Source of the DNA: Blastocatellia bacterium
GTDB taxonomy: Bacteria; Acidobacteriota; Blastocatellia; UBA7656
DNA: 64,000 nt
Direction of reading: 5' to 3'
Assembly: GCA_035315885.1 (NCBI GenBank)
Contig: DATFXM010000194.1
Span: 44,825 to 108,824, forward strand
Shown here one piece after another: positions 1 through 64,000 of this stretch (its first letter is position 1; every line of letters starts with the position of its first letter). Under the pieces are notes generated by a model. That model made no database searches and was not told where the DNA came from. It saw nothing but the letters and a program-made list of their open reading frames with translations. Both the position numbers and the translations under genes were made by a program.

Positions 1-353
1 TTCGGATTGGTCTGTTCGTTGGCGGCCCCGCTTGCCGGTGTTGGTGACGGCTCAGCCGGAACCGGAGTGCTGATCGGAGCCGGTGCGGACTCTGCGCTTG
101 AGCTCTCACCCAGCGATCGCTTCTCAAACAAGCCAGGGATCGAAAACAAGAAGGCGATCATGAAAAACACAATCGCCGCACCGATGGTGACCTTGGCCAG
201 CACCGTCTGTGTTCCTCTTGGCCCAAACGCCGCTGAGTTGACTCCGCCGCCGAATACCGCTGACGCGTCCGCCTTGCCTGGTTGCAAGAGCACAAAAAGA
301 ATCAGAATGAAGCACGCCAGCACATACAGAATTGTTAAAATGTATCCAAGCAC
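1..353 (-). CDS. secG: Preprotein translocase subunit SecG (GTG start at 351-353; 3' end runs off the window start)
   Basis: Reverse-strand translation gives VLGYILTILYVLACFILILFVLLQPGKADASAVFGGGVNSAAFGPRGTQTVLAKVTIGAAIVFFMIAFLFS. This is the SecG pattern (two TM helices, Gly-rich loop, QxGKG), placed immediately downstream of tpiA as in the conserved gap-pgk-tpiA-secG arrangement. The + ORF at 7..360 is the antisense artefact. Confidence 0.6.
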   Translation of the reverse strand, partial: MLGYILTILYVLACFILILFVLLQPGKADASAVFGGGVNSAAFGPRGTQTVLAKVTIGAAIVFFMIAFLFSIPGLFEKRSLGESSSAESAPAPISTPVPAEPSPTPASGAANEQTNP

Positions 354-368
354 TGCCTGACTCCTGGT

Positions 369-1127
369 CTATCTCTTATAGTTCACGATCTTCGCAAAAG
401 ATTCCGGTTCGAGGCTCGCTCCTCCAACAAGCGCACCGTCGATGTCCGCCTGAGCCATCAGTTCCCCAATGTTCTCAGGCTTCACGCTTCCGCCGTAGAG
501 AATCTGTATCCTTTCGGCCGCTTCGTCTCCAAACATCTCTCGGACGCGGGAACGAATGAAGGCGTGCATATGCTGAGCGGTTTCCGGAGTCGCTGTTCGA
601 CCGGTACCGATCGCCCAAATGGGCTCGTAAGCGATGATCATACGGGCCACGTCGGGCACTGTCAAGCTATGCAAACTCGCGCCTAACTGTGCTCCCACCA
701 CCTGTTCGGCTCGGCCTGCATCTCTCTCTTCGATCCGCTCGCCAAAACAGCAGATGGCCTTGAGACCCGCACCCAGCGCGCAGCCAATCTTCTTGTTCAC
801 AGAAGAATCCGTCTCACCGTAGTATTGGCGACGCTCGGAATGACCGATTATGATCCAGCGTGCCCCGGCGTCTCGCAGCATCGCCGCTGAAATCTCACCA
901 GTGAACGCACCCGGCCCTGGCTCTGACGCTACATTCTGTCCAGCCACCGCTATGTTAGACCCCTCGAGACGCGCCGCTACGCTGCTGATCGCAGTGAACG
1001 GCGGAGCGATCAACACGTCGCAATGAGTGGACGACACCACCAGAGGCCTGAAGCGCTGGGCATAATCCAACGCCTCCGGAATCGTCTTGCACATCTTCCA
1101 GTTGCCTGCGATAACCGGTCGTCTCAT
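369..1127 (-). CDS. tpiA: Triosephosphate isomerase
   Basis: MRRPVIAGNWKM N-terminus; IIGHSERR, AYEPIWAIGTG and YGGSV motifs; 252 aa. Confidence 0.95.
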   Translation of the reverse strand: MRRPVIAGNWKMCKTIPEALDYAQRFRPLVVSSTHCDVLIAPPFTAISSVAARLEGSNIAVAGQNVASEPGPGAFTGEISAAMLRDAGARWIIIGHSERRQYYGETDSSVNKKIGCALGAGLKAICCFGERIEERDAGRAEQVVGAQLGASLHSLTVPDVARMIIAYEPIWAIGTGRTATPETAQHMHAFIRSRVREMFGDEAAERIQILYGGSVKPENIGELMAQADIDGALVGGASLEPESFAKIVNYKR

Positions 1128-1140
1128 TGGTGCACTTTGT

Positions 1141-1749
1141 TTAGTCGTTGGATTGCGCAGCGCCTGCCTGAATCTTGCCGGCTCGCGCCACGACGATGAT
1201 GAAATCCGATTTGCCCTGCTGCTTCTTTACCTGCAGCTTTGCTTGTTCATCTTCGCCCTTCTTCAGCAACCATTCGCTGAACTCCGGGTCAAGCGTCTTG
1301 TCTTCAACCGTCCACTTGTTCAATTTGATTTCTTTTTCGTAGAACGCGGTGATCTTGTCCATCGAATCCCGAGTCGACAGAACGAGTGATACGGTATCGC
1401 TGCCGGCTATCGGGCCGTACGAGAAGCTCATTCGTCTAGCGTTCGGATAATTCCGCAGATCCTTCGGCTCACCCTTGACCGTATCAAGAAACCAGGGCGC
1501 TTTGAACGGCGGCTGTGAAGTTTGAGCGGTGCGCTGCTCTCCAGACGGAGGAGTCGCCACCGTCGGCTCCGAGGGCTGAGTCGGTTGTTGCGGGGTTGAG
1601 TTGTTGTTTGTCGTTCCTTCGGCTGGCGGCTCGCTCTGAGCTCTCGGCCGATTCGCATTCGGATCGGCTCCCCCATAACTAGGCTTGTTACCGCAGGCGT
1701 AAGCGAACAGCGACGCCAACAAACCTAACGACAAAAAAACAGATTTCAT
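1141..1749 (-). CDS. Putative lipoprotein of unknown function (start trimmed to MKSVFLSLGLLASLFAYACG)
   Basis: Signal peptide plus Cys lipobox-like site, then a Pro/Gln/Thr-rich linker and a ~90-aa C-terminal domain. Sits between pgk and tpiA. The ORF-track start at 1959 overlaps pgk and was rejected. Confidence 0.55.
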   Translation of the reverse strand: MKSVFLSLGLLASLFAYACGNKPSYGGADPNANRPRAQSEPPAEGTTNNNSTPQQPTQPSEPTVATPPSGEQRTAQTSQPPFKAPWFLDTVKGEPKDLRNYPNARRMSFSYGPIAGSDTVSLVLSTRDSMDKITAFYEKEIKLNKWTVEDKTLDPEFSEWLLKKGEDEQAKLQVKKQQGKSDFIIVVARAGKIQAGAAQSND

Positions 1750-1793
1750 CAAGTTGTACTCCCTTGCTTGTTCCCTTCGAATTATCGAGCCGG

Positions 1794-2999
1794 CTAAGTC
1801 ATATCGGACAGCGCCGCCACGCCGGGCAGAACATCGCCGGCAAGAAACTCGAGCGATGCTCCGCCTCCCGTTGAGACGTGAGTTATCTTGTCTGCCACGC
1901 CCGCTTCCGAAATCGCAGCGACCGAATCTCCACCGCCCACGATGGTAGTCGCACCGCATGATGCTACTACCTGTGCTACTGCGCGAGTTCCCCGATCAAA
2001 CGGCGGATGCTCAAACATACCCATTGGACCATTCCAAACGACCGTGCCTGCGTCTTTCAGCGCCTCTGAAAATGCTGCTATCGCATCGGGTCCGATATCA
2101 AGTCCGGCCTCTTCGGGTCTTATGTCTCGCACAGAGGAGCTTCTGGGTTCAACGCCCGACGGATTTTTGTCCCACGCCTCTTTGTTTACTACCACGTTGT
2201 CGACGGGGAGCATGAAATTGAGCCTGCTCGCTGCGGCCCTCTTGAGAATGTCGCGAGCCAGGTCGAGCCGGTCGGGTTCAACAAGGGATTTACCGGTCTC
2301 TACGCCTTGAGATTTCAAGAAAGTGTAAGCCATGGCGCCGCCGATGAGTATCGCGTCGGCTTTGGTCAGCAGATTTTCGATCACCGCAATCTTGTCGGAG
2401 ACCTTCGCACCTCCGAGTACAACAACAAACGGCCGTGCGGGTTTTTCCAGAGCTTCGCCGAGGTACTTGAGCTCCTTCTCCATCAATAAGCCGGCGGCCG
2501 ATTTGGCTACAAAATGAGTTATGCCTTCGGTAGACGCGTGCGCTCGATGAGCGGTACCGAAGGCATCGTTGACGTAAAGGTCGGCGTTTTCTGCGAGCTG
2601 TTTTGAAAAAGCGGGATCGTTCTTCTCCTCCTCCGCGTGAAATCTGAGGTTTTCGACCATCAATGCCTCGCCGGGCGCCAGTTTCTCGACCATCGAACTA
2701 ACCTCGACTCCGACGCAATCGGGCGCCAGAGGAACGGTCTTGCCTAGCAATGCCGTGAGTCTGCGAGCCGCCGGCGCCAGCGAGTACTTCGGGTTGGGCT
2801 TTCCCTTGGGTCTGCCGAGGTGGGAAGCAAGCACTAATCGGGAATGATGCTCGAGCGCATAGCGGATCGTCGGAAGCGCCGCTTTTATCCGCGTGTCATC
2901 CGACACTTCGCCGCTGTCGTCCAAAGGCACATTGAAGTCGACGCGAATAAAAACGCGCTTGCCGGTGAGATCCAGGTCGCTTATCGAGAGCTTAGGCAT
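1794..2999 (-). CDS. pgk: Phosphoglycerate kinase
   Basis: 401 aa; [26 protein letters not shown]-terminus; GGGDS and GGGASLE motifs typical of PGK. Confidence 0.95.
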
Positions 3000-3059
3000 A
3001 CTTTCGCCACCAGTTTCGCTTGTGCTGCGAGTTGAGATTTTCCTGGTTGTTAGCCTCGA

Positions 3060-4106
<1,047 letters not shown>

Positions 4107-4178
4107 TTAACGGACACACCAGCAGCCCGTAACGCAACGTATCAAGCTATAGGATGGTTTTCCCGATGTCAAATAGGA

Positions 4179-4359
4179 GGAGTTCTGAGTTCTGAGTTAC
4201 CGAGTTCTGAGTACCGAGTTCTGAGTACCGAGTTCTGAGTCCCGGGCTGCCGAGTTCTGAGCCCTCGATATCCTGTCTTTTGTCAACACGCCGTCATCAA
4301 CAGGCCGTACTCACTGAATTCACCGCTCAAGCTAAGGACTCAGAACTCGGTACTCAGAC
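4179..4359. repeat. Hairpin element 1: left arm of ~13-nt tandem repeats (CGAGTTCTGAGTA x5, variants TT/CC), ~75-nt core, right arm ACTCAGAACTCGGTACTCAGAC (reverse complement)
   Basis: Direct reading of both arms. The tkt stop codon (TGA on the minus strand at 4354-4356) lies in the right arm. Confidence 0.8.
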
Positions 4360-6225
4360 CTCGAGAAGCGCCTTGACCAGCTTCACGATCGCTTTGCGAT
4401 CGATTCCATGAACTGCGAGAAGCTCTTCAGGCTTTCCGGACCGCGGAAGATCCCGCACCCCAAGCTGGTGGACGCGAAGACCTGAAGGCGCAACCGCAGA
4501 AGCGACTGCATCGCCGATGCCTCCAAGCATCGAGTGATCTTCAACGGTGATTATCATGTTGTTAGTGTCGCGGCCGGCGGAGCGCAAAAGCTGTTCGTCG
4601 ACCGGCTTCACCGAAAAGATATCGATAACTCTCACCAATATGCCTTCGCCCTTCAGTTGATCGTGCGCCGCCAGAGCCTCGAACAGCGTAACGCCTCCCG
4701 CTACGATCGTGACACGATCCTGATCGCTTCGCCGGACCACCTTTGCACGTCCAAGCTGAAATTTCTCATCGCTCGCATACAACACTGGAGTCTTCGGCCT
4801 GCTTGTTCTGATGTACACGATCCCGTGATTCTCGGCGGCCAGGCGCACGGCTGCTTCTGCCGCTACAGCATCCGAGGGGTAAAGCACCGTCGAACCCTCG
4901 ATCGCCCTCATCATCGCAAGGTCCTCGAGCGCCATTTGTGAAGGCCCATCCTCTCCTATCGAAACTCCGGCGTGTGAGCCGCAGAGCTTCAGGTTGGCTT
5001 GTGAGATCGCAGCCATCCTGATCTGATCGTAAGCTCGAGTAAGAAAGCAGGCGAAGGTTGATGCGAACGGGATCTTGCCCGAGGCGCTCAGGCCGACAGC
5101 CGCGCCTATCATGTTCTGCTCGGCGATGAATGACTCGAAGAATCGCGTAGGGTGCGCCTTCAGAAACTTCTCGGAGAACGTAGAGTTCTTTGTATCACCA
5201 TCGAGCGCCACCACCAGCGGATTTGTATTGCCAATCCGCGCCAGACCCTCACCGTATGCCTCGCGCGTTGCAATCTGGTCTCCCAGGTTGTACGAAGGCT
5301 GATGCGGAGCCTGCACGGCGCCTGGCGGATTCACCACCGTGCGCCCGTCGGGCGCCTTCATCGTCATCCGCCGGCCGTCGATTTTCGGTTCCAGCTCGGC
5401 CAGCGCGCGCTCCATCTCCTCGCCCTTCTTGAACGCTTTGCCATGCCAGCCGTTCTTGTCCTCAACGAAAGAAACACCCTTCCCTTTTTTGGTCAACGCC
5501 ACGATAACCGATGGTTTGTCTTTGATCTCTGTCGTCTGATCGAGTGCCGCGACGATTTGCCGTATATCGTGACCATCGATGACAACTGCGTGCCATCCAA
5601 ATGCCTCGAAGCGAGCCCGGTAGATTTCGCCGTTGTGCTCGTACATTGTCCGCTGGCTCTGCCCCAGCGCGTTGACGTCCACGATGGCTACGATGTTGTC
5701 CAGCTTGTGATAGGAGGCCATCGCGGCGGCTTCCCAGATCGAGCCCTCGGCTACTTCCCCATCTCCCATCAAAACAAAGATGCGGTTGTCGATTCGATCG
5801 AGAAAGCGGGAATTGAGAGCCATTCCAACGGCGCATGAGAGTCCCTGTCCGAGCGAACCGGTTGCGACTTCGACCCACTTAAGGCGTGGCGTGGGATGGC
5901 CCTCGAGATCACTGTCGATCAATCTTAGGGTCTTGAGGTGTTCAACAGGAAACGCTCCTGCTTCGGCCCATGCGGCGTAGAGCAGAGGAGCTGCGTGACC
6001 TTTGGAAAACACGATCCGATCGTTGAGCGGGTTCTTGGGATCGTTGACCTCGTACCGCATGCCGTGGAAAAAAACGGCCGCGGTCAGGTCTGCGGCGGAC
6101 ATACAACTCGTAGGATGCCCGGAACCGGCTTCCGATGTAGCGACGATCGAATCTACTCTGAGCCTGTTCCCCATTGCTGCAAGCGCTTCATACAAATCGT
6201 GATTCATTTTCGCAGACTGTTCCAT
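4354..6225 (-). CDS. tkt: Transketolase
   Basis: 623 aa; TPP-binding GSGHP..; transketolase pyrimidine-binding and C-terminal domains recognisable. Confidence 0.93.
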   Translation of the reverse strand: MEQSAKMNHDLYEALAAMGNRLRVDSIVATSEAGSGHPTSCMSAADLTAAVFFHGMRYEVNDPKNPLNDRIVFSKGHAAPLLYAAWAEAGAFPVEHLKTLRLIDSDLEGHPTPRLKWVEVATGSLGQGLSCAVGMALNSRFLDRIDNRIFVLMGDGEVAEGSIWEAAAMASYHKLDNIVAIVDVNALGQSQRTMYEHNGEIYRARFEAFGWHAVVIDGHDIRQIVAALDQTTEIKDKPSVIVALTKKGKGVSFVEDKNGWHGKAFKKGEEMERALAELEPKIDGRRMTMKAPDGRTVVNPPGAVQAPHQPSYNLGDQIATREAYGEGLARIGNTNPLVVALDGDTKNSTFSEKFLKAHPTRFFESFIAEQNMIGAAVGLSASGKIPFASTFACFLTRAYDQIRMAAISQANLKLCGSHAGVSIGEDGPSQMALEDLAMMRAIEGSTVLYPSDAVAAEAAVRLAAENHGIVYIRTSRPKTPVLYASDEKFQLGRAKVVRRSDQDRVTIVAGGVTLFEALAAHDQLKGEGILVRVIDIFSVKPVDEQLLRSAGRDTNNMIITVEDHSMLGGIGDAVASAVAPSGLRVHQLGVRDLPRSGKPEELLAVHGIDRKAIVKLVKALLEV

Positions 6226-6243
6226 TTAGACTCTCCGTTGTGT

Positions 6244-6366
6244 AGTGCTGAGTGCTGAGTCCTGAGCTGCCGGATCTTGCGTGCTGACTTTCTCAAATCT
6301 TTTTTGTGCTCAGCGGCTGTGTTCAGATACTCAGCACTCAGCACTCCGCCCTCAGGACTCAGAACT
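6244..6366. repeat. Hairpin element 2: arms GTGCTGAGTGCTGAGTCCTGAGCTG / CTCAGCACTCAGCACTCC..CTCAGGACTCAGAAC around a ~40-nt core
   Basis: Heptamer tandem (TGAGTGC/TGAGTCC) inverted arms. Contains the stop codon of the Tmk-like gene at 6352-6354. Confidence 0.8.
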
Positions 6367-7092
6367 TCTGTCTTCTACCCGCCTCAGCAATTGCCCGATC
6401 CGGCGCTGAAGAAGCCGATAAATAATCTCGGGTCGCTGAGTCGCATCGATCACCTCGAATTTGTATTCTTCCGCAAGCGAGTCGAATACCCCAAGCATCC
6501 TGGTCTGATAGGCAACGAAACTGTCAAAAAGATCCCGCCCAAAGTGCATGTCCATTCCAGATTCCCAGTAGTCGAACCCTGTAGGGCTGCCCAACACTCG
6601 CGGGATCAAATCCGGTACGCTTGCACGTAGATAAAACACTGAATCCGGCTTCAACGCCAGACCGTAAAACGATTTTATCCACGTCGGGTCAAGCCCACGT
6701 ACGATCCCTCTCGCGATCAGCGAGTAAATATAGCGATCCGTAAGTACGATAAAACCGGCTCGCAGCGCTGGGATCATCTGGTTCTCGAGCCGGTCCGCAA
6801 AATCGGTCGCGTAGAAGAGCGTCAAGGACACCGGCCCCAGCGTGATTCCCGCTTTGGCCTGCTTGATTCCCTTGCCCGCCAGCGCTGATCTGGTCATGCC
6901 GGTATCCAGTACCGCATGCCCATTTGCTTCGAGCCACGGCTTAAGCAGAGCAATTTGCGTAGACCTGCCGACTCCGTCCGGACCCTCGATCACTATCAGG
7001 CGGCCCTGCAACTCAGACAGATCCACGCCCGGCAGACCCGTGTCGTAAAACTCAAAGCGGTGACCGTCCATTCGTACTGTCATACTCTTCAA
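6352..7092 (-). CDS. Thymidylate kinase-family protein, paralog 2 (P-loop Lys replaced by Arg: GPDGVGRST)
   Basis: Tmk-like fold: G-x-D-G-x-G-(K/R)-S-T Walker A, DRYIYS (DRY motif), long LID region. The lysine of the P-loop is replaced by arginine, suggesting an impaired or altered kinase. 3-bp gap to paralog 1 indicates co-transcription. Confidence 0.7.
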   Translation of the reverse strand: MKSMTVRMDGHRFEFYDTGLPGVDLSELQGRLIVIEGPDGVGRSTQIALLKPWLEANGHAVLDTGMTRSALAGKGIKQAKAGITLGPVSLTLFYATDFADRLENQMIPALRAGFIVLTDRYIYSLIARGIVRGLDPTWIKSFYGLALKPDSVFYLRASVPDLIPRVLGSPTGFDYWESGMDMHFGRDLFDSFVAYQTRMLGVFDSLAEEYKFEVIDATQRPEIIYRLLQRRIGQLLRRVEDRSSES

Positions 7093-7094
7093 AT

Positions 7095-7805
7095 CTAAGC
7101 GAAGAATTCAAACTCTGGCACCGGGTGCCTCGGGACACCTACTAGCTGCCGCTCCACGATCGACCTCACTTCGTTTTGTTGCTCCTCGATCGGCCGCGTC
7201 GCATCGATCACCGTGAGGCCAAACTCGGGCACCATCTGCTCGTACCGGTCACGAATCATCCCTTGAAAGATTCGAAAGCTCTCCTCGATGTCGTCGCTCA
7301 AGCCCAGGTCCATTCCCGCCTCGTAGTACTTCAACCCGGCTCTGGCGCCGAGTATACGTTTAAGGGAAACCTCGAGAGGAACTCGAAAATAAAACGCCAG
7401 CGTGGGCTCTACCGCGAACTTGTACAGTTCGCGCACCCACGCCGCGTCTACACCGCGCGCAGTGTCACGCGCAAACGCGGTGAAGATGTAGCGGTCTGCC
7501 AGCACAATTGCTCCGGCCTTAAGCGGCGGTATTATGTGCCGCTCGATTCTATCTGCCAGGTCTGTCGCGTGAATGAGAGAAAAGGTAGTCGGCGTGAGCA
7601 TCTGCTTTTTCTTGCCGCGTCGTGTAGTCTCTCGAACCAGCGGCGACGAGTTCCACTCGCTGAAGAAGACAACGTACCCTTCGCGCCTCAGCCATTGTTG
7701 AAGCAGGCTTAGCTGCGTGGATTTTCCCGAGCCGTCGATGCCTTCAACGATGAACAGCTTACCCGGGAACGTTTGCTCGCCGTGCATCACCATTGCCGGT
7801 TCCAT
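7095..7805 (-). CDS. Thymidylate kinase-family protein, paralog 1 (canonical P-loop EGIDGSGKST)
   Basis: Walker A GIDGSGKST; DRYIFT; LID with Arg residues; 236 aa. Confidence 0.75.
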   Translation of the reverse strand: MEPAMVMHGEQTFPGKLFIVEGIDGSGKSTQLSLLQQWLRREGYVVFFSEWNSSPLVRETTRRGKKKQMLTPTTFSLIHATDLADRIERHIIPPLKAGAIVLADRYIFTAFARDTARGVDAAWVRELYKFAVEPTLAFYFRVPLEVSLKRILGARAGLKYYEAGMDLGLSDDIEESFRIFQGMIRDRYEQMVPEFGLTVIDATRPIEEQQNEVRSIVERQLVGVPRHPVPEFEFFA

Positions 7806-7829
7806 AGAGGTTTGTCTCGAGAAGATCGG

Positions 7830-8579
7830 TCAACCAAGACGTCGAATCAGCTCCCTGGAAAGCGCGCCGTAGTCTTCGGCCGCGTCGCTGCCGGGAGCGT
7901 ATTCGAATACAGATTTGTGCGCCTCTTGAGAGTAATCCAACTCGGTTCTCTCTCGTATCACAGTTCGAAATATTCTTCCTGGAAAAAGCTTCCGGGCTTC
8001 CAGCCGAACTTGTTCCGGCCCGGCTCGCCGCGTGGTGTAGAAGGTCATTACTACACCGGTCCGGTCGCTGTCGATTCTTGCATCGCGTGTATGAGTATCC
8101 ACAAACTCTATCATCTGTTCTATGGACCTGAGGCCGAGCCACGTCGAGATACACGGCACCAGCAGGTAATCCGAGACAGCAAGGGCCGCGGAAGTTGAAC
8201 GTCCAAGCTCCGGAGGACAGTCGAACAGGACAAAATCGTATTGCTCGTCGGTCCCCGAAAGCGCGTGTCGGAGGGGACCGCTCAATGCACCGAGGCCGTC
8301 AGCAGACGAAATGAACTGCCAGAGTCTACGACCGCCGCTCGGAACGATGGAGACATTCTCCCGGACCTCGGTTGGCCTGAACGAACCGCCTTCCACCGCT
8401 GACACCACCGTGCCGCGACCATGATCCACACCCGCGAGCATCCGAAGATTGTCCTGCGGATCGAGGTCAACTAGCAGTATTCGCGCACCAGCAAGAGCTA
8501 AGCCGAATCCAAGATTCCAGGTCGTGGTCGTTTTTCCAGTGCCGCCCTTGGACGCGGCAATCGCGATCCGTCTCGCCAT
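7830..8579 (-). CDS. Orphan ParA/MinD-family P-loop ATPase
   Basis: Deviant Walker A SKGGTGKTTTT, LVDLDPQ, and Walker B region DFVLFDCPP. No adjacent parB (canonical parAB is at 38861..40490). Confidence 0.8.
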   Translation of the reverse strand: MARRIAIAASKGGTGKTTTTWNLGFGLALAGARILLVDLDPQDNLRMLAGVDHGRGTVVSAVEGGSFRPTEVRENVSIVPSGGRRLWQFISSADGLGALSGPLRHALSGTDEQYDFVLFDCPPELGRSTSAALAVSDYLLVPCISTWLGLRSIEQMIEFVDTHTRDARIDSDRTGVVMTFYTTRRAGPEQVRLEARKLFPGRIFRTVIRERTELDYSQEAHKSVFEYAPGSDAAEDYGALSRELIRRLG

Positions 8580-8652
8580 CAGGCTGCCTTTGTATTTTCA
8601 GGACTGTTCCAGACTCCGAACTTGACCCTGTGCGGAGCCTGAGCCCAAATTC

Positions 8653-9864
8653 TCACTCAAGTCGCGAGGCAGCATCCGTGGCTTTTATCGGTACCTCGGC
8701 CTGTTCAAGAGCTTCCTCGGAAGGCACTACAATTCGCAGGTTCTGGATCCCGCGATACGCCACATAGTGGTGATAGGCGACCATAACGAGCCCCACCACT
8801 GGAATCGAAAGAAAAATACCAACCAACCCTCCGATTTCCGCGCCCGCGAATATTGCCAGGATCACTATCAGCGGGTGCATCTTTATCCCATGCCCAACGA
8901 TCTTCGGGTATACGATGTAGTCCTGAACAATTCTGAGCACTATCAAAAACAAACCCACCCACACAGCGGTCTTGAAGGAAACCGTCAGGCTGAGCAGGAA
9001 AGCTATACACCCACCCAACAGCGGGCCGGCCATCGGAACGAACTCGAAAACACCAAGGACCGGGCCCAGAAGAGCTGGATACGGAGCGTCGAAAATATAA
9101 AGGCCGATGGTAGAGACCGCACCTATGAACAGGCAGGAAGTAAACTGGGCCCGAATGTAGGCGGCCATGGTCTTGCTGACATCGAGCAGAAGCCACCGAG
9201 CCCTGCGCTGGAGTCGTTCATTTGGGAGAAGTGCGACCGCGGTGTTGGTGAACGACTCCGCGTCGCGCAGCAAAAAGAAAGACAATATAGGCACAACGAT
9301 CAGCCACGAGAGATACGGTACAGATGTGACGATCGAACCGACTATAGACTCCAATATGGGCAGCGATGACTTGGCTAACTCCCCGAGATGCTCCGACAGG
9401 TATTCGCGCCACTGGATCGGCAACTTCACGTGTCGCATCCAGGTATTGGTTCCGTTCACCAGGTTGTTGGCGGCATCGGAACCGGACCTGATGTATGCGT
9501 CCCAGTTTTGCCGAAGCTCCGCCAACTGGTCGGTGAATTGAGGCCAGAGCATCCTGACCCCGAAGAACGACAGCGCCCCAATCATCGCGTATACCAGAAA
9601 GATCGCCAAACTTCGAGGGATGCGCAGCTCCTTGCGGCCGATATACAGAGGCTGCTCGAATACTCTTACGAGCGGAGCGATGAAATAGCAGAAGAAGATC
9701 GAGATGATCAGCAGCAGAAGCAGCGTTCGAAGCTCATAAACGAGCCAAACAATTCCGAGGACCAGGAGCGCCGCGCCCGAGACTCGAAAGATCACCTTCG
9801 TCCAGGCATCGATGAGTTGGCTGTTTTCGAACGAGCGCTGGGTCAAGCGCGCCTCCGGTCCCAC
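8653..9864 (-). CDS. AI-2E family (PerM/UPF0118) transporter
   Basis: 403 aa polytopic membrane protein with the conserved C-terminal region of AI-2E family permeases. Confidence 0.75.
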   Translation of the reverse strand: MGPEARLTQRSFENSQLIDAWTKVIFRVSGAALLVLGIVWLVYELRTLLLLLIISIFFCYFIAPLVRVFEQPLYIGRKELRIPRSLAIFLVYAMIGALSFFGVRMLWPQFTDQLAELRQNWDAYIRSGSDAANNLVNGTNTWMRHVKLPIQWREYLSEHLGELAKSSLPILESIVGSIVTSVPYLSWLIVVPILSFFLLRDAESFTNTAVALLPNERLQRRARWLLLDVSKTMAAYIRAQFTSCLFIGAVSTIGLYIFDAPYPALLGPVLGVFEFVPMAGPLLGGCIAFLLSLTVSFKTAVWVGLFLIVLRIVQDYIVYPKIVGHGIKMHPLIVILAIFAGAEIGGLVGIFLSIPVVGLVMVAYHHYVAYRGIQNLRIVVPSEEALEQAEVPIKATDAASRLE

Positions 9865-9990
9865 TTAGTTTGTAACGGGCCTGATCTTGAGTCAGTATAA
9901 CACAGCGCTATTGTGTGGCTTAACGTCACCTGGCGCAGGCTGACCTTCAACTCGAAGTAAGGCCGCCCGCGAACGAACGCACAAACGAAA

Positions 9991-10017
9991 GGCGGCGGTA
10001 CGTTGCACACCGCCGCC
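9991..10017 (-). terminator. Candidate intrinsic terminator downstream of the ctpA-like gene (9-bp GC stem GGCGGCGGT/ACCGCCGCC, 9-nt loop, then a U-rich run on the minus-strand RNA)
   Basis: Stem-loop read directly. On the minus-strand transcript it is followed by UUUCGUUUGUGCGUU. Confidence 0.4.
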
Positions 10018-10045
10018 TCACTAACTTGTCCTGCCTGGGTTTGAT

Positions 10046-11701
10046 CTATTCGTGTTTGGCATCGCCAATGCGCGACGAAGCCCTGGTCCGCACGAAGTCT
10101 TCCACCAGCTCTTTCGCGCGCGGGATCTCGCTTATCCCTCGAAGGAATTGCGCGTCGCCTTCGTTCAACACGCCGCGGGCCACCTCCTGCCCAAAAGCCG
10201 CGGTGGCAACCTCGAAGCGAATCTGACGCTTCAACCACGCAGCATCCTTGTCGACTTTGGTCTCGTCCATCTTGAGATCTTTGTGCTCGCGCAGGAAGGT
10301 CTTGAACGCCGTAAGCACTTTGTCGTCGACCGGGAAATCGCTCGGCGCCAGACGGTGAAAATGATTGGCGGTTTTGTCGATTCTAAAGGCTGCAAAGCCC
10401 GGAACCTGACCCGCGACTAGCGACCTGGTGAACTGGAACACCGGTTCAATCCAAACTCGCTGAAGCTCGAACTCGTGAGCGGGAATCTTTACCGAAACGT
10501 CCGGAGCGATTCCGCCTCCGCCATAAACGGTGCGGCCGTTGTCGGTGTGACGCTCGTCGCCCTTCTGGACTGCTGCCTTATCTCCTCGGCGCAGGTAGTA
10601 GTCATAGAATGAACGCCCGCTATAGTCGCGCTGAATCAGACGGCCGCTCGGAGTGTAGAAATGCCCGGTCGTTAGCGTCAACCCTGAACCATCCTTGAGC
10701 GTGAACACGCTCTGAACGAGGCCCTTGCCGAAGCTGTTTTCCCCTACGATTCTTGCGCGGTCGTGATCCTGAAGCGCCCCCGCAACAATTTCCGAAGCAG
10801 AAGCCGACCCCCGATTGATCAGCACTACAAGAGGATACTCTTCCGGATTGGTGTTGTTGGCTGCCGCCTCGCGAGTCGGAAGCACGTTTGGCCTCCCGCG
10901 AAGAGTTACGATCTTCTGTCCGCGGAACAGGAACAGGTTGGCGATACGCTGCGCCTGGTCTACCAGACCGCCTCGGTTATCCCTGAGATCCACGATCAGG
11001 GAAGTCATGCCCTGCTTTTTCAGATCCTCCATCGCCTCCATCATCTCGCGATAGGTGGTCGTGTTGAATCCGCGATTCAGGTTTATGTAGCCGATCCCTC
11101 CGGGCAGCGTGTAGTAGTTGGTTATCGAGGGCAGCGGAACAGTCTCGCGTACCAGTTTGTACTCAACCGGCTCGCTTACCCCGAGCCGCCCGACCTTCAC
11201 GGTCACCGGCGTTCCTTCCGCCCCGATGAGTTTGTTGGAGACCTGAGTAGATGACCAGCCTTCGGTGGAGTCGCCGTTGATCGCGACGATCTGGTCGCCA
11301 TAGCGGATGCCCGCCCGATGAGCGGGGGTTCCGTTGAAGGGCGACATTATATACACCTTGCCGTTTCGTCCGGCGATCGTGGCGCCGATGCCCGAGTAAC
11401 GGCTTTGCTGGTCGTTTTGAAAAGTCTCCCACTCTTTGGCGTCGAAGAAGTTCGAATGCGGGTCAAGCGTACGAAGCATGCCGCTGATCGAGGACTTAGT
11501 CAGGCGGTCGTAATCGATGTCCCCCGCAAAATGATCCTTTGCCACGAGGACGGCCTGAAAGAAATCATCCGCGATTTTCTTCCTGGCGGCCACATCGTCT
11601 TCGCCCTGTGAGGAAAAACGCTGGCCCGGATGTGCACCTGCAAAGGTAACCGGCAGCACCAGCGCCAGAACCAAAAATAGATATCGTTTGGATGTTCTCA
11701 T
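10046..11701 (-). CDS. Carboxyl-terminal processing protease (S41 family, tail-specific protease)
   Basis: Signal peptide MRTSKRYLFLVLALVLPVTFA; PDZ region; S41 catalytic block GSASASEIVAGALQD...SFGKG. Start trimmed from the ORF-track 11743 to 11701. Confidence 0.85.
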   Translation of the reverse strand: MRTSKRYLFLVLALVLPVTFAGAHPGQRFSSQGEDDVAARKKIADDFFQAVLVAKDHFAGDIDYDRLTKSSISGMLRTLDPHSNFFDAKEWETFQNDQQSRYSGIGATIAGRNGKVYIMSPFNGTPAHRAGIRYGDQIVAINGDSTEGWSSTQVSNKLIGAEGTPVTVKVGRLGVSEPVEYKLVRETVPLPSITNYYTLPGGIGYINLNRGFNTTTYREMMEAMEDLKKQGMTSLIVDLRDNRGGLVDQAQRIANLFLFRGQKIVTLRGRPNVLPTREAAANNTNPEEYPLVVLINRGSASASEIVAGALQDHDRARIVGENSFGKGLVQSVFTLKDGSGLTLTTGHFYTPSGRLIQRDYSGRSFYDYYLRRGDKAAVQKGDERHTDNGRTVYGGGGIAPDVSVKIPAHEFELQRVWIEPVFQFTRSLVAGQVPGFAAFRIDKTANHFHRLAPSDFPVDDKVLTAFKTFLREHKDLKMDETKVDKDAAWLKRQIRFEVATAAFGQEVARGVLNEGDAQFLRGISEIPRAKELVEDFVRTRASSRIGDAKHE

Positions 11702-11845
11702 CGTGACTAAGGCACTCCTCCGAACGGGTTGCTGATGTTCCATCTAACCCATCGCACCACTACGGGTCCTGCACCGGGTGGAACTGAATCCGCCAGCGAC
11801 AAGCTTGGGACAAGTCTAGCGGAAAGCACTCCCCAAGACAACACT

Positions 11846-12009
11846 ACTGAGTTCCGAGTACGCAGTAGGCAGTACGCAGTAGGCAGTAGGCAGTACGCAA
11901 TAGGCGTAGGCAGTAGGCTGCCTACTGCCTACTTCCTCTTTCCCCTTTCACGTTTTACTATTCCTCCGGGGTTCCGGTACTCAGGACTCAGAACTCAGAA
12001 CTCAGAACT
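11846..12009. repeat. Hairpin element 3 (two-tier): outer arms ACTGAGTTCCGAGTAC / GGTACTCAGGACTCAGAACTCAGAACTCAGAAC; inner arms (GCAGTAG/GCAGTAC)x8 / CTGCCTACTGCCTAC
   Basis: Nested inverted heptamer arrays read directly. Intergenic between ctpA and thiolase. Confidence 0.8.
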
Positions 12010-12035
12010 TCCAACCCCGGGGGAGAGAATCGAAA

Positions 12036-13232
12036 ATGCCATCAACCAACAAATCATCCGAGGTGCTCATAATCGGCGGCGCCAGAACGCCAATGGCTGA
12101 GTACGGGGGCGCGCTCCGCGACCTCACTGCCAACAAGCTGGGCGCGATAGCAGCTCGTGGAGCCTTTGAAAAGACGGGTGTCGCGCCCGACAGAGTCGAC
12201 CATACCGTGATGGGCAACGCTATGCAGACGTCCGGGGACGCCATCTACGGCGCTCGCCACGTGGCGCTCAAAGCGGGAGTGCCCATCGACCGGCCAGCCC
12301 TTACCGTAAACCGTCTATGCGGGTCCGGAATTCAATCGCTAATCTCCGGCGCGCAGATGATTCAACTTGGAGAGGCCGAGATCGTGCTCGCTGGAGGCAT
12401 GGAATCAATGAGCCAGGCGCCGCACGTGATTCGCGGCGCTCGCTGGGGACTCAAGCTGGGCGAAGGAAAACTTGAAGATTCCTTGATGGTCTCGTTGATG
12501 GACTCCTACTGCGGGTTCTACATGGCTCAGACCGCCGAGAACCTGGCGCGAAAGTTTGAAATCTCTCGTGAAGAGCAGGACTCCTTCGCGATGCTCAGCC
12601 AGACGCGCGCCGCAGCGGCCTGGGAAGCCGGGGGGTTCGCCGATGAAGTGGTGCCAGTTGAAATCCAATCCCGAAAAGGCTCGACATCATTCAGCAAGGA
12701 CGATCATCTAAGACCAGATACGACTTTGGAAGGACTCGCAAAACTGCGACCGGCCTTCTCCAAGGACGGATTTGTGACCGCAGGCAATGCCTCCGGTATT
12801 GTTGACGGCGCCGCCGCCTTGATCATCGCCGGCGACCACGCCGCTCGAAGCCTCGAGACAAAACCGCTCGGCCGCATAGTGTCCTGGGCAGTTGCAGGAG
12901 TGCCTCCTGAAATCATGGGAATTGGGCCTGTTCCCTCCTCACAGAAGGCGCTCGACAAAGCCGGGCTGAGGCTCTCCGACATCGACCTGGTAGAAGTGAA
13001 CGAGGCTTTCGCCGGACAATACCTGGCGGTCGAACGAGAACTGAACCTGGATCGCGAGCGTACCAACGTCAACGGTGGAGCGATTGCGCTCGGCCATCCG
13101 TTGGGTGCATCGGGAACGCGTCTCGTTTTGACGTTGCTGCACGAACTTCGGCGGCGTGGGAAAAGATACGGTCTGGCGACTGCATGCATAGGAGGTGGTC
13201 AAGGCATCGCAATGATCGTCGAAGCTCTTTGA
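12036..13232 (+). CDS. Acetyl-CoA C-acetyltransferase (thiolase II)
   Basis: 398 aa; active-site Cys in NRLCGSGIQS; C-terminal GHPLGASG and CIGGGQG thiolase signatures. Confidence 0.92.
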   Translation: MPSTNKSSEVLIIGGARTPMAEYGGALRDLTANKLGAIAARGAFEKTGVAPDRVDHTVMGNAMQTSGDAIYGARHVALKAGVPIDRPALTVNRLCGSGIQSLISGAQMIQLGEAEIVLAGGMESMSQAPHVIRGARWGLKLGEGKLEDSLMVSLMDSYCGFYMAQTAENLARKFEISREEQDSFAMLSQTRAAAAWEAGGFADEVVPVEIQSRKGSTSFSKDDHLRPDTTLEGLAKLRPAFSKDGFVTAGNASGIVDGAAALIIAGDHAARSLETKPLGRIVSWAVAGVPPEIMGIGPVPSSQKALDKAGLRLSDIDLVEVNEAFAGQYLAVERELNLDRERTNVNGGAIALGHPLGASGTRLVLTLLHELRRRGKRYGLATACIGGGQGIAMIVEAL

Positions 13233-13240
13233 ACAGTAAG

Positions 13241-13337
13241 TACTGAGTTCTGATTCCTGAGTGATAAACCACCTCTCTCGGCTACTTAGTTTTCAGAACT
13301 CAGGACTCAGAAACTTAGAACTCAGGACTCAGAAACT
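13241..13337. repeat. Hairpin element 4: TACTGAGTTCTGATTCCTGAGTG ... AGAACTCAGGACTCAGAAACTTAGAACTCAGGACTCAGAAAC
   Basis: CTGAGTN-heptamer-based inverted arms. Lies between the thiolase stop and the rhomboid start. Confidence 0.75.
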
Positions 13338-13339
13338 CC

Positions 13340-14341
13340 GTGATCTCCTTGTCAAATCAACCTCAGACTACGAAACCCGAATTCAGAACCTGTCAGTCGT
13401 GCGGTAACTCAACGCCCGCAGATGAACCTTTGTGTGCGTACTGTGGTCAGCCTTCCGCCGAGGCGATTGCAGCTCATGAGGAGGAGTTCGCTACCAGACA
13501 ATTTGTGATTGCGTTGGTGGCTCGGGCGAATCCGTTCACGATGATATTGATAGGAGCGAATGTGGCCATATTTCTCGTCGAGTGGGTGTACGGCGGAATG
13601 GGTATTATGTCGACCGATGTCCGGGTCCTGGTGGCGCTCGGGGCCAAGCAGAACGCGCTGGTGATTGGCGGGCTTCAGTACTGGCGGCTGATTACCTGTA
13701 TGTTCCTGCACATCGGCTTCCTTCATCTGCTGTTCAATAATTACGCGCTGTGGATCATCGGACAGGAGATTGAGAAGCTCTACGGTTCGGCGAGATTCGT
13801 AGTCCTCTACGTGGTCACCGGTGTTCTCGCGTCGGTATGCAGCCTGGTCCTGAGTCCCGAAGCCGTCTCGGCGGGAGCCTCGGGAGCGATATTCGGCCTT
13901 TTTGGTGTGCTGGGAACCTTCGCGTTCAGGTACCGCCGCGAGATCCCGAGTACAATCGGCAAAAGCATTCGCAGCCGCGTTCTTCCGATAATTGCACTGA
14001 ATCTTTTCATCGGATTTCAGACCGGGATTGTAGACAACGCCGCGCACGTAGGCGGCCTCGTCTCAGGGGTGATATTGGCTCTCGTAGTCCCTTACAAACG
14101 GCTGGACGAGCGAGAGACCCCGATTTTCTGGCGTTCGTTGCAAATCGCCTGTTTGACCGCGGTGGCGCTTTCGTTGATTCTGGCCTTTCGCAACTTCGCC
14201 GTCTTCCAATCCGTCAGAAACGGGCGGCCTCGTACAGTTTCCCGCTCAATTTTCGATACGACGGGCATGGCCGTACCGGCCGCAAGTCGCATCCAAATTA
14301 CTTCTTCTGCAAGTTCGGATGTTCGCTGTATTATTGTTTGA
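13340..14341 (+). CDS. Rhomboid-family intramembrane serine protease with N-terminal zinc ribbon
   Basis: N-terminal CQSCG..(12)..CAYCG zinc ribbon; rhomboid core with GASGAIFG (catalytic Ser) and AHVGG (His) in TM helices. Start (GTG at 13340) is uncertain. Confidence 0.8.
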   Translation: MISLSNQPQTTKPEFRTCQSCGNSTPADEPLCAYCGQPSAEAIAAHEEEFATRQFVIALVARANPFTMILIGANVAIFLVEWVYGGMGIMSTDVRVLVALGAKQNALVIGGLQYWRLITCMFLHIGFLHLLFNNYALWIIGQEIEKLYGSARFVVLYVVTGVLASVCSLVLSPEAVSAGASGAIFGLFGVLGTFAFRYRREIPSTIGKSIRSRVLPIIALNLFIGFQTGIVDNAAHVGGLVSGVILALVVPYKRLDERETPIFWRSLQIACLTAVALSLILAFRNFAVFQSVRNGRPRTVSRSIFDTTGMAVPAASRIQITSSASSDVRCIIV

Positions 14342-14370
14342 TACTGTCACGAAGTGGGGCGATCCAGAGT

Positions 14371-15960
14371 ATGAGTCGACTGATGTTCGTTTACCTTTCC
14401 GGTTCCGAGAAGGGTAAGACCAGAATATACAAGCAGGACCGCGTGACTTTGGGGACGGCCGACTCGTGCGACCTCAAGCTTGTACCGAATGAGGGCGGCG
14501 AGCTGCCCGAAGGGGTTCTGGCCGAAGTCTACGAAGACAATGACGTCTTTCATCTGGTACCAAAGAACGACGACTCATTGAACATCACCGTCAACGGCGA
14601 GTCGGTCAACGGCGCACAGAAGATAGGTTACCCGCCGGGCCATGAACTCCGCGATGGAGACACGATTCAGTTCGGCCACGGCCGTTCGACCGCGAGCGTC
14701 TTGTTTCAGGTGATGCCTGAAAACTTCAGCACCGCGAGCCTCGCCCGCCGTGAGACCGAGCTCGAACACCAGGCCGCGCAACCCGTCCATCCTCTCACCG
14801 CGACCCTCTTCGTAAAGGAATTGAGCGCCAGTCTTTGGGCGGAGATTCCTCAACGGGCCAAGCGAATCAGTCTCGCGATCGTAGCGGTGACGATTGCAGT
14901 GGCGTTTCTAGTGCTGGCAATCGGCCTCATAACGCTGATTCGGAATACCAACAAAACCGATCGGCTCGCCGAACAGATCTACTCCGTGCAGAAACGCAGG
15001 GACCAGGACCAGGAGACGATCAAACAACAGCAGGAGGAAATCGAGAGACTCAGGGAGCTTAGCGATCAGACAAGACGATACCCTCAGAAGATCGCCGAGG
15101 TTTATAGCCCAGGCGTCTGCCTCATCGTCGGGAGCTATTCCTTTGTAGAGCGCGGCTCTGGCCGAGTGCTCCGCTATGAAACCGCTGACAATACAAACGA
15201 CGTCCCGGTAGACAAGAACGGGAACCTTCAAGCTTCGGTGGATGGCGCGGGCCCAGCCGTCCAAATCGACTACACCGGTACCGGTTTTGTCATCGATATC
15301 GGAATCATTGCGACCAACAAACATGTGGTTCAGCCGTGGGCTACCGATCAGCTCGCGCGGCTGATTTTGCGACAAGGCGGGGGCCTCGTTCCGAGGATGG
15401 ACGCGTTGCAGGCCTTTTTCCCGTCGATCAAGTCTCCGTTTGATCTGAAAGTGGCAGCCACCTCGGTAGGCTACGATGTCGCACTCTGCAGGTTTGAACC
15501 GCCGGCCTCCCCGCTCCCGGTCTGCCCGATGAGCGAAGCGGACCCCATCTCGATCATCGGCGAGCCCGTGGTTTTACTCGGTTATCCCACTGGAGTGGAC
15601 GGGCTGCTTCAGCGAATCGATGAAAACGAGCGGAGAGAGGCGATGCGAGGGCACGACATGGCGGCTCCAAGCGTGGCGGCGGCGCTGGCATCCCGGAATC
15701 TGATAAGGCCGCTGACCACCACCGGCACGGTGAGCGACGCCCTTCCCGGCCGGATAGTGCATACCGGTCAGACTACGGAAGGCGGTTCTGGCAGTCCGAT
15801 CTTCGATCGGGAAGGTCGCGTAATTGCTGTTAACTCGGCGGTGCTTGCGTCTGTCGACGGCGGCCAGAGCTTTGGCGGTTCGAATTTCGCGGTGCCGATC
15901 AAACCGGCATCCGAGCTGCTGAAGAATTATGACAAAGATAAGGCCAAAGTGATGCCGTAG
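14371..15960 (+). CDS. FHA domain - TM - trypsin-like (S1) serine protease
   Basis: FHA-like N-terminus (RVTLGTADSCDLKL..ITVNGESV..DGDTIQFG), one TM helix (LAIVAVTIAVAFLVLAIGLI), coiled coil, S1 triad TNKHVV / YDVAL / GGSGSPIF. The ORF-track upstream extension from 13837 overlaps the rhomboid gene and was rejected. Confidence 0.8.
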   Translation: MSRLMFVYLSGSEKGKTRIYKQDRVTLGTADSCDLKLVPNEGGELPEGVLAEVYEDNDVFHLVPKNDDSLNITVNGESVNGAQKIGYPPGHELRDGDTIQFGHGRSTASVLFQVMPENFSTASLARRETELEHQAAQPVHPLTATLFVKELSASLWAEIPQRAKRISLAIVAVTIAVAFLVLAIGLITLIRNTNKTDRLAEQIYSVQKRRDQDQETIKQQQEEIERLRELSDQTRRYPQKIAEVYSPGVCLIVGSYSFVERGSGRVLRYETADNTNDVPVDKNGNLQASVDGAGPAVQIDYTGTGFVIDIGIIATNKHVVQPWATDQLARLILRQGGGLVPRMDALQAFFPSIKSPFDLKVAATSVGYDVALCRFEPPASPLPVCPMSEADPISIIGEPVVLLGYPTGVDGLLQRIDENERREAMRGHDMAAPSVAAALASRNLIRPLTTTGTVSDALPGRIVHTGQTTEGGSGSPIFDREGRVIAVNSAVLASVDGGQSFGGSNFAVPIKPASELLKNYDKDKAKVMP

Positions 15961-15968
15961 CTCCGGTG

Positions 15969-16400
15969 TCAGTTCCTATTGCCTACAGTCGCGATCTCCA
16001 CCCCATCGAACCTCAGCAGTTCGTCTTCCTTGGCCTGCTGCGGGACGACTTCGAACACCACGTGATCAAATTTGCCGTGGCCTCGATAGAATGACGTCTT
16101 GAATCCGCGGCCGTTGGTGAACTCGATCAACTGAACACCCCACTTTCCCGGCGCTGCATTCTCCGGAATGACAACCGATACCTCGTAGATGCCCTCTTGC
16201 GGGGGGGCCTCTCGGGGTGTCAAGTGAACTTCGCCGGTCGCCATCTTTGCGCGCGTGGAACTTGTCATGCTGAATTGAAAGCACTGAACGTAGATTCGGC
16301 CGATTCCACTGGGATCGTAGGCACTCAATCGGAACGTCACCCGAGCACCTGCAGTCACTCGCAATTCTTCCGAGTCATTGCCCACTATGCTGATAGACAT
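15969..16400 (-). CDS. Hypothetical protein (beta-rich, ~144 aa; start chosen at MSISIV with upstream AAGGAG)
   Basis: ORF with good RBS spacing (aaggagaaaggtgtaATG). No recognisable motifs. Confidence 0.4.
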   Translation of the reverse strand: MSISIVGNDSEELRVTAGARVTFRLSAYDPSGIGRIYVQCFQFSMTSSTRAKMATGEVHLTPREAPPQEGIYEVSVVIPENAAPGKWGVQLIEFTNGRGFKTSFYRGHGKFDHVVFEVVPQQAKEDELLRFDGVEIATVGNRN

Positions 16401-16553
16401 TACACCTTTCTCCTTGTCCATTGTCAGTGAGGCTTGGATTGCCGGGCAAAGTACGGTGGGGCGCTGATTTGTTTCTTGTCGGCGTCGATAATAAGCGGGC
16501 TCGGAAGCGGCGTCAAGAGTCCGCTTCTTCAACCAAGCCATACCCTTGTCGGG

Positions 16554-18413
16554 TCACTGTTTTTGTCCAAAAGGCTTCTCCTTACCCTCGAGAGCCTCTT
16601 TGTAAGCGCCGTTCGGAACAGGACCCAGCGCAATCGCCTTGTCGTATTCGGCGACCGCATCTTCGCGAAACTCCTGGAAATCGAGAATTCGCCCCAGATA
16701 AACATGGCTCCATTGAATCAACCAGGCTTCACCGTCGTGAGAAGCATTTGCTATCGCCTTGCGATAGAGCTTGATCGCCGATTCAAGACGATCGTGTTGA
16801 GCCTGAATCTTGTCGTTCTCATCGGCTTTGTCGTTCTGCTCAATCGCCGTTGGAGTCTGCGTGACCACCTGCGCCAGACCGTAGAGAGCACGCGCGTTGT
16901 TCGGATCGGACCTTAGCACCTCATCGAGTATCGGCCGAGCGTCGCTGAATCGCCGCTGCCGAATAAGATCGTCGGAAAGTAGGATCTTCTGGGATACGGT
17001 GTTGACGGCCGCATCGCCCGCTGCACTAACCGGGGTCTTGGCTCCCTTTGCTCGCCGCTCTGAAACTCGAGCCACCACTGGCTCGAAGTCCTTCGCCCGA
17101 GTCGCCTCACGATCGAACTTTATGGTAGCCATCAACTGATCGAAAAAGTCGTCCAGCTTGATGCCGACCTTCTCCAGACCGATCAGCGAGTCGTAAAAAT
17201 GAAACGACAACACCGCTCCGCGCAGGTAAGCCTGCGCCAGATCGAACGTGGCGTCATCGTCGCCATAAGCGCCCTTCGGCCCTGATTGGATGCGTTTGAG
17301 TCGAGACTCCGCTGCCTGTGCCAGCGATTCGCGGATCATCAAATAGACGCTGGACGTGTATTGCTTGGACGCCGTCGGAACGTTACTCGCCAGCTTCACC
17401 AGGTCTTCCTTGTACTCCAGCGCCAGCTTCAGATTCCGTTCTATCAATGGGTCAATGACAAATCGAATCAACGCCTGCCGAATCGGTTCAAGCGTGAGCG
17501 TGCGCGAAGGACCGAGGATCACGATGTAATCGTCTCCGACTCGACGAAACAGCAGGTCTTCCTTTTGATTCAACACATCGCCTCTTACGATGGCGGTGTT
17601 CATTGGGCCAAGCGGATCGGGAATGATAAACACCTGGCGAGTTCGATTCCTCGCGACGATCGTGGCCTTCTGCTCTCGCTTTTTGGTCTCCCCATCAGTG
17701 ACCACGAGGGGTTTCATGTTCACAACTGTCTGGGGCGCCGTGTGAAAGTACTCGAGGACCTGGTAGATCAACTGGCCCACCGCGCGGTGGTATGCTCCGG
17801 CGTAGGCGTCGGAAATCCTGGTGTACTTCGGAATGAGCTCCCTGACACCGCTGCTCACGTAGAACTCTCGCACGAGAGGAACAAACTGGGCCAATGGCTC
17901 GAGGTCTTCGGGCAGCGCCTGGTCCGACGGCAGATTGAGGCTGAAGCCCGGAGGAGGAGTCATGAGCAGACTCAAAGCCGCGTAACGCGATGCGTCCGCC
18001 GCCTCGTCAATGCCCTGACGTCGATGAGACTTGTAGAAGTCAGCCAGTTTGGCTTTTATCCCGGGATCGAGCCTGGATAGATCTTTCCTGAGCTCGACGC
18101 GCGCGGGAGACATAGACTCGCCCGCCGGTTCGTAGTCAAAGCCGGCCGCGTTCAAGGCCGCCATGACCACGAACATACGCTGGTCCGATTCCAGGTGAAC
18201 GTTCACATCGGCGGGTGACACAAACTCTCGATCGTCAGCTCGCGCCGCAGGTGGCCGCGTTGTTCCAGAAGGCGTCTGCGCCGCCCCGGACGGTTTAGGA
18301 TCGGAAGTTCTTTCAACTTTTGTTTCGGGTTTGCCGGATGACGGCTGCTGCCGTGCGACGGTGGCAAAACAAATAGAGAAACAGAGAAAAACAACCAGCG
18401 CTGACTTCCGCAT
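16554..18413 (-). CDS. Secreted TPR-repeat protein
   Basis: Signal peptide MRKSALVVFLCFSICFATVA; C-terminal ~180 aa with TPR-like repeats (ARALYGLAQV.., AIKLYRKAI.., AVAEYDKAIAL). Confidence 0.7.
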   Translation of the reverse strand: MRKSALVVFLCFSICFATVARQQPSSGKPETKVERTSDPKPSGAAQTPSGTTRPPAARADDREFVSPADVNVHLESDQRMFVVMAALNAAGFDYEPAGESMSPARVELRKDLSRLDPGIKAKLADFYKSHRRQGIDEAADASRYAALSLLMTPPPGFSLNLPSDQALPEDLEPLAQFVPLVREFYVSSGVRELIPKYTRISDAYAGAYHRAVGQLIYQVLEYFHTAPQTVVNMKPLVVTDGETKKREQKATIVARNRTRQVFIIPDPLGPMNTAIVRGDVLNQKEDLLFRRVGDDYIVILGPSRTLTLEPIRQALIRFVIDPLIERNLKLALEYKEDLVKLASNVPTASKQYTSSVYLMIRESLAQAAESRLKRIQSGPKGAYGDDDATFDLAQAYLRGAVLSFHFYDSLIGLEKVGIKLDDFFDQLMATIKFDREATRAKDFEPVVARVSERRAKGAKTPVSAAGDAAVNTVSQKILLSDDLIRQRRFSDARPILDEVLRSDPNNARALYGLAQVVTQTPTAIEQNDKADENDKIQAQHDRLESAIKLYRKAIANASHDGEAWLIQWSHVYLGRILDFQEFREDAVAEYDKAIALGPVPNGAYKEALEGKEKPFGQKQ

Positions 18414-18465
18414 AGGACAAAAGATAGCTACGGCATTAAACACGGGTCAAGGAAACTTGTAGAGG

Positions 18466-18527
18466 GCTGAGTGCTGAGTCCCGAGTTCAACCCTTTTGGC
18501 GTTACCCACCAACCAGCACTCAGCACT
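18466..18527. repeat. Hairpin element 5 (shortest): GCTGAGTGCTGAGTCCCGAG - 25-nt core - CAGCACTCAGCAC
   Basis: Same arm sequence as elements 2 and 6. Ends 5 nt before the P5CDH stop codon. Confidence 0.75.
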
Positions 18528-18531
18528 TCCT

Positions 18532-20085
18532 TCAGTATTTCTCGGATACCGATTTAGCCTGAAGGAACAGCAACAAATAATCGCGGCCGCCGCCCTTGGA
18601 ATCGGTGCCCGACATGTTGAAGCCGCCGAACGGGTGTGCCCCAACCATCGCACCCGTACACTTGCGGTTCAGATAGAGGTTTCCTACGTGGAAGTCACGT
18701 CGAGCCTTCTCGAGCCGCCTGCGCTCCCCCGAATAAAGAGCCCCAGTCAAACCGAACTGAGTGTTGTTAGCGACGTTGAGAGCCTCATCGAAATCCTTCG
18801 CCCGAAATGCCGCCAGCACCGGACCAAAAATCTCTTCCTGGGAAATCCTGGCCATCGGATCCACTTCGCCGATCACCGTTGGCTTGATGAACCATCCTCG
18901 CTGATCCTCGGCCATCGGGCCGCCTCCGGCCAGCAGCTTTCCTTCGCCGCGTCCGATCTTGATGTAGTTGTTTATGCTCTCGTATGCACTCTTGCTCGAT
19001 ACCGGCCCCGTGAAATTCGACACGTCCTTAACCGGCCCAACCTTCAGCTTCGAAGCTCGATCCGACACTCGTTCCACAATCTTGTCATACACGGAGTCCA
19101 CCACCACGACCCGCGAACACGCAGAGCACTTCTGCCCGGAATACCCGAAGGCTGACGCAACTACTCCATCAACCGCAGCATCAAGATCCGCAGTCTCATC
19201 TACGACGATGGTGTCCTTTCCCCCCATCTCTGCGACGACGCGTTTGATCCAGATCTGTCCTTCGGCGGTCTTCGAGGCCAGCTCATTGATGTGCAGTCCG
19301 ACGTCCTTGGACCCGGTGAATGCAACAAAACGGGTCCGCGGGTTACCGACAAGATAGTCTCCAATCTTGCCACCGCTGCCCGGTACATAGTTCACCACGC
19401 CCGGCGGAACCGAGGCCTCTTCCAGAATCTCCACCAGTTTTGCCGCGATCACCGGACTATCACTCGAAGGCTTCAGTACAACAGTGTTCCCGCACACTAT
19501 CGATGCGAGAGTCATCCCTGCGGTGATTGCCAGAGGAAAATTCCAGGGAGGAATCACGATGCCCACGCCGAGAGGGATGTAGAACATCTCGTTGTGCTCG
19601 CCTGGCATAGGCGTGACTGGATGGTCGGCGGCATAGCGAAGCATTTCGCGAGCATAGAACTCGGCGAAATCGATCGTCTCCGCGACATCGGCGTCCGCCT
19701 CGGCCCAGGACTTCCCGACCTCGAGAACTATCAATGCGGTGAGTTCGGCTTTTCGCCTGCGAAGAATTGCCGCGGTCTTGAGAAGGCAGCGCGCGCGCAG
19801 GTCCGGCGCAACGTTCTTCCATTCCTGAAAGGCCTCGGTGGCGGCGGCTATCGCCTTGTCTGCATGATCGATGCTTGCTTTGTGCACGAGCCCAACGACT
19901 TCGTCAAAGTTTGAAGGGTTGAGCGAAGCAAGCATATCGCCGGTGGTGTAGCGCTTGCCGCCAATGATCAGGGGGTACTCAGTGCCCAACCGGGATTCGG
20001 CTACGCTTATGGCCTCGCGCATGGCCGCTGCGTTGCGTTCATTGGTGAAATCGACAAAGGGTTCGTTGTGAAATGGCGGCAGCAT
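18532..20085 (-). CDS. L-glutamate gamma-semialdehyde (delta-1-pyrroline-5-carboxylate) dehydrogenase, ALDH superfamily
   Basis: 517 aa; ALDH catalytic Cys region FGYSGQKCSACSR and Glu region VAEMGGKD; N-terminus typical of standalone P5CDH. Confidence 0.88.
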   Translation of the reverse strand: MLPPFHNEPFVDFTNERNAAAMREAISVAESRLGTEYPLIIGGKRYTTGDMLASLNPSNFDEVVGLVHKASIDHADKAIAAATEAFQEWKNVAPDLRARCLLKTAAILRRRKAELTALIVLEVGKSWAEADADVAETIDFAEFYAREMLRYAADHPVTPMPGEHNEMFYIPLGVGIVIPPWNFPLAITAGMTLASIVCGNTVVLKPSSDSPVIAAKLVEILEEASVPPGVVNYVPGSGGKIGDYLVGNPRTRFVAFTGSKDVGLHINELASKTAEGQIWIKRVVAEMGGKDTIVVDETADLDAAVDGVVASAFGYSGQKCSACSRVVVVDSVYDKIVERVSDRASKLKVGPVKDVSNFTGPVSSKSAYESINNYIKIGRGEGKLLAGGGPMAEDQRGWFIKPTVIGEVDPMARISQEEIFGPVLAAFRAKDFDEALNVANNTQFGLTGALYSGERRRLEKARRDFHVGNLYLNRKCTGAMVGAHPFGGFNMSGTDSKGGGRDYLLLFLQAKSVSEKY

Positions 20086-20173
20086 AGGAAGGTCCTTTCC
20101 AGAATTAACTTTTGTGCACGCAACTCAAACGATGAAGTTACCAACGGCTCTCAAGGGGAGTCAACGGCAGGAA

Positions 20174-20384
20174 GTGCTGAGTGCTGAGTCCTGAGCTCAG
20201 CCCCAACGGGGTTGCGTCTCAGGCCCAGGGTTGCCGTCCGCGGCTACCCTGGGAAAACGGCAACTGGGAAAACGGCAACGCGACGGACGCAACCCTGAAG
20301 GGGTTGCGTCAGCGACCTGCAAAGCGGCGATTCACACTACGATTACGCAACCCCGTTGGGGTTGAACTCAGCACTCAGCACTCC
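20174..20384. repeat. Hairpin element 6: arms GTGCTGAGTGCTGAGTCCTGAGCTCAG / GAACTCAGCACTCAGCACTCC around a ~165-nt core that is itself structured (17-bp perfect IR CCCCAACGGGGTTGCGT/ACGCAACCCCGTTGGGG; 2x GGGAAAACGGCAAC)
   Basis: Read directly. Supplies the stop codon of the VOC gene (TGA complementary to 20368-20370). Confidence 0.8.
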
Positions 20385-20799
20385 CTTCAGCGCCTGCCAC
20401 CGTCAAACCGACTTCCTGGCCAAAAGAAATCTCCAACGTGTGACCATCGGGATCTCGAATCAACGCCCAGTAACCGACCGGAGGACCTGAATCGGTCGGA
20501 CCATCAACCAGCGCCCCTTCCAAACGCGCCGCGTTACATAACCGATCCACTTCTTCTCGTGACTCGCAACCAACACCCAAATGAGCCATCGGTAGCAAAG
20601 GGTGCGTTACTCCTTCGCACTTGATCAGCACAATCACAAACGGACGAGTCAGATCGCTTATCCACACAACATCCGACCCGGTGTGCTCATCCGTCCGGCG
20701 ATGAACGATCTTCATCCCCGCGTAGCTTTCATAAAACGTTACGCTCCGCTCAATGTCCGTAGCCGGAAGAGCTATGTGCGTGAAACCTATGTCGGACAT
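20368..20799 (-). CDS. VOC (glyoxalase/bleomycin-resistance/dioxygenase) family protein
   Basis: 143 aa; paired beta-alpha-beta-beta-beta modules with metal-ligand-like H (FTHIAL) and E (HTLEISF). The last 6 codons and the stop are encoded by hairpin element 6. Confidence 0.7.
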   Translation of the reverse strand: MSDIGFTHIALPATDIERSVTFYESYAGMKIVHRRTDEHTGSDVVWISDLTRPFVIVLIKCEGVTHPLLPMAHLGVGCESREEVDRLCNAARLEGALVDGPTDSGPPVGYWALIRDPDGHTLEISFGQEVGLTVAGAEGSAEC

Positions 20800-20823
20800 C
20801 GCAAGCCACTCCTGCGCGACTTG

Positions 20824-23800
20824 TCATCGACTCGCCCCGCCGCGCACGTTTGCCTTGGGTAGACTGACGAGATTCGCTATGAGCCGGTACGCACCGGGCA
20901 CTCCTCGCGGCAGTTGCCTGAACCACGCGTAAGCCGTGTAAACATAAAGCCCACGGCCGTACTCGGCGATCACTTCTCCACCCTTCAGGTCTGGCTCACC
21001 TGGATCGTGACACGACATCATCGGCTTAAAATGCGCATCCCAATCGCTCAGGAAGTACGCCCCTCGCTCCTGAATCCAGTTGTCAAAATCGCGCGCCGAG
21101 ATCTTGTTTGGAAAGTTGAAGCGCGGATGGTCGGGTTCGAGAATCGTCACCACTGCATTCTCGTCCGTAGTCCTCAGTGGTCTCGGCAACACCTTTGGGT
21201 ACTCCGGAAACTTGCCGCGTTCGTACTGCGTCCGGTCATAGCCAACTACAACAACCTTAGTGCGAGAGTAATCCAATAACCGCTGATTGTTCTGCCGAAC
21301 ATCCGTTCGTGCAGAATCATCGCTCCCGAGAACAATCACATCGTAGAGGGTCAAGTCACCGCTGGACAGCTCCGAAGGCTCAATCAGTTTTGCGTCAATA
21401 CCATGCTTGAGCATCGAGGACAAAACAGAGTCGTTGGCGGATCCGATGAATCCTACCTTTGGCGCGCGCGTGGACTTTGGTGCGAGCGCTCCTGCGATAT
21501 CGGAATCTGCGACGTATATCAGCCTCGGCTCACGTTCGCGCTGACCCGCGCGCTGCCGTTCCGGATCGCTTATTCGATAGGGAGCGTAACCACCGGTCTC
21601 GAAATCGCCTCGGTTGTACTGAACTATGTAGGTGCCGCCACGATTGACGTAGTCCAGCAGCCTCGCGTTGTTTGCCACCACGTCAGGCCTCACCTCGTAG
21701 ACCCGCACCCCGGCTACGATCGCATCGTACACGCTCAAATCACCAGACTGCAGCTCGGGCGAATCTATCGTTTTCACTTCCACGCCGATCCGCTTCAGGG
21801 CGTTCGCAAAGTCATCCCCCGCGCCTTCGATGAATCCGACCTTCAGCGGTTGGGTTACTTTTACATCCACAATCTCCGCATCGGTGCTGGAGGCACGATA
21901 GAAGAAGCGCGACTGGATGTGCGGGTACGAGATGGCCTGATAACCCTGGCGGAACTCTTTTCCGCCAACCATCGCGATCGCGTTTACGACCTGCCGCGAT
22001 TCGCGGTCGGCCCGAGCCAGTTTTACCTTGAAGCTCAGCACGGCTCTTTGATTTTTCCGCTTCAAGTCGAACGGCGCGGTTGGCGGTTCGACCTGCCAGC
22101 CCTCGGGTGCTTCGAGCCTGACGGTCCCGGTGCTTCCCTCCTTTGCGTTGTTGACCACCGAAACGTTTACCGATCGTTCCTGCCATTGAGACGAGAACGG
22201 ATAGATCAGAAGCTCCGGCGCCATGGACACCGAAACACGCGGCGCAACCTTCACGTCGCGTCGAATCTCGCCGAGAGAACGATCCAACGAGCGGTATTGT
22301 GCGGGCTGCGAGATTCTAATTGTTTCTCCCAAGCATTCGAGTTGAACGAGCGCAAAAATCTCCGGCGGCGCAACCGGCTCGATGCCGGTGAGAGTAACCC
22401 GGTGTGATTGAGAGACATTCTCGGGACCGACCACAAACATGTCGCCGCGGCGCGGCCTCTTCAGCCAGTACGGAACGTCGGGCTCGGCATCCGGCGGCAC
22501 GGTTATCTTGGATTCCGCCTGGAAAACCAGCCGCCCGTCGACCGACGTGCTGCTTTGCTTGCCGGGCACGATGTCCCATCCGCTTGGGCCGGAAAGCGCG
22601 ACTGCGGCTATCTTAGCGCTCGCGTCGGCGTAAGCGGTGGTGGTAAAGGTGACCGACTGGCCGGGTATGATGACTTCTTCTTCGGACAGACAGTCGACTA
22701 CCAGCCCGTACGCTTTTGCGAGTGCGTCAGCAAAATCTGCTTCCTTCTGTTTAAGCAGAAGGTCCTCGTCGGAAACAGGGAGATCGCCCATTGATTCCGA
22801 GGGATGAACACGGGCACGAAGTGCCCTGATTATCCTCAGTCCGTCAGCAACCGGCTTGGCGATCGACGTCGGAGTCAATGGATTGTACTTCGCCATCGCC
22901 TCCTGGGCGTCCGCTTGAACCTGCTCCAACGAGACCCGCATCTGGTCATCTTTGTGACTCGCATACGCTGCGATGCCTAAGACAGAGGTATCGATCCCGT
23001 CGAAGATGTCTTTCTCTTCTCTCGCCGCCAGGGCGGAGCCTTGTTGCGATGGGTTGTCCGGCTTTGAATCGATCAATCGAAGCCGCGAGAACCTTGGGCC
23101 CCGAGCTTCGATTGTCCCTTCGTCCTGAGAGCGGTGCTGGCTTCGTCCCTTTGCAGCCAGCTCGTAATAACTGCGGCCAAGCAGCGGATCGTACTGGCCC
23201 GTATTGATCGACAGCGTCGACAGCGAAGGCAGGTAGTCCCGCGGGCTCGCCGCTCCGTCAAAGGAGCGCGTGTACAGCTTCTTTGGCTGCCACGCACGCA
23301 AACCTTGCTTGATCTGCTCGGGAAAACGCTTCGGGTCGGCTGCCGCGGCGTAGGCTTCCAGGGTCAGAAGACCTGAGGCTTGATGGTGACCATGGCCATC
23401 GTTGGGGGTGCCTGACCAGGCGGACACGACTACCATCGGTCTGAACGTTCGAATCACTCGCACAATGTCGGCGAGCACCTGCTCGCGGTCCCATTTCTCG
23501 AGCGTCTCAGTCCTGGACTTGCTGAATCCGAAGTCAAAGGCCCGGGTGAAGAACTGTTCCGCGCCGTCCATTCTACGCGCCGCGAGCAGTTCTTCGGTTC
23601 TGATCACCCCAAGCGGTTCGTTTATCTCCGAACCAATGACGTTCTGCCCGCCATCCCCGCGCGTAAGCGAAAGGTACGCAGTACGCGCCTCCCGACCTCG
23701 CGCAAGATACGCGAGCAAGCCGCTGTCCTCATCGTCGGGATGAGCGCCGGTGTGAAGAACGCTTGCGACCACGCCAAGCCTCCGAATCGCAAGCCCCAGC

Positions 23801-23964
23801 CCAAACGCACCTCGCTCCTCGGGGATCGGGTTGTCCGCCGCGACGCTCCGTCCCGGGCTGAACGCTGCCAGCGGAACAACTCCGCACAACAGGAGCGCCA
23901 CGGTAAAAGGAGCAAGAAACCTGCTGCGAGTAAAGTTAAAGCTCACGCTTAATCTCCGGGGCAT
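20824..23964 (-). CDS. Large secreted PIG-L/LmbE-family deacetylase fused to two ThuA-like (class-I glutamine amidotransferase-like) domains
   Basis: Signal peptide; AHPDDEDSG and HGHH motifs of LmbE/PIG-L deacetylases at the N-terminus; two internally repeated ~200-aa modules (KVGFIEGAGDDF...; KVGFIGSANDSV...) resembling ThuA. Confidence 0.75.
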   Translation of the reverse strand: MPRRLSVSFNFTRSRFLAPFTVALLLCGVVPLAAFSPGRSVAADNPIPEERGAFGLGLAIRRLGVVASVLHTGAHPDDEDSGLLAYLARGREARTAYLSLTRGDGGQNVIGSEINEPLGVIRTEELLAARRMDGAEQFFTRAFDFGFSKSRTETLEKWDREQVLADIVRVIRTFRPMVVVSAWSGTPNDGHGHHQASGLLTLEAYAAAADPKRFPEQIKQGLRAWQPKKLYTRSFDGAASPRDYLPSLSTLSINTGQYDPLLGRSYYELAAKGRSQHRSQDEGTIEARGPRFSRLRLIDSKPDNPSQQGSALAAREEKDIFDGIDTSVLGIAAYASHKDDQMRVSLEQVQADAQEAMAKYNPLTPTSIAKPVADGLRIIRALRARVHPSESMGDLPVSDEDLLLKQKEADFADALAKAYGLVVDCLSEEEVIIPGQSVTFTTTAYADASAKIAAVALSGPSGWDIVPGKQSSTSVDGRLVFQAESKITVPPDAEPDVPYWLKRPRRGDMFVVGPENVSQSHRVTLTGIEPVAPPEIFALVQLECLGETIRISQPAQYRSLDRSLGEIRRDVKVAPRVSVSMAPELLIYPFSSQWQERSVNVSVVNNAKEGSTGTVRLEAPEGWQVEPPTAPFDLKRKNQRAVLSFKVKLARADRESRQVVNAIAMVGGKEFRQGYQAISYPHIQSRFFYRASSTDAEIVDVKVTQPLKVGFIEGAGDDFANALKRIGVEVKTIDSPELQSGDLSVYDAIVAGVRVYEVRPDVVANNARLLDYVNRGGTYIVQYNRGDFETGGYAPYRISDPERQRAGQREREPRLIYVADSDIAGALAPKSTRAPKVGFIGSANDSVLSSMLKHGIDAKLIEPSELSSGDLTLYDVIVLGSDDSARTDVRQNNQRLLDYSRTKVVVVGYDRTQYERGKFPEYPKVLPRPLRTTDENAVVTILEPDHPRFNFPNKISARDFDNWIQERGAYFLSDWDAHFKPMMSCHDPGEPDLKGGEVIAEYGRGLYVYTAYAWFRQLPRGVPGAYRLIANLVSLPKANVRGGASR

Positions 23965-23971
23965 AAAGAGC

Positions 23972-25534
23972 TCAGTCCGTCAGGTTTTTCGCTACGGCGA
24001 TCTCCGGTTGACTGAAAGGCCATTCCCTTCGCCGATACGAACGTATGAAGTAGATGATCAGGCCGAGTACTAGCAGCACAACCGCATACCTGATCTCTTT
24101 CTGGAAGTTTTGTCTGGATATCAGAACGTAGATGAAGCCAACCACCGCAATCAAAGCCGGAACTGGATATAGCCACATCCTGAATGGACGGGGATGCGAC
24201 GGCTGCCTCACTCTGAACACAATCACGCCGACAGTCTGCGACAGGAACTGGATGAGAATTCGTATGACCACGAGCGCTGCGATCACGTCCTGCAAGCGTA
24301 ACAGGCAGAATGCGGCGGCGACTGCTCCCATCACAAGCAACGATACGTAAGGAAAACGGTGCTTGCTGTGAACGCGCGCGAACATCTTAAAGTAATTCCC
24401 ATCGAGCGCCGCCGCGTACGGGACGCGCGAGTAACCGAGCAGCAGCGAGAACACTGAAGCAAAGGCAGTCCACATGATCAGCAGCGTCGCTATGATGGCG
24501 GCCCACCGTCCGTACAACCGCTCCATGAACACCGAGATGATGTAGCGCCGAGCATCGGAATTGGCGGTGCCGCTCAATTCCTGCCACGGAATTACACCGA
24601 GAATGCTGGTGTTCATGATCAGATAGATCACCGCGACGGCCAGAATCGACAGGATCACTGCTCGCGGAATCGTGCGCCCCGGATCCTTGACTTCGCCTCC
24701 GAAAAAACAGACGTTGTAGTAACCCCAGTAATCGTAAACGGCGACCAGCATCGCCGACCCCAATCCGGTGAAGAATCCCGCGGAAAGCTTAAAGGCTCCT
24801 TCAGGAAAATCGAACGCCCTTGCCCGATCGAAGTGCGTAACACCTGCGACAATCACCCACAGCACGGTCGCAATCACACCAACCCACAAGAATTTCGATA
24901 AGTGTCCGATGATGGTGATCTTGCGGTAAAGCAGCATGACCGCGACCGCAGCCACTGCCATGGCAATAATGGTGCCCTTTCCGAAGACCACACTGGCGCT
25001 CAAAGAACCGAGCACCGGAACGTTCAACTGGAAATCCCTCGACAGATAAACATCGGAGAGGTCCTTCCAGAGATAGCCGGCATACTGAGAGAGTCCAATG
25101 CAGCCTGAGGCAATTGAAAGCGGAGCGCTGAACGTCAATTGCCAAATGAATAGAAACGACATCATGCGCCCGAGCTTGTCGGCGCCATAGATCTCACGCA
25201 GGTAGCGATACGAACCGCCAGACCCGGGAAGGGCCGCGCCCAATTCGGCCCAGACTAATCCGTCGCAGATCACCAGCAGCGCTCCGAGGAGCCATCCGAG
25301 CATTGCCTGCGGCCCTCCCATCGCGGCAATGATCAACGGAATGGTGATGAACGGACCGACACCGATCATGTCGATCATGTTCAGTGTTGTGGCGCTTCCG
25401 AGACCTACGCCGCGGATCAACGGAGGCTCGGAGGCTGAATCTGCGGACGAGGTGGCAGGAGGGCTCAGAGTCTTTACGTCATCGGCGGGAGTGAGTTTGG
25501 GGGTCTTTGACATTCCGAGCAGGGCCCCTGCCAA
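23972..25534 (-). CDS. APC-superfamily amino acid permease
   Basis: 520 aa, ~12 predicted TM helices, N-terminal APC signature region (GVGLGSATTLNMIDMIGVGPFI). Confidence 0.85.
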   Translation of the reverse strand: MAGALLGMSKTPKLTPADDVKTLSPPATSSADSASEPPLIRGVGLGSATTLNMIDMIGVGPFITIPLIIAAMGGPQAMLGWLLGALLVICDGLVWAELGAALPGSGGSYRYLREIYGADKLGRMMSFLFIWQLTFSAPLSIASGCIGLSQYAGYLWKDLSDVYLSRDFQLNVPVLGSLSASVVFGKGTIIAMAVAAVAVMLLYRKITIIGHLSKFLWVGVIATVLWVIVAGVTHFDRARAFDFPEGAFKLSAGFFTGLGSAMLVAVYDYWGYYNVCFFGGEVKDPGRTIPRAVILSILAVAVIYLIMNTSILGVIPWQELSGTANSDARRYIISVFMERLYGRWAAIIATLLIMWTAFASVFSLLLGYSRVPYAAALDGNYFKMFARVHSKHRFPYVSLLVMGAVAAAFCLLRLQDVIAALVVIRILIQFLSQTVGVIVFRVRQPSHPRPFRMWLYPVPALIAVVGFIYVLISRQNFQKEIRYAVVLLVLGLIIYFIRSYRRREWPFSQPEIAVAKNLTD

Positions 25535-25588
25535 TTCAGTCGAGCACTAGAGCACTTGAAGTTTAAACCAAAAGACACAGGGGTAGAA

Positions 25589-25786
<198 letters not shown>

Positions 25787-25791
<5 letters not shown>

Positions 25792-26878
25792 TCAGTGGTC
25801 GATTAGGAGTGCCGCCGGCAGGAGGCGGTGGTGGGGGAACGCCCGGAGCGTTTGGAATGGGCCGAGTACCTTGATTCACTCCCGGCTGAATGAGACGCGG
25901 CATGTACATGAAAACCCAGTCTTCGTACTTGTCGAGCCCATAAAGTGGCTTGATAGCCTTACCCTTCAACTTCGGCGCGACTCCAATAATCGGAGCGTTC
26001 GAACGACCGGGCGTATCATTCGAGAAGAGATGCGCGAGCGGATCGGCAAAGTTCTCATCGTCGTCGTCATCGTCGTCGTCGTCATCGTCCGCATCCGCGT
26101 TGGGCTGCACTTTCGGCTTCTTGCCAGGCTGACCGGGCGGACCCTGCTGGCCACCCCTCGTGCCGCCAGGTCCCGGAATCTGCACCCCTTGCTGTGGAGG
26201 CTGCTGCGGCTGAGCTCCCGCAGCACCGCCCGAGCCGGGTGGACCGGCCTGAGAATCGGGACTCGTACCAGGGATCTTGGCCAGGTGGAGTTTTTGAGGC
26301 GGACCTGCAATCAACAGATACTGCTGAGGGATTACAATCCCGGTCTCCGCAGCATAAGCCTGCAGGACCTTCATTATTCGAGGATCGCGGGCTCTTACTG
26401 GCTCCCACTCGACGTTGCTCATCGGGTCGATAAACGCCGACGGCCGGACAAACTTGATATCTCTTGTGCCGATTGTAATGCCATCCCTGAGCTTCTTCAG
26501 ATCAGTCAAATAGCCATACTCGGGTGGAACCAGCAACTGAAGAGGATTCGCCGCTCCTCGGCCATAATAGCGGGCGATTCCTATAGCCATCTGTTCCCCG
26601 CGAAAAACCAATTCCAGCTCTTTGTCCCGCTGGACCTGCATCCTCACGTTGGGAATGATTGCAGAAGAAAACAGGATCGCCATGACCGACAACGCCAGTA
26701 TCAGACCCAGAAGTGCCCACCCGCCTTCTTCGCCGGATCTGGATTTCATCCCGCCGTTGTTAGCCCTCGCGTTCTTGTTCGATAGAAACGAAGGCATGGG
26801 CGTATCGCCGTCGAAGGGCTCTGTGACCCTGGAGACGGGACGAAGTCTCGATCGTTTTGTTTCTGCCGGCGTCATCAC
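25787..26878 (-). CDS. GspK/PilX-like minor pseudopilin-like membrane protein with Gly/Pro/Gln-rich low-complexity region and poly-Asp tract
   Basis: N-terminal [19 protein letters not shown] resembles the T2SS GspK pseudopilin helix (G-M/W-A-L-x-x-V/L-L-L-A..), followed by a ~200-aa domain, PGQPG-type low complexity and 13 consecutive Asp. Confidence 0.5.
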
Positions 26879-27771
26879 TTGAATGCCTTGTCCTGAAGAG
26901 GAATGCGCTTCTTTATGTCGTATTGAGTTTGAGTCAGCTCTACGTAGTTTGCTGCAACCACCTCCAGCCGCCAGACATTACTAATAGTATCACCCTTCTT
27001 CGCCCGCTTGACGTCTTTTGTAGCAGTCATTTCGAACAGACCAAAGTTCGTTTCAGGATGTTCCATGTTTCCGAGCCGCCCGATGTACTTGAAGGGAGGA
27101 TCTGGTGACGGCTGGATTACGAACTGAAGCTGAGCTGAATAGAAGCCTGCCGGGTTGCTCTGCGATTTCACTTCTACGTTGAACGAAGCCGGGGCCGTAT
27201 ACTCGCTCGGATCAATATCGGTGGTTAGCTGATTCTCTCCGGCTCGTTTGGACGGCCTCGGGTTGCCATTCAAGTACAGCGTTGCATCCGCGGGCATCTT
27301 GTTCGCAAACACCGAAAGCGTGAACTTTCTCGGCGTACCGGCTACCGCGCTTTGTGGTTGAAGACCCTTGATCTCAATCGGAGGTGGTTTTTCCTGAGGT
27401 GGTGGCTCGGGCGGCTTGATGTAATACGCAAAAATGCTTCCCCGAGTGCCAGGCTCGGCGCTCCCTCCAGTATGCCTGAACACCGACAGGTCTAGCGGCG
27501 TCTGATTCGCAAGAAGCACCTGCAACCGGAATTGCTGCTCGGAAGGTGTGCTGACCCGACGGGTCGTGAGATCCGGACGCGACCCGGATTGATTCGCCGA
27601 ACTCTGCGAGCTCGATGAAGCAGCCGCCGCATTCGAATTGGCTGTCACCTTCCGCGATGTGCGAGGAGTGGGTCCGCCAATGAAGAACTCATAAATGAGC
27701 GCCGCCGCAAAGCCGGCCCCTAATGCGGCAAGAAGGATTTGCTTGTTTCTTTCGGCCTTCCCTTTAGCCAT
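26875..27771 (-). CDS. Membrane-anchored protein (N-terminal TM, Ser-rich linker, beta-rich C-domain); possible PilP-type analog
   Basis: TM ILLAALGAGFAAALIYEFF; Ser/Ala-rich linker; 4-bp overlap with the downstream gene suggests an operon with the PilN/PilO-like genes. Confidence 0.5.
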   Translation of the reverse strand: MAKGKAERNKQILLAALGAGFAAALIYEFFIGGPTPRTSRKVTANSNAAAASSSSQSSANQSGSRPDLTTRRVSTPSEQQFRLQVLLANQTPLDLSVFRHTGGSAEPGTRGSIFAYYIKPPEPPPQEKPPPIEIKGLQPQSAVAGTPRKFTLSVFANKMPADATLYLNGNPRPSKRAGENQLTTDIDPSEYTAPASFNVEVKSQSNPAGFYSAQLQFVIQPSPDPPFKYIGRLGNMEHPETNFGLFEMTATKDVKRAKKGDTISNVWRLEVVAANYVELTQTQYDIKKRIPLQDKAFK

Positions 27772-27802
27772 CTTGTTACAATGCTCGCACGCCAGCTTCG
27801 AA

Positions 27803-28537
27803 CTATTCTCCTTGCGGCGCCGATGAAGGTCTGAAGTAAGCCGACATGTCCAGCGTCAACGCAAGACCCGACACACCACTTCCTCTCGAGGACCTGCTCG
27901 AAGCTTTCTGCTCCTGATTGATCAGACTCATCGAATCCACAATGACAAAAGTCTTACTCTTCTCTGTGTCAGCTACAAACGCTCGAAGATTCTTGTACTG
28001 CCCGAACACCGTCAAACGCACCGCGATGTTTGGATAGACGTTGGCCAGCGGATCGGTGCGCGACTTCTTCGCGGAACCCTTCCCGGACTTCTTATCGTCT
28101 TCAGATTCCTGCTCCTCAAAACCCCGGGCGGTCATGTCGATCCCGCTCGTAAGCTGCAAGCCGTGTTTCTTGACCAGCGCATTCAGCTCGTCTATCAGCG
28201 CGATTCTGCCCGGTCCGTAGTTCGTGAGATGGTCGTGACGAAACTGCTGCAGCGAGTCGAGCGCATCCTGCACCTGCTTGGCGACCGAGGAGCCGGCGTT
28301 CTCAGGCCCGGTATCAACGACGGTGGTTATTAACGTGCTTTGTTGCTGCAGTGCGCGGAGACGCTGGCGCTCCGGGCCGAGCGCTCGAACGTAGTAGACG
28401 ATTGCCGCGAGCACAAAACCAAACGCGATCACGATGAAAACTATCTCGACTGCGCTCAGGGGGAAGGCGCGCTTGCTTGTGCCAGCCCCAACGGCGCCCG
28501 CTCGAGTCAGCCTCTGTCGAATCGCGGTGCTCATCAC
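27803..28537 (-). CDS. PilO-like type IV pilus/T2SS inner-membrane assembly protein
   Basis: Short cytoplasmic N-terminus, one TM, coiled coil, C-terminal block GQYKNLRAFVADTEKSKTFVIVDSMSL matching the PilO G.Y..L..F...L...PR...I..L motif. Confidence 0.6.
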   Translation of the reverse strand: MMSTAIRQRLTRAGAVGAGTSKRAFPLSAVEIVFIVIAFGFVLAAIVYYVRALGPERQRLRALQQQSTLITTVVDTGPENAGSSVAKQVQDALDSLQQFRHDHLTNYGPGRIALIDELNALVKKHGLQLTSGIDMTARGFEEQESEDDKKSGKGSAKKSRTDPLANVYPNIAVRLTVFGQYKNLRAFVADTEKSKTFVIVDSMSLINQEQKASSRSSRGSGVSGLALTLDMSAYFRPSSAPQGE

Positions 28538-29121
28538 TGCTCACCTCGCTCAAACCTGTAAGTCAGGTTCACGGTGAAGGGAGTTTCGCCGGATTCAAGG
28601 GTCGACTCCTGCGTCACTTGCCCGAGCTCGAAGAGACCGTTTGATTTGTCTACCAGATTCATCATTGCAGTCATCTCGCTGGGCGCTTTCCCCGCAGCCT
28701 TCACTTCGAGTCGTGCGAGAATCGTCCTTCCAGCCTCTTCGACGCTCTCTACCTTGATGCCAGTGACCCGGGTGTCGTTAGGAACAAATCGCTCGAGATC
28801 GGACAACATCCGTGTCCACGAGAGCGCCTTTCGCTCGAGCAGGCCTCGCGCTGCTGCTAGCTGATGCCTGTCAGAATCGTTGATGACTACGGCCTCCTCC
28901 TCGCGTTTGCGTCGCTCCCGTTCCTCTTGCACGTCTTCGTACCTTTTACGGCGGGTCTCGATAGAGCGCGTAACCTCGTCTGACTCTCTTGCGAGCCGGG
29001 CCTTTTCAGCGGAGACCCACATCATGGTCCAGCCGCTCATCAATACGACGACCATGACGCCGATCCAAAGCAGCCGGTGGTTCCTGAACGGCTGGTTTGA
29101 AAGATTTATCGTTGTTCGCAT
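28534..29121 (-). CDS. PilN-like assembly protein
   Basis: MRTTINLSNQPFRNHR N-terminus (INLLP-type PilM-binding peptide), TM LLWIGVMVVVLMSGW, coiled coil, ~195 aa as in PilN. 4-bp overlap with the PilO-like gene. Confidence 0.65.
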   Translation of the reverse strand: MRTTINLSNQPFRNHRLLWIGVMVVVLMSGWTMMWVSAEKARLARESDEVTRSIETRRKRYEDVQEERERRKREEEAVVINDSDRHQLAAARGLLERKALSWTRMLSDLERFVPNDTRVTGIKVESVEEAGRTILARLEVKAAGKAPSEMTAMMNLVDKSNGLFELGQVTQESTLESGETPFTVNLTYRFERGEQ

Positions 29122-29401
29122 TGCGCTAAGAATACCCGATCAGCCCCTTTTGTTGCCAGTATTCAGTCCGCAATCCGTTATACACATCATTGGCCCACAG
29201 CACTCTCGGCAAGCGAACGCTCAATGAAGGCCAATCAACCGCGGAGTTCTCAGGGTACGTGGGTTGGACCTTAGCTCTGCCACAAAAAAGTGCAGCGGAG
29301 GGGCAACGCTCGGCAGGCACAAACGCATCCGGTAGTCGGAAGTTCCGTGTAATTCCGGTTCCCCGGAATACAGTTAATCGCGATCCCTGCGAGGTGTTTC
29401 A

Positions 29402-31180
29402 ATGAAAACCTGCGGCGAGTGCGGCTCCGAGTTCGATGAGCGGTATATTTTCTGTCCGGACGATGGTGCGCTCCTCGTCGAGCCTCAACTTGCGGCGGCC
29501 ACGCATGAGACGATCGCTCAGCCGGCGCCGCCTCCAATAAGCGAGACTCCCGCAGCTCCCCTGGTGCTCGTCTGCACCGCATGCCTTTCCGAATACCCGC
29601 CAACCTTCCACGTGGGCGGGCTGCGGGTGTGCCCACTGGACGAGGCGCCGCTGCTGTTACCCGCTGAAATGATCGAGGCGGCCCGCAAGGCCGAGGAACA
29701 ACTCAAGAACAAACAAGCACCGCCTAAGACCAAACAAACACCGTCGGTCTTTGGCAGAACCGAACAGTCGGTGGACCGCGAGACCGAACCTCAGCCTGCT
29801 GTTAGACCCCAATCTTTAGCCGCATCCACCGCATCAACCTCCACCGCGGCTAGCGCGACCGCGGCTACCTCCACCGCGGCTACCTCGACCGCGGCTACCT
29901 CGACCGCGTCTCCGTCCACCGCGGTTGCCTCCACGGCGGCTGCCTCCGCTGCGGTTACCTCTACGGCGGCTACCTCCACCGCGGCTACTTCGACCGCGGC
30001 TACCTCTATGGCCGCTGCCTCCGCCCCGGATAGCGCTCCAGCGTCAACTTCAGCCGGCGTTGAAGGGCCTCCGAACGCAGAAGAACCTACGCCCGCGTCT
30101 GTCCCCGCGTCTGCTGTGGATGAATCGCTCGTAGCAGAAGAGCCGATGCCTCTCGAGGAAGACCGTCCATCGCTCAGCGCTTATGAAGAATTACTTGAAT
30201 CGTTGGTCACTAACCAAAAGGAACCTCGAAGCTTTAGCATCGCCGGAGCCGTCACCGCTCTTTTGATCGTGGTGGCTGCGCTGGCAGCCGTAGCCACGAT
30301 CGTCGGCGCATTGCACCGGAGACCCTCCGCGAACGTAAGCACCTCGGTTCGGAAAGGCGAGCAGCTCGCCACCACGGTCACCGCGATCGCAGGCAAGGAA
30401 GCATCAGTCTTCGTCCCAACGCCGGATGCCGCGCTGAATTACACCGAAGTAGTTCCCGCCACTCCGAAAGACGTAGCACCAAGCGTTCAGAAAGAGCAGA
30501 TAGATCAACGCGCTCAGAAAGAGACGGATCAACGCGCTCAGAAAGAGCAGATAGATCAACGCGCTCAGAAAGAAAAAGATCAACGCGCCCAGAAAGAAAA
30601 AGAAGCAAGACCTTCGAGCGAAAAAGTGGACCGCCGGCACCGAGCTGATTCAGTTCCTCACAACGACACACGGGACGAGCGGAAGAGCGGTATCCCGGTC
30701 GTACGCATTGAACCGGGCCCACGACCTGAGCCTCGCATTTCACCCGCGGCCCCGCGAACCGAGCCGGTCGCTCGGGCCCCGCGCACCGAATCGGCAACCT
30801 TGCATAGGTCAGTCACTCCACAACCTGAGCTCCCTTCAGTATCGTCTCTCAGATCTCACCTGGTTCGCTCCGAAGCGAGCGAGAGACCCTGGGGAAAGCG
30901 TTACGAGCTCACATTCAACATCGACAACGATTCGAACCGGCAATCGTTCATTCGCACCCTCACCGTCGTCACCAGATCCCTCTCGGGCAACACAACTACG
31001 GAGACAATTCCTTTCTTGCACCGAATAGGCGGCTCCGGAACGCTGACCTTCACGGTTGGAGTCGACATGCGAGGACAGTCCCGCCAGGATCGGGCCGGTC
31101 TCGCATCGGTTCTGGTGAGTGGATACGACGGAGAGGGCAATCCGGTGCAGACCAGATTCGCCGCGCCGCTCAGGCCTTAG
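29402..31180 (+). CDS. Double zinc-ribbon membrane protein with two low-complexity repeat arrays (TSTAA-type and QKEQIDQRAQKE-type)
   Basis: CGECG..CPDDG and CTAC..CPLDE ribbons; (A/T)STAA repeats; TM segment IAGAVTALLIVVAALAAVATIVGAL; 4x QKEQIDQRAQKE; a ~150-aa C-terminal domain. Divergent from the PilN-like operon. Confidence 0.65.
   Translation: MKTCGECGSEFDERYIFCPDDGALLVEPQLAAATHETIAQPAPPPISETPAAPLVLVCTACLSEYPPTFHVGGLRVCPLDEAPLLLPAEMIEAARKAEEQLKNKQAPPKTKQTPSVFGRTEQSVDRETEPQPAVRPQSLAASTASTSTAASATAATSTAATSTAATSTASPSTAVASTAAASAAVTSTAATSTAATSTAATSMAAASAPDSAPASTSAGVEGPPNAEEPTPASVPASAVDESLVAEEPMPLEEDRPSLSAYEELLESLVTNQKEPRSFSIAGAVTALLIVVAALAAVATIVGALHRRPSANVSTSVRKGEQLATTVTAIAGKEASVFVPTPDAALNYTEVVPATPKDVAPSVQKEQIDQRAQKETDQRAQKEQIDQRAQKEKDQRAQKEKEARPSSEKVDRRHRADSVPHNDTRDERKSGIPVVRIEPGPRPEPRISPAAPRTEPVARAPRTESATLHRSVTPQPELPSVSSLRSHLVRSEASERPWGKRYELTFNIDNDSNRQSFIRTLTVVTRSLSGNTTTETIPFLHRIGGSGTLTFTVGVDMRGQSRQDRAGLASVLVSGYDGEGNPVQTRFAAPLRP
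29824..30010 (+). repeat. Intragenic 18-bp tandem repeat array (ACCGCGGCTACCTCGACC x ~10) encoding STAATSTAA...
   Basis: Direct reading; in-frame repeats inside the zinc-ribbon protein. Confidence 0.75.
30478..30606 (+). repeat. Intragenic 30-bp tandem repeats (CAGAAAGAGCAGATAGATCAACGCGCT x4, degenerate) encoding QKEQIDQRAQKE
   Basis: Direct reading. Confidence 0.75.
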
Positions 31181-31433
31181 CCGAATCCAATCCCACTTTC
31201 AGGCACCACCGTGAAACCCCGGTCAAGGGCGTCTGGGCAACCTTCAAGAATCCGGGCCAGGTTACAAGCGTCTTCTGGTGCAACTGTTAAAGTGAAACCT
31301 TAACCGGCAGGCGCCCTTCAACTAAATCGCTATCGATCAGCAATTGACGCGTGGGTGTTGAGAAACACGCGGATGTTTAGGAAAGGGTTGCGTCGCATTT
31401 CAAGGCGCCAGGAGGAAGTTGCTCGATCGCCTA

Positions 31434-32540
31434 TCACGCCTTGTAGAACGGCAAGCTCACCACGGTTGCGGGCAATCGACTCTGCTCCGAATCGATCTCT
31501 ACTTCTGTTCCCACGTCAAACGCTCCGTACTTCAAATAGGCGAGCGCGATCGTGCGACCCAGTGAATAAGATCTCGTCGAGCTGGTGACGTGACCGATCG
31601 GTTTTCCGTCGCTCAAAACCCGATCACCGTGCCTGGGCAGGACATCACTTTCGAGCGTAAGACCTGAGATGCTCTTGCTGACGTGGCCCCGGTAGGTAGC
31701 CATTGCCACGGCTTCCTGGCCCTTATAGCAACCCTTGGTAAAGCTGACTGCTTCGCTCAAGCCGGTCTCGAGCATCATGTTGTTCTCGTCCACATCCGCA
31801 CCGTAGACAAGCTGTCCCGCCTCGATGCGCAGAACCTCGAACGCCTCGTGACCCACCGCCCGAATAGAATGGAAACCGCCCTTCAACAGGATGAACTCCC
31901 AGACGTCGCGCAGCACTCCTTCTGGTATGAGAAGATCGTATCCGTCTTCACCGGTCCTCGACCTTCGAACCACAATTACCTGCTGTCCAGCAATCGTTGA
32001 TGAGGTCCAATGCAGCTCGGCCAAATCGGGAAGCGGCTCGAAGCAGGCCTCTTTCAGCACGTTCCTCGCCTTCGGACCTTGAACCGAGAGGATTCGATGC
32101 CGCGCCGAAACGTCTTCAACCTTGAAATCGCCGGCGTATGAAAACGGAAAAACATAGTTGAACACTTTTTCGTGAGTCTGCGGCTCGTTCACTATGAGGT
32201 AACCGTCCCCGAGACCCAACATCGCACAGAGCGCTTTCACCTTGCCGTGCTCGGTGAGAAACCCGGCCAGCACACCGTTAGCCCTGCCAACCGTCTTGGC
32301 ATCGTTGGTGATCAGGCCGTTTAGGAACTGCGGCGCTTCGGAGCCGCCGATGCCAATCACGCCGCAATAGCTGAGGTCAATCAATCCGGCGTCGGAGCGA
32401 ACGGCTGAGTGCTCTGCTCGAACGTCGCTAAAGACCGCCGGCATTTCCCACCCGAGCCATTCGCCAAAGGTGGCGCCTGCGGCTTGCTGAACCTCGTGCA
32501 GTGGCGTTCTTTTGTTTTGGGCTTGATTTGCTTCAGTCAT
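31434..32540 (-). CDS. YgfZ/GcvT-like folate-binding protein (COG0354 family)
   Basis: Aminomethyltransferase fold plus the family hallmark KGCYKGQE. Start trimmed to MTEANQAQNK (32540). Confidence 0.75.
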   Translation of the reverse strand: MTEANQAQNKRTPLHEVQQAAGATFGEWLGWEMPAVFSDVRAEHSAVRSDAGLIDLSYCGVIGIGGSEAPQFLNGLITNDAKTVGRANGVLAGFLTEHGKVKALCAMLGLGDGYLIVNEPQTHEKVFNYVFPFSYAGDFKVEDVSARHRILSVQGPKARNVLKEACFEPLPDLAELHWTSSTIAGQQVIVVRRSRTGEDGYDLLIPEGVLRDVWEFILLKGGFHSIRAVGHEAFEVLRIEAGQLVYGADVDENNMMLETGLSEAVSFTKGCYKGQEAVAMATYRGHVSKSISGLTLESDVLPRHGDRVLSDGKPIGHVTSSTRSYSLGRTIALAYLKYGAFDVGTEVEIDSEQSRLPATVVSLPFYKA

Positions 32541-33023
32541 GTTCTCCTCCCATATGGGCTTGAGCGCGATCAACTCGTTCAATCTCGAAAGCACAGCACT
32601 TCGGCCACTGAAAGCAGAACTTGAAGTGTCGGGCTGTCGACAGTTCAAGTACCACCTTACACTTCATCAGCTCATAAACGAGCTCATTGTCTTCGGTCGA
32701 ACTCATTCTATCCGACTCGAAATGCCGAACGCCACAATAGCAGATGCTAGACGCTGCCCTGGTTTGTTTTTGACCTATTGAATCGGTGCGGTGCCTCTAT
32801 CAACCGACAGCCGAGCCAGGGTTCACGCAAGGAGCGTGAGGTTATTGAGCTCTCCAAGCTTTGCGAGTCGTTTGCCCTCTATGCGTGAAACACGTCTCTT
32901 GCTTGTCGCGAATCTCAGGGACAGCGCTAATTCACTCGGTCGCAACTAAACCAGGACAACGATTCTTATCGAGAACATCGCTATAACACCGTCATCGTAC
33001 TAGCACCGACACCTGCAGCTGAG

Positions 33024-33029
33024 TATAAT
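33024..33029 (+). promoter_or_regulatory. Candidate -10 box (TATAAT) ~95 nt upstream of the membrane-protein gene, followed by a 9-bp hairpin (GGTGTTCAG..CTGAAC(C)ACC) in the leader
   Basis: Perfect TATAAT hexamer; weak -35. Sits in an unusually long (583-bp) divergent intergenic region. Confidence 0.25.
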
Positions 33030-33123
33030 GACGCGTTCACGCGTCGCGGGTGTTCAGTATTACCCGGCTGAACCACCATTCTTTGAAGGCGCCCGTCAGG
33101 GTAAAAACCAAAAGGAGAACGTC

Positions 33124-33921
33124 ATGACCGATCTGAGTGGTTTCTTGGACCCTCTCTTTCGTTGGCTGCACGTTTTTGCTGGTATCACATGGATTGGGCT
33201 GCTTTATTTCTTCAACTTCGTCAACGGGCCGTTCGCCGCAACGCTCGACGCCGATTCAAAAAAGAAAGTGGTGCCCGAGCTGATGCCTCGCGCCCTCTTC
33301 TGGTTTCGATGGGGCGCGGCTTACACGTGGATCACGGGCATTCTCCTGCTCGGCATAGTCTTCTACAGCAAGACGGGCACCTTCCTCGGGGATCCCGGCC
33401 GGTCGTGGGGGCCCGGAACTATCGTGATGGTCGCCGTCACCTTCCTTACAGTTTTCCTTTATGATGCAGTAGCAAAGTCCGGGGCGGGAAAGAACATAAA
33501 GACCCTGGCCATCATCGGATTTATCTTCGTCGCCATCGCCCTCTACCTCATGAGGAGCTGGGCGCATTTCGAATATCGCTCCTATCTCATCCACATCGGC
33601 GCGATGTTTGGAACCATCATGGCCTTCAATGTCTGGTTCAGGATTTGGCCAAATCAAAAGAAGATCATCACCGCGGTGAAGAACGGCGAGGCTCCGGACG
33701 CCGGCGTCGTTGCGACCGCCGGCGCGCGCTCGCGACACAATACCTACCTCTCACTCCCGCTGATCTGGGCGATGCTGAACTTCCATACCACCTACTTCGC
33801 CGGCGGGAATCTCGGGATTCCGGGAGAGTGGGCCTGGACCACCATGCTGGTGATCATCCTCCTCGGGTGGCATATCATCTGGCAATGCTACAAGCGCGCG
33901 GGCAAAGTGAAGGGTTTCTAA
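33124..33921 (+). CDS. Polytopic membrane protein (CopD/DUF-like, ~7 TM)
   Basis: AAGGAG RBS 7 nt upstream of ATG at 33124; hydrophobic helices throughout. The ORF-track N-terminal extension was rejected. Confidence 0.65.
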   Translation: MTDLSGFLDPLFRWLHVFAGITWIGLLYFFNFVNGPFAATLDADSKKKVVPELMPRALFWFRWGAAYTWITGILLLGIVFYSKTGTFLGDPGRSWGPGTIVMVAVTFLTVFLYDAVAKSGAGKNIKTLAIIGFIFVAIALYLMRSWAHFEYRSYLIHIGAMFGTIMAFNVWFRIWPNQKKIITAVKNGEAPDAGVVATAGARSRHNTYLSLPLIWAMLNFHTTYFAGGNLGIPGEWAWTTMLVIILLGWHIIWQCYKRAGKVKGF

Positions 33922-34095
33922 CAACCGCCGCTCGGGCTCCCTTCTAATAGGAAGGTGGCAAGCGGCCGACGGTCGTCTTGCTGCCGATAAGTCAGTCGGG
34001 GCGACACTGCACAAGAGGCAGTGCCGCCCCAAAGGCGACGAGATTAACAGAGTCAAGTGCGCGGCACCGGACAGCCCGCGGCAAGAACCTTTTTG

Positions 34096-34422
34096 CTAGA
34101 CGGAGAAGGAGCTTCCACAACCGCAGGAGCCAGTCGCATTCGGATTGCTGAAAGTGAATCCGGAGCCCATCACTGAGTTCACATAGTCAACCTGAACTCC
34201 ATCCAGATACTGCTTCGAAAACATGTCGACGAATACCCGCAGCCCGTCCTGATCCAGGATCTCGTCGCCCTGACGAGGCGCGTCCTCGATCTGCATCGAA
34301 TAAGAGAAGCCGCTGCAACCGCCAGGCACTACGCGGATTCGAAGTCCTGCTTCGGATCCAGCACTCTCCGTTTCCATGAATTTCTTGACTTCAGTAAGCG
34401 CCGTCTGTGTCAATGTGAGCAT
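34096..34422 (-). CDS. erpA: A-type iron-sulfur cluster carrier (ErpA/IscA, HesB family)
   Basis: 108 aa; C..(n)..CGCGSSF conserved Cys triad. Confidence 0.85.
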   Translation of the reverse strand: MLTLTQTALTEVKKFMETESAGSEAGLRIRVVPGGCSGFSYSMQIEDAPRQGDEILDQDGLRVFVDMFSKQYLDGVQVDYVNSVMGSGFTFSNPNATGSCGCGSSFSV

Positions 34423-34461
34423 GCTCAGTTTCTTCCTTTCTCCATCTGTCTATTATTCGGA

Positions 34462-35565
34462 TTAGACAGCAAAGCGATCGCCGCGGCTGTCTCCCATATC
34501 AAGCACCGGCAACCCGCCAGTCGTGAGCGATAAAACGCTCAAACGGATGGCCACGTTGTCGGCAATCTCCCTGAATGCCTTAGCCTGCGCTCCTTCTGGA
34601 TTCGAGACCACAATCGGCACTCCCAAGTCTCCTCCCTCGCGAACCTCGATCGATAGCGGCACGCGACCCAGGAGCGTCGTGTTGAACTTCTCCGCAAGCC
34701 TCTGACCGCCGCCTGCACCAAAGATATCATGCCGCGTCGAACAATTCTCGCAGATAAAGTAACTCATGTTCTCGACAATCCCAAGGACCGGAATCCTTAC
34801 CTGCTCGAACATGTTGAACGCCTTGCGCACGTCTGCCAGCGATACTTCCTGAGGAGTAGTCACCAGCACCGCTCCCTGCACCGGAACGAGCTGCGCAAGG
34901 CTTAGCTGCGCATCTCCAGTCCCGGGCGGCATATCAACAATCAAAAAATCCAGCTCGCCCCATTCGACGTCGTAGAGAAACTGTCTCACAGCGGTGTGAA
35001 GCATCGGGCCTCGCCACACTACCGGACGGTCACCCGGGTTCAAAAACCCGAGCGACATCACACGCACACCATGAGCCTGATGTGGCAAAAGCCTCTGACC
35101 CGAAACCTTCGGCTCCGAATTGACTCCAACCATAATCGGGACATTAGGCCCGTACACGTCGGTATCGAGCAATCCAACTCGCGCACCATACCTGGACAAC
35201 GACACTGCTAGATTCACTGCAACCGTGGACTTCCCTACTCCGCCCTTACCCGAGCTGACTGCAACAATGTTGTTGACGCCCGGAACCGACTGCTTCTCCA
35301 GGTTGGGTTGAACGCGCGGCACAACCCATCCGACGCGCACAATGACGTTCTTGACGCCCGGCACACTGCGCACCAACTCTTCAGCCTTGCGCTCGAGGTC
35401 CAGTTGCGACTCGGTTCCAGGCGAAATCGAATCCAGCGCTATTACTACAAAACCATCCTTTACCGAGACGTCGCGCACCAGATCTAATGACACCACATCG
35501 CGCCCGGCAAACGGGTCAATCAACTGCCGAAGCGCCTCAATGATGTCGTTGCGAGTAGGTTCCAT
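34462..35565 (-). CDS. apbC: Fe-S cluster carrier ATPase Mrp/ApbC with N-terminal MIP18/DUF59 domain
   Basis: DUF59 N-domain; Walker A SGKGGVGKST; CxxC (ICENCS). Confidence 0.9.
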   Translation of the reverse strand: MEPTRNDIIEALRQLIDPFAGRDVVSLDLVRDVSVKDGFVVIALDSISPGTESQLDLERKAEELVRSVPGVKNVIVRVGWVVPRVQPNLEKQSVPGVNNIVAVSSGKGGVGKSTVAVNLAVSLSRYGARVGLLDTDVYGPNVPIMVGVNSEPKVSGQRLLPHQAHGVRVMSLGFLNPGDRPVVWRGPMLHTAVRQFLYDVEWGELDFLIVDMPPGTGDAQLSLAQLVPVQGAVLVTTPQEVSLADVRKAFNMFEQVRIPVLGIVENMSYFICENCSTRHDIFGAGGGQRLAEKFNTTLLGRVPLSIEVREGGDLGVPIVVSNPEGAQAKAFREIADNVAIRLSVLSLTTGGLPVLDMGDSRGDRFAV

Positions 35566-35832
35566 CTGGACGGTACTCTAAATGGCTTTCTATGCACTAA
35601 GCGTCATTCAATACTAGACAGCGAGAAAGTTGATTGTCAACTTTAGCGTTCCCGGCGATGTCTTGATTTGATTGAGAGCGATTGAATGAGTTGGCGCTCT
35701 TCCCGATATGCGCGATTAGGTAAGTCGGGTTTGATGCAACGAGCGCAAAGGTTCGCAAAGGCCGTAATGTTGACTCAGCCCCGGAGGAACCTCGCGTTTG
35801 GACCCCACACTGGGTTAAAACAGACGGTGATC

Positions 35833-36138
35833 ATGGAAGAGAACTCTGAAGCAAAAGAAGTGGAGTACCTGCAGCGAGTCGTCAAGGAACTTGGGCGCTA
35901 TGAGCACCCGCTCTTCAAATGGGAAGCGTGCTCGGTCCCCTCAGGCATCCAGGTGACGGTCAGCCTCAAGCAAGAGGTCTCGGATGTCGGCACATACCGG
36001 TTTGTACTCAAGCCTCGTGAGCTCGAAGCGAGAGCCTTTCAGTGGGACTTTCAACGAATGCTCTACAACTACCTTCACGATTATCTCGTTGAGATGTTCA
36101 CTCGCAGTCCGCAGATAACCGATCTGACAGTCACTTGA
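35833..36138 (+). CDS. Hypothetical protein (~101 aa)
   Basis: ORF starting at MEENSEAKE. No motifs. Confidence 0.35.
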   Translation: MEENSEAKEVEYLQRVVKELGRYEHPLFKWEACSVPSGIQVTVSLKQEVSDVGTYRFVLKPRELEARAFQWDFQRMLYNYLHDYLVEMFTRSPQITDLTVT

Positions 36139-36191
36139 GCCCTCGTGATCTAGCCCGAGCTGAGTGCACCGGTGCTGACCTGATAAACCCG

Positions 36192-37070
36192 CTAACCTCG
36201 TGGGTGAAACTGTTTGTGAATCTCTGCCAGCCGTTCGCTGGTGACATGAGTGTAAATCTGAGTGGTGGCGATATCGCTGTGACCCAACAACACCTGAACT
36301 GACCTCAAGTCCGCCTCGTTCTCGAGTAGATGCGTCGCGAAGCTGTGCCTCAGCATGTGCGGCGAAACGCGGCCCAGCCCGGCCTTCTTTGCATGTCCGC
36401 TCGTCAGACTCCAAACGCCCTGTCGAGTAAGCGCCTGCCCGTTCGAATCGATAAACAGGAGCCGGCTCGACTTTCCAGCCAGCAGTCTTGCGCGCGCCGG
36501 CATATAACGCTCGATCCAGGAAACTGCGGACCGGTTGAGAGGAACCGTGCGCTCCTTGCCGCCTTTTCCGAAGACCAGTGCGTAACCAAGGTCCAGATTC
36601 AGGTCTGAAGCGCGGAGCGAAACCAGCTCTGACACCCTGATGCCGGTTGCGTAAAGAGTTTCGAGCAAGGCTCGGTCTCTGATCCCGGTGTCGAGAGTAA
36701 CATCGGGAGCTTCTAGTAGTTTCTCAACTTCATCGGAAGCCAGGAATTTGGGAAGCCGCTTCCAGTGTCGCGCCAGGTCTATGTCCAAACCGGGATCTCT
36801 TTCGATGTGACCATCCAGCAGCAGGAATTTGAAGAAACCTCTTACCGCTACGAGTGTTCTCGCGATGCTCCGGTCGCTGAGACCCCGCGCTCTGAGCGAA
36901 CCGAGAAAATCCACCAGGTCGGACCGATGGAAATCGGCCGCCGCCACGTTGTTGTCCGAGGCAAATCGGATCAGCTTTTCGAGATCTCGAGTGTAGGCTT
37001 GTGCAGTGTTTTGGGAGAGGCCCTTTTCGACCCGCAGATACTCAATGAACCTGGATACGTGTTCCTTCAC
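36192..37070 (-). CDS. xerD: Tyrosine site-specific recombinase XerD-like
   Basis: R..HxxR..Y catalytic residues; C-terminal LLGHSDIATTQIYTHV closest to XerD consensus. Confidence 0.8.
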   Translation of the reverse strand: MKEHVSRFIEYLRVEKGLSQNTAQAYTRDLEKLIRFASDNNVAAADFHRSDLVDFLGSLRARGLSDRSIARTLVAVRGFFKFLLLDGHIERDPGLDIDLARHWKRLPKFLASDEVEKLLEAPDVTLDTGIRDRALLETLYATGIRVSELVSLRASDLNLDLGYALVFGKGGKERTVPLNRSAVSWIERYMPARARLLAGKSSRLLFIDSNGQALTRQGVWSLTSGHAKKAGLGRVSPHMLRHSFATHLLENEADLRSVQVLLGHSDIATTQIYTHVTSERLAEIHKQFHPRG

Positions 37071-37241
37071 CGTACTCTCTCACTGTGCTCGGGTTGACGC
37101 TGCTACCGGGGCTTTGACATATTCTAGGTCATTTTTCATGTCAATTGAAAAGAAAAAGCGCACAGGCACGTTCCAAGCTGAGGTCGGGGACGCTGTGCGT
37201 TGCTTCTCATTCAAAGTGGCGCCCCGAGAGTTATATCGACA

Positions 37242-38285
37242 ATGAAACTGCGCGAGCTAGCTGATTCGCTTTCCTGTGAGCTGGATGGGGACGGTGAGAT
37301 TGACATCACCGGCGTAAGTACGCTCGAAGCGGCGGTCGAAGGCCAACTGAGCTTCCTTACAAACCCGAAATACCGCGCCGATGCAGAAGTGACGAAAGCC
37401 TCTGCCCTGATCGTGCCGCGAGACGCTCCGTCGATGGGGCGAGCGCTACTTCGATGCAGCAACGCTTACCTCACTTTCGCCAGGGCCCTCGAGATATTCA
37501 ATCCGAGAGTTCGAGCCAAACCCGGAACGCACTCCACGGCGTGGATAGATCGGACGGCTCGGATAGCCGGCGATGTATCAATCGGGGCATTCAGTTTTGT
37601 CGGGGCCAACGTAGTAATCGAATCCGGAACTGAAGTGCGCGTACGGTGCGTTATCGAATCCGGAGCTAGAATAGGGCGAAACTGCATCCTGCACTCGGGG
37701 TCAGTGATTCGGGAAGGGGTTCAGATCGGCGCGGACTGCATAATTCAAAACAACGCGGTGATCGGGTCAGACGGTTTTGGGTACGCCAGGACCGACGAGG
37801 GCGCCTGGTATCGCATCCCGCAAACTGGTGTCGTCGTGTTGGAGGACGGAGTGGACGTCGGCGCCTGTGCGGCGATTGACAGGGCGACACTGGGCGAGAC
37901 ACGCGTGGCAACCGGAACGCGAATAGACAATCAGGTTCATATCGGCCACGGTTGCCAGGTCGGTCCAGACAATCTGCTTTGCGCGCAGGTTGGGCTCGCC
38001 GGTTCTACGAGGACCGGCGCTCGTGTAATTCTCGCAGGCCAGGTCGGTGCTGCCGGGCATTTGGAGATTGGCGAAGGCGTGATCGCAACGGCGCAAACCG
38101 GAATCCCCTCTTCGATCGAGCCGGGCCGGCACGTTTCGGGAAGCCCGGCGGTGGATCACAAGGTCTGGCTCAAGGTGTCGGCCGCGTACTCGCGGATCCC
38201 CGACCTGATCCGCAGCGTGCGCGAGCTCGAACGGCGAGTCCAACATCTCGCAACACTTGTCGACGGCAAAGGGAAACAATTTTAG
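37242..38285 (+). CDS. lpxD: UDP-3-O-acylglucosamine N-acyltransferase
   Basis: N-terminal LpxD domain then left-handed beta-helix hexapeptide repeats. Confidence 0.85.
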   Translation: MKLRELADSLSCELDGDGEIDITGVSTLEAAVEGQLSFLTNPKYRADAEVTKASALIVPRDAPSMGRALLRCSNAYLTFARALEIFNPRVRAKPGTHSTAWIDRTARIAGDVSIGAFSFVGANVVIESGTEVRVRCVIESGARIGRNCILHSGSVIREGVQIGADCIIQNNAVIGSDGFGYARTDEGAWYRIPQTGVVVLEDGVDVGACAAIDRATLGETRVATGTRIDNQVHIGHGCQVGPDNLLCAQVGLAGSTRTGARVILAGQVGAAGHLEIGEGVIATAQTGIPSSIEPGRHVSGSPAVDHKVWLKVSAAYSRIPDLIRSVRELERRVQHLATLVDGKGKQF

Positions 38286-38321
38286 CAATTATAATCAGAG
38301 ACATAGCGGAGTATTCCTAAG

Positions 38322-38855
38322 GTGAAAATTGAGATTGCCTCAAGTAATAGTTTTAAGAATCTACGCGAGATGCTGGATCGTTCGGTGGCGGTCTTGCCCG
38401 CAGAGCATCTCGTCGGGCTTGAGAAGATTGTAGTGGTGGACGCGGTGACGGAGCCGCGTTTGTCGGCTGCGCAGAGGTCTACTCTTCCCGCTCTTTATCA
38501 TCCCAAGATGCCAGGTCAGCGAGCGTGGGGGGAGATCGCGATGGACGTGGTCGCGCCCAAGAAGAGATTCCCCAAGAACCTGCTGACGCGATTGACCCTG
38601 AAGGCGAGCCTTGCGCAGGTAGTGATCTCGCTGGTGGCACAGCATCATTGTCTGACGCTTTCGAAGGGGATCAAGAAGGGTCAGTTTGAGACCGCGTGCC
38701 GATTATACGTTGAGAAGCACTTCGATACGTGGCGCGAGCGCGAAGGCGGGCTGCGCGCGAAGCTATTCAAACCATTCAAACCCTATCTGGACAAATTCGC
38801 TAAGAAGCTGGCGAAGAAGTATCGCGAGGAAGCGGCGAAACGTCCTTCAAAGTAA
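38322..38855 (+). CDS. Hypothetical protein (177 aa, Lys-rich C-terminus), GTG start
   Basis: ORF only. Confidence 0.4.
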   Translation: MKIEIASSNSFKNLREMLDRSVAVLPAEHLVGLEKIVVVDAVTEPRLSAAQRSTLPALYHPKMPGQRAWGEIAMDVVAPKKRFPKNLLTRLTLKASLAQVVISLVAQHHCLTLSKGIKKGQFETACRLYVEKHFDTWREREGGLRAKLFKPFKPYLDKFAKKLAKKYREEAAKRPSK

Positions 38856-38860
38856 TTGTA

Positions 38861-39679
38861 TTAATCGTCAATGGAGTTGAGGACGTTCTCAAGGGTTTCC
38901 TTCAGCTCTGCCTTGGAGACGTGGGCCTTCCGAAACTTCAGGGTGAGAGACCAGGATTGAGTTGGCGGGCTGTATCTGAATGTATAACCTTCGGGACGAT
39001 CCTGACGGCCGCTTCGAAGCTTTCTAGCGTCATCGCGATTCAAGCCTCTGCTCTGCACGCTGTCAATGAATCCTCGCATCTCCTCTTCAGTAGGTTGACG
39101 CACAACTTGCAACAGCATCGACTTCGAACTTATGTCGGCACGCCGACATAGATCTCGTATGTCATGCGGAAGCGTAGCGAGCGACATCGACTCAGTGATC
39201 GAGCTTCGAGATTTGCCGATTCGCTTTGCCATCTCTTCGTGCGTATAGCCGAAGCGCTCGGCGAGAGTTCTCAGTCCATCCGCTTCCTCGAACGCAGTGA
39301 GATCCTTGCGTTGAAGGTTCTCGATCAACGCGATCTCTGCCACCGCGCGATCGTCGACGTTCATCTCGATACACGGCACCTCCTTCAATCCAGCCTGCAG
39401 ACTCGCTCGATATCTCCGCTCGCCGCTGATGATCATGAAGCGACCGCCGACTTCACTTGGTCTCACCAGCAACGGTTCGAGAACTCCTTTCTCCCTGATG
39501 GAAGCTACCAGCTCCTCCAGGTCCCCTAGCTCCATTCTCGGCTGCTCGGGATTAGGCTCAAGCTTCTCGATCGGAATCATCCGTCCGATGTATTCGCCAG
39601 ACGTCCTGCCCGCGAGTTGTTCCACGTAGTGAGCGTCGTGACGCAGTTTGAAATTGTTCGGCAGTCCCCTCTTAGACAC
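38861..39679 (-). CDS. parB: Chromosome partitioning protein ParB
   Basis: ParB box GERRYRA; HTH; 272 aa. Confidence 0.9.
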
Positions 39680-40490
39680 GCTGCATTACCTCCTGACAAA
39701 GGCTCGAATATTCAACCGCCCCACTTGAACTCGGAGCAAAAGTAAAAATCGGTTCTTTGTAGGCTGGGCTCTCCTCCAGCCTCACCGACTTGCTTATCAC
39801 CGTTGTAAACACCTTGTCGCCAAAAGTTTGACGAATTTGTTCAAGAATATCTTTAGCCAGAGTCGTGCGCCGATCGTGAAGCGTTATCAGTACGCCTAGC
39901 ACTTCAAGTTTTGGATTAGGTCTCGCCTTCACCTTCTCCACCGTGTCCAGCAAATCATCCGTCCCCTCGAGCGCGAAGTATGACGGCTGGATCGGTACGA
40001 TCAGGTAGTCTGCAGCCACCAGCGCGTTCACCGTAGTCAGACCCAGCGTCGGCGGCGTATCGATGATCACGTACTCATATCGCGGAATCAGCGGCGCTAT
40101 CCGGTCCTTCAGCCTGAACGGCGCATCGAACTCCCCTACCAACTTGCTTTCGAACTTCGCCAGGCTGATCCGCGACACGATGAGGTCGAGTGCCGGAATC
40201 GATGTATGGCGAATCACGTCATCCGGAGACAGAGTTGCCTCGGTCAGCATCTCATAAACCGAGTTCTGCTCTGGATCATGTTCGACAAATGCGATGGAAC
40301 TGTTGGCTTGTGGGTCCAGGTCGATCAAGAGAACCTTCTTTCCTTGAAGCGCCAGACCCGCTGAGAGGTTGATTGCCGTGGTTGTCTTTCCGACACCGCC
40401 CTTCTGGTTAGCGATGGCGATAATCAATCCCGTAGGACCTCCCCTGCTAAAAATCCCCAGCATCCTAATTGCGATGCCGCAAAGTGTCAA
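39672..40490 (-). CDS. parA: Chromosome partitioning ATPase ParA/Soj
   Basis: [10 protein letters not shown] deviant Walker A; 8-bp overlap with parB. The true start is probably internal (MLGIFS...). Confidence 0.9.
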
Positions 40491-40662
40491 GCTATGTCGC
40501 TTTTTTTGCCCGGTTTGGTGGCTATCTCAGGGGTCAGTCGGTAGACTTTCAGACGACGCTATGCTTAAATGCACTCCTGTTGGGCCGATATACCAGAAAT
40601 CCGCCGCAGACCGAATAAACTAGGGGTTCTTTAAAGTCGTTTTTTAGAGAGGAGCATACCCG

Positions 40663-41136
40663 ATGGAAGTCGAGATGAGAATTCGAGGGCTCATGATGGA
40701 CCCTTCGGCCAACACCCCAATCATTATCCTGAAAGATGTGAACGGGGATTCGATGCTCCCGATCTGGGTCGGCGCCTTCGAGGCTAACGCCATCGCAGTT
40801 GAAATCGAGAAGCTCAGTAGTCAGCGCCCGATGACCCACGACCTGCTGAAGAATGTCATCTGGGAACTGGGCGCGGCGGTACGGCGAATAATCATCACCG
40901 ACCTCGTCGATAACACGTTCTACGCAGTCATTGAAATGGTCCGCGATAATCAGGTGATCGCTATTGATTCGAGACCCAGCGACGCGATTGCGTTAGCGCT
41001 GCGCGTCGACTGCCCTATATACGTCAACAATGAAGTCATCAAGAACTCCAGCGCGTCGGTCACTGTAGACCAGGACGAGCCATCCGATGACTGGCCCGAC
41101 GACTTCACCGAAGATGCCAGCTCGTACAAAATGTAA
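40663..41136 (+). CDS. Bifunctional nuclease (BFN/DUF151) family protein
   Basis: PIIILKD..LPIWVG..EA.AI and RPSDAIALALR blocks typical of BFN domain. Confidence 0.75.
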   Translation: MEVEMRIRGLMMDPSANTPIIILKDVNGDSMLPIWVGAFEANAIAVEIEKLSSQRPMTHDLLKNVIWELGAAVRRIIITDLVDNTFYAVIEMVRDNQVIAIDSRPSDAIALALRVDCPIYVNNEVIKNSSASVTVDQDEPSDDWPDDFTEDASSYKM

Positions 41137-41222
41137 GGCCTCGTGGGCGCAAATCCGCTTGTTTTGCCCGCCACGCCGCGAACATCGCGGCTACATGCCA
41201 ATCACACTGCCAAGGAGAATAT

Positions 41223-41654
41223 ATGGCGTCCTTCAACAGAATTACAATCGTGGGATATCTCGGTCGTGATCCCGAACTGCGCTATACGCCCGACGGCACG
41301 CCGGTCTGCAACTTCTCAGTCGCTACCACCGAACGCAAGAAGAGCCGCGCAGGCGATATGCAGGACGTTACTACGTGGTTCAGAGTCAATCTGTGGGGCA
41401 GACAAGCCGAAGTCGCGAATCAATATCTGGCGAAGGGTAAGCAGGTCTACATCGAAGGCAGGCTATCTCAAAGCGAGTATCAGGACCGCGACGGCAACAC
41501 CAGATTCAGCCTGGAAGTGCGTGGGACCGACCTTCAATTCATTGGGTCCCGCGGTGACGAGCCTCAGGGTGAATCCCGACCCGAGGGTGCTCAACGTGGT
41601 CGCGCCGCCGAGGAGCCGACAACCACCGTCACCGACGACGACGTTCCCTTCTGA
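41223..41654 (+). CDS. ssb: Single-stranded DNA-binding protein
   Basis: OB fold (NRITIVGYLGRDPELRYTP.G), Gly/Pro-rich linker, acidic tip DDDVPF. Confidence 0.92.
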   Translation: MASFNRITIVGYLGRDPELRYTPDGTPVCNFSVATTERKKSRAGDMQDVTTWFRVNLWGRQAEVANQYLAKGKQVYIEGRLSQSEYQDRDGNTRFSLEVRGTDLQFIGSRGDEPQGESRPEGAQRGRAAEEPTTTVTDDDVPF

Positions 41655-41721
41655 GTGCGGAGTCCGAAATCCGACAGAGCCCGGCTGGAAGTAAATTGAG
41701 CCGCTGAAACCGCACTCCAAC

Positions 41722-43128
41722 TCAGAGCGTGAACTTGCGCTGGAGTCCCAGCTCTTTCAGTTTGTGCTGTAAGCTTTGGCGGTGCATGCCTAGCATCTCC
41801 GCCGCGCGAGTCACGTTCCCCCCGCACCGGTCCAGACACTTGGCGATGTATTCTCGCTCAAAGATCCTTCGATCATTCTTGAAGTCCGCGGTAAACGGCG
41901 TACTCACCGAGTCGGGCGCAGCCGCCGATTGCTGTATTTGCATTGACTTAGAGGAGATTTCCTGAGGTAAATTCTCTAAAGTAATTTCCTCCCCGCTCGT
42001 CAGTACTACGGCACGTTCAATGCCGTTCCTCAGCTCTCGAACATTGCCTGGCCACGAATAGGCGAGCAGTATCCGAGCAGCTTCTTTAGAGATGGTCAGA
42101 CGAGCCAGGCCGTACACAGCGGCAAAGCGCCGGCAAAAAGCTTCGGCCAATCCCAGGATATCCGAGGATCGTTCACGCAAGGGTGGAAGCTCGAGTTTGA
42201 CTACACAGAGGCGATAGTACAGATCCTCCCGAAACTGCTGCTTCGAGATCTCGTCCTCCAGGCGTTTGTTAGTCGCGCTTATGATCCGGACTTCGGTCTT
42301 GATCGGTTGATTGGTGCCAAGCCGTTCGAGAGTCTTTTCCTCGAGAACCCGCAAGACCTTTGCCTGAGTGCCCGGGCTCATATCGCCTATCTCATCCAGA
42401 AACAGAGTCCCGCCGTTAGCCGCCTCGAACTTCCCGATGCGCCGGTTCGTCGCGCCGGTAAACGCCCCCTTCTCGTGACCGAACAGTTCGGATTCGACCA
42501 ACTCGTTCGGCATTGCCGCGCAGTTCATCGCTACAAACGGGCCATCGGAAACCTGACTGCGCCGATGAATCTCGCGAGCAACCAGTTCCTTCCCTGTTCC
42601 CGACTCGCCGGTGATCAACACGCTCACCCCGGTCAGCGCGACTTTTTCTATTATCGAATAGACCCGTTTCATCGCAGGCGACGAACCAATGAGCTCACCG
42701 AAGGAGGTTGTGCCTGCCAGCTCGTCGCGAAGGCGAGCGTTGTCGAAGCGGAGCGCGTGGGAGTCAACCGCGTTCTTGACCGTAACCCGCAGCTCGTCGA
42801 TTTCGAACGGCTTTGAGAGATAGTCGAACGCACCCTTCTTTATCGCCTCGACTGCGAGGCGCTCATTCCCGTGGGCAGTCAGGATGACGACAGACGGAGC
42901 ATTGGGTCGAGCTGCGAGCTCGGGAAGATAATCCAGTCCGGATTCTGCTGCGAGCCTGACATCCAGGACGACCGCGTCGGGTTGTAGGGTCGTCACTATG
43001 GCGTCGGCTTCGGCGATCGTTGCGGCTTCGACGAGCTGGTACTTTTCCTTCTCCAAAGCGCGGCGGATCCCGTATCGGGCCGCCGCTTCGTCGTCTACGA
43101 TGAGGACAATTGGCGCGATGGCGGTCAC
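41722..43128 (-). CDS. Sigma-54-dependent response regulator (NtrC family: REC + AAA+ + Fis HTH)
   Basis: Phospho-acceptor Asp in LDVRL; Walker A GESGTGKE; GAFTGA; C-terminal HTH. Confidence 0.9.
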
Positions 43129-43209
43129 AATGCTGGCACTCCGGCTGACATCCTCTGGAGGAGTCCGGTCTGGACTGGCGCAGGGATTGCCGGCGCCCAG
43201 GTTAACGGG

Positions 43210-43728
43210 TTAGCTTGGCCGCTTGGACGCCGGCTTGCCTTTCTGAGGGGGGCCTTTCTGATTTGCGTCCTTTGCCGCCCAGAAACCAGGAGCGTTTGTC
43301 GTTTCGAACGGATAGACCTTTCCAGTCTCAGGGTTGTACTCCCACTCAGCGGCAAGAGTGTTCTTCTGCCAGTCCTGGTAGTGAAACACAACCTTCCACC
43401 GGCCGGTCTTTTCATTTGGAAGCGGTTTCTTCTGGTACGCCTCCCAACCTATGGGCATTATGTTGTAAGCGCCCTTATCTTTCGCGTACTCGTCGGCCAT
43501 TTCCTTGATCGTCTTTGAAGATTCCTGCTCGTTCACCTCGGGCTTCATCGCTTGAACCTTCTCAATCATGGCCTTCCCATCGGGGGTTGTCTTGTTGATC
43601 TTCTCTTCGGCTGCGGCGATCTTGGGATCCTTCGACGCCGACGTCGCCGTCTTAGTGGGCGCCGGCTTATCGCCACACGCGATACTAGTAATTGCCACCG
43701 CAATCGCCAACAAAGCACACCTGACCAT
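43210..43728 (-). CDS. Secreted/lipoprotein of unknown function
   Basis: MVRCALLAIAVAITSIACG signal/lipobox-like; Lys-rich; 172 aa. Confidence 0.5.
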   Translation of the reverse strand: MVRCALLAIAVAITSIACGDKPAPTKTATSASKDPKIAAAEEKINKTTPDGKAMIEKVQAMKPEVNEQESSKTIKEMADEYAKDKGAYNIMPIGWEAYQKKPLPNEKTGRWKVVFHYQDWQKNTLAAEWEYNPETGKVYPFETTNAPGFWAAKDANQKGPPQKGKPASKRPS

Positions 43729-43768
43729 GTCTCGTCCCTCCCGCTCTAATCTGTTTATCTTTTAGTCG

Positions 43769-45115
43769 TCAGGCGACAATCGCAATCCTGATGTCCCTGA
43801 CGTTGTTGCCGGTCGGTCCGGTCACCAACAATCCGCCAGCCTCAAAGAAAAACGTGTTCGAGTCGCTTCGCTGAATGTAGACCGACGGATCGTAACCCCT
43901 GGTGGCTGCGTCCTGCATGACCTCGTGGCTCGTAACCGCACCCGCTGCGACGCTGCTGCCGTCTATTCCATCGGAACCAGCAGAGAAGAACACAGCACCG
44001 TTTAACAGGGCTTGTCCGGCCAATGGCGCCGCCGAGTATAGCACGAATTCCTGATTGCGCCCACCAGCACCAGTTCCCTTCACCGGACATACAACCTCGC
44101 CTCCTGATATCACACAAACTGGCCCGCTAGTTCTGCGCTTCAACGCCTCCACGCGTCGCGATATCTCCCGGGAAATCTCCCGGTAATCTCCTTCAACAAG
44201 ATCGAAACAAATCTCGGTGTTGAATCCTCGTTCCGCCGCGACCTCTGCAGCGGTTCCAAGAGCACTCTCATTATCTTCGAGAAGCAACGCCGTGAATCCA
44301 TTCTCAAACGTCCAATCCCCAGGACTCTCCCGAACGCCCTTGGTCAGCGAGTCGATAACTCGAGCCGGAAGTCGTTCGGTGAGTCCGTACCTGTCCAGGA
44401 TTCGATGCGGGTCTTCGGACGAGGACTGGTCTGGCAGTATCGGATTCGAAGCGAGCGTTCTCAAGTCTGCCGGATTGACATCCGAGACGAACAGCGCGAC
44501 TACTCTACTTTTGCGAGCGAGATATCCTGCTTTGCCGCCTTTGATTCTGGAGAGCTGTTTTCGAACGGCATTGATTTCGCCAATCGTGGCACCCGAACCG
44601 ACAAGCAGCCGGTTCAGCAGACTGAGGTCCTCAAGCGACAGCCCATCCGGCGACAACTGCTCCGCAAGCGCTGAACCGCCTCCGGATATTAAGAAGATCA
44701 GGAGCGTGTCTTTGGTAGACGACTCAATCGCCTCGAGAATGAGCCGCCCGGCTCGAAGACTGTTCTCGTCAGGAAGCGGATGTCCGCCGACCAGCACTTG
44801 CACGTCATCACAAAACCGCGTGTTGATAAGGCGGTCAGTGACAAGCACGCCTCTGGTGATTCTCTCCTCGAGGATCGCGCAAACGGCGGTCGCCATTCGG
44901 ATGCTTGCCTTGCCGAGGCCGATGATGACCACCTCGCTGAACTCCCGGAGGTCGATCTCTTCACCGTCTATTGAAAGGATTTCTCGATCCAGGCGGATCT
45001 TCTCTTTGATGACCCGTGACAGGTCGATTCTCTTGAGGGTTTCGAGGTAAATCTGAACGGCTTCCAGTCCCGGATCACGCAGCCGGAGTGCTGGCCAGCC
45101 GCCAACGTTGGTCAT
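43769..45115 (-). CDS. Glycerate 2-kinase (MOFRL family)
   Basis: DUF4147 and MOFRL domain pattern; 448 aa. Confidence 0.75.
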   Translation of the reverse strand: MTNVGGWPALRLRDPGLEAVQIYLETLKRIDLSRVIKEKIRLDREILSIDGEEIDLREFSEVVIIGLGKASIRMATAVCAILEERITRGVLVTDRLINTRFCDDVQVLVGGHPLPDENSLRAGRLILEAIESSTKDTLLIFLISGGGSALAEQLSPDGLSLEDLSLLNRLLVGSGATIGEINAVRKQLSRIKGGKAGYLARKSRVVALFVSDVNPADLRTLASNPILPDQSSSEDPHRILDRYGLTERLPARVIDSLTKGVRESPGDWTFENGFTALLLEDNESALGTAAEVAAERGFNTEICFDLVEGDYREISREISRRVEALKRRTSGPVCVISGGEVVCPVKGTGAGGRNQEFVLYSAAPLAGQALLNGAVFFSAGSDGIDGSSVAAGAVTSHEVMQDAATRGYDPSVYIQRSDSNTFFFEAGGLLVTGPTGNNVRDIRIAIVA

Positions 45116-47226
45116 TCGACTTCCGACGTTGCAATTCGATAGTCTTTCATCAATCTGAGCACCTGCTGCCGAATTTCATCCCATTGGATTGCGAGTTGGG
45201 CGGCCGCACGGCTTGGTGAGGTCGCTACGACGCGATCTGCTGCTCTCGCCTGCCTTGCCATTGAGAGCGTCGCCTCTCTCAGCCTCGTGGGATCGGTGAC
45301 TCGTGATGTGACCCTGGCATACAACTGGGCGCTTCTAACAAAGCCGTCGAGTGCAAACAACATTTCAATATCGGCCTCGTTGGATTTATCGCTGTTCTCT
45401 ACATCTCCAGAAGAGGGCGAGACCCTCAAGCCGGTAATTCTCTGGAACTCCGCGAAGAGGTCTTGCGCCTTCCGCAACAGGGACGCGCCTTCACCGGCAA
45501 TGATGCTGCCGCCCGTAGTCTGACGGGCTGCAGTTGTCGTCGAGTCACGGCTGCCACTCAGGCTCACAACACGATCAGCACCGGCCGAGTGAACAACCAC
45601 GCGGCGCACGTTCTCGATACCTTCACGCACCGTAAGCTCAATCCGCCCCCTTGTGAGAGCCTGGGTGACCATTCCGGTGGGCGGAATTCCTCGAGCGGAA
45701 ATCTCTAAAGTATCGCCGCTGATCGACTGTTCTCCAAACCAACGCCAGCCGCCAGTGTTGGCCTGAGTGTCGATCAATACGTAGATCGATCCGTCATCCA
45801 ACCTTTGAGCGCTGGCTCCCAAAACGCTCGCCGGGACTGAATCGCGCCTGGAGGTTGGCTCAGCGTTGCGCGGCCCTGACGTTCGGCTCGGAGTTTGAAC
45901 CGAAGGCGGCGCCGATGCGGTAGAGCGACTTGTGCCGCGACTCTCTGGGGGCTTGGCAGCCGGTCCATTTATTCCGAGACTCTTCGCGGTTGCCTCATCC
46001 AACTGTCCCGACTCAGGCAGCTTGTGCTCGCGCTGGTAAGTCTTCAGCGCCGCAGAAGTGCGCTCGCTCATGACGCCGTCAATCTTACCCTCGTAGTAAC
46101 CTTGCTCCTGCAAAGCTGCCTGGGCTCGTCGAATGCCTTCCGGCGAATTGAGAGAAACCGGTTCCGAGGAGTCCGCTGCTGCAGGTTCGGCTTCCCGGTT
46201 ATCCGCAGGCTGAGAACCAGCAGGCTGAGAATCAGCAGGCTGTGAATCAACCGACCGTGAATCGACCGGCTGCGAGTCACGAGTTCGGGAATCTCGTGGC
46301 TGAGGATCACCGGGGTATGAGTCGCGAGGCTGCGAATCCCTGGCTTGAGTATCGCGCGCATCGGCCGCCGGGTCATCTGTATCGCGGCGATTGTCTGCCG
46401 ACCGGTGATGGCCCCTGTGGGTCATCTCAGGAGGACCCGAATCCGGAGTCTGCGACGGGTAAGTCTGCGTCTGCCGAGTCTGCTGGCGACCGTAGTCGGG
46501 CGGGTCCTGGTCGCGCGCTGTCGTCGTAGATTGCTGGCCATCGACATTTGCGGCGGATACAAACAGCGGTTGTCGAAGCTGGATCCCGAACGGGGTGCCG
46601 GCCGGGACTTGAGCTTCTTCGCCTTTCGACATAAGAACGCCGGCGAGTCCAATTCCGGCCCCTACTGCGCCGCCAACTGCAGCACCCTTTGCGCCGCCGG
46701 TTATGCCGCCCAGTATCGCACCGAGCGCGCCGCTCCCTCCGACAAATACGACGGGGTTCTTCCCGCGCTCGCCGCCTACCTTGCTTTCATCGTCTATTCG
46801 ACTTCGCGTGTACGAATCCGACGAGGTCAGGCTCCCGACAACCCTCTGAGAAGAGCCGTTTGGGAAAGTTATCTGCTCAAAATCGATACCGATTGTGCCC
46901 GAGCGGTTCATCCGTTTGGCTGGCGTAACCTGAGTCACCCGACCTTCGACCTGGGTGCCGGCCGGGATGACCGTGTCGCCATTCACATAGACCGGCACCG
47001 CGACGGTTGCGGTGAACTTGTCGCCTACGCGGGCGGTTCGCGAGCTGAGACTGTTGTTCATCCGAACGCTGATAATCGTGCTCTCGGATACCGTCCAGCC
47101 GTCTGGCTGAGATCTGGAGTTTCCGTATCGGCTGCGGCTGTCCTGGGCCAGCCCAAGGGGAGCGCCCAGACAAACGACCGCAAACGTTAAGAACAGCAAA
47201 CCGATCCTGGAATTGCTTTGGAACTT
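45112..47226 (-). CDS. Secreted protein with DSQPRDS-type repeats and a peptidoglycan-binding (PG_binding_1-like) domain
   Basis: Signal peptide MKFQSNSRIGLLFLTFAVVCLGAPLGLA; repeats (RDSQPxDS xN); IRRAQAALQEQGYYEGKIDGVMSERTSAALKTYQREHKLPESGQLD. ATGA overlap with the glycerate kinase start. Confidence 0.65.
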   Translation of the reverse strand, partial: KFQSNSRIGLLFLTFAVVCLGAPLGLAQDSRSRYGNSRSQPDGWTVSESTIISVRMNNSLSSRTARVGDKFTATVAVPVYVNGDTVIPAGTQVEGRVTQVTPAKRMNRSGTIGIDFEQITFPNGSSQRVVGSLTSSDSYTRSRIDDESKVGGERGKNPVVFVGGSGALGAILGGITGGAKGAAVGGAVGAGIGLAGVLMSKGEEAQVPAGTPFGIQLRQPLFVSAANVDGQQSTTTARDQDPPDYGRQQTRQTQTYPSQTPDSGPPEMTHRGHHRSADNRRDTDDPAADARDTQARDSQPRDSYPGDPQPRDSRTRDSQPVDSRSVDSQPADSQPAGSQPADNREAEPAAADSSEPVSLNSPEGIRRAQAALQEQGYYEGKIDGVMSERTSAALKTYQREHKLPESGQLDEATAKSLGINGPAAKPPESRGTSRSTASAPPSVQTPSRTSGPRNAEPTSRRDSVPASVLGASAQRLDDGSIYVLIDTQANTGGWRWFGEQSISGDTLEISARGIPPTGMVTQALTRGRIELTVREGIENVRRVVVHSAGADRVVSLSGSRDSTTTAARQTTGGSIIAGEGASLLRKAQDLFAEFQRITGLRVSPSSGDVENSDKSNEADIEMLFALDGFVRSAQLYARVTSRVTDPTRLREATLSMARQARAADRVVATSPSRAAAQLAIQWDEIRQQVLRLMKDYRIATSEVE
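46180..46470 (-). repeat. Intragenic degenerate ~21-bp tandem repeats encoding (D/R)SQP(R/A/V)DS
   Basis: Read from the DNA (ctgagaaccagcaggctgagaatcagcaggctgtgaatc...). Confidence 0.6.
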
Positions 47227-47569
47227 CATTGAGTTGCCCCCTGATCGAGCCGGATTCCGGTAATTTGACAATCTGATTCTCAGATCCTGAGACGAACAAC
47301 CGGGGCTTCGTGTTGTCCGTAGTTTTCTACGGCCTGCATTTTCGATTCGGAATTGTATCACGCTTCGCGGGAAAAGGCTCCCGGCGCCCCCAACTACAAG
47401 AACGCCACAGATTCCCGTCAGATCCTGAAGTTCTCGCTCCAACGCCCTTTCAGCGCTCCTGTGGCGTTTGATTTTCTCTGATCTCGCTGTGTAATATCTG
47501 CGTTCGAGAACCCCTTCCGAAAGGCCTGTTGTCTAAGCGGGCCCCTCAAGCCCTGGGCACAATATCGAA

Positions 47570-47974
47570 ATGCTGATCATCCTGCTCGTTTTGGTTGCGG
47601 TATTCGTTGGGATACTGGCCGTGCACGGTTACAAACAGTGGAGGGTGCGGCTTCTGCAAAAGATACACGACAACGAGTACAACGCTGCGGTCACGATATG
47701 GGAATATGGGCGCATGGTGAAGAACGAGGTTGAAGCTGCGGTACGGGCGAGCGGCGGTGCACTTGACTTCAAGAGGCTTGCGGTGCCGCACAGCCCGGGG
47801 TACAACGTGTCGCTGGAGATGATAGGCGCTTACTTCAGGGTCTATGCAGTACCCAAGAAGTACAAACGTACGGGGACGCTGTCATTCCTGACCGACAGCA
47901 CGCTGAGCGTCAGAGCCGCCGACCGCTCAGGCCAAAACGCGACGCCGGAAGATGATGAATACCGTGGAGATTGA
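47570..47974 (+). CDS. Hypothetical membrane-anchored protein (134 aa)
   Basis: N-terminal TM MLIILLVLVAVFVGILAV. No other motifs. Confidence 0.4.
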   Translation: MLIILLVLVAVFVGILAVHGYKQWRVRLLQKIHDNEYNAAVTIWEYGRMVKNEVEAAVRASGGALDFKRLAVPHSPGYNVSLEMIGAYFRVYAVPKKYKRTGTLSFLTDSTLSVRAADRSGQNATPEDDEYRGD

Positions 47975-47976
47975 CG

Positions 47977-48296
47977 GGGGATTGGGAGATGAGGGGATGA
48001 GGGGATGAGGAGAGGCGGAGAAGGGGCGAACGGTCGACGGGGCGAACGGTCGATGGGAAGCTTCGGGAGAACTTTTGCGGTCTTTGCGAATCTTTGCGGC
48101 CTTTGCGTGAAAACCCCAACGTTGAATGTGCTCGATGGCGGGAGCAGCCAGCCGTGTTACCGCTGTTCGTCGCAGGCAAGAGTTGGCCTTTCACTCAAAG
48201 GCCGCAAAGATTCGCGAAGATCGCATCAAAGGTTTTCTCGGAATCTTTCCTGTCGCCCCTTCGCCCATTTGCCCCTTCGCTCGTTCTCCTCATCCG
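47977..48296. repeat. Hairpin element 8 (largest, ~320 bp): imperfect ~115-bp inverted arms built from (GATGAGGG)x3, (GGCGAACGGTCGAYGG)x2 and (CTTTGCG-N2-3)x4 around a ~65-nt core
   Basis: Reverse complement of 48181-48296 aligns with 47989-48114. The ends (GATGAGGAG...GCGAAGGGG and GCGAATCTTTGCGGCCTTTG) are conserved and the middle is diverged. Confidence 0.75.
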
Positions 48297-48310
48297 CTTA
48301 CTAAAGAAAA

Positions 48311-48643
48311 ATGATGGAAGACAATGAATCACTGACTGATGTTGCCAAGGTTTTTATGGCCATGCCATCGCGATTCCGAGGTGGACAGTTCGATCGCTTA
48401 ACCACCTATTGCTTCTCCATCGGCGAGGAGCGCTGGACGGTCTTAATCGACGTTGATCAATGTCAGGTTCTCCAAGGCCGAACCGTGGAAGAACCCGACT
48501 GCTTCCTCGAGACATCACCTGAAATCTTTCTCGGCACGCTGCGTGGCACATATACGCCCGGCATAGTCGATCTGGTGAGCGGGAAAGTCAAAACCAACAA
48601 CCCATTTCTTCTACAGAATTTCAGGGACAGCTTTGTAGAGTGA
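48311..48643 (+). CDS. SCP2 sterol-carrier-like domain protein
   Basis: 110 aa; C-terminal DCFLETSPEIFLGTLRGTYTPGIVDLVSGKVKTNNPFLLQNF matches the SCP2 pattern. Confidence 0.5.
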   Translation: MMEDNESLTDVAKVFMAMPSRFRGGQFDRLTTYCFSIGEERWTVLIDVDQCQVLQGRTVEEPDCFLETSPEIFLGTLRGTYTPGIVDLVSGKVKTNNPFLLQNFRDSFVE

Positions 48644-48704
48644 CCCAACACCCTGTCGATCAGCTCCCGCCGGTTGAGCCCGGTCACTCAGACAACGAAC
48701 GCGC

Positions 48705-50192
48705 ATGAAACCCGATACGGTAGCGAACAGAGCCCGCCTGGCAATACTGATCTTTGCCTTGGCCCTCGTGGTGACCGTCGGGGTGACCGTCGTCATCTTT
48801 TCGCGGACGCGCGCGCAAATCGGTTCTTCTCCAGCGATCGTCTACCTCTTCAGCTACCAGATCATCGCGCTGGTATGCGGCCTTCTATTGATCATCCTCG
48901 TGTTTCGCTGGTTGCTGCGACCCTACCGGCGCATGGTAGAGGCGGCTCGCGGCAGCCCGGTGCGTGCCTCGACCGCAAAGACCGAAAGCGAGTTTGTAGT
49001 CGAGACCTTTCAGGCGCTGGTTGATCAGCTCCAGGCCAAAGAGAAGGAGCTCGAGCGCCTCCACGCTCTGGAAAAGATGCGCGCGGAGCGTTCAGAACGA
49101 TTCAGCGAACGGTTGATTGCCAATATCCCGAGCGGGCTGGTCACCATAGATTCCGAGGGCATAGTCACCTCTGCGAATGTGCACGCCATGAAAATATTCG
49201 GTCTTGCCACGACTGCCGGGCTGCTGAGGACTGATGCCGATACTGGCCTTTTTTCTCCCGGCTCCAGTTATCAAGCCTTCTTCAAGCATTCGCCAAACGT
49301 AGCAGACCTGGTGCAAGACTGTTTGCAGACCGGGCACTACTTTCGCCGCGAGGAGGCCGAAGTTTCACTGCCCGACGGGAGAGTGCGACGTCTGGGATTG
49401 AGCCTCTCGCCAATCATCGACAGCGCTCAGACGGTGGAAGGCGCGTTATGCCTGATGACCGACATCACCGAAGTCGTCGAGCTGCGTGAACGGATGAAGC
49501 TGCAGGAGAACCTGGCCAACCTCGGCGAGATGGCGGCTGGAATAGCCCATGAGTTCAAGAATTCACTTGCGACGATTCACGGATACGCGCAGTTGCTGCA
49601 GAGTCAACTGGACTCAGGAGGCGCCGGAGATTCGCGCGCCGCGACGATAGATGCTACGTTGAACGAAGTGCGTCTGCTCGCGAGGCTGGTAACCGACTTC
49701 CTCAATTTTGCCAGGCCGCAGCAGCTCAATCTTTCTACTGTCGACATTCGCGAGCTGCTTGAGGCGTGTGCTGCCGAATTGCACTCGATGTTGGATGAGA
49801 CCGGCACTGCATTCGAGATCGATGGCGACTTTCCGGTAATCGACGCGGATGAGACCTTATTGCGACGCGCGTTCTCAAATCTCATCCGAAATGCGATTGA
49901 GGCCATCGATTCGCAGGCGTCGAAGAAGCTGGTCCAGGTGACCGGCACCATCTATTCGAGCGAGTCATCGCGGGTGGCGCATATCCGAGTCTCGGATACC
50001 GGAACCGGAATCGCGGCCGAAGACCTTCACCGGATCTTCATCCCATTCTTCACGACCAAGTCCAGAGGCTACGGCATTGGTCTCGCGTTGGTGCTGAAAA
50101 TCTTCGTAGCGCACGGCGGCGATGTGACCGTGGAAAACAGCGACTCCACCGGCACCACGTTCCGCTGCAGGCTTCCTTTCCCTCCAAAATAG
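48705..50192 (+). CDS. Sensor histidine kinase (TM, PAS-like, HisKA, HATPase_c)
   Basis: H-box HEFKNSLATIHGYAQLL; N, G1 (DTGTGI), G2 (GYGIGL) boxes. Confidence 0.85.
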   Translation: MKPDTVANRARLAILIFALALVVTVGVTVVIFSRTRAQIGSSPAIVYLFSYQIIALVCGLLLIILVFRWLLRPYRRMVEAARGSPVRASTAKTESEFVVETFQALVDQLQAKEKELERLHALEKMRAERSERFSERLIANIPSGLVTIDSEGIVTSANVHAMKIFGLATTAGLLRTDADTGLFSPGSSYQAFFKHSPNVADLVQDCLQTGHYFRREEAEVSLPDGRVRRLGLSLSPIIDSAQTVEGALCLMTDITEVVELRERMKLQENLANLGEMAAGIAHEFKNSLATIHGYAQLLQSQLDSGGAGDSRAATIDATLNEVRLLARLVTDFLNFARPQQLNLSTVDIRELLEACAAELHSMLDETGTAFEIDGDFPVIDADETLLRRAFSNLIRNAIEAIDSQASKKLVQVTGTIYSSESSRVAHIRVSDTGTGIAAEDLHRIFIPFFTTKSRGYGIGLALVLKIFVAHGGDVTVENSDSTGTTFRCRLPFPPK

Positions 50193-50383
50193 TCTGTGAA
50201 CTCCCGGTAACAGGACGTGGCGAAAGGTTACAAGGCGGTTTGATTGGATGAAGTCTTACCTCGACAAGTAGAACAAAGTTCGCTCAGTACAGAAGCTTAG
50301 CGCCTGAACGGGGTCTGGCCATCAGTTTGCTGCTTCTCACCCGACGCTTTTCATCCAGATTGCCCCTATCGGAGGCTTAGAGG

Positions 50384-50860
50384 TTGAGGGGAGCACGAAA
50401 AGAGATGCACCCGCAAAGGGCGACAGAGGCCGGGTTGGGTCTGATGGAAGCGGTAGTCGGCACGCTTCTCGGGCTGATTCTCGCTGCAACAGTTGTGTAC
50501 TTCGCGCGCCGTGCTTACAACCTCTATGAGTTGAATTCGATAACTCAAAACGTGGCCGATGAGCTTTCGCTGGCTGAGGAGCAAGCCAAAGCGCGGGGCG
50601 TCCGGATAAGCGTCATCTTCGATTCAACACGCTCCAAGTTTGGCATCGACCGAAATGGAAACGGAAAGCTGGATAACATCGAAGCAGACGACATGCCCGA
50701 GGGCGTCAGCCTGTCTGACGATGCCGTGGTGACCTTCACCAAAGACGGTGAGCTTGCGTCAGGCTCAAAGCAGCCACGCATCATCATAAGCAACAGCAGA
50801 AACGCTCGAAGCGTTACCGTTTCCTCTCTGGGTGCCATAGAGATCAACGAGATTGATTAG
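50384..50860 (+). CDS. Orphan type II secretion/type IV pilus pseudopilin-like protein (GspH-like)
   Basis: Prepilin-like N-terminus GLGLMEAVVGTLLGLILAATVVYF (Gly then hydrophobic helix with Glu at +5), ~130-aa beta domain. Confidence 0.55.
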   Translation: MRGARKEMHPQRATEAGLGLMEAVVGTLLGLILAATVVYFARRAYNLYELNSITQNVADELSLAEEQAKARGVRISVIFDSTRSKFGIDRNGNGKLDNIEADDMPEGVSLSDDAVVTFTKDGELASGSKQPRIIISNSRNARSVTVSSLGAIEINEID

Positions 50861-50905
50861 TCTGTCGCTAGACTGCTTTGACAGAGACTGGAGTCGCTCT
50901 GTCAA

Positions 50906-50953
50906 CGCGGGCGGGTCATAGCCTCGTGCTTTGGTTCGCCCGCACTTTTTTTT
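50906..50953 (+). terminator. Rho-independent terminator after the pseudopilin gene (GCGGGCGGGTC...GGTTCGCCCGC stem followed by T9)
   Basis: GC-rich inverted repeat followed by TTTTTTTTT at 50944-50953. Confidence 0.65.
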
Positions 50954-51014
50954 CGGGCTCGTCGTTCCCCGCCACCTGCACCGCTGCTAGAATTGACTCT
51001 TCATTCCACGCGGT

Positions 51015-51497
51015 ATGTCGCTGGAGAAAATCTTGCGAATCGGCGTCATCTCCGATACCCACGGCCTCTACGATGAATCCATCACTTCATTGTTCCGCGG
51101 CGTGGACGCAATCATTCATGCGGGCGATATCGGTAGGCTCGAGGTGATCGATCGTCTCGAAGCAATTGCACCGGTTATCGCGGTCGAGGGAAACAACGAT
51201 GCGTTCCGGCGGTTTCCTTCGGAGAAGGTCGAGGAGTTCGCCGGCCGCCGAGTTCTGGTGACTCACATCTTCGGCGAGCTACACCAGATCCGGAGAGAGC
51301 AGAAGAAACTGATCGAAACAGTGCGGCCGAACATTGTGATCTTCGGGCACTCGCACCGTCCATACACACACAAGCTCGGTCAAATCCTGCTTTTCAATCC
51401 CGGAAGTGCGGGACCTCGACGTTTCAACCTGCCGAGGACTGTGGGTTTGCTGCACCTCACGCGAAGGCGGGTCAGAACGGAAATCGTCACTCTCTAA
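51015..51497 (+). CDS. YfcE/MJ0936-family metallophosphoesterase
   Basis: GVISDTHG, GDIG, GNND, GHSH metallophosphoesterase motifs; 160 aa. Confidence 0.8.
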   Translation: MSLEKILRIGVISDTHGLYDESITSLFRGVDAIIHAGDIGRLEVIDRLEAIAPVIAVEGNNDAFRRFPSEKVEEFAGRRVLVTHIFGELHQIRREQKKLIETVRPNIVIFGHSHRPYTHKLGQILLFNPGSAGPRRFNLPRTVGLLHLTRRRVRTEIVTL

Positions 51498-51562
51498 ACA
51501 AGGTCGCTGCCTCCCCGCCAATTGGTGAAGGACGTGAGTGCGTCGGACCAGAAAGTTGACGA

Positions 51563-53221
51563 TCAAACCTCGACGACAACCGGAATGATGATCGGGCGAC
51601 GGCCGGTGGTTTTTTGAATGTAGCGCTTGAGCGCCAGTCGAACTTTTTCCTTGATCACCCCGTAGTCGATGCGCTCTTCGTGAGCTGCCGATGAAATGGT
51701 CTCGTTGACGATTCGCTTCAGCTCGGCAATCAATTTGGCGGAGTCTTCTTCGTGAATAAAGCCTCGTGTCACAATCTCGGGCTCAGACTCAATCTCGCCC
51801 GAAGTCGGATTCAACGCAACAATCGGCAGCACGATGCCGTCATAAGAAAGATGCTTGCGGTCGCGTACAACCATGTCCTCGACTTCGCCGTAGCTTCCAT
51901 CGATGAACGTCCGCCCAACAAACTCCTTAGCAACTATCTGCGCGCGCGACTCGCTCAGTTCCAGCACGTCCCCGTTCTCGATCACCACGATGTTTTCTGA
52001 TTCAACTACGCCAAGTGTATCGGCCCACTCCTTATGCCGATAGAGCTGCCGGTGCTCGCCATGAATCGGGATTAGGAATTTTGGCCTCGTCGCCTCGATG
52101 AGGATCTTGATGTCCTCCTGGCTGGCGTGACCGGAAACGTGAACTCGAGCAACAGACGTATCGATCACTCTGGCTCCACGCTTATAGCAGTGCGAGATCA
52201 ATCGAGAGATCGCCGGCTCGTTACCTGGAATCTGGCGCGAAGACAACACGATTGTATCCCCGGGTCCGGCGCAAAGGTTCTTGTACTGGTCAGTAGCGAA
52301 CTTGGTCATTGCGGACATCGGATCGCCCTGACAACCCGCAACCAGAAGCACGAGCCGGTCATCGTCCGTTTGCCGCGCATCGGCCGGGCTGAGAAATAAA
52401 CCGTCGGGTATGTCTAGCTGGCGCATGCTATCGGCAGTCTCGACATTTCTGAGCATGCTCCGTCCGAGCAGCGCCACCTTTCTGCCGAATTCTCGCGCCA
52501 GGTCGAGCACGATCTGAATCCTGTGAACCGAAGTTGTGAAACAACTGATGACAATGCGCTGGTCGGCTTCTTCAAATATCCGTTCGAGAGCAGGAACAAC
52601 TGCGCGCTCCGATTGGGTCCTGCCGGGCCGCTCGGCATTTGTAGAATCGGCAAGCAGCGCGAGCACTCCTCTGTCGCCGTACTCAGTGAGGCGGCCCAGA
52701 TCGGTAGCCCTCCCAATCACCGGCGTCTCATCCATCTTGAAATCGCCCGAGTGGATCACGACCCCAACTGACGTGGTGATGGCCACCGCACAGCACGATG
52801 TGAGACTGTGTGCGACGTGAATCCACTCAACCTGGATCTTGCCGAGGTCAACGATCTGGCGCGGCTCGATTGCATGGAGCTGTGCAATGTCACTCAGCCC
52901 GTGCTCTTCCAGTTTGTTATCAAGAAGGGCGAGCGTGAAATGAGTGCCGTAGACCGGCGCATCGATCTCTTTCAACAGGAACGGGACCGCGCCAATGTGA
53001 TCTTCGTGTCCGTGGGTGAGGATTATTGCGGCTATTTCATCGCGGTACTGCTCGATGAACGAGAAGTCGGGAATCAGAATATCCACGCCGGGCGCATCCG
53101 CCTCAGGGAAACCCATGCCCGCGTCAATGAGAATTGTCTGACCATCGCAGCGGAGTGCCATCATATTCATTCCGAAGACACCCACACCGCCCAGCGGGAT
53201 CAACTCGACTGTTCCTGGCAT
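51563..53221 (-). CDS. rnj: Ribonuclease J
   Basis: Metallo-beta-lactamase HGHEDHIG, beta-CASP and C-terminal domain; 552 aa. Confidence 0.9.
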   Translation of the reverse strand: MPGTVELIPLGGVGVFGMNMMALRCDGQTILIDAGMGFPEADAPGVDILIPDFSFIEQYRDEIAAIILTHGHEDHIGAVPFLLKEIDAPVYGTHFTLALLDNKLEEHGLSDIAQLHAIEPRQIVDLGKIQVEWIHVAHSLTSCCAVAITTSVGVVIHSGDFKMDETPVIGRATDLGRLTEYGDRGVLALLADSTNAERPGRTQSERAVVPALERIFEEADQRIVISCFTTSVHRIQIVLDLAREFGRKVALLGRSMLRNVETADSMRQLDIPDGLFLSPADARQTDDDRLVLLVAGCQGDPMSAMTKFATDQYKNLCAGPGDTIVLSSRQIPGNEPAISRLISHCYKRGARVIDTSVARVHVSGHASQEDIKILIEATRPKFLIPIHGEHRQLYRHKEWADTLGVVESENIVVIENGDVLELSESRAQIVAKEFVGRTFIDGSYGEVEDMVVRDRKHLSYDGIVLPIVALNPTSGEIESEPEIVTRGFIHEEDSAKLIAELKRIVNETISSAAHEERIDYGVIKEKVRLALKRYIQKTTGRRPIIIPVVVEV

Positions 53222-53297
53222 ATCAAATCAACCGTGCGGCTCTGAACTGCTCTGAACCGCGGTTGCATTATAACATTCAGTGTTCCATTCCTGACTG

Positions 53298-54170
53298 TCA
53301 TCTATTCGAAAGGAGCTCAGCAAACAGAGTGCCGAATTCCTTCAGGGACAAAGTCTCAGCTCGGCGTGATGGGTCGATGGCGGCACGAGCTAAAGCAAGC
53401 TCTGGAGGCTGCGAAAAGCGCAGCCGTTGGGCCGAATGCCTCAAATTGTTCAGGATCGTTTTTCTACGCTGCGCGAATGCCGCCTTCACGAACTCGAAAA
53501 ACTGATTCTGGTCAGCAACCTCGATCGCCGGCCGTTTGAGCACTCGAAGCCGGACTACCGAAGAGTCTACTTTTGGCACCGGTTTGAATGCCTGCGGAGG
53601 AACGTCAAACAATCGACTTGCTTCAGAATAGAACGCCACCAGCACTGACAGGTAACCGTATAGCTTTCCACCCGGTCCGCTCGTCATCCGATCGACAACT
53701 TCCTTCTGAAGCATCAGAGTCAAGTCATCAAACGTCCCCCCGCCTGCCGCGTGGCTTCTCCCCGCAAGCAAGAGCCGCTCGATGATCGGCGTCGAAACGT
53801 AGTAAGGGAGGTTCGCCACCGCCCGAGTTCTCTTCAGCGGAATCGCTTGCGAGGCAGCAGCGGAAGGCGAGGTCTCGTGCATGCCTTCCAGCGCAAGCTG
53901 CGCGAAATCGATTGTGAGTGCGTCGCCCTCCACCAGCGCGAAGTTCTGCGTGTTGATCGACTCGCGCAGCTCCGCGGCAAGGCGATGGTCAATCTCAATA
54001 GCGATAACCTTTCCTGCGCGCTCGACCAGAGACCTTGTGAGGGCGCCGGTTCCGGGTCCGATTTCGATGATGAGATCTTCGCGATTGGGCGCAACCGCGT
54101 CGACAATTCGCCGCGCGATGCCGCGGTCAATCAGAAAATTCTGGCCCAGGCTCTTTTTCGGTGTCAGCAC
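53298..54170 (-). CDS. rsmA: 16S rRNA (adenine1518/1519-N6)-dimethyltransferase
   Basis: LGQNFL..., SAM-binding EIGPGTGALT, NLPY motif. Confidence 0.9.
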   Translation of the reverse strand: MLTPKKSLGQNFLIDRGIARRIVDAVAPNREDLIIEIGPGTGALTRSLVERAGKVIAIEIDHRLAAELRESINTQNFALVEGDALTIDFAQLALEGMHETSPSAAASQAIPLKRTRAVANLPYYVSTPIIERLLLAGRSHAAGGGTFDDLTLMLQKEVVDRMTSGPGGKLYGYLSVLVAFYSEASRLFDVPPQAFKPVPKVDSSVVRLRVLKRPAIEVADQNQFFEFVKAAFAQRRKTILNNLRHSAQRLRFSQPPELALARAAIDPSRRAETLSLKEFGTLFAELLSNR

Positions 54171-54173
54171 GTC

Positions 54174-55268
54174 CTACGCTATCTCGAGTAGCGTTGGATA
54201 ACCCGTTAGCTCGGTGTGATTCGACTCATGGGTCGAAGTCACGTCGGCAAAGTCGAATTCCACCTCGCCCAGCGTCATGCGAGTACTCGAACCGAAATCA
54301 AAATCGGCAGAAGCAAGCAGCGTGAGTTTGTCTAGTACTCTGAAGTTTGCTTCGTCAGCGAAATCAAATGCTCCCGGCGTTGCCAGGAAGCTTGTGACAC
54401 CCAGCTTGCCGAGGGCCATCATCAGTTCGTTGATCTCGAAGTGCTCGGGGCCGGAGGGCCGGTCGCCTCCTGCAGTCACTATGCGCAACCCCGCGCGCGC
54501 CGCATGGTTTTGCATTGTCGCAAGGTCGCTCAGCTTCCAAACAATAACGTCGGAGTTCCCTGCGAATTTGTTGCGGAGCTTGTCGACAATTCGATCGACA
54601 GCTACCAGCACCAGTGGTCGATGACGGTGTTGCTGGAGCTTCGCGTTTACCAGCTTAGCTTCGGATCGGTACTCGCCTCCGAGAACCAATGCATCGTAGG
54701 CCACTACATCCGAACACAGCTCTTTCGAGGGCGACCAGTCTGCCGCGGGTTTGTGCGAGCTCGTTATCGAGCCTTCGTCGGTTTGAGATCCAACGATGTG
54801 TTCGGCGACCGCGTGCACGAACGGCAACCTTGTCGTTATGAACTTCGAGTAGGACTCGATCAGTTTCCTCGACTCCTCTTCGCAAAGACCTACTTCGACG
54901 TCTATTCCGGCGGCTCGGAGTTGTTCAATGCCGCGACCGTTCACCTTTGGATTCGGATCGCGGATCGCGATCACTGCGCGAGCGATCCTCGCGGCAATCA
55001 GAGCATCGGTGCACGGCGGAGTCCTTCCCTGAGTGCAACAAGGTTCGAGCGTGCAGTAGAGCGTAGCGCCTGCCGCGTTTTTGCCGGCGCTCTCGAGCGC
55101 GTAGGACTCAGCGTGTTTGAGGCGGTCGAAGCGGTGATAGCCCTCTCCGACGACGCGACCGTCCTTTACCAGTAGCGCGCCGACCATCGGGTTTGGGCTC
55201 ACGAGTCCGGCGCCGAGGCGAGCCAGCTCCAGCGCGCGTTTCATCAGGACTCTTTCGGCTTCCATCAT
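54174..55268 (-). CDS. ribD: Riboflavin biosynthesis deaminase/reductase RibD
   Basis: CMP/dCMP-deaminase zinc motif HAE..(n)..PCxxC (LEPCCTQGRTPPC) followed by a RibD_C-like reductase domain; 364 aa. Confidence 0.75.
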   Translation of the reverse strand: MMEAERVLMKRALELARLGAGLVSPNPMVGALLVKDGRVVGEGYHRFDRLKHAESYALESAGKNAAGATLYCTLEPCCTQGRTPPCTDALIAARIARAVIAIRDPNPKVNGRGIEQLRAAGIDVEVGLCEEESRKLIESYSKFITTRLPFVHAVAEHIVGSQTDEGSITSSHKPAADWSPSKELCSDVVAYDALVLGGEYRSEAKLVNAKLQQHRHRPLVLVAVDRIVDKLRNKFAGNSDVIVWKLSDLATMQNHAARAGLRIVTAGGDRPSGPEHFEINELMMALGKLGVTSFLATPGAFDFADEANFRVLDKLTLLASADFDFGSSTRMTLGEVEFDFADVTSTHESNHTELTGYPTLLEIA

Positions 55269-55282
55269 CTGATTAACTCAAT

Positions 55283-56377
55283 TCATACTCGATAACGCGT
55301 GTTCTCTGGCACCTCGTACCCCTTCAAAACAACGTTCTCGAGCTTCATATTTGCGATCGCCGAGAATCCCAACCCATCGTCCTCCCCAGCCACCAGCCGT
55401 CGACATCCAGCAGCAGCGATCATCGCCGCGTTATCAGTAGTCAATACCGGGCTCGGGAAATACACCGGCACACCAAAGTCGATAGCGCTGACTTGTTCTC
55501 GCAGCGCGCTGTTGCACGCAACGCCTCCCGCCAAAATGATCGTCCGAGGCGGATGACGATGTACTGCCGCTTGCAATCGCTTCAGCAGCGATTGGACAAC
55601 TTTTTCCTGAAAGCTCGCAACCAGATCCAGGATCTTTCGGTCCGGCGCTCCAACGCTGTCCCCCTCTGCGGTTCCCACCGACACTGGATCAATTCCTTGC
55701 TCCCGCACGTAGCGCATGACCGCCGTCTTCAGCCCGCTGAAACTGAAGTCCAGATTGCCTCCCTCCATGCGCGGAACCGTAAACACCAGTTCAGCACTGC
55801 TCGAATTACCATTTCGTGCAAGCCTATCGATCACCGGACCTCCCGGATAGCCCAGCCCCAACAGCTTTGCAACTTTGTCGAACGCTTCCCCTGCCGCATC
55901 GTCTCGGGTGCGTCCTAACACCCCGTACTTTCCTTCCTCGGGAATCAGAAACAGAGTAGTGTGCCCGCCGGACACTACGAGCGCGAGGGCGGGATATTGC
56001 ACCGGAGGATTCTCGAACGCCACCGAGTAGATATGGCCTTCAATGTGATTGACTCCCACGAGCGGTTTCGCGGCGGCCATCGCCAGAGATTTGGCGAAGC
56101 TGATTCCCACCAGCAGCGACCCAACCAATCCCGGCCCTTGCGTAACCGCAATTCCATCCACCTGCCCGATTGTCACTTCCGCGGCCTCGAGCGCCCCACG
56201 TACAATCGCGTCGATCGTTTCGAGATGCTCGCGAGAGGCCAGCTCGGGCACCACTCCGCCAAACGGCGCATGCGTCTTGATCTGCGAAGCTATGATGTTG
56301 GACTTTATCAGGCGGCCATCCTCGACCACCGCCGCCGCCGTCTCGTCGCATGAGCTCTCAATCCCCAGCACCAACAT
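55283..56377 (-). CDS. tsaD: tRNA N6-adenosine threonylcarbamoyltransferase
   Basis: [22 protein letters not shown] motifs of the Kae1/TsaD family. Start set at MLVLGIESS. Confidence 0.9.
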
Positions 56378-56519
56378 AAACCGACATTCTACACGAGGAC
56401 GCACACGAGGGGCGAAGCCCGCAGGGCGAAGAAATGACCCGGAGACCTTGCGATCTTTGCGTCAAAGCCTGACAAGCGATAGCATACCCGCGCGTCAAGC
56501 CAGCCCCTTGGAGAAAAAC

Positions 56520-57530
56520 ATGAAGGCAGCAGTCATTCGCGAATATCACCAGCCGCTCTCTATCGAAGACCTTGAAATGCCCCGATCGGGCCCTGACGAA
56601 GTGCTCATCCAAATCGAAGCCTGCGGCGTATGCCACTCCGATTTGCACATCGCCGAAGGCGACTGGAAGAGCCTCCTCCGGTTGATCAAGCAACCCCTTG
56701 TTCCGGGCCATGAAGTCGTGGGCCGCGTGATCGAGAAAGGAGAAGACGTCCACCATCTTGAAATCGGAGATCGAGTGGGAGTCGCATGGGTTCACTGGAC
56801 GTGCGGCGAATGCGAGTTCTGTCGCGAGGGAAACGAGAACCTCTGCACCAACCAGAGCATCACCGGGGCAACCGTGGACGGCGGATTTGCCGAATTCATG
56901 AAAGCCAAGGCATCGCACGCCTTGAAGGTTCCCCAACAGCTGTCGTCAGCCGAGGCAGCGCCTCTCTTTTGCGCCGGAGTGACCGTCTATCGCGCAATCA
57001 AAAACTCAGGCATAAAACCTGGGCAGCGACTCGTGGTGTTCGGAATTGGCGGGCTCGGGCACCTAGCCGTCCAGATCGCAAGAACTCTTGACGCAGAAGT
57101 GATGGCCGTGGACGTCAGCGATGACAAGCTCGAGTTTGCCGGGAGGCTGGGCGCCGGCATCACCCTCAACGCGACAAGAGAAGACGTCGTGAAACGAATT
57201 CGAAAGATGGGCGGCGCGCATGTTGCGGTGGTGACTTCCGGGTCGAAAGCTGCGTACGATTCTGCGTTCTATTCAGTCCGATCAGGCGGAACTTTGATGG
57301 TGGTTGGAATGCCGGCCGAAGACTTGAGTTTTCCCGCGATAATGATGCGGGAGATGCGGATTCAGTCTTCGGCGACCGGTACGCGCGATGACCTGCGCGC
57401 AGTGCTCGATCTGGCCGCCGCCGGCAGAATCAAATGTCAAATCGAGACCGAGCCCTTGTCTAATGTGAACGTCGTTTTGGACCGGATGCGCGCGGGTAAG
57501 ATAACCGGCCGCGTAGTACTGAAGCTTTGA
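56520..57530 (+). CDS. Zinc-dependent alcohol dehydrogenase (MDR family)
   Basis: GVCHSDLH, structural-zinc Cys cluster C..C..C..C, Rossmann GIGGLGH. ORF-track start 56049 rejected (antisense overlap with tsaD). Confidence 0.85.
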   Translation: MKAAVIREYHQPLSIEDLEMPRSGPDEVLIQIEACGVCHSDLHIAEGDWKSLLRLIKQPLVPGHEVVGRVIEKGEDVHHLEIGDRVGVAWVHWTCGECEFCREGNENLCTNQSITGATVDGGFAEFMKAKASHALKVPQQLSSAEAAPLFCAGVTVYRAIKNSGIKPGQRLVVFGIGGLGHLAVQIARTLDAEVMAVDVSDDKLEFAGRLGAGITLNATREDVVKRIRKMGGAHVAVVTSGSKAAYDSAFYSVRSGGTLMVVGMPAEDLSFPAIMMREMRIQSSATGTRDDLRAVLDLAAAGRIKCQIETEPLSNVNVVLDRMRAGKITGRVVLKL

Positions 57531-57594
57531 TAAGACTCTGACCGGATCTGATTAGTGAAGCTTACTGCCCGCGCAGACTTGGTGGCGTTGCGAT

Positions 57595-58395
57595 CTATCT
57601 CCCCTGAAACTTTGGCGGCCTCTTTTCGTGAAATGCCGCGATCCCTTCCTTAACATCCTCGCTGTAGTTGGTCACCATCACTGACAGCGCCGCGTCTTCA
57701 AGCGCATTTTCAAGGTCCATCGTCTGCTGCTTGTACATCATCCTCTTGGCAATTCGAATTGCGATCGGCGGACCTTGTGCAAGCCGCTCGGCCCAGTCGC
57801 GCGCAACGCGCATCAGATCCTGATCCGGAACAACTTCAGTCACCAGTCCAAGACGTTTGGCCTCCGCAGCCGGGTAAACCTCCGACAAGAGCGACATCTT
57901 CAACGCGTTCTGCAGACCCATGAATCGGGGAAACAGGTAGGCACCGCCTTCGTCCGGGATCAACGCAAACTTCAGGCTCGTGTCACCGAGTCGGGCGCTC
58001 TCGGCGGCGATGCGAAAATCGCAGCAGAGCGCCAGGGTCAGACCTCCCGCAACCGCCGCACCATTGATCGCAGCAATCGTGGGCTTGTCGAACCTCCTCA
58101 ACAGCGTCACCAGCCGGTGCATGTTTTCGCGCATTTCCAACATCGCTTCCATCCGGTGACCGCGATATCGTGCGGGATACTGAAAATCCGGGCTGATGTC
58201 ACCACCCGAGCAGAATCCCCGTCCCGTACCGGTGATTATCACCGCGCGAGTAATGTCATCGTCCCTGGCATCCGATAGCGCTGCGATGATCTCGTGTACC
58301 ATCACCTCTGAATAGGCGTTCAGTTTCGCGGGCCTGTTCAAAGTTACAGTCGCGATATGACTCTCTTTTGAATAGATGATCTCGCGAAACTCCAT
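57595..58395 (-). CDS. Enoyl-CoA hydratase/isomerase (crotonase) family protein
   Basis: Crotonase fold with oxyanion-hole glycine block AAINGAAVAGG. Confidence 0.85.
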   Translation of the reverse strand: MEFREIIYSKESHIATVTLNRPAKLNAYSEVMVHEIIAALSDARDDDITRAVIITGTGRGFCSGGDISPDFQYPARYRGHRMEAMLEMRENMHRLVTLLRRFDKPTIAAINGAAVAGGLTLALCCDFRIAAESARLGDTSLKFALIPDEGGAYLFPRFMGLQNALKMSLLSEVYPAAEAKRLGLVTEVVPDQDLMRVARDWAERLAQGPPIAIRIAKRMMYKQQTMDLENALEDAALSVMVTNYSEDVKEGIAAFHEKRPPKFQGR

Positions 58396-58404
58396 AGCAC
58401 TCCC

Positions 58405-59193
58405 CTATCGCCCGGTGAACCGGGGCTCACGCTTCTCCATAAACGCTCGAACGCCTTCCTTGTGATCTTCGGTGAACGAACATCGAATATGAGTCTCAGC
58501 TTCACGATCGAGTAGCGTGCGAAAGTCGGTGCTTGCGGCCATATTCACGTTCGACTTCATGTACCGATAGCTGGTTAGTGGACCGTGAGCGACTCGCGAC
58601 GCAACACTGCTCACTTCGGCGGACAAACTCTCCGCCGAAACAACCCGATTTATCAGACCGATTCTGAGTGCTTCGGCAGCATCGATGATGTCGCCGAGGA
58701 AAAAAAGTTCTTTGGCTTTTGGGCCTCCGACATAGTGCGTCAGCAGCCATGTCGTCCCGAAATCGCCGCCGTAACCAACCTTCGCGTACGCCGTACCAAA
58801 CCGAGCCTGCTCGGAAGCGATGCGCAAATCGCATGACAGACAGACGCCGAGCCCCGCTCCCATCGCGAATCCGTTTACCGCTGCGACAGTTACCTTTGGA
58901 ATGTTGTAGAGCAACCAGGAGAGCTGCTGCATTTGCCTGAGGCCATCTACTCTTTGTTCGAGTGTCTGATCTGAGTCGCGCGCCATCATCGACACATCAC
59001 CGCCCGCACAGAAGGCTCTTCCAGTTCCGGTAACAACTATGCAGCCGATTTCAGCGTCGTTACTCCAGCTATTCAGAGTCTCGATCGACCTTGCCAGCAA
59101 CTCGGGGCTCAACGCGTTGAGCTTGTCGGGTCTGTTGAAAGTAAGGGTGGCGACTCGATCCGCAACACCGGTAATGATCACATCCTCAGCCAT
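58405..59193 (-). CDS. Enoyl-CoA hydratase/isomerase (crotonase) family protein
   Basis: AAVNGFAMGAGL; second tandem crotonase paralog. Confidence 0.85.
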   Translation of the reverse strand: MAEDVIITGVADRVATLTFNRPDKLNALSPELLARSIETLNSWSNDAEIGCIVVTGTGRAFCAGGDVSMMARDSDQTLEQRVDGLRQMQQLSWLLYNIPKVTVAAVNGFAMGAGLGVCLSCDLRIASEQARFGTAYAKVGYGGDFGTTWLLTHYVGGPKAKELFFLGDIIDAAEALRIGLINRVVSAESLSAEVSSVASRVAHGPLTSYRYMKSNVNMAASTDFRTLLDREAETHIRCSFTEDHKEGVRAFMEKREPRFTGR

Positions 59194-59226
59194 TGTATTC
59201 GCTCTCCGAAAAGATTAGCTTCGCAT

Positions 59227-59685
59227 TCAGTCGTTCATGATGATGGAGTTGATGCGATCGCCTGCCCTGATCTGTTGCACCACGTCCATGCCGTTTGTGA
59301 CACGTCCAAAAACGGCGTAGTTCATATCCAGAAACGCGGCTGGTCCGAGCGTGATGTAGAACTGGCAGGAAGCGCTGTCAGGCTGTTGAGAGCGCGCCAT
59401 TGCGAGCGCACCGGCATCTCCGTGTTTGAGTTCTTTCGAGACTTCAAGCTTGATGCGCCGCTCGCGCCCGGTTGCCGGGTCAATGAAGCCACCGGTGCCG
59501 TTGCCGATGGGACAGCCGCCCTGAATAACGAAGCCCGGCTCGTGCCGGTGGAATGTGAGGCCGTCGTAAAAACTTCTGCCTACCAGGTCAATGAAATTTC
59601 CTGTGGTAATTGGTGCTTTATCCTCGTAGAGCTCCACGGTGATGGGGCCTTTGTCGGTGTCGATCGTCGCTGTCCTGTTTGCCAT
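59227..59685 (-). CDS. Cyclophilin-type peptidyl-prolyl cis-trans isomerase
   Basis: [17 protein letters not shown] motifs; 152 aa. Confidence 0.9.
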
Positions 59686-59756
59686 CTTTTATGCTCCTCC
59701 TTTCCTTAAGTGGGAGTCTGGACTCTAGCACATTCAATCTGTGAATCACGAGTTGC

Positions 59757-59947
59757 GTGAGTAGGGATGAGGGGTGAGGCGAAGGGGGCGAAGTCGGTTT
59801 CGGGTTTAGGGTTTAAGGTTTCGGGGTTCATCTGATTCAGTAGCCTTTCGTCGAGTAATGCTCGCCATCCGAGTCTCTATCTGACGAACCCGAAACCCTA
59901 TACCCTAAACCCGAACCGACTTCGCCCTTTCCCCTCATCCCTCTCAA
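59757..59947. repeat. Hairpin element 9: arms GTAGGGATGAGGGGTGAGGCGAAGGGGGCGAAGTCGGTTTCGGGTTTAGGGTTTAAGGTTTCGGGGTTC / reverse complement, ~55-nt core
   Basis: Long inverted repeat made of GATGAGGG, GCGAAGGGG and GGTTTAG/GGTTTAA heptamer tandems; shares units with element 8. Confidence 0.8.
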
Positions 59948-59980
59948 CCCGCCAAATCCGATCTGCTATACTCCGCTACC

Positions 59981-61144
59981 ATGAATGTAAGCCATCTTCT
60001 CTGTTCAGCTTGCCAGAAACATTATGAACCGCGGCGTCTTTATAACCTTTGTGAATGCGGCAAACCGTTGCTTGTCCAGTACGACCTGGAAAGCGCCGCT
60101 CAATCCATGACTAAGGACGCCGTGCGCACACGCCCGGCAAACCTTTGGCGCTATCGCGAAGTGCTCCCCGTCGAGCATCCCGAAAACGTCCTATGCCTTG
60201 GCGAAGGCATGACACCCCTACTCAAGGCCACGAGGCTCGGCGCCTCCCTCGGGATGAACAACCTCTACATAAAGGATGAGTCTCTCAATCCGACTGCTTC
60301 ATTCAAGGCGAGGGGAATGGCCGTAGCCATGTCGATGGCCAAAGAGCTTGGAGTAAAGAAACTGGCCGTACCATCCGCCGGCAACGCCGCCAGCGCGCTT
60401 GCCGCTTACGCTGCAAAGGCAGGCCTGCCCGCGTTCATATTCATGCCTAAAGACGCCCCTCGCGCCAACATAATTGAATGCCGCCAGATGGGGGCTGAGG
60501 TTACTTTGATCGACGGCCTGATCACCGACTGCGGAAGAATCGTCGCCGAACGCAAACAGGTCGAGGGCTGGTTCGACGTGTCTACATTAAAAGAGCCTTA
60601 TCGCGTCGAGGGTAAGAAGACCATGGGTTATGAAGTGGCCGAACAACTCGATTGGCAATTGCCCGACGTCATTCTTTATCCGACCGGCGGCGGAACCGGA
60701 TTGATTGGCATGTGGAAAGCCTTCGACGAGATGGAACGCATTGGCTGGATCGGCAGCCATCGGCCTCGAATGGTTACGGTGCAGGCAGAAGGTTGCGCCC
60801 CAATCGTCAAGGCGTTCGCCGCAGGCGCCACTTCGGGAGCTGACATCTCGAATGCAACCACCGTAGCGGCAGGCCTCCGTGTACCCAAAGCGGTTGGCGA
60901 CTTCATCATGCTCGACGTACTTCGAAAGAGCGGCGGCACAGCGGTGGCCGTGAGCGATGCCGAGTTGCTCGACGCGGTTAAGGAGATAGGCGCCGCTGAA
61001 GGAATACTCACCGCACCCGAGGGAGCTGCATGCCTGCCCGCCTTGAAGAAGCTGCTTGCTTCGGGACAAGTAAACCTCGACGAGCGAGTCGTGCTGTTCA
61101 ACACTGGTTCAGGCTTGAAGTACCTCGATACGTTTCCTGATTAG
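59981..61144 (+). CDS. thrC: Threonine synthase (PLP-dependent, with N-terminal zinc ribbon)
   Basis: CSAC..(14)..CECG ribbon; PLP-lysine block NPTASFKARG; fold-type II PLP glycine loop GGGTG. Confidence 0.8.
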   Translation: MNVSHLLCSACQKHYEPRRLYNLCECGKPLLVQYDLESAAQSMTKDAVRTRPANLWRYREVLPVEHPENVLCLGEGMTPLLKATRLGASLGMNNLYIKDESLNPTASFKARGMAVAMSMAKELGVKKLAVPSAGNAASALAAYAAKAGLPAFIFMPKDAPRANIIECRQMGAEVTLIDGLITDCGRIVAERKQVEGWFDVSTLKEPYRVEGKKTMGYEVAEQLDWQLPDVILYPTGGGTGLIGMWKAFDEMERIGWIGSHRPRMVTVQAEGCAPIVKAFAAGATSGADISNATTVAAGLRVPKAVGDFIMLDVLRKSGGTAVAVSDAELLDAVKEIGAAEGILTAPEGAACLPALKKLLASGQVNLDERVVLFNTGSGLKYLDTFPD

Positions 61145-61183
61145 TGGAGGGCCCGCGCATCGGGCTAGGAATGACCGTAGGCT

Positions 61184-64000
61184 TCACGCAATAGGCTTGC
61201 GAAGCCGGAAGCGAGTGCCCCGCGAACCCTTTCCACCCACAGTTTCGCGGGCATAGAGCTTGCTATCGGTCCAAGATACGTCTCCGTTGATCATGCTGGC
61301 TCGCGAACATATATTCATCAGCCCGCGCCCCGCCCCCACCACGTCCTCCGTGTGTTTGAACCCCTTCCCGTTGTCTTCGACATCAATCAGCAAACATTCG
61401 CCTGCGACTTTGATGCTTAATCGCACCGACGTCGCATTCGAATGGCGGCAGACATTGTTCAATGCCTCTTGCACGATTCGAAAAATCTGAATCTGCTCTG
61501 CGCTTGTTAGTCTCAAACGATCCTCGACCCCCTCTTCGCAAACAAACTCGCACTGTATCGCTTCCCCGGCGGGACTCTGCGACACTGCGTTACCCAGAGC
61601 CCATTCGAGCGCCGCAGTGAGCCCCACGTTCGTAAGAACCGAAGGGCTCAAGTCCTCGCAAATTCTTCTGATCTCCGATGAAATCGTTTCGATTTCAGTT
61701 CGGAACCTGTTCGAATCGGTTTTCCGCGAGCCATTCTCTTCGGATCCGTTATGCCGATCCACCAGCATCATCAGCCGGCGAAGATCTGCCAGAGTCTGAT
61801 CGTGCAGATCCCGCGAAATGCGGCGCCGCTCGCTTTCAGTTTCGTTGGCGAGCTGAAATCGGGTGATTGCCAGTTCTCGATTCGTGCCAGTCAGCTTCTG
61901 GTTCTGCCGCCATCCCCACACGAGCGCGATTGTTGCCAGCGTCAAAAGAAACGCGAGCGCTGCCGAAGTCCAGGGAAAGGGTGCACGCCCGACGGTGAAG
62001 CTTACGACCAGAGGCTCAGACGGTACGAGGTCGGCGTTGTACGCTCTCGCTTCCACTATGTATGAGCCGGGTGCGAGCCCTTGTAACAGCAACTGCGGTT
62101 CGCCTGCCAAACTGGAGAAGACACGGCGGCCGGATTTGTTGCTAACCAGGAACGAGTATTGAAATTGCTCGGGATAGGTGCGGGTCGCTTGGGCGCTCAC
62201 CTCCAACGAGAGGCCGTTCTGAGGGTACTCGAGATCGATTCCGGCTTTGACTTCGTCCGGTTCGTATGCGCGGCGGCCTACGGCCCGGACCAGTGCAACC
62301 TGCGGCGCAAGGCGCTCGATCCCGTAGCGCCCGACGCCGCGGCTCGTCGCCATTATCAGTGCGTCATCACCATCTCTGGAGTGCTCCACGAGCAGCGAGA
62401 AAATGCTCTGTGACGCGAGGCCCTGCTCGGCGTCGGTCCTTCCGAGTATCGTATGCTCGCCGAGCCGAATTCGGTACAGACCCGCTCCTGCAGTCGCGCA
62501 CCAGACGAATCTCGATCCACTCTTGGGCGCTACATAAACCGATCGAGCATCGAAACCTTCCAACACGCTGAGTAGGTCATCCGATCCTGAATCGGCATTT
62601 CTCGCTTGTGAATTGTCGCCGCTCAACGCAAACAGTCCTCGAGAGGTAGCCAGCCACAGTACTTCTTCGCCAGAGCCTGAAATAGACCAGACACCGCACC
62701 CCGTGAGGGGCTGCAAGCGCGTCTCACGCACCGTTTGAATGCCATCAAACTTAAACACACCGGAACCGGCAGTGCCGATCCAAAGAGTATGGTCGAGATC
62801 CGAATGAAGGCTCACTAAGTCGCGCGCATCCAACTTCTCGGATTCGCCGGGCCAGATGAACGAAAGAGTGTCGCCATCGAGTCGAGCCAGCCCCCGCCCG
62901 AACGCCGCGGCAAACACACTTCCTCGAAAGACGGACAGCGCTCGGACGTTGACTCCTTCGTCGGACGCTCGGGCGAAAGAATAAGGACCAGGCTGAACCG
63001 CCTTCGAGCCAGGAGATTTCCGGCCGATGAACAAACCTGATGCGGTTCCCACCAGGATACGATGCAAAGAATCCTCAGAGACGGCGTGAACAATTCTTTC
63101 GGTGAGCCCGTTGACTGGCTGCCAAGGCTCTCCCTCGCCGCGCTGGACGAACAACCCTCGGTTTGTCCCGCACCACAGTAGTCCGTCTGACGAACGGAAC
63201 ACTGTTCGAACAAAGTTACTCTCGCCGCGGCTCGAGACATTCTCGAACCGCGGGCCCTTGCTGTCGTATCGGGAGACCCCTTTGTCGGTGCCAAACCAGA
63301 TCACGCCTTCGCGGTCGGCGAATACGGTGTAGATCTTGTCAGACCTGAGCCCGCCTGCGGTGCTGCTGAATGTCTGGTGAGAGTCAACGCGTCCATCTCG
63401 AATACAGAAGACTCCGCGGTCTGCCGTGCCGGCCCAGAGCGCGCCGTCGAGTCCCAGACAGAGGGCAGTTACAGTACCGGTTGGCGCTTCGACTAAGGCC
63501 GGATGAGCGAGGTCAGTTGCCTCGTACAACCCGCTTGCCGACGGCGCAGTCTGGGCGCCGAACCACAGGTGGCCCGGCCGATCGCGCAGTATCGATTCAA
63601 TAAAGAACGGTCGCGGTCTTGAAGCGACCTCCGACACTCCGCGGTTCTCTTCGAAGCGCGCGCTGAGCAGACTTCGGCCGCGACTCGAGACGATGAGACC
63701 GCCGGCGTCAGCTTCGACGGCCCCGGTTAGCTGCAATGCCACGCGCTGGGTGGAGGTTACTTCCACGTTGAGCAGGTATTGATCCTGCGGCGTCAGCACG
63801 TCAACCTTGGGCGGCGCACCCTGAGCTTTGTTAATGACAAGAATGAAACCCTGCTCGCTGGTCAGAACTATTCCGCTCTTTGAGGCAGTGATCGAGGTGA
63901 TGGGCTTGCCAGAGGTTTCCGCGATCGCATCGACTTGTCCCTGGCGAACGCGAGCCGCGCCAGAGGATGCGCCGACCCACACAGTGCCCTCATCGTCGAC
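61184..64000 (-). CDS. Sensor histidine kinase with N-terminal beta-propeller (two-component-regulator propeller/Y_Y_Y-like) sensor, TM, HisKA_3 (RDLHDQT) and HATPase_c; N-terminus beyond window end
   Basis: Repeated ..WFGT..GL..(Y/F) propeller blades; TM AALAFLLTLATIALVWGW; DesK-type H-box ERRRISRDLHD; ATP-lid DNGKGF. The reading frame continues to the window edge. Confidence 0.8.
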   Translation of the reverse strand, partial: VDDEGTVWVGASSGAARVRQGQVDAIAETSGKPITSITASKSGIVLTSEQGFILVINKAQGAPPKVDVLTPQDQYLLNVEVTSTQRVALQLTGAVEADAGGLIVSSRGRSLLSARFEENRGVSEVASRPRPFFIESILRDRPGHLWFGAQTAPSASGLYEATDLAHPALVEAPTGTVTALCLGLDGALWAGTADRGVFCIRDGRVDSHQTFSSTAGGLRSDKIYTVFADREGVIWFGTDKGVSRYDSKGPRFENVSSRGESNFVRTVFRSSDGLLWCGTNRGLFVQRGEGEPWQPVNGLTERIVHAVSEDSLHRILVGTASGLFIGRKSPGSKAVQPGPYSFARASDEGVNVRALSVFRGSVFAAAFGRGLARLDGDTLSFIWPGESEKLDARDLVSLHSDLDHTLWIGTAGSGVFKFDGIQTVRETRLQPLTGCGVWSISGSGEEVLWLATSRGLFALSGDNSQARNADSGSDDLLSVLEGFDARSVYVAPKSGSRFVWCATAGAGLYRIRLGEHTILGRTDAEQGLASQSIFSLLVEHSRDGDDALIMATSRGVGRYGIERLAPQVALVRAVGRRAYEPDEVKAGIDLEYPQNGLSLEVSAQATRTYPEQFQYSFLVSNKSGRRVFSSLAGEPQLLLQGLAPGSYIVEARAYNADLVPSEPLVVSFTVGRAPFPWTSAALAFLLTLATIALVWGWRQNQKLTGTNRELAITRFQLANETESERRRISRDLHDQTLADLRRLMMLVDRHNGSEENGSRKTDSNRFRTEIETISSEIRRICEDLSPSVLTNVGLTAALEWALGNAVSQSPAGEAIQCEFVCEEGVEDRLRLTSAEQIQIFRIVQEALNNVCRHSNATSVRLSIKVAGECLLIDVEDNGKGFKHTEDVVGAGRGLMNICSRASMINGDVSWTDSKLYARETVGGKGSRGTRFRLRKPIA

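Follow-up and report, generated by a model that had tools for sequence, protein, structure and literature searches.

Hairpins with convergent heptamer-repeat arms in gene spacers of a Blastocatellia genome and in metagenomic contigs

Nine gene spacers in a 64,000-nucleotide stretch of a Blastocatellia bacterium genome (the window) contain long hairpins whose arms are opposite-facing runs of 7- to 8-base repeats. Each of the nine sites carries tandem-repeat arrays, mostly of period 7, together with their own reverse complement, and because same-family arrays face each other, long stem-loops can form on either DNA strand and in any transcript. The same design is found again in many contigs that come from soil metagenomes or planctomycetes or are predicted to be viral, and these inverted heptamer-array hairpins are therefore a real, widespread, and little-described repeat class. 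We think it probable that all nine are STRR-type simple-sequence repeats in a palindromic arrangement that are remodelled in place by slippage, are occasionally copied, and form intercistronic stem-loops once transcribed; they are best read as neither MITEs nor canonical terminators. A sequence-only reading had reported nine hairpins with inverted heptamer arrays, and by TRF, arm alignment, and RNA minimum free energy (MFE) all nine are as it described, including right arms that are the reverse complement of the left (78 to 96% identity in elements 1, 2, 4, 6, 7, 8, and 9). Their G-rich-first polarity, position at stop codons, lack of transposon marks, and fast turnover are new findings; the first two, a G-rich arm first and a hairpin starting at a stop codon, had been overlooked.

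Element 1 (4179-4363; none of the nine is assigned a strand) has a left array of GAGTTCT/GAGTACC units (period 7/14; 4180-4261), a core of ∼74 to 93 nt, and a right arm at 4336-4363 that pairs with 4215-4242 (28 nt at 96%; MFE, -81.4 kcal/mol). TRF places its array at 4187-4244 with a period of 14, or 2 × 7 (GAGTTCTGAGTACC, 4.1 copies, 95% matches), which replaces the period of 13 given previously. Its neighbors are the transketolase stop codon (4354-4356, on the minus strand) and the start of gap (4067). Element 2 (6240-6366), with the transketolase start (6225) on one side and a dTMP-kinase-like ORF (stop, 6352-6354) on the other, consists of the left arm AGTGCTGAGTGCTGAGTCCTGAG (6244-6266), a 63-nt core, and a right (ACTCAGC)n array (6329-6366); both arms have period 7 in TRF and match over 23 nt at 87% (MFE, -57.2 kcal/mol; spacer z, -7.7). 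Element 3 (11846-12009) is nested and lies in the promoter region from which prc (start, 11743) and a thiolase gene (start, 12036) diverge. Its outer arms are CTGAGTTCCGAGTAC (11846-11860) and (ACTCAGA)n (11976-12009), and its inner pair, (GCAGTAG/GCAGTAC)x9 at 11857-11918 and (CTGCCTA)x2.9 at 11918-11937, abuts without a loop, with 18 of 20 nt paired (MFE of the whole, -72.2 kcal/mol; TRF period 7 at 11857-11918, 11918-11937, and 11979-12009). Element 4 (13239-13337), with arms GTACTGAGTTCTGATTCCTGAGT and (ACTCAGG/ACTCAGA)n (24 nt at 79%; TRF period 7 at 13293-13337, also given as 13293-13334; MFE, -31.1 kcal/mol), fills its spacer from 7 nt past the thiolase stop (13232) to 3 nt short of the start of a rhomboid ORF (13340; Pfam).

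The smallest of the nine, element 5 (18466-18528), has arms GCTGAGTGCTGAGTCCCGAG and CCAGCACTCAGCACTTCC that form a stem of ∼15 bp (MFE, -30.9 kcal/mol; spacer z, -2.8) between the start of a TPR gene (18443) and the stop of P5C dehydrogenase (18532-18534). The P5C dehydrogenase and transketolase of the window are 84% and 71 to 72% identical, respectively, to those of Blastocatellia MAGs, which places the host in Blastocatellia-like Acidobacteriota and not among the cyanobacteria. Element 6 (20169-20386), flanked by the start of P5CDH (20085) and the end of a glyoxalase-like ORF (stop, 20368-20370), has outer CTGAGTS arms (20173-20195 and 20366-20383; TRF period 7) lengthened to 39 nt by GGGGTTGCGT-type palindromes; its arms match over 39 nt at 92% and 21 nt at 95% (MFE, -138 kcal/mol), and its core contains further small palindromes and a 15-nt direct repeat. 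Element 7 (25589-25791) pairs (GCAGTAG)x5.6 (25589-25627), which decays towards the center, with (CTACTGC/ATACTGC)x12.7 (25698-25786; TRF period 7 for both) over 57 nt at 86% (MFE, -112 kcal/mol), and its end is 1 nt from the stop of a minus-strand ORF (25787-26878). Element 8 (47977-48300) begins 3 nt past a stop codon (47972-47974), ends 11 nt before the next start (48311), and has three nested arm pairs, with left arms (GGGGATGA)n at 47977-48021, (GGGGCGAACGGTCGAC)x2.2 at 48023-48057, and (TTTGCGGTC)n at 48074-48112, and complementary arms at 48189-48225 and 48253-48298 (46 nt at 78% and 37 nt at 92%; TRF periods 8, 16, and 9 at 47977-48107/48203-48280; MFE, -192.7 kcal/mol; spacer z, -13.9). 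Element 9 (59757-59950), also nested, is situated in the divergent region between a cyclophilin gene (start, 59685) and a PLP-enzyme gene (start, 59981; Pfam), with outer G-rich arms (GGGATGAGGGGTGAGGCGAAGGGGGCGAAG and its complement) around (GGGTTTA/GGGTTTC)n at 59796-59825 and (AACCCTA)n at 59887-59915 (TRF period 7, 59796-59825/59887-59912; 27 nt at 93%; MFE, -116.4 kcal/mol; spacer z, -9.1).

These structures are well beyond chance. A strict inverted-repeat detector finds seven clusters in the window and zero to two (mean, ∼0.5) in 20 dinucleotide shuffles; the folds of -31 to -193 kcal/mol are far beyond shuffled sequence, with whole-spacer z-scores reaching -7.7, -9.2, -13.9, and -9.1. 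Inverted repeats with periodic arms, identified with the same detector, number four in the 64-kb window versus five in 1.40 Mb of comparison DNA (82 loci: 80 tkt loci from other genomes and two copies of a Blastocatellia P5CDH locus).

The G-rich array is almost always the 5′ arm, on both strands. Among all repeat-armed hairpins, deduplicated, G-rich-first arrangements predominate 103:12 (p = 3e-19), with 43:7 for 45 unit families other than CTGAGTN. A separate count of CTGAGTN pairs gives 65 G-rich first and 2 opposite, and a replicate on viral contigs gives 22:4; in the window, G exceeds C in 13 of 13 left arms. Nonperiodic inverted repeats, the control, have no such bias (79:78 and 82:74), and single arrays adjoining stop codons are oriented 21:0. 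Slippage alone does not account for this polarity, for the modal 4+4 units, or for one heptamer in several phyla. We suggest that the two arrays would be born together through an inverted copying event at the DNA level, for which snap-back template switching at a G/T-rich array is our best guess. The snap-back premise is weak, because G-rich arrays self-fold only slightly more stably than their complements (in 9 of 10 families, by at most ∼3 kcal/mol) and no better than shuffles. The arms may then expand, contract, and homogenize independently by replication slippage, up to the flanking coding sequence, and whole hairpins may occasionally be copied into new spacers.

Comparisons of relatives support remodelling in place. 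Between two genomes that are 98 to 99% identical (L211 and L212), the same hairpin has two versus four left units and a homogenized right arm, and a second hairpin is remodelled, which directly supports the replication slippage proposed earlier. Four Phycisphaerae genomes have a syntenic prs-rplY-pth-rpsF-ssb-rplI operon in which corresponding spacers hold GAAGGAT, CTGAGTS, GAATGAT, or nonrepeat hairpins; their NTP-transferase/prs spacer measures 98 nt and includes a hairpin in one genome, and it measures 19, -4, and 5 nt in the other three. Hairpins in orthologous spacers appear, vanish, or switch unit family, and they turn over fast by unit gain and loss. Occasional copying within genomes is also suggested. 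The arm ends of elements 2, 5, and 6 are alike, down to a degenerate outer unit, although the cores that they enclose are unrelated; elements 2 and 6 have 25 identical nt at the left end, of which element 5 shares 19 of 22, and the claim of unrelated cores is borne out, no core pair among the nine reaching z>3. One viral contig has three hairpins with the same degenerate unit and center. Such paralogous copies point to a copying mechanism, and the elements lack the marks of cut-and-paste transposons.

The hairpins start 0 to 10 nt past the stop codon of the upstream gene, with inbound stop codons peaking 1 to 5 nt ahead; one gene is inbound for 59 of 99 hairpins and two for 5 of 99. Contrary to what had been stated, the elements are not strictly intergenic: the gene-proximal arms of elements 1, 2, and 6 enter the 3′ end of the upstream ORF by 7 to 16 nt, and the stop codons (4354-4356, 6352-6354, and 20368-20370) are the TGA of a heptamer unit. 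The hairpins are probably transcribed, since most lie between codirectional genes and, in one related contig, they occupy every spacer of a tRNA His-Trp-Glu-Glu-Lys cluster. Transcribed hairpins would fold into stem-loops directly after the stop codon, which may act similarly to REP/BIME/REPIN stem-loops by protecting 3′ ends, providing processing sites, attenuating read-through in part, or stalling terminating ribosomes, and not in the manner of canonical terminators; many could simply be carried along as near-neutral passengers. For element 7 (minus) and element 8 (plus) the sense strand folds better, through G-U pairs, by 20 and 38 kcal/mol, respectively. Among metagenome hairpins it is the antisense strand, not the sense, that folds better in 37 of 52 informative cases, which lends no support to selection on sense RNA. 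The variable seventh base of CTGAGTN is not complementary between arms (46.6%, versus 45% when permuted), so that the arms maintain neither perfect pairing nor frequent copying from one to the other.

The lineage specificity implied by the sequence-only reading does not stand. At least 120 metagenome contigs, with a G+C of 0.44 to 0.75, contain a 20-mer found in the arms of elements 2, 5, and 6, and many of them have an inverted partner array; one of these contigs (L116) is from Tepidisphaeraceae (Planctomycetota), its prs product being 87 to 88% identical to Phycisphaerae/Tepidisphaeraceae MAG proteins. The motif is present in 33 stretches of predicted viral contigs, and unpaired (TGAGTGC)n arrays are found in Erwinia, Nostoc, and Burkholderia plasmids. 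Of 685 arrays with periods of 6 to 10, 395 have the dominant period of 7, and repeat-armed hairpins use at least 45 unit families besides CTGAGTN, several inside single contigs. Arm unit number varies and inter-arm spacers are as short as -3 nt. The likeness to heptameric STRRs drawn earlier is apt, these being simple-sequence repeats of heptamers in intergenic DNA. Their closest precedent is provided by the GGGAATC repeats of Xanthomonas, published as convergent paired heptamer arrays close to the 5′ neighboring ORF (PMC4692102), in which four units are likewise modal.

Other origins at the DNA level can be considered. Inverted-repeat doublets that move as single-stranded DNA with the help of a trans-acting enzyme, RAYT/IS200-type (HUH Y1) or other, whose gene lies elsewhere in the genome, with single arrays as decayed halves, would resemble REPINs, which are two inverted REPs plus a spacer and use a RAYT (PMC3116915, PMC3337134). 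This is unlikely in our estimate, although the hairpin doublets, short variable spacers, extragenic location by stop codons, fixed arm orientation, lack of target-site duplication, empty orthologous sites, degenerate units common to paralogous copies (the viral contig; elements 2, 5, and 6), and half-element behavior of single arrays (21:0 by stop codons) all fit. However, the RAYT/IS200-type generator suggested at the outset is not found: neither such a gene nor a transposase is among 50 scanned window ORFs, and tblastn with E. coli RayT finds none in the window or in ∼1.1 Mb of loci selected for hairpins. Moreover, the unit families are numerous even within contigs, unit number varies between arms and N patterns are random, one unit occurs in different phyla whereas REPIN/RAYT pairs are lineage-specific, and the arms consist of tandem repeats, not of a fixed 20- to 40-nt palindrome with a GTAG or CGTC tag. 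Classical MITEs, derived from an IS whose terminal inverted repeats iterate a heptamer, are disfavored, and we give them almost no credence. The terminal inverted repeats common to elements 2, 5, and 6 and the presence or absence of hairpins at orthologous sites are as expected of MITEs, but target-site duplications are not above a permuted control, cores are unrelated, lengths (those of the arms included) vary, the window has no transposase, and polarity is common to 45 unrelated families; the elements had already been judged unlike MITEs. Very improbable, too, are scars of DNA-break repair, in which G/T-rich repeats are added 5′ to 3′ to both 3′ ends, as in telomere healing, and then joined head to head, as in telomere fusion, with later breaks in the core adding nested pairs. 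Such addition would explain polarity confined to repeat arms, unequal arm lengths and independent N patterns, unrelated or absent cores, nested pairs of different families (elements 3, 8, and 9), and empty sites without target-site duplication. Yet we know of no bacterial enzyme that adds repeats in this manner, dozens of families need equally many templates, and the two arms nearly always belong to one family, which would be expected of independent addition only with a local template.

Two readings place function ahead of origin. Arrays that bind a factor reading a 7-nt register on RNA, single-stranded DNA, or duplex DNA, with hairpin potential secondary, would account for six conserved core bases with a free, unpaired seventh, for recurrence of one heptamer across phyla, for the modal four units, as in Xanthomonas, and for single arms that are essentially unstructured alone in folding; binding by cold-shock-domain, S1, or CsrA-like proteins has been proposed for TAACTGA repeats (PMC4679880). 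We regard this as improbable: no candidate protein emerged, at least 45 unrelated families need many factors or very loose specificity, and homologous convergent pairs outnumber heterologous ones (77 versus 50) despite the many families, which argues that pairing itself matters. Bidirectional or "I-shaped" intrinsic terminators, or attenuators, are quite improbable as well, even though stable stems start right past stop codons, symmetric stems would function from either direction, and some hairpin follows every gene of the ribosomal-protein operon in four relatives. The terminator role raised earlier is not supported: a hairpin-plus-T-run scan detects only the inner hairpin of element 3 among the nine, and such sites are at chance level in the window. 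None of the five convergent window spacers has an element, yet two divergent promoter regions do (elements 3 and 9), and hairpins lie between tRNA genes and inside ribosomal-protein operons, where read-through is needed. A conventional hairpin followed by T-rich sequence does lie in the window, at 10019-9989.

Tandem Repeats Finder (TRF) detects tandem arrays at every one of the nine hairpin sites in the window, of period 7 at eight of them, and an inverted-repeat search agrees that these are repeat arms paired with their reverse complements, as the sequence-only reading had proposed. Element el1 (4179-4363) carries an array of period 14 (2 x 7) at 4187-4244, not the 13-nt unit originally assigned to it, with arms of 28 nt (96%). 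Period-7 arrays are present at 6244-6266 and 6329-6366 in el2 (6240-6366; arms of 23 nt, 87%), at 11857-12009 in el3 (11846-12009; TRF), at 13293-13334 in el4 (13239-13337; arms of 24 nt, 79%), at 20173-20195 and 20366-20383 in el6 (20169-20386; arms of 39 nt, 92%), at 25589-25627 and 25698-25786 in el7 (25589-25791; arms of 57 nt, 86%), and at 59796-59825 and 59887-59912 in el9 (59757-59950; arms of 27 nt, 93%). The arrays of el8 (47977-48300) span 47977-48280 and instead have periods of 8, 16, and 9-10, with arms of 46 nt (78%) and 37 nt (92%). By TRF, the repeat units in the window include CTGAGTN (in which the seventh base is variable), GCAGTAG, GGGTTTA, and GGGGATGA, among others, and the cores between the arms are mutually unrelated. 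Folding energies of the elements range from -31 to -193 kcal/mol (RNAfold), beyond the expectation for shuffled sequences and in keeping with the long hairpins originally predicted. A strict inverted-repeat detector finds seven clusters in the window compared to zero to two per shuffle (20 dinucleotide shuffles), spacer folding z-scores are as low as -13.9, and four inverted repeats with periodic arms are found by the same detector in the 64-kb window, compared to five in 1.40 Mb of comparison DNA (82 loci, comprising 80 tkt loci of other genomes and two copies of one Blastocatellia P5CDH locus). Because the window signal exceeds that of the shuffles, as the spacer z-scores reflect, and that of the comparison loci, chance is excluded as an explanation.

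The window is ordinary chromosome, encoding tpi-pgk-gap, transketolase, thiolase, P5C dehydrogenase, parAB, a Xer-type recombinase, and RNase J, and protein similarity points to a Blastocatellia-like Acidobacteriota and led us to reject a cyanobacterial host. No transposase was found among the window ORFs, no Rfam family matches at gathering score anywhere in the window, and a tRNA scan of it found no tRNA genes. The elements occupy nine of the approximately 29 spacers of at least 40 nt. Seven are in co-directional spacers, beginning 0 to 9 nt past, or across, the upstream stop codon and finishing 3 to 112 nt ahead of the next start; two lie between divergent gene pairs, and none is in any of the five convergent spacers of the window. 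Nor are the elements strictly intergenic, as had been stated: the gene-proximal arms of el1, el2, and el6 cover the last 7 to 16 nt of the upstream ORF, and its stop codon is a TGA belonging to the repeat unit. The early suggestion that the elements could be terminators was also rejected, since the inner hairpin of el3 (11906-11932) is the only one of theirs followed by a T-rich tail and the only one matched by a scan for a hairpin plus T-run, and sites of this kind are at chance level in the window (23, 20, and 24, compared to 19.8, 19.4, and 18.7 in shuffles). We note a conventional-looking 14-bp G+C-rich hairpin with a T-rich tail just past a prc-like protease gene (10019-9989, minus strand), and this genome may therefore use conventional terminator-like hairpins too.

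Stop codons of inbound genes peak 1 to 5 nt ahead of the hairpins, the commonest form of which has four units in each arm (4+4) and a median loop or spacer of 16 nt; arms range from 2 to >20 units, and spacers from -3 to 325 nt. CTGAGTN arms open with (A)GT(G/C)CTGAG and vary in unit number. Complementarity between arms at the seventh base (46.6%) is no different from that in permuted arms (45%), so arm-to-arm complementarity at the variable base is absent, and the stems are therefore often mismatched every 7 bp. Single arms alone are essentially unstructured. Because CTGAGTN and GCAGTAG are without G-tracts, a G-quadruplex cannot account for the four-unit preference here, and this explanation was rejected for CTGAGTN. 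Strand-specific folding was compared for 99 repeat-armed hairpins (loci L083 to L202 plus the window, a count slightly inflated by duplicate contigs L129 and L175), 59 of them with a single inbound gene and 5 with two. With one inbound gene, the antisense strand folds better in 37 and the sense strand in 15, the advantage arising from A versus G at variable unit positions of the gene-proximal arm. G-U asymmetry favors folding of the sense strand in el7 and el8, but this is reversed in the larger set, and sense-strand G-U enrichment was thus discarded as evidence for an RNA function.

The paired arrays follow a polarity rule, with the G-rich array at the 5' side whichever strand is read. Adjacent inverted CTGAGTN pairs are arranged as 5'-(CTGAGTN)n...(NACTCAG)m-3' in 65 instances and in reverse in two (35:0 in a first pass), and the independent set from viral contigs gives 22:4. 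The deduplicated set of all repeat-armed hairpins has 103 with a G-rich and 12 with a C-rich 5' arm (p=3e-19), the 45 unit families other than CTGAGTN give 43:7, and all 13 left arms in the window, nested ones included, have more G than C. Single arrays beside a stop codon conform as well, with the G-rich strand being the sense strand (21:0). Non-repetitive inverted repeats, used as controls, are unbiased both in the same loci (82:74) and in unrelated genomes (79:78), so the polarity is a property of the repeat arms and not of hairpins generally, which disfavors general selection at the hairpin level as its cause. Stop codons within the units are not a sufficient cause either, since families with both arms free of stops still give 22:6. 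The rule applies to tandem-repeat arms only, and does so in at least 45 families, in two or more phyla, and in predicted viral contigs.

This repeat class has a wide distribution. The arms of el2, el5 (18466-18528), and el6 include the 20-mer GCTGAGTGCTGAGTCCYGAG, which is present in at least 120 metagenome contigs with G+C contents of 0.44 to 0.75, and many of these have an inverted array a few to 150 nt farther on. The contigs include one from a member of the Planctomycetota (L116), in which prs is 87-88% identical to proteins of Phycisphaerae/Tepidisphaeraceae MAGs, and the arms are thus not restricted to one lineage, a question the sequence-only reading had raised. Predicted viral contigs have 33 stretches with the motif, with some twenty hairpins in one 41-kb contig. 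Unpaired (TGAGTGC)n arrays are found in Erwinia, Burkholderia, and Nostoc plasmids, with weaker candidate matches in Kovacikia and Legionella plasmids; the arm motif is absent from 82 loci of other named genomes. Dozens of other 7- to 8-mer families form the same type of hairpin in the same contigs, and period 7 accounts for 395 of the 685 arrays of period 6 to 10 in related loci. A single 'master' 33-mer common to the phyla was considered and rejected, because the next unit is variable once locus selection is allowed for, and there is therefore no evidence in it of horizontal transfer. In one metagenome contig (Ga0335083_10003254; 8900-9700), all four spacers of a tRNA His-Trp-Glu-Glu-Lys cluster are taken up by heptamer hairpins, of the (GGACTGA)n family in three and CTGAGTS in one; such sequences are therefore tolerated within transcripts. 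Another (Ga0308414_1000716; 1-6300) has kilobases composed almost wholly of blocks of 7- to 8-mer arrays, with units GATTTTC, CCTCCGTG, AGTCCTG, CTGAACC, and TTCGGGC in a recurring order.

Comparisons among close relatives indicate how the hairpins change. Two Acidobacteriota MAGs (L211 and L212) are 98-99% identical and syntenic with the window around P5C dehydrogenase, and a (GTCCGTA)n hairpin has two left units in one and four in the other, with the right arm homogenized; the hairpin past a TPR gene has been remodeled, with GGGTTCN units in one genome only. Four Phycisphaerae genomes have in common an NTP-transferase/prs/rplY/pth/rpsF/ssb/rplI operon, in which the pth-rpsF spacer contains a GAAGGAT, CTGAGTS, GAATGAT, or non-repetitive hairpin beside a conserved leader motif, and the ssb-rplI spacer has units that resemble one another (CAGTTGT, GAGTTGC, and CCAGTTG). 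One of the four genomes has a CTGAGTS hairpin in an NTP-transferase/prs spacer of 98 nt; the same spacer measures 19, -4, and 5 nt in the remaining three. Hairpins are therefore gained, lost, resized, and supplied with new units in place. Evidence of copying is provided by one viral contig, in which three hairpins have an identical degenerate unit and center, and by el2, el5, and el6, which have arm ends in common and unrelated cores. The two Acidobacteriota MAGs, which are the closest syntenic relatives of the window, also have many spacers with very long (30-50 bp) hairpins that are almost perfect but not repetitive (2958-3073, 4322-4819, 8193-8479, and 11555-11936), in some cases with arms in duplicate. 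Hairpins of such length in spacers thus look like a general trait of this lineage, of which the heptamer-armed ones are one form.

The change in unit number between the two near-identical MAGs favors replication slippage, one of the generating mechanisms initially put forward, and unit gain and loss by this route can, on these sequence comparisons, be regarded as demonstrated. How pairs are born and acquire their polarity is a matter of conjecture; our preferred guess is that they would arise by snap-back copying from G/T-rich nascent ends, although self-folding of the G-rich arm, considered as support, lends this only marginal thermodynamic backing. A bolder proposal, which we think improbable, is that the polarity rule records a dedicated DNA-level process that makes head-to-head repeat arrays in bacterial spacers. 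Snap-back or template-switch synthesis may then proceed solely from G/T-rich nascent ends, or telomere-healing-like addition may occur at both ends of a break before they are joined. If this were true, the hairpins would mark where a specific replication or repair pathway, or a mobilizing enzyme, had acted, and would not be products of ordinary slippage plus selection. As to effect, stem-loops starting from the stop codon within operons would, by analogy, act as REP/BIME elements do, in 3'-end protection, processing, or partial attenuation.

Cyanobacterial STRR heptamers, which reportedly have the units CCCCAGT, TTGGTCA, and CAACAGT (Mazel et al. 1990), are among the known repeats that these hairpins resemble. 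Dispersed intergenic heptamer repeats with one variable position have been described in Xanthomonas (GGGAATC) and Nostoc (GGGGA(C/T)T); those of Xanthomonas form 70 to 75 convergent, stem-loop-capable array pairs per genome, lie nearest the 5' neighboring ORF, mainly in co-directional spacers, prefer four units, and differ in length and sequence among close relatives (Rehm et al. 2015, PMC4692102). The convergent pairs, 5'-ORF proximity, four units, and variation between relatives are all seen here, but with other units (CTGAGTN, GCAGTAG, GGGTTTA, 8- to 16-mers, and dozens more), other hosts (Acidobacteriota, Planctomycetota, and predicted viral contigs), and many unit families per genome with nested pairs; in PMC4692102, the G-rich-first rule is neither stated nor tested against ordinary hairpins. 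The TAACTGA repeats known from Beggiatoaceae, cyanobacteria, and Bacteroidetes nearly always occur as lone direct arrays, with 1 of 170 sets inverted (PMC4679880). Like STRR and TAACTGA repeats, ours are intergenic tandem heptamers at ORF ends, scattered over phyla and unstructured alone, with a generating mechanism that is not established for any of them, and (TGAGTGC/TGAGTCC)n is a direct array in a Nostoc plasmid. Those repeats are mostly single arrays, whereas here CTGAGTN arrays are mostly paired, with an inverted partner within 350 nt for 116 of 213 arrays of at least three units in the sampled loci. The early likening to heptameric STRRs holds in three of four respects: head-to-tail 7-nt units in at least two copies with one or two imperfect positions, dispersal with over-representation in noncoding DNA beside ORF ends, and convergent inverted array pairs of the Xanthomonas form. 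The fourth, the named units (CCCCAGT, TTGGTCA, CAACAGT; GGGAATC; GGGGAYT) and hosts (cyanobacteria, xanthomonads), is different, and we therefore regard these as the same kind of repeat but not as members of the named families, and place them with the STRR-type heptamer simple-sequence repeats, of which they are a palindromic form.

In Escherichia coli, REP sequences act in RNA through 3'-end protection and translation-coupled effects, and the RNA-level consequences here are likely the same. REP, BIME, and REPIN sequences are associated with RAYT transposases (PMC3116915, PMC3337134, PMC3733652), a REPIN being two inverted REPs plus a spacer, mobilized by RAYT (PMC3116915, PMC3337134). The hairpins described here are similarly extragenic doublets with variable, short spacers (median, 16 nt), no target-site duplication, singlets resembling decayed halves (21:0), and a post-stop location. 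Unlike REPs, their arms are heptamer arrays of variable unit number and not a fixed palindrome, each genome has many families, and a given unit recurs in different phyla; the CTGAGTN arms lack both the fixed 20- to 40-nt imperfect palindrome and its terminal GTAG/CGTC tag. GCAGTAG units do contain GTAG, at an internal position. No RAYT (Y1 HUH transposase) is present among the 50 window ORFs, and RayT tblastn was negative both for the window and for ~1.1 Mb of hairpin loci. By analogy, the REPIN is the closest model for the spread and possible action of these hairpins. Bacterial MITEs, such as Nezha and Correia/NEMIS, are said to be short, noncoding, and intergenic with terminal inverted repeats, all of which applies here, together with presence/absence among relatives. 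The hairpins differ in having unconserved interiors, inconstant lengths, and no target-site duplication, flanking direct repeats of at least 3 nt being found at 20 of 97 compared to ~12 of 97 permuted, with no preferred length. No parent IS with matching ends was seen in the DNA examined, and the unrelated cores, variable arm units and spacers, and negative target-site-duplication test led us to reject a MITE reading, in agreement with the original view that the elements are unlike a classical MITE.

Bacteria have been known to carry heptamer repeats for 35 years, and to our knowledge neither an origin nor a function for them has gained acceptance. The hairpin observation is real and broader than the sequence-only reading envisaged. 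It does not constitute a new category, since pairs of heptamer arrays have been published before. In our searches, which reached few subscription journals, these unit families, their hosts, the nested multi-family architecture, and the abutment of stop codons were undescribed, as was, above all, the repeat-specific G-rich-first polarity; an earlier account of any of these is possible. The searches turned up no account of such hairpins from Acidobacteria or Planctomycetes, and those by heptamer sequence returned primer matches only. The window and its relatives make up a rich and tractable set: unit families are numerous, pairs can be nested, some sites are empty, and genomes that are nearly identical differ in copy number. 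They place two hard constraints on any model, the G-rich arm being first (in repeat arms only) and the start being at the stop codon. With members in Acidobacteriota, Planctomycetota, and predicted viral contigs, the class probably shapes the intergenic DNA of abundant soil bacteria. The hairpins break short-read assemblies, confuse the calling of gene ends because the repeat supplies stop codons, and could be used as strain markers. If they act as RNA stem-loops, they would determine how strongly the genes of an operon are expressed relative to each other, in phyla whose terminators and mRNA decay signals are poorly known.

Several further features of the window were noted. GC skew is negative over almost all of it (cumulative -1.48), the minus strand carries most genes, and with parA/parB at 38861-40490 and the Xer-type recombinase at 36192-37070, the window appears to lie on one replichore and is possibly near the origin. 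Adjacent dTMP-kinase-like ORFs on the minus strand (6352-7092 and 7095-7805), the former ending within the el2 right arm, are apparently a tandem paralogue pair, and the product of ORF 29402-31180 (592 aa), with internal tandem repeats of 15 nt x12 (29825-30006) and 51 nt x2.3 (30483-30597) and no Pfam match, looks like a repeat-containing protein. The el6 core (20196-20365) contains a 15-nt direct repeat, CTGGGAAAACGGCAA x2.1 (20249-20279), and three small palindromes, GCAACCCC-N4-GGGGTTGC(GT), at approximately 20200-20217, 20290-20314, and 20340-20364; similar ACCCC-N-GGGGTTG palindromes recur in a Blastocatellia MAG (L081, 15066-15276), adjoining reverse-transcriptase and Cas_GSU0053 genes, and may represent a second repeat family, REP-like or CRISPR-related. 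Finally, the (GGGTTTA)n array at 59796-59825 is the plant-type telomere repeat, and a (GGTGGCT)n array in another contig (L151, 468-491) includes, in each unit, the E. coli Chi octamer GCTGGTGG. In both arrays the G-rich strand is directed 5' to 3' towards the hairpin center, as in telomere fusions or in Chi recognition from a central break, perhaps by coincidence.
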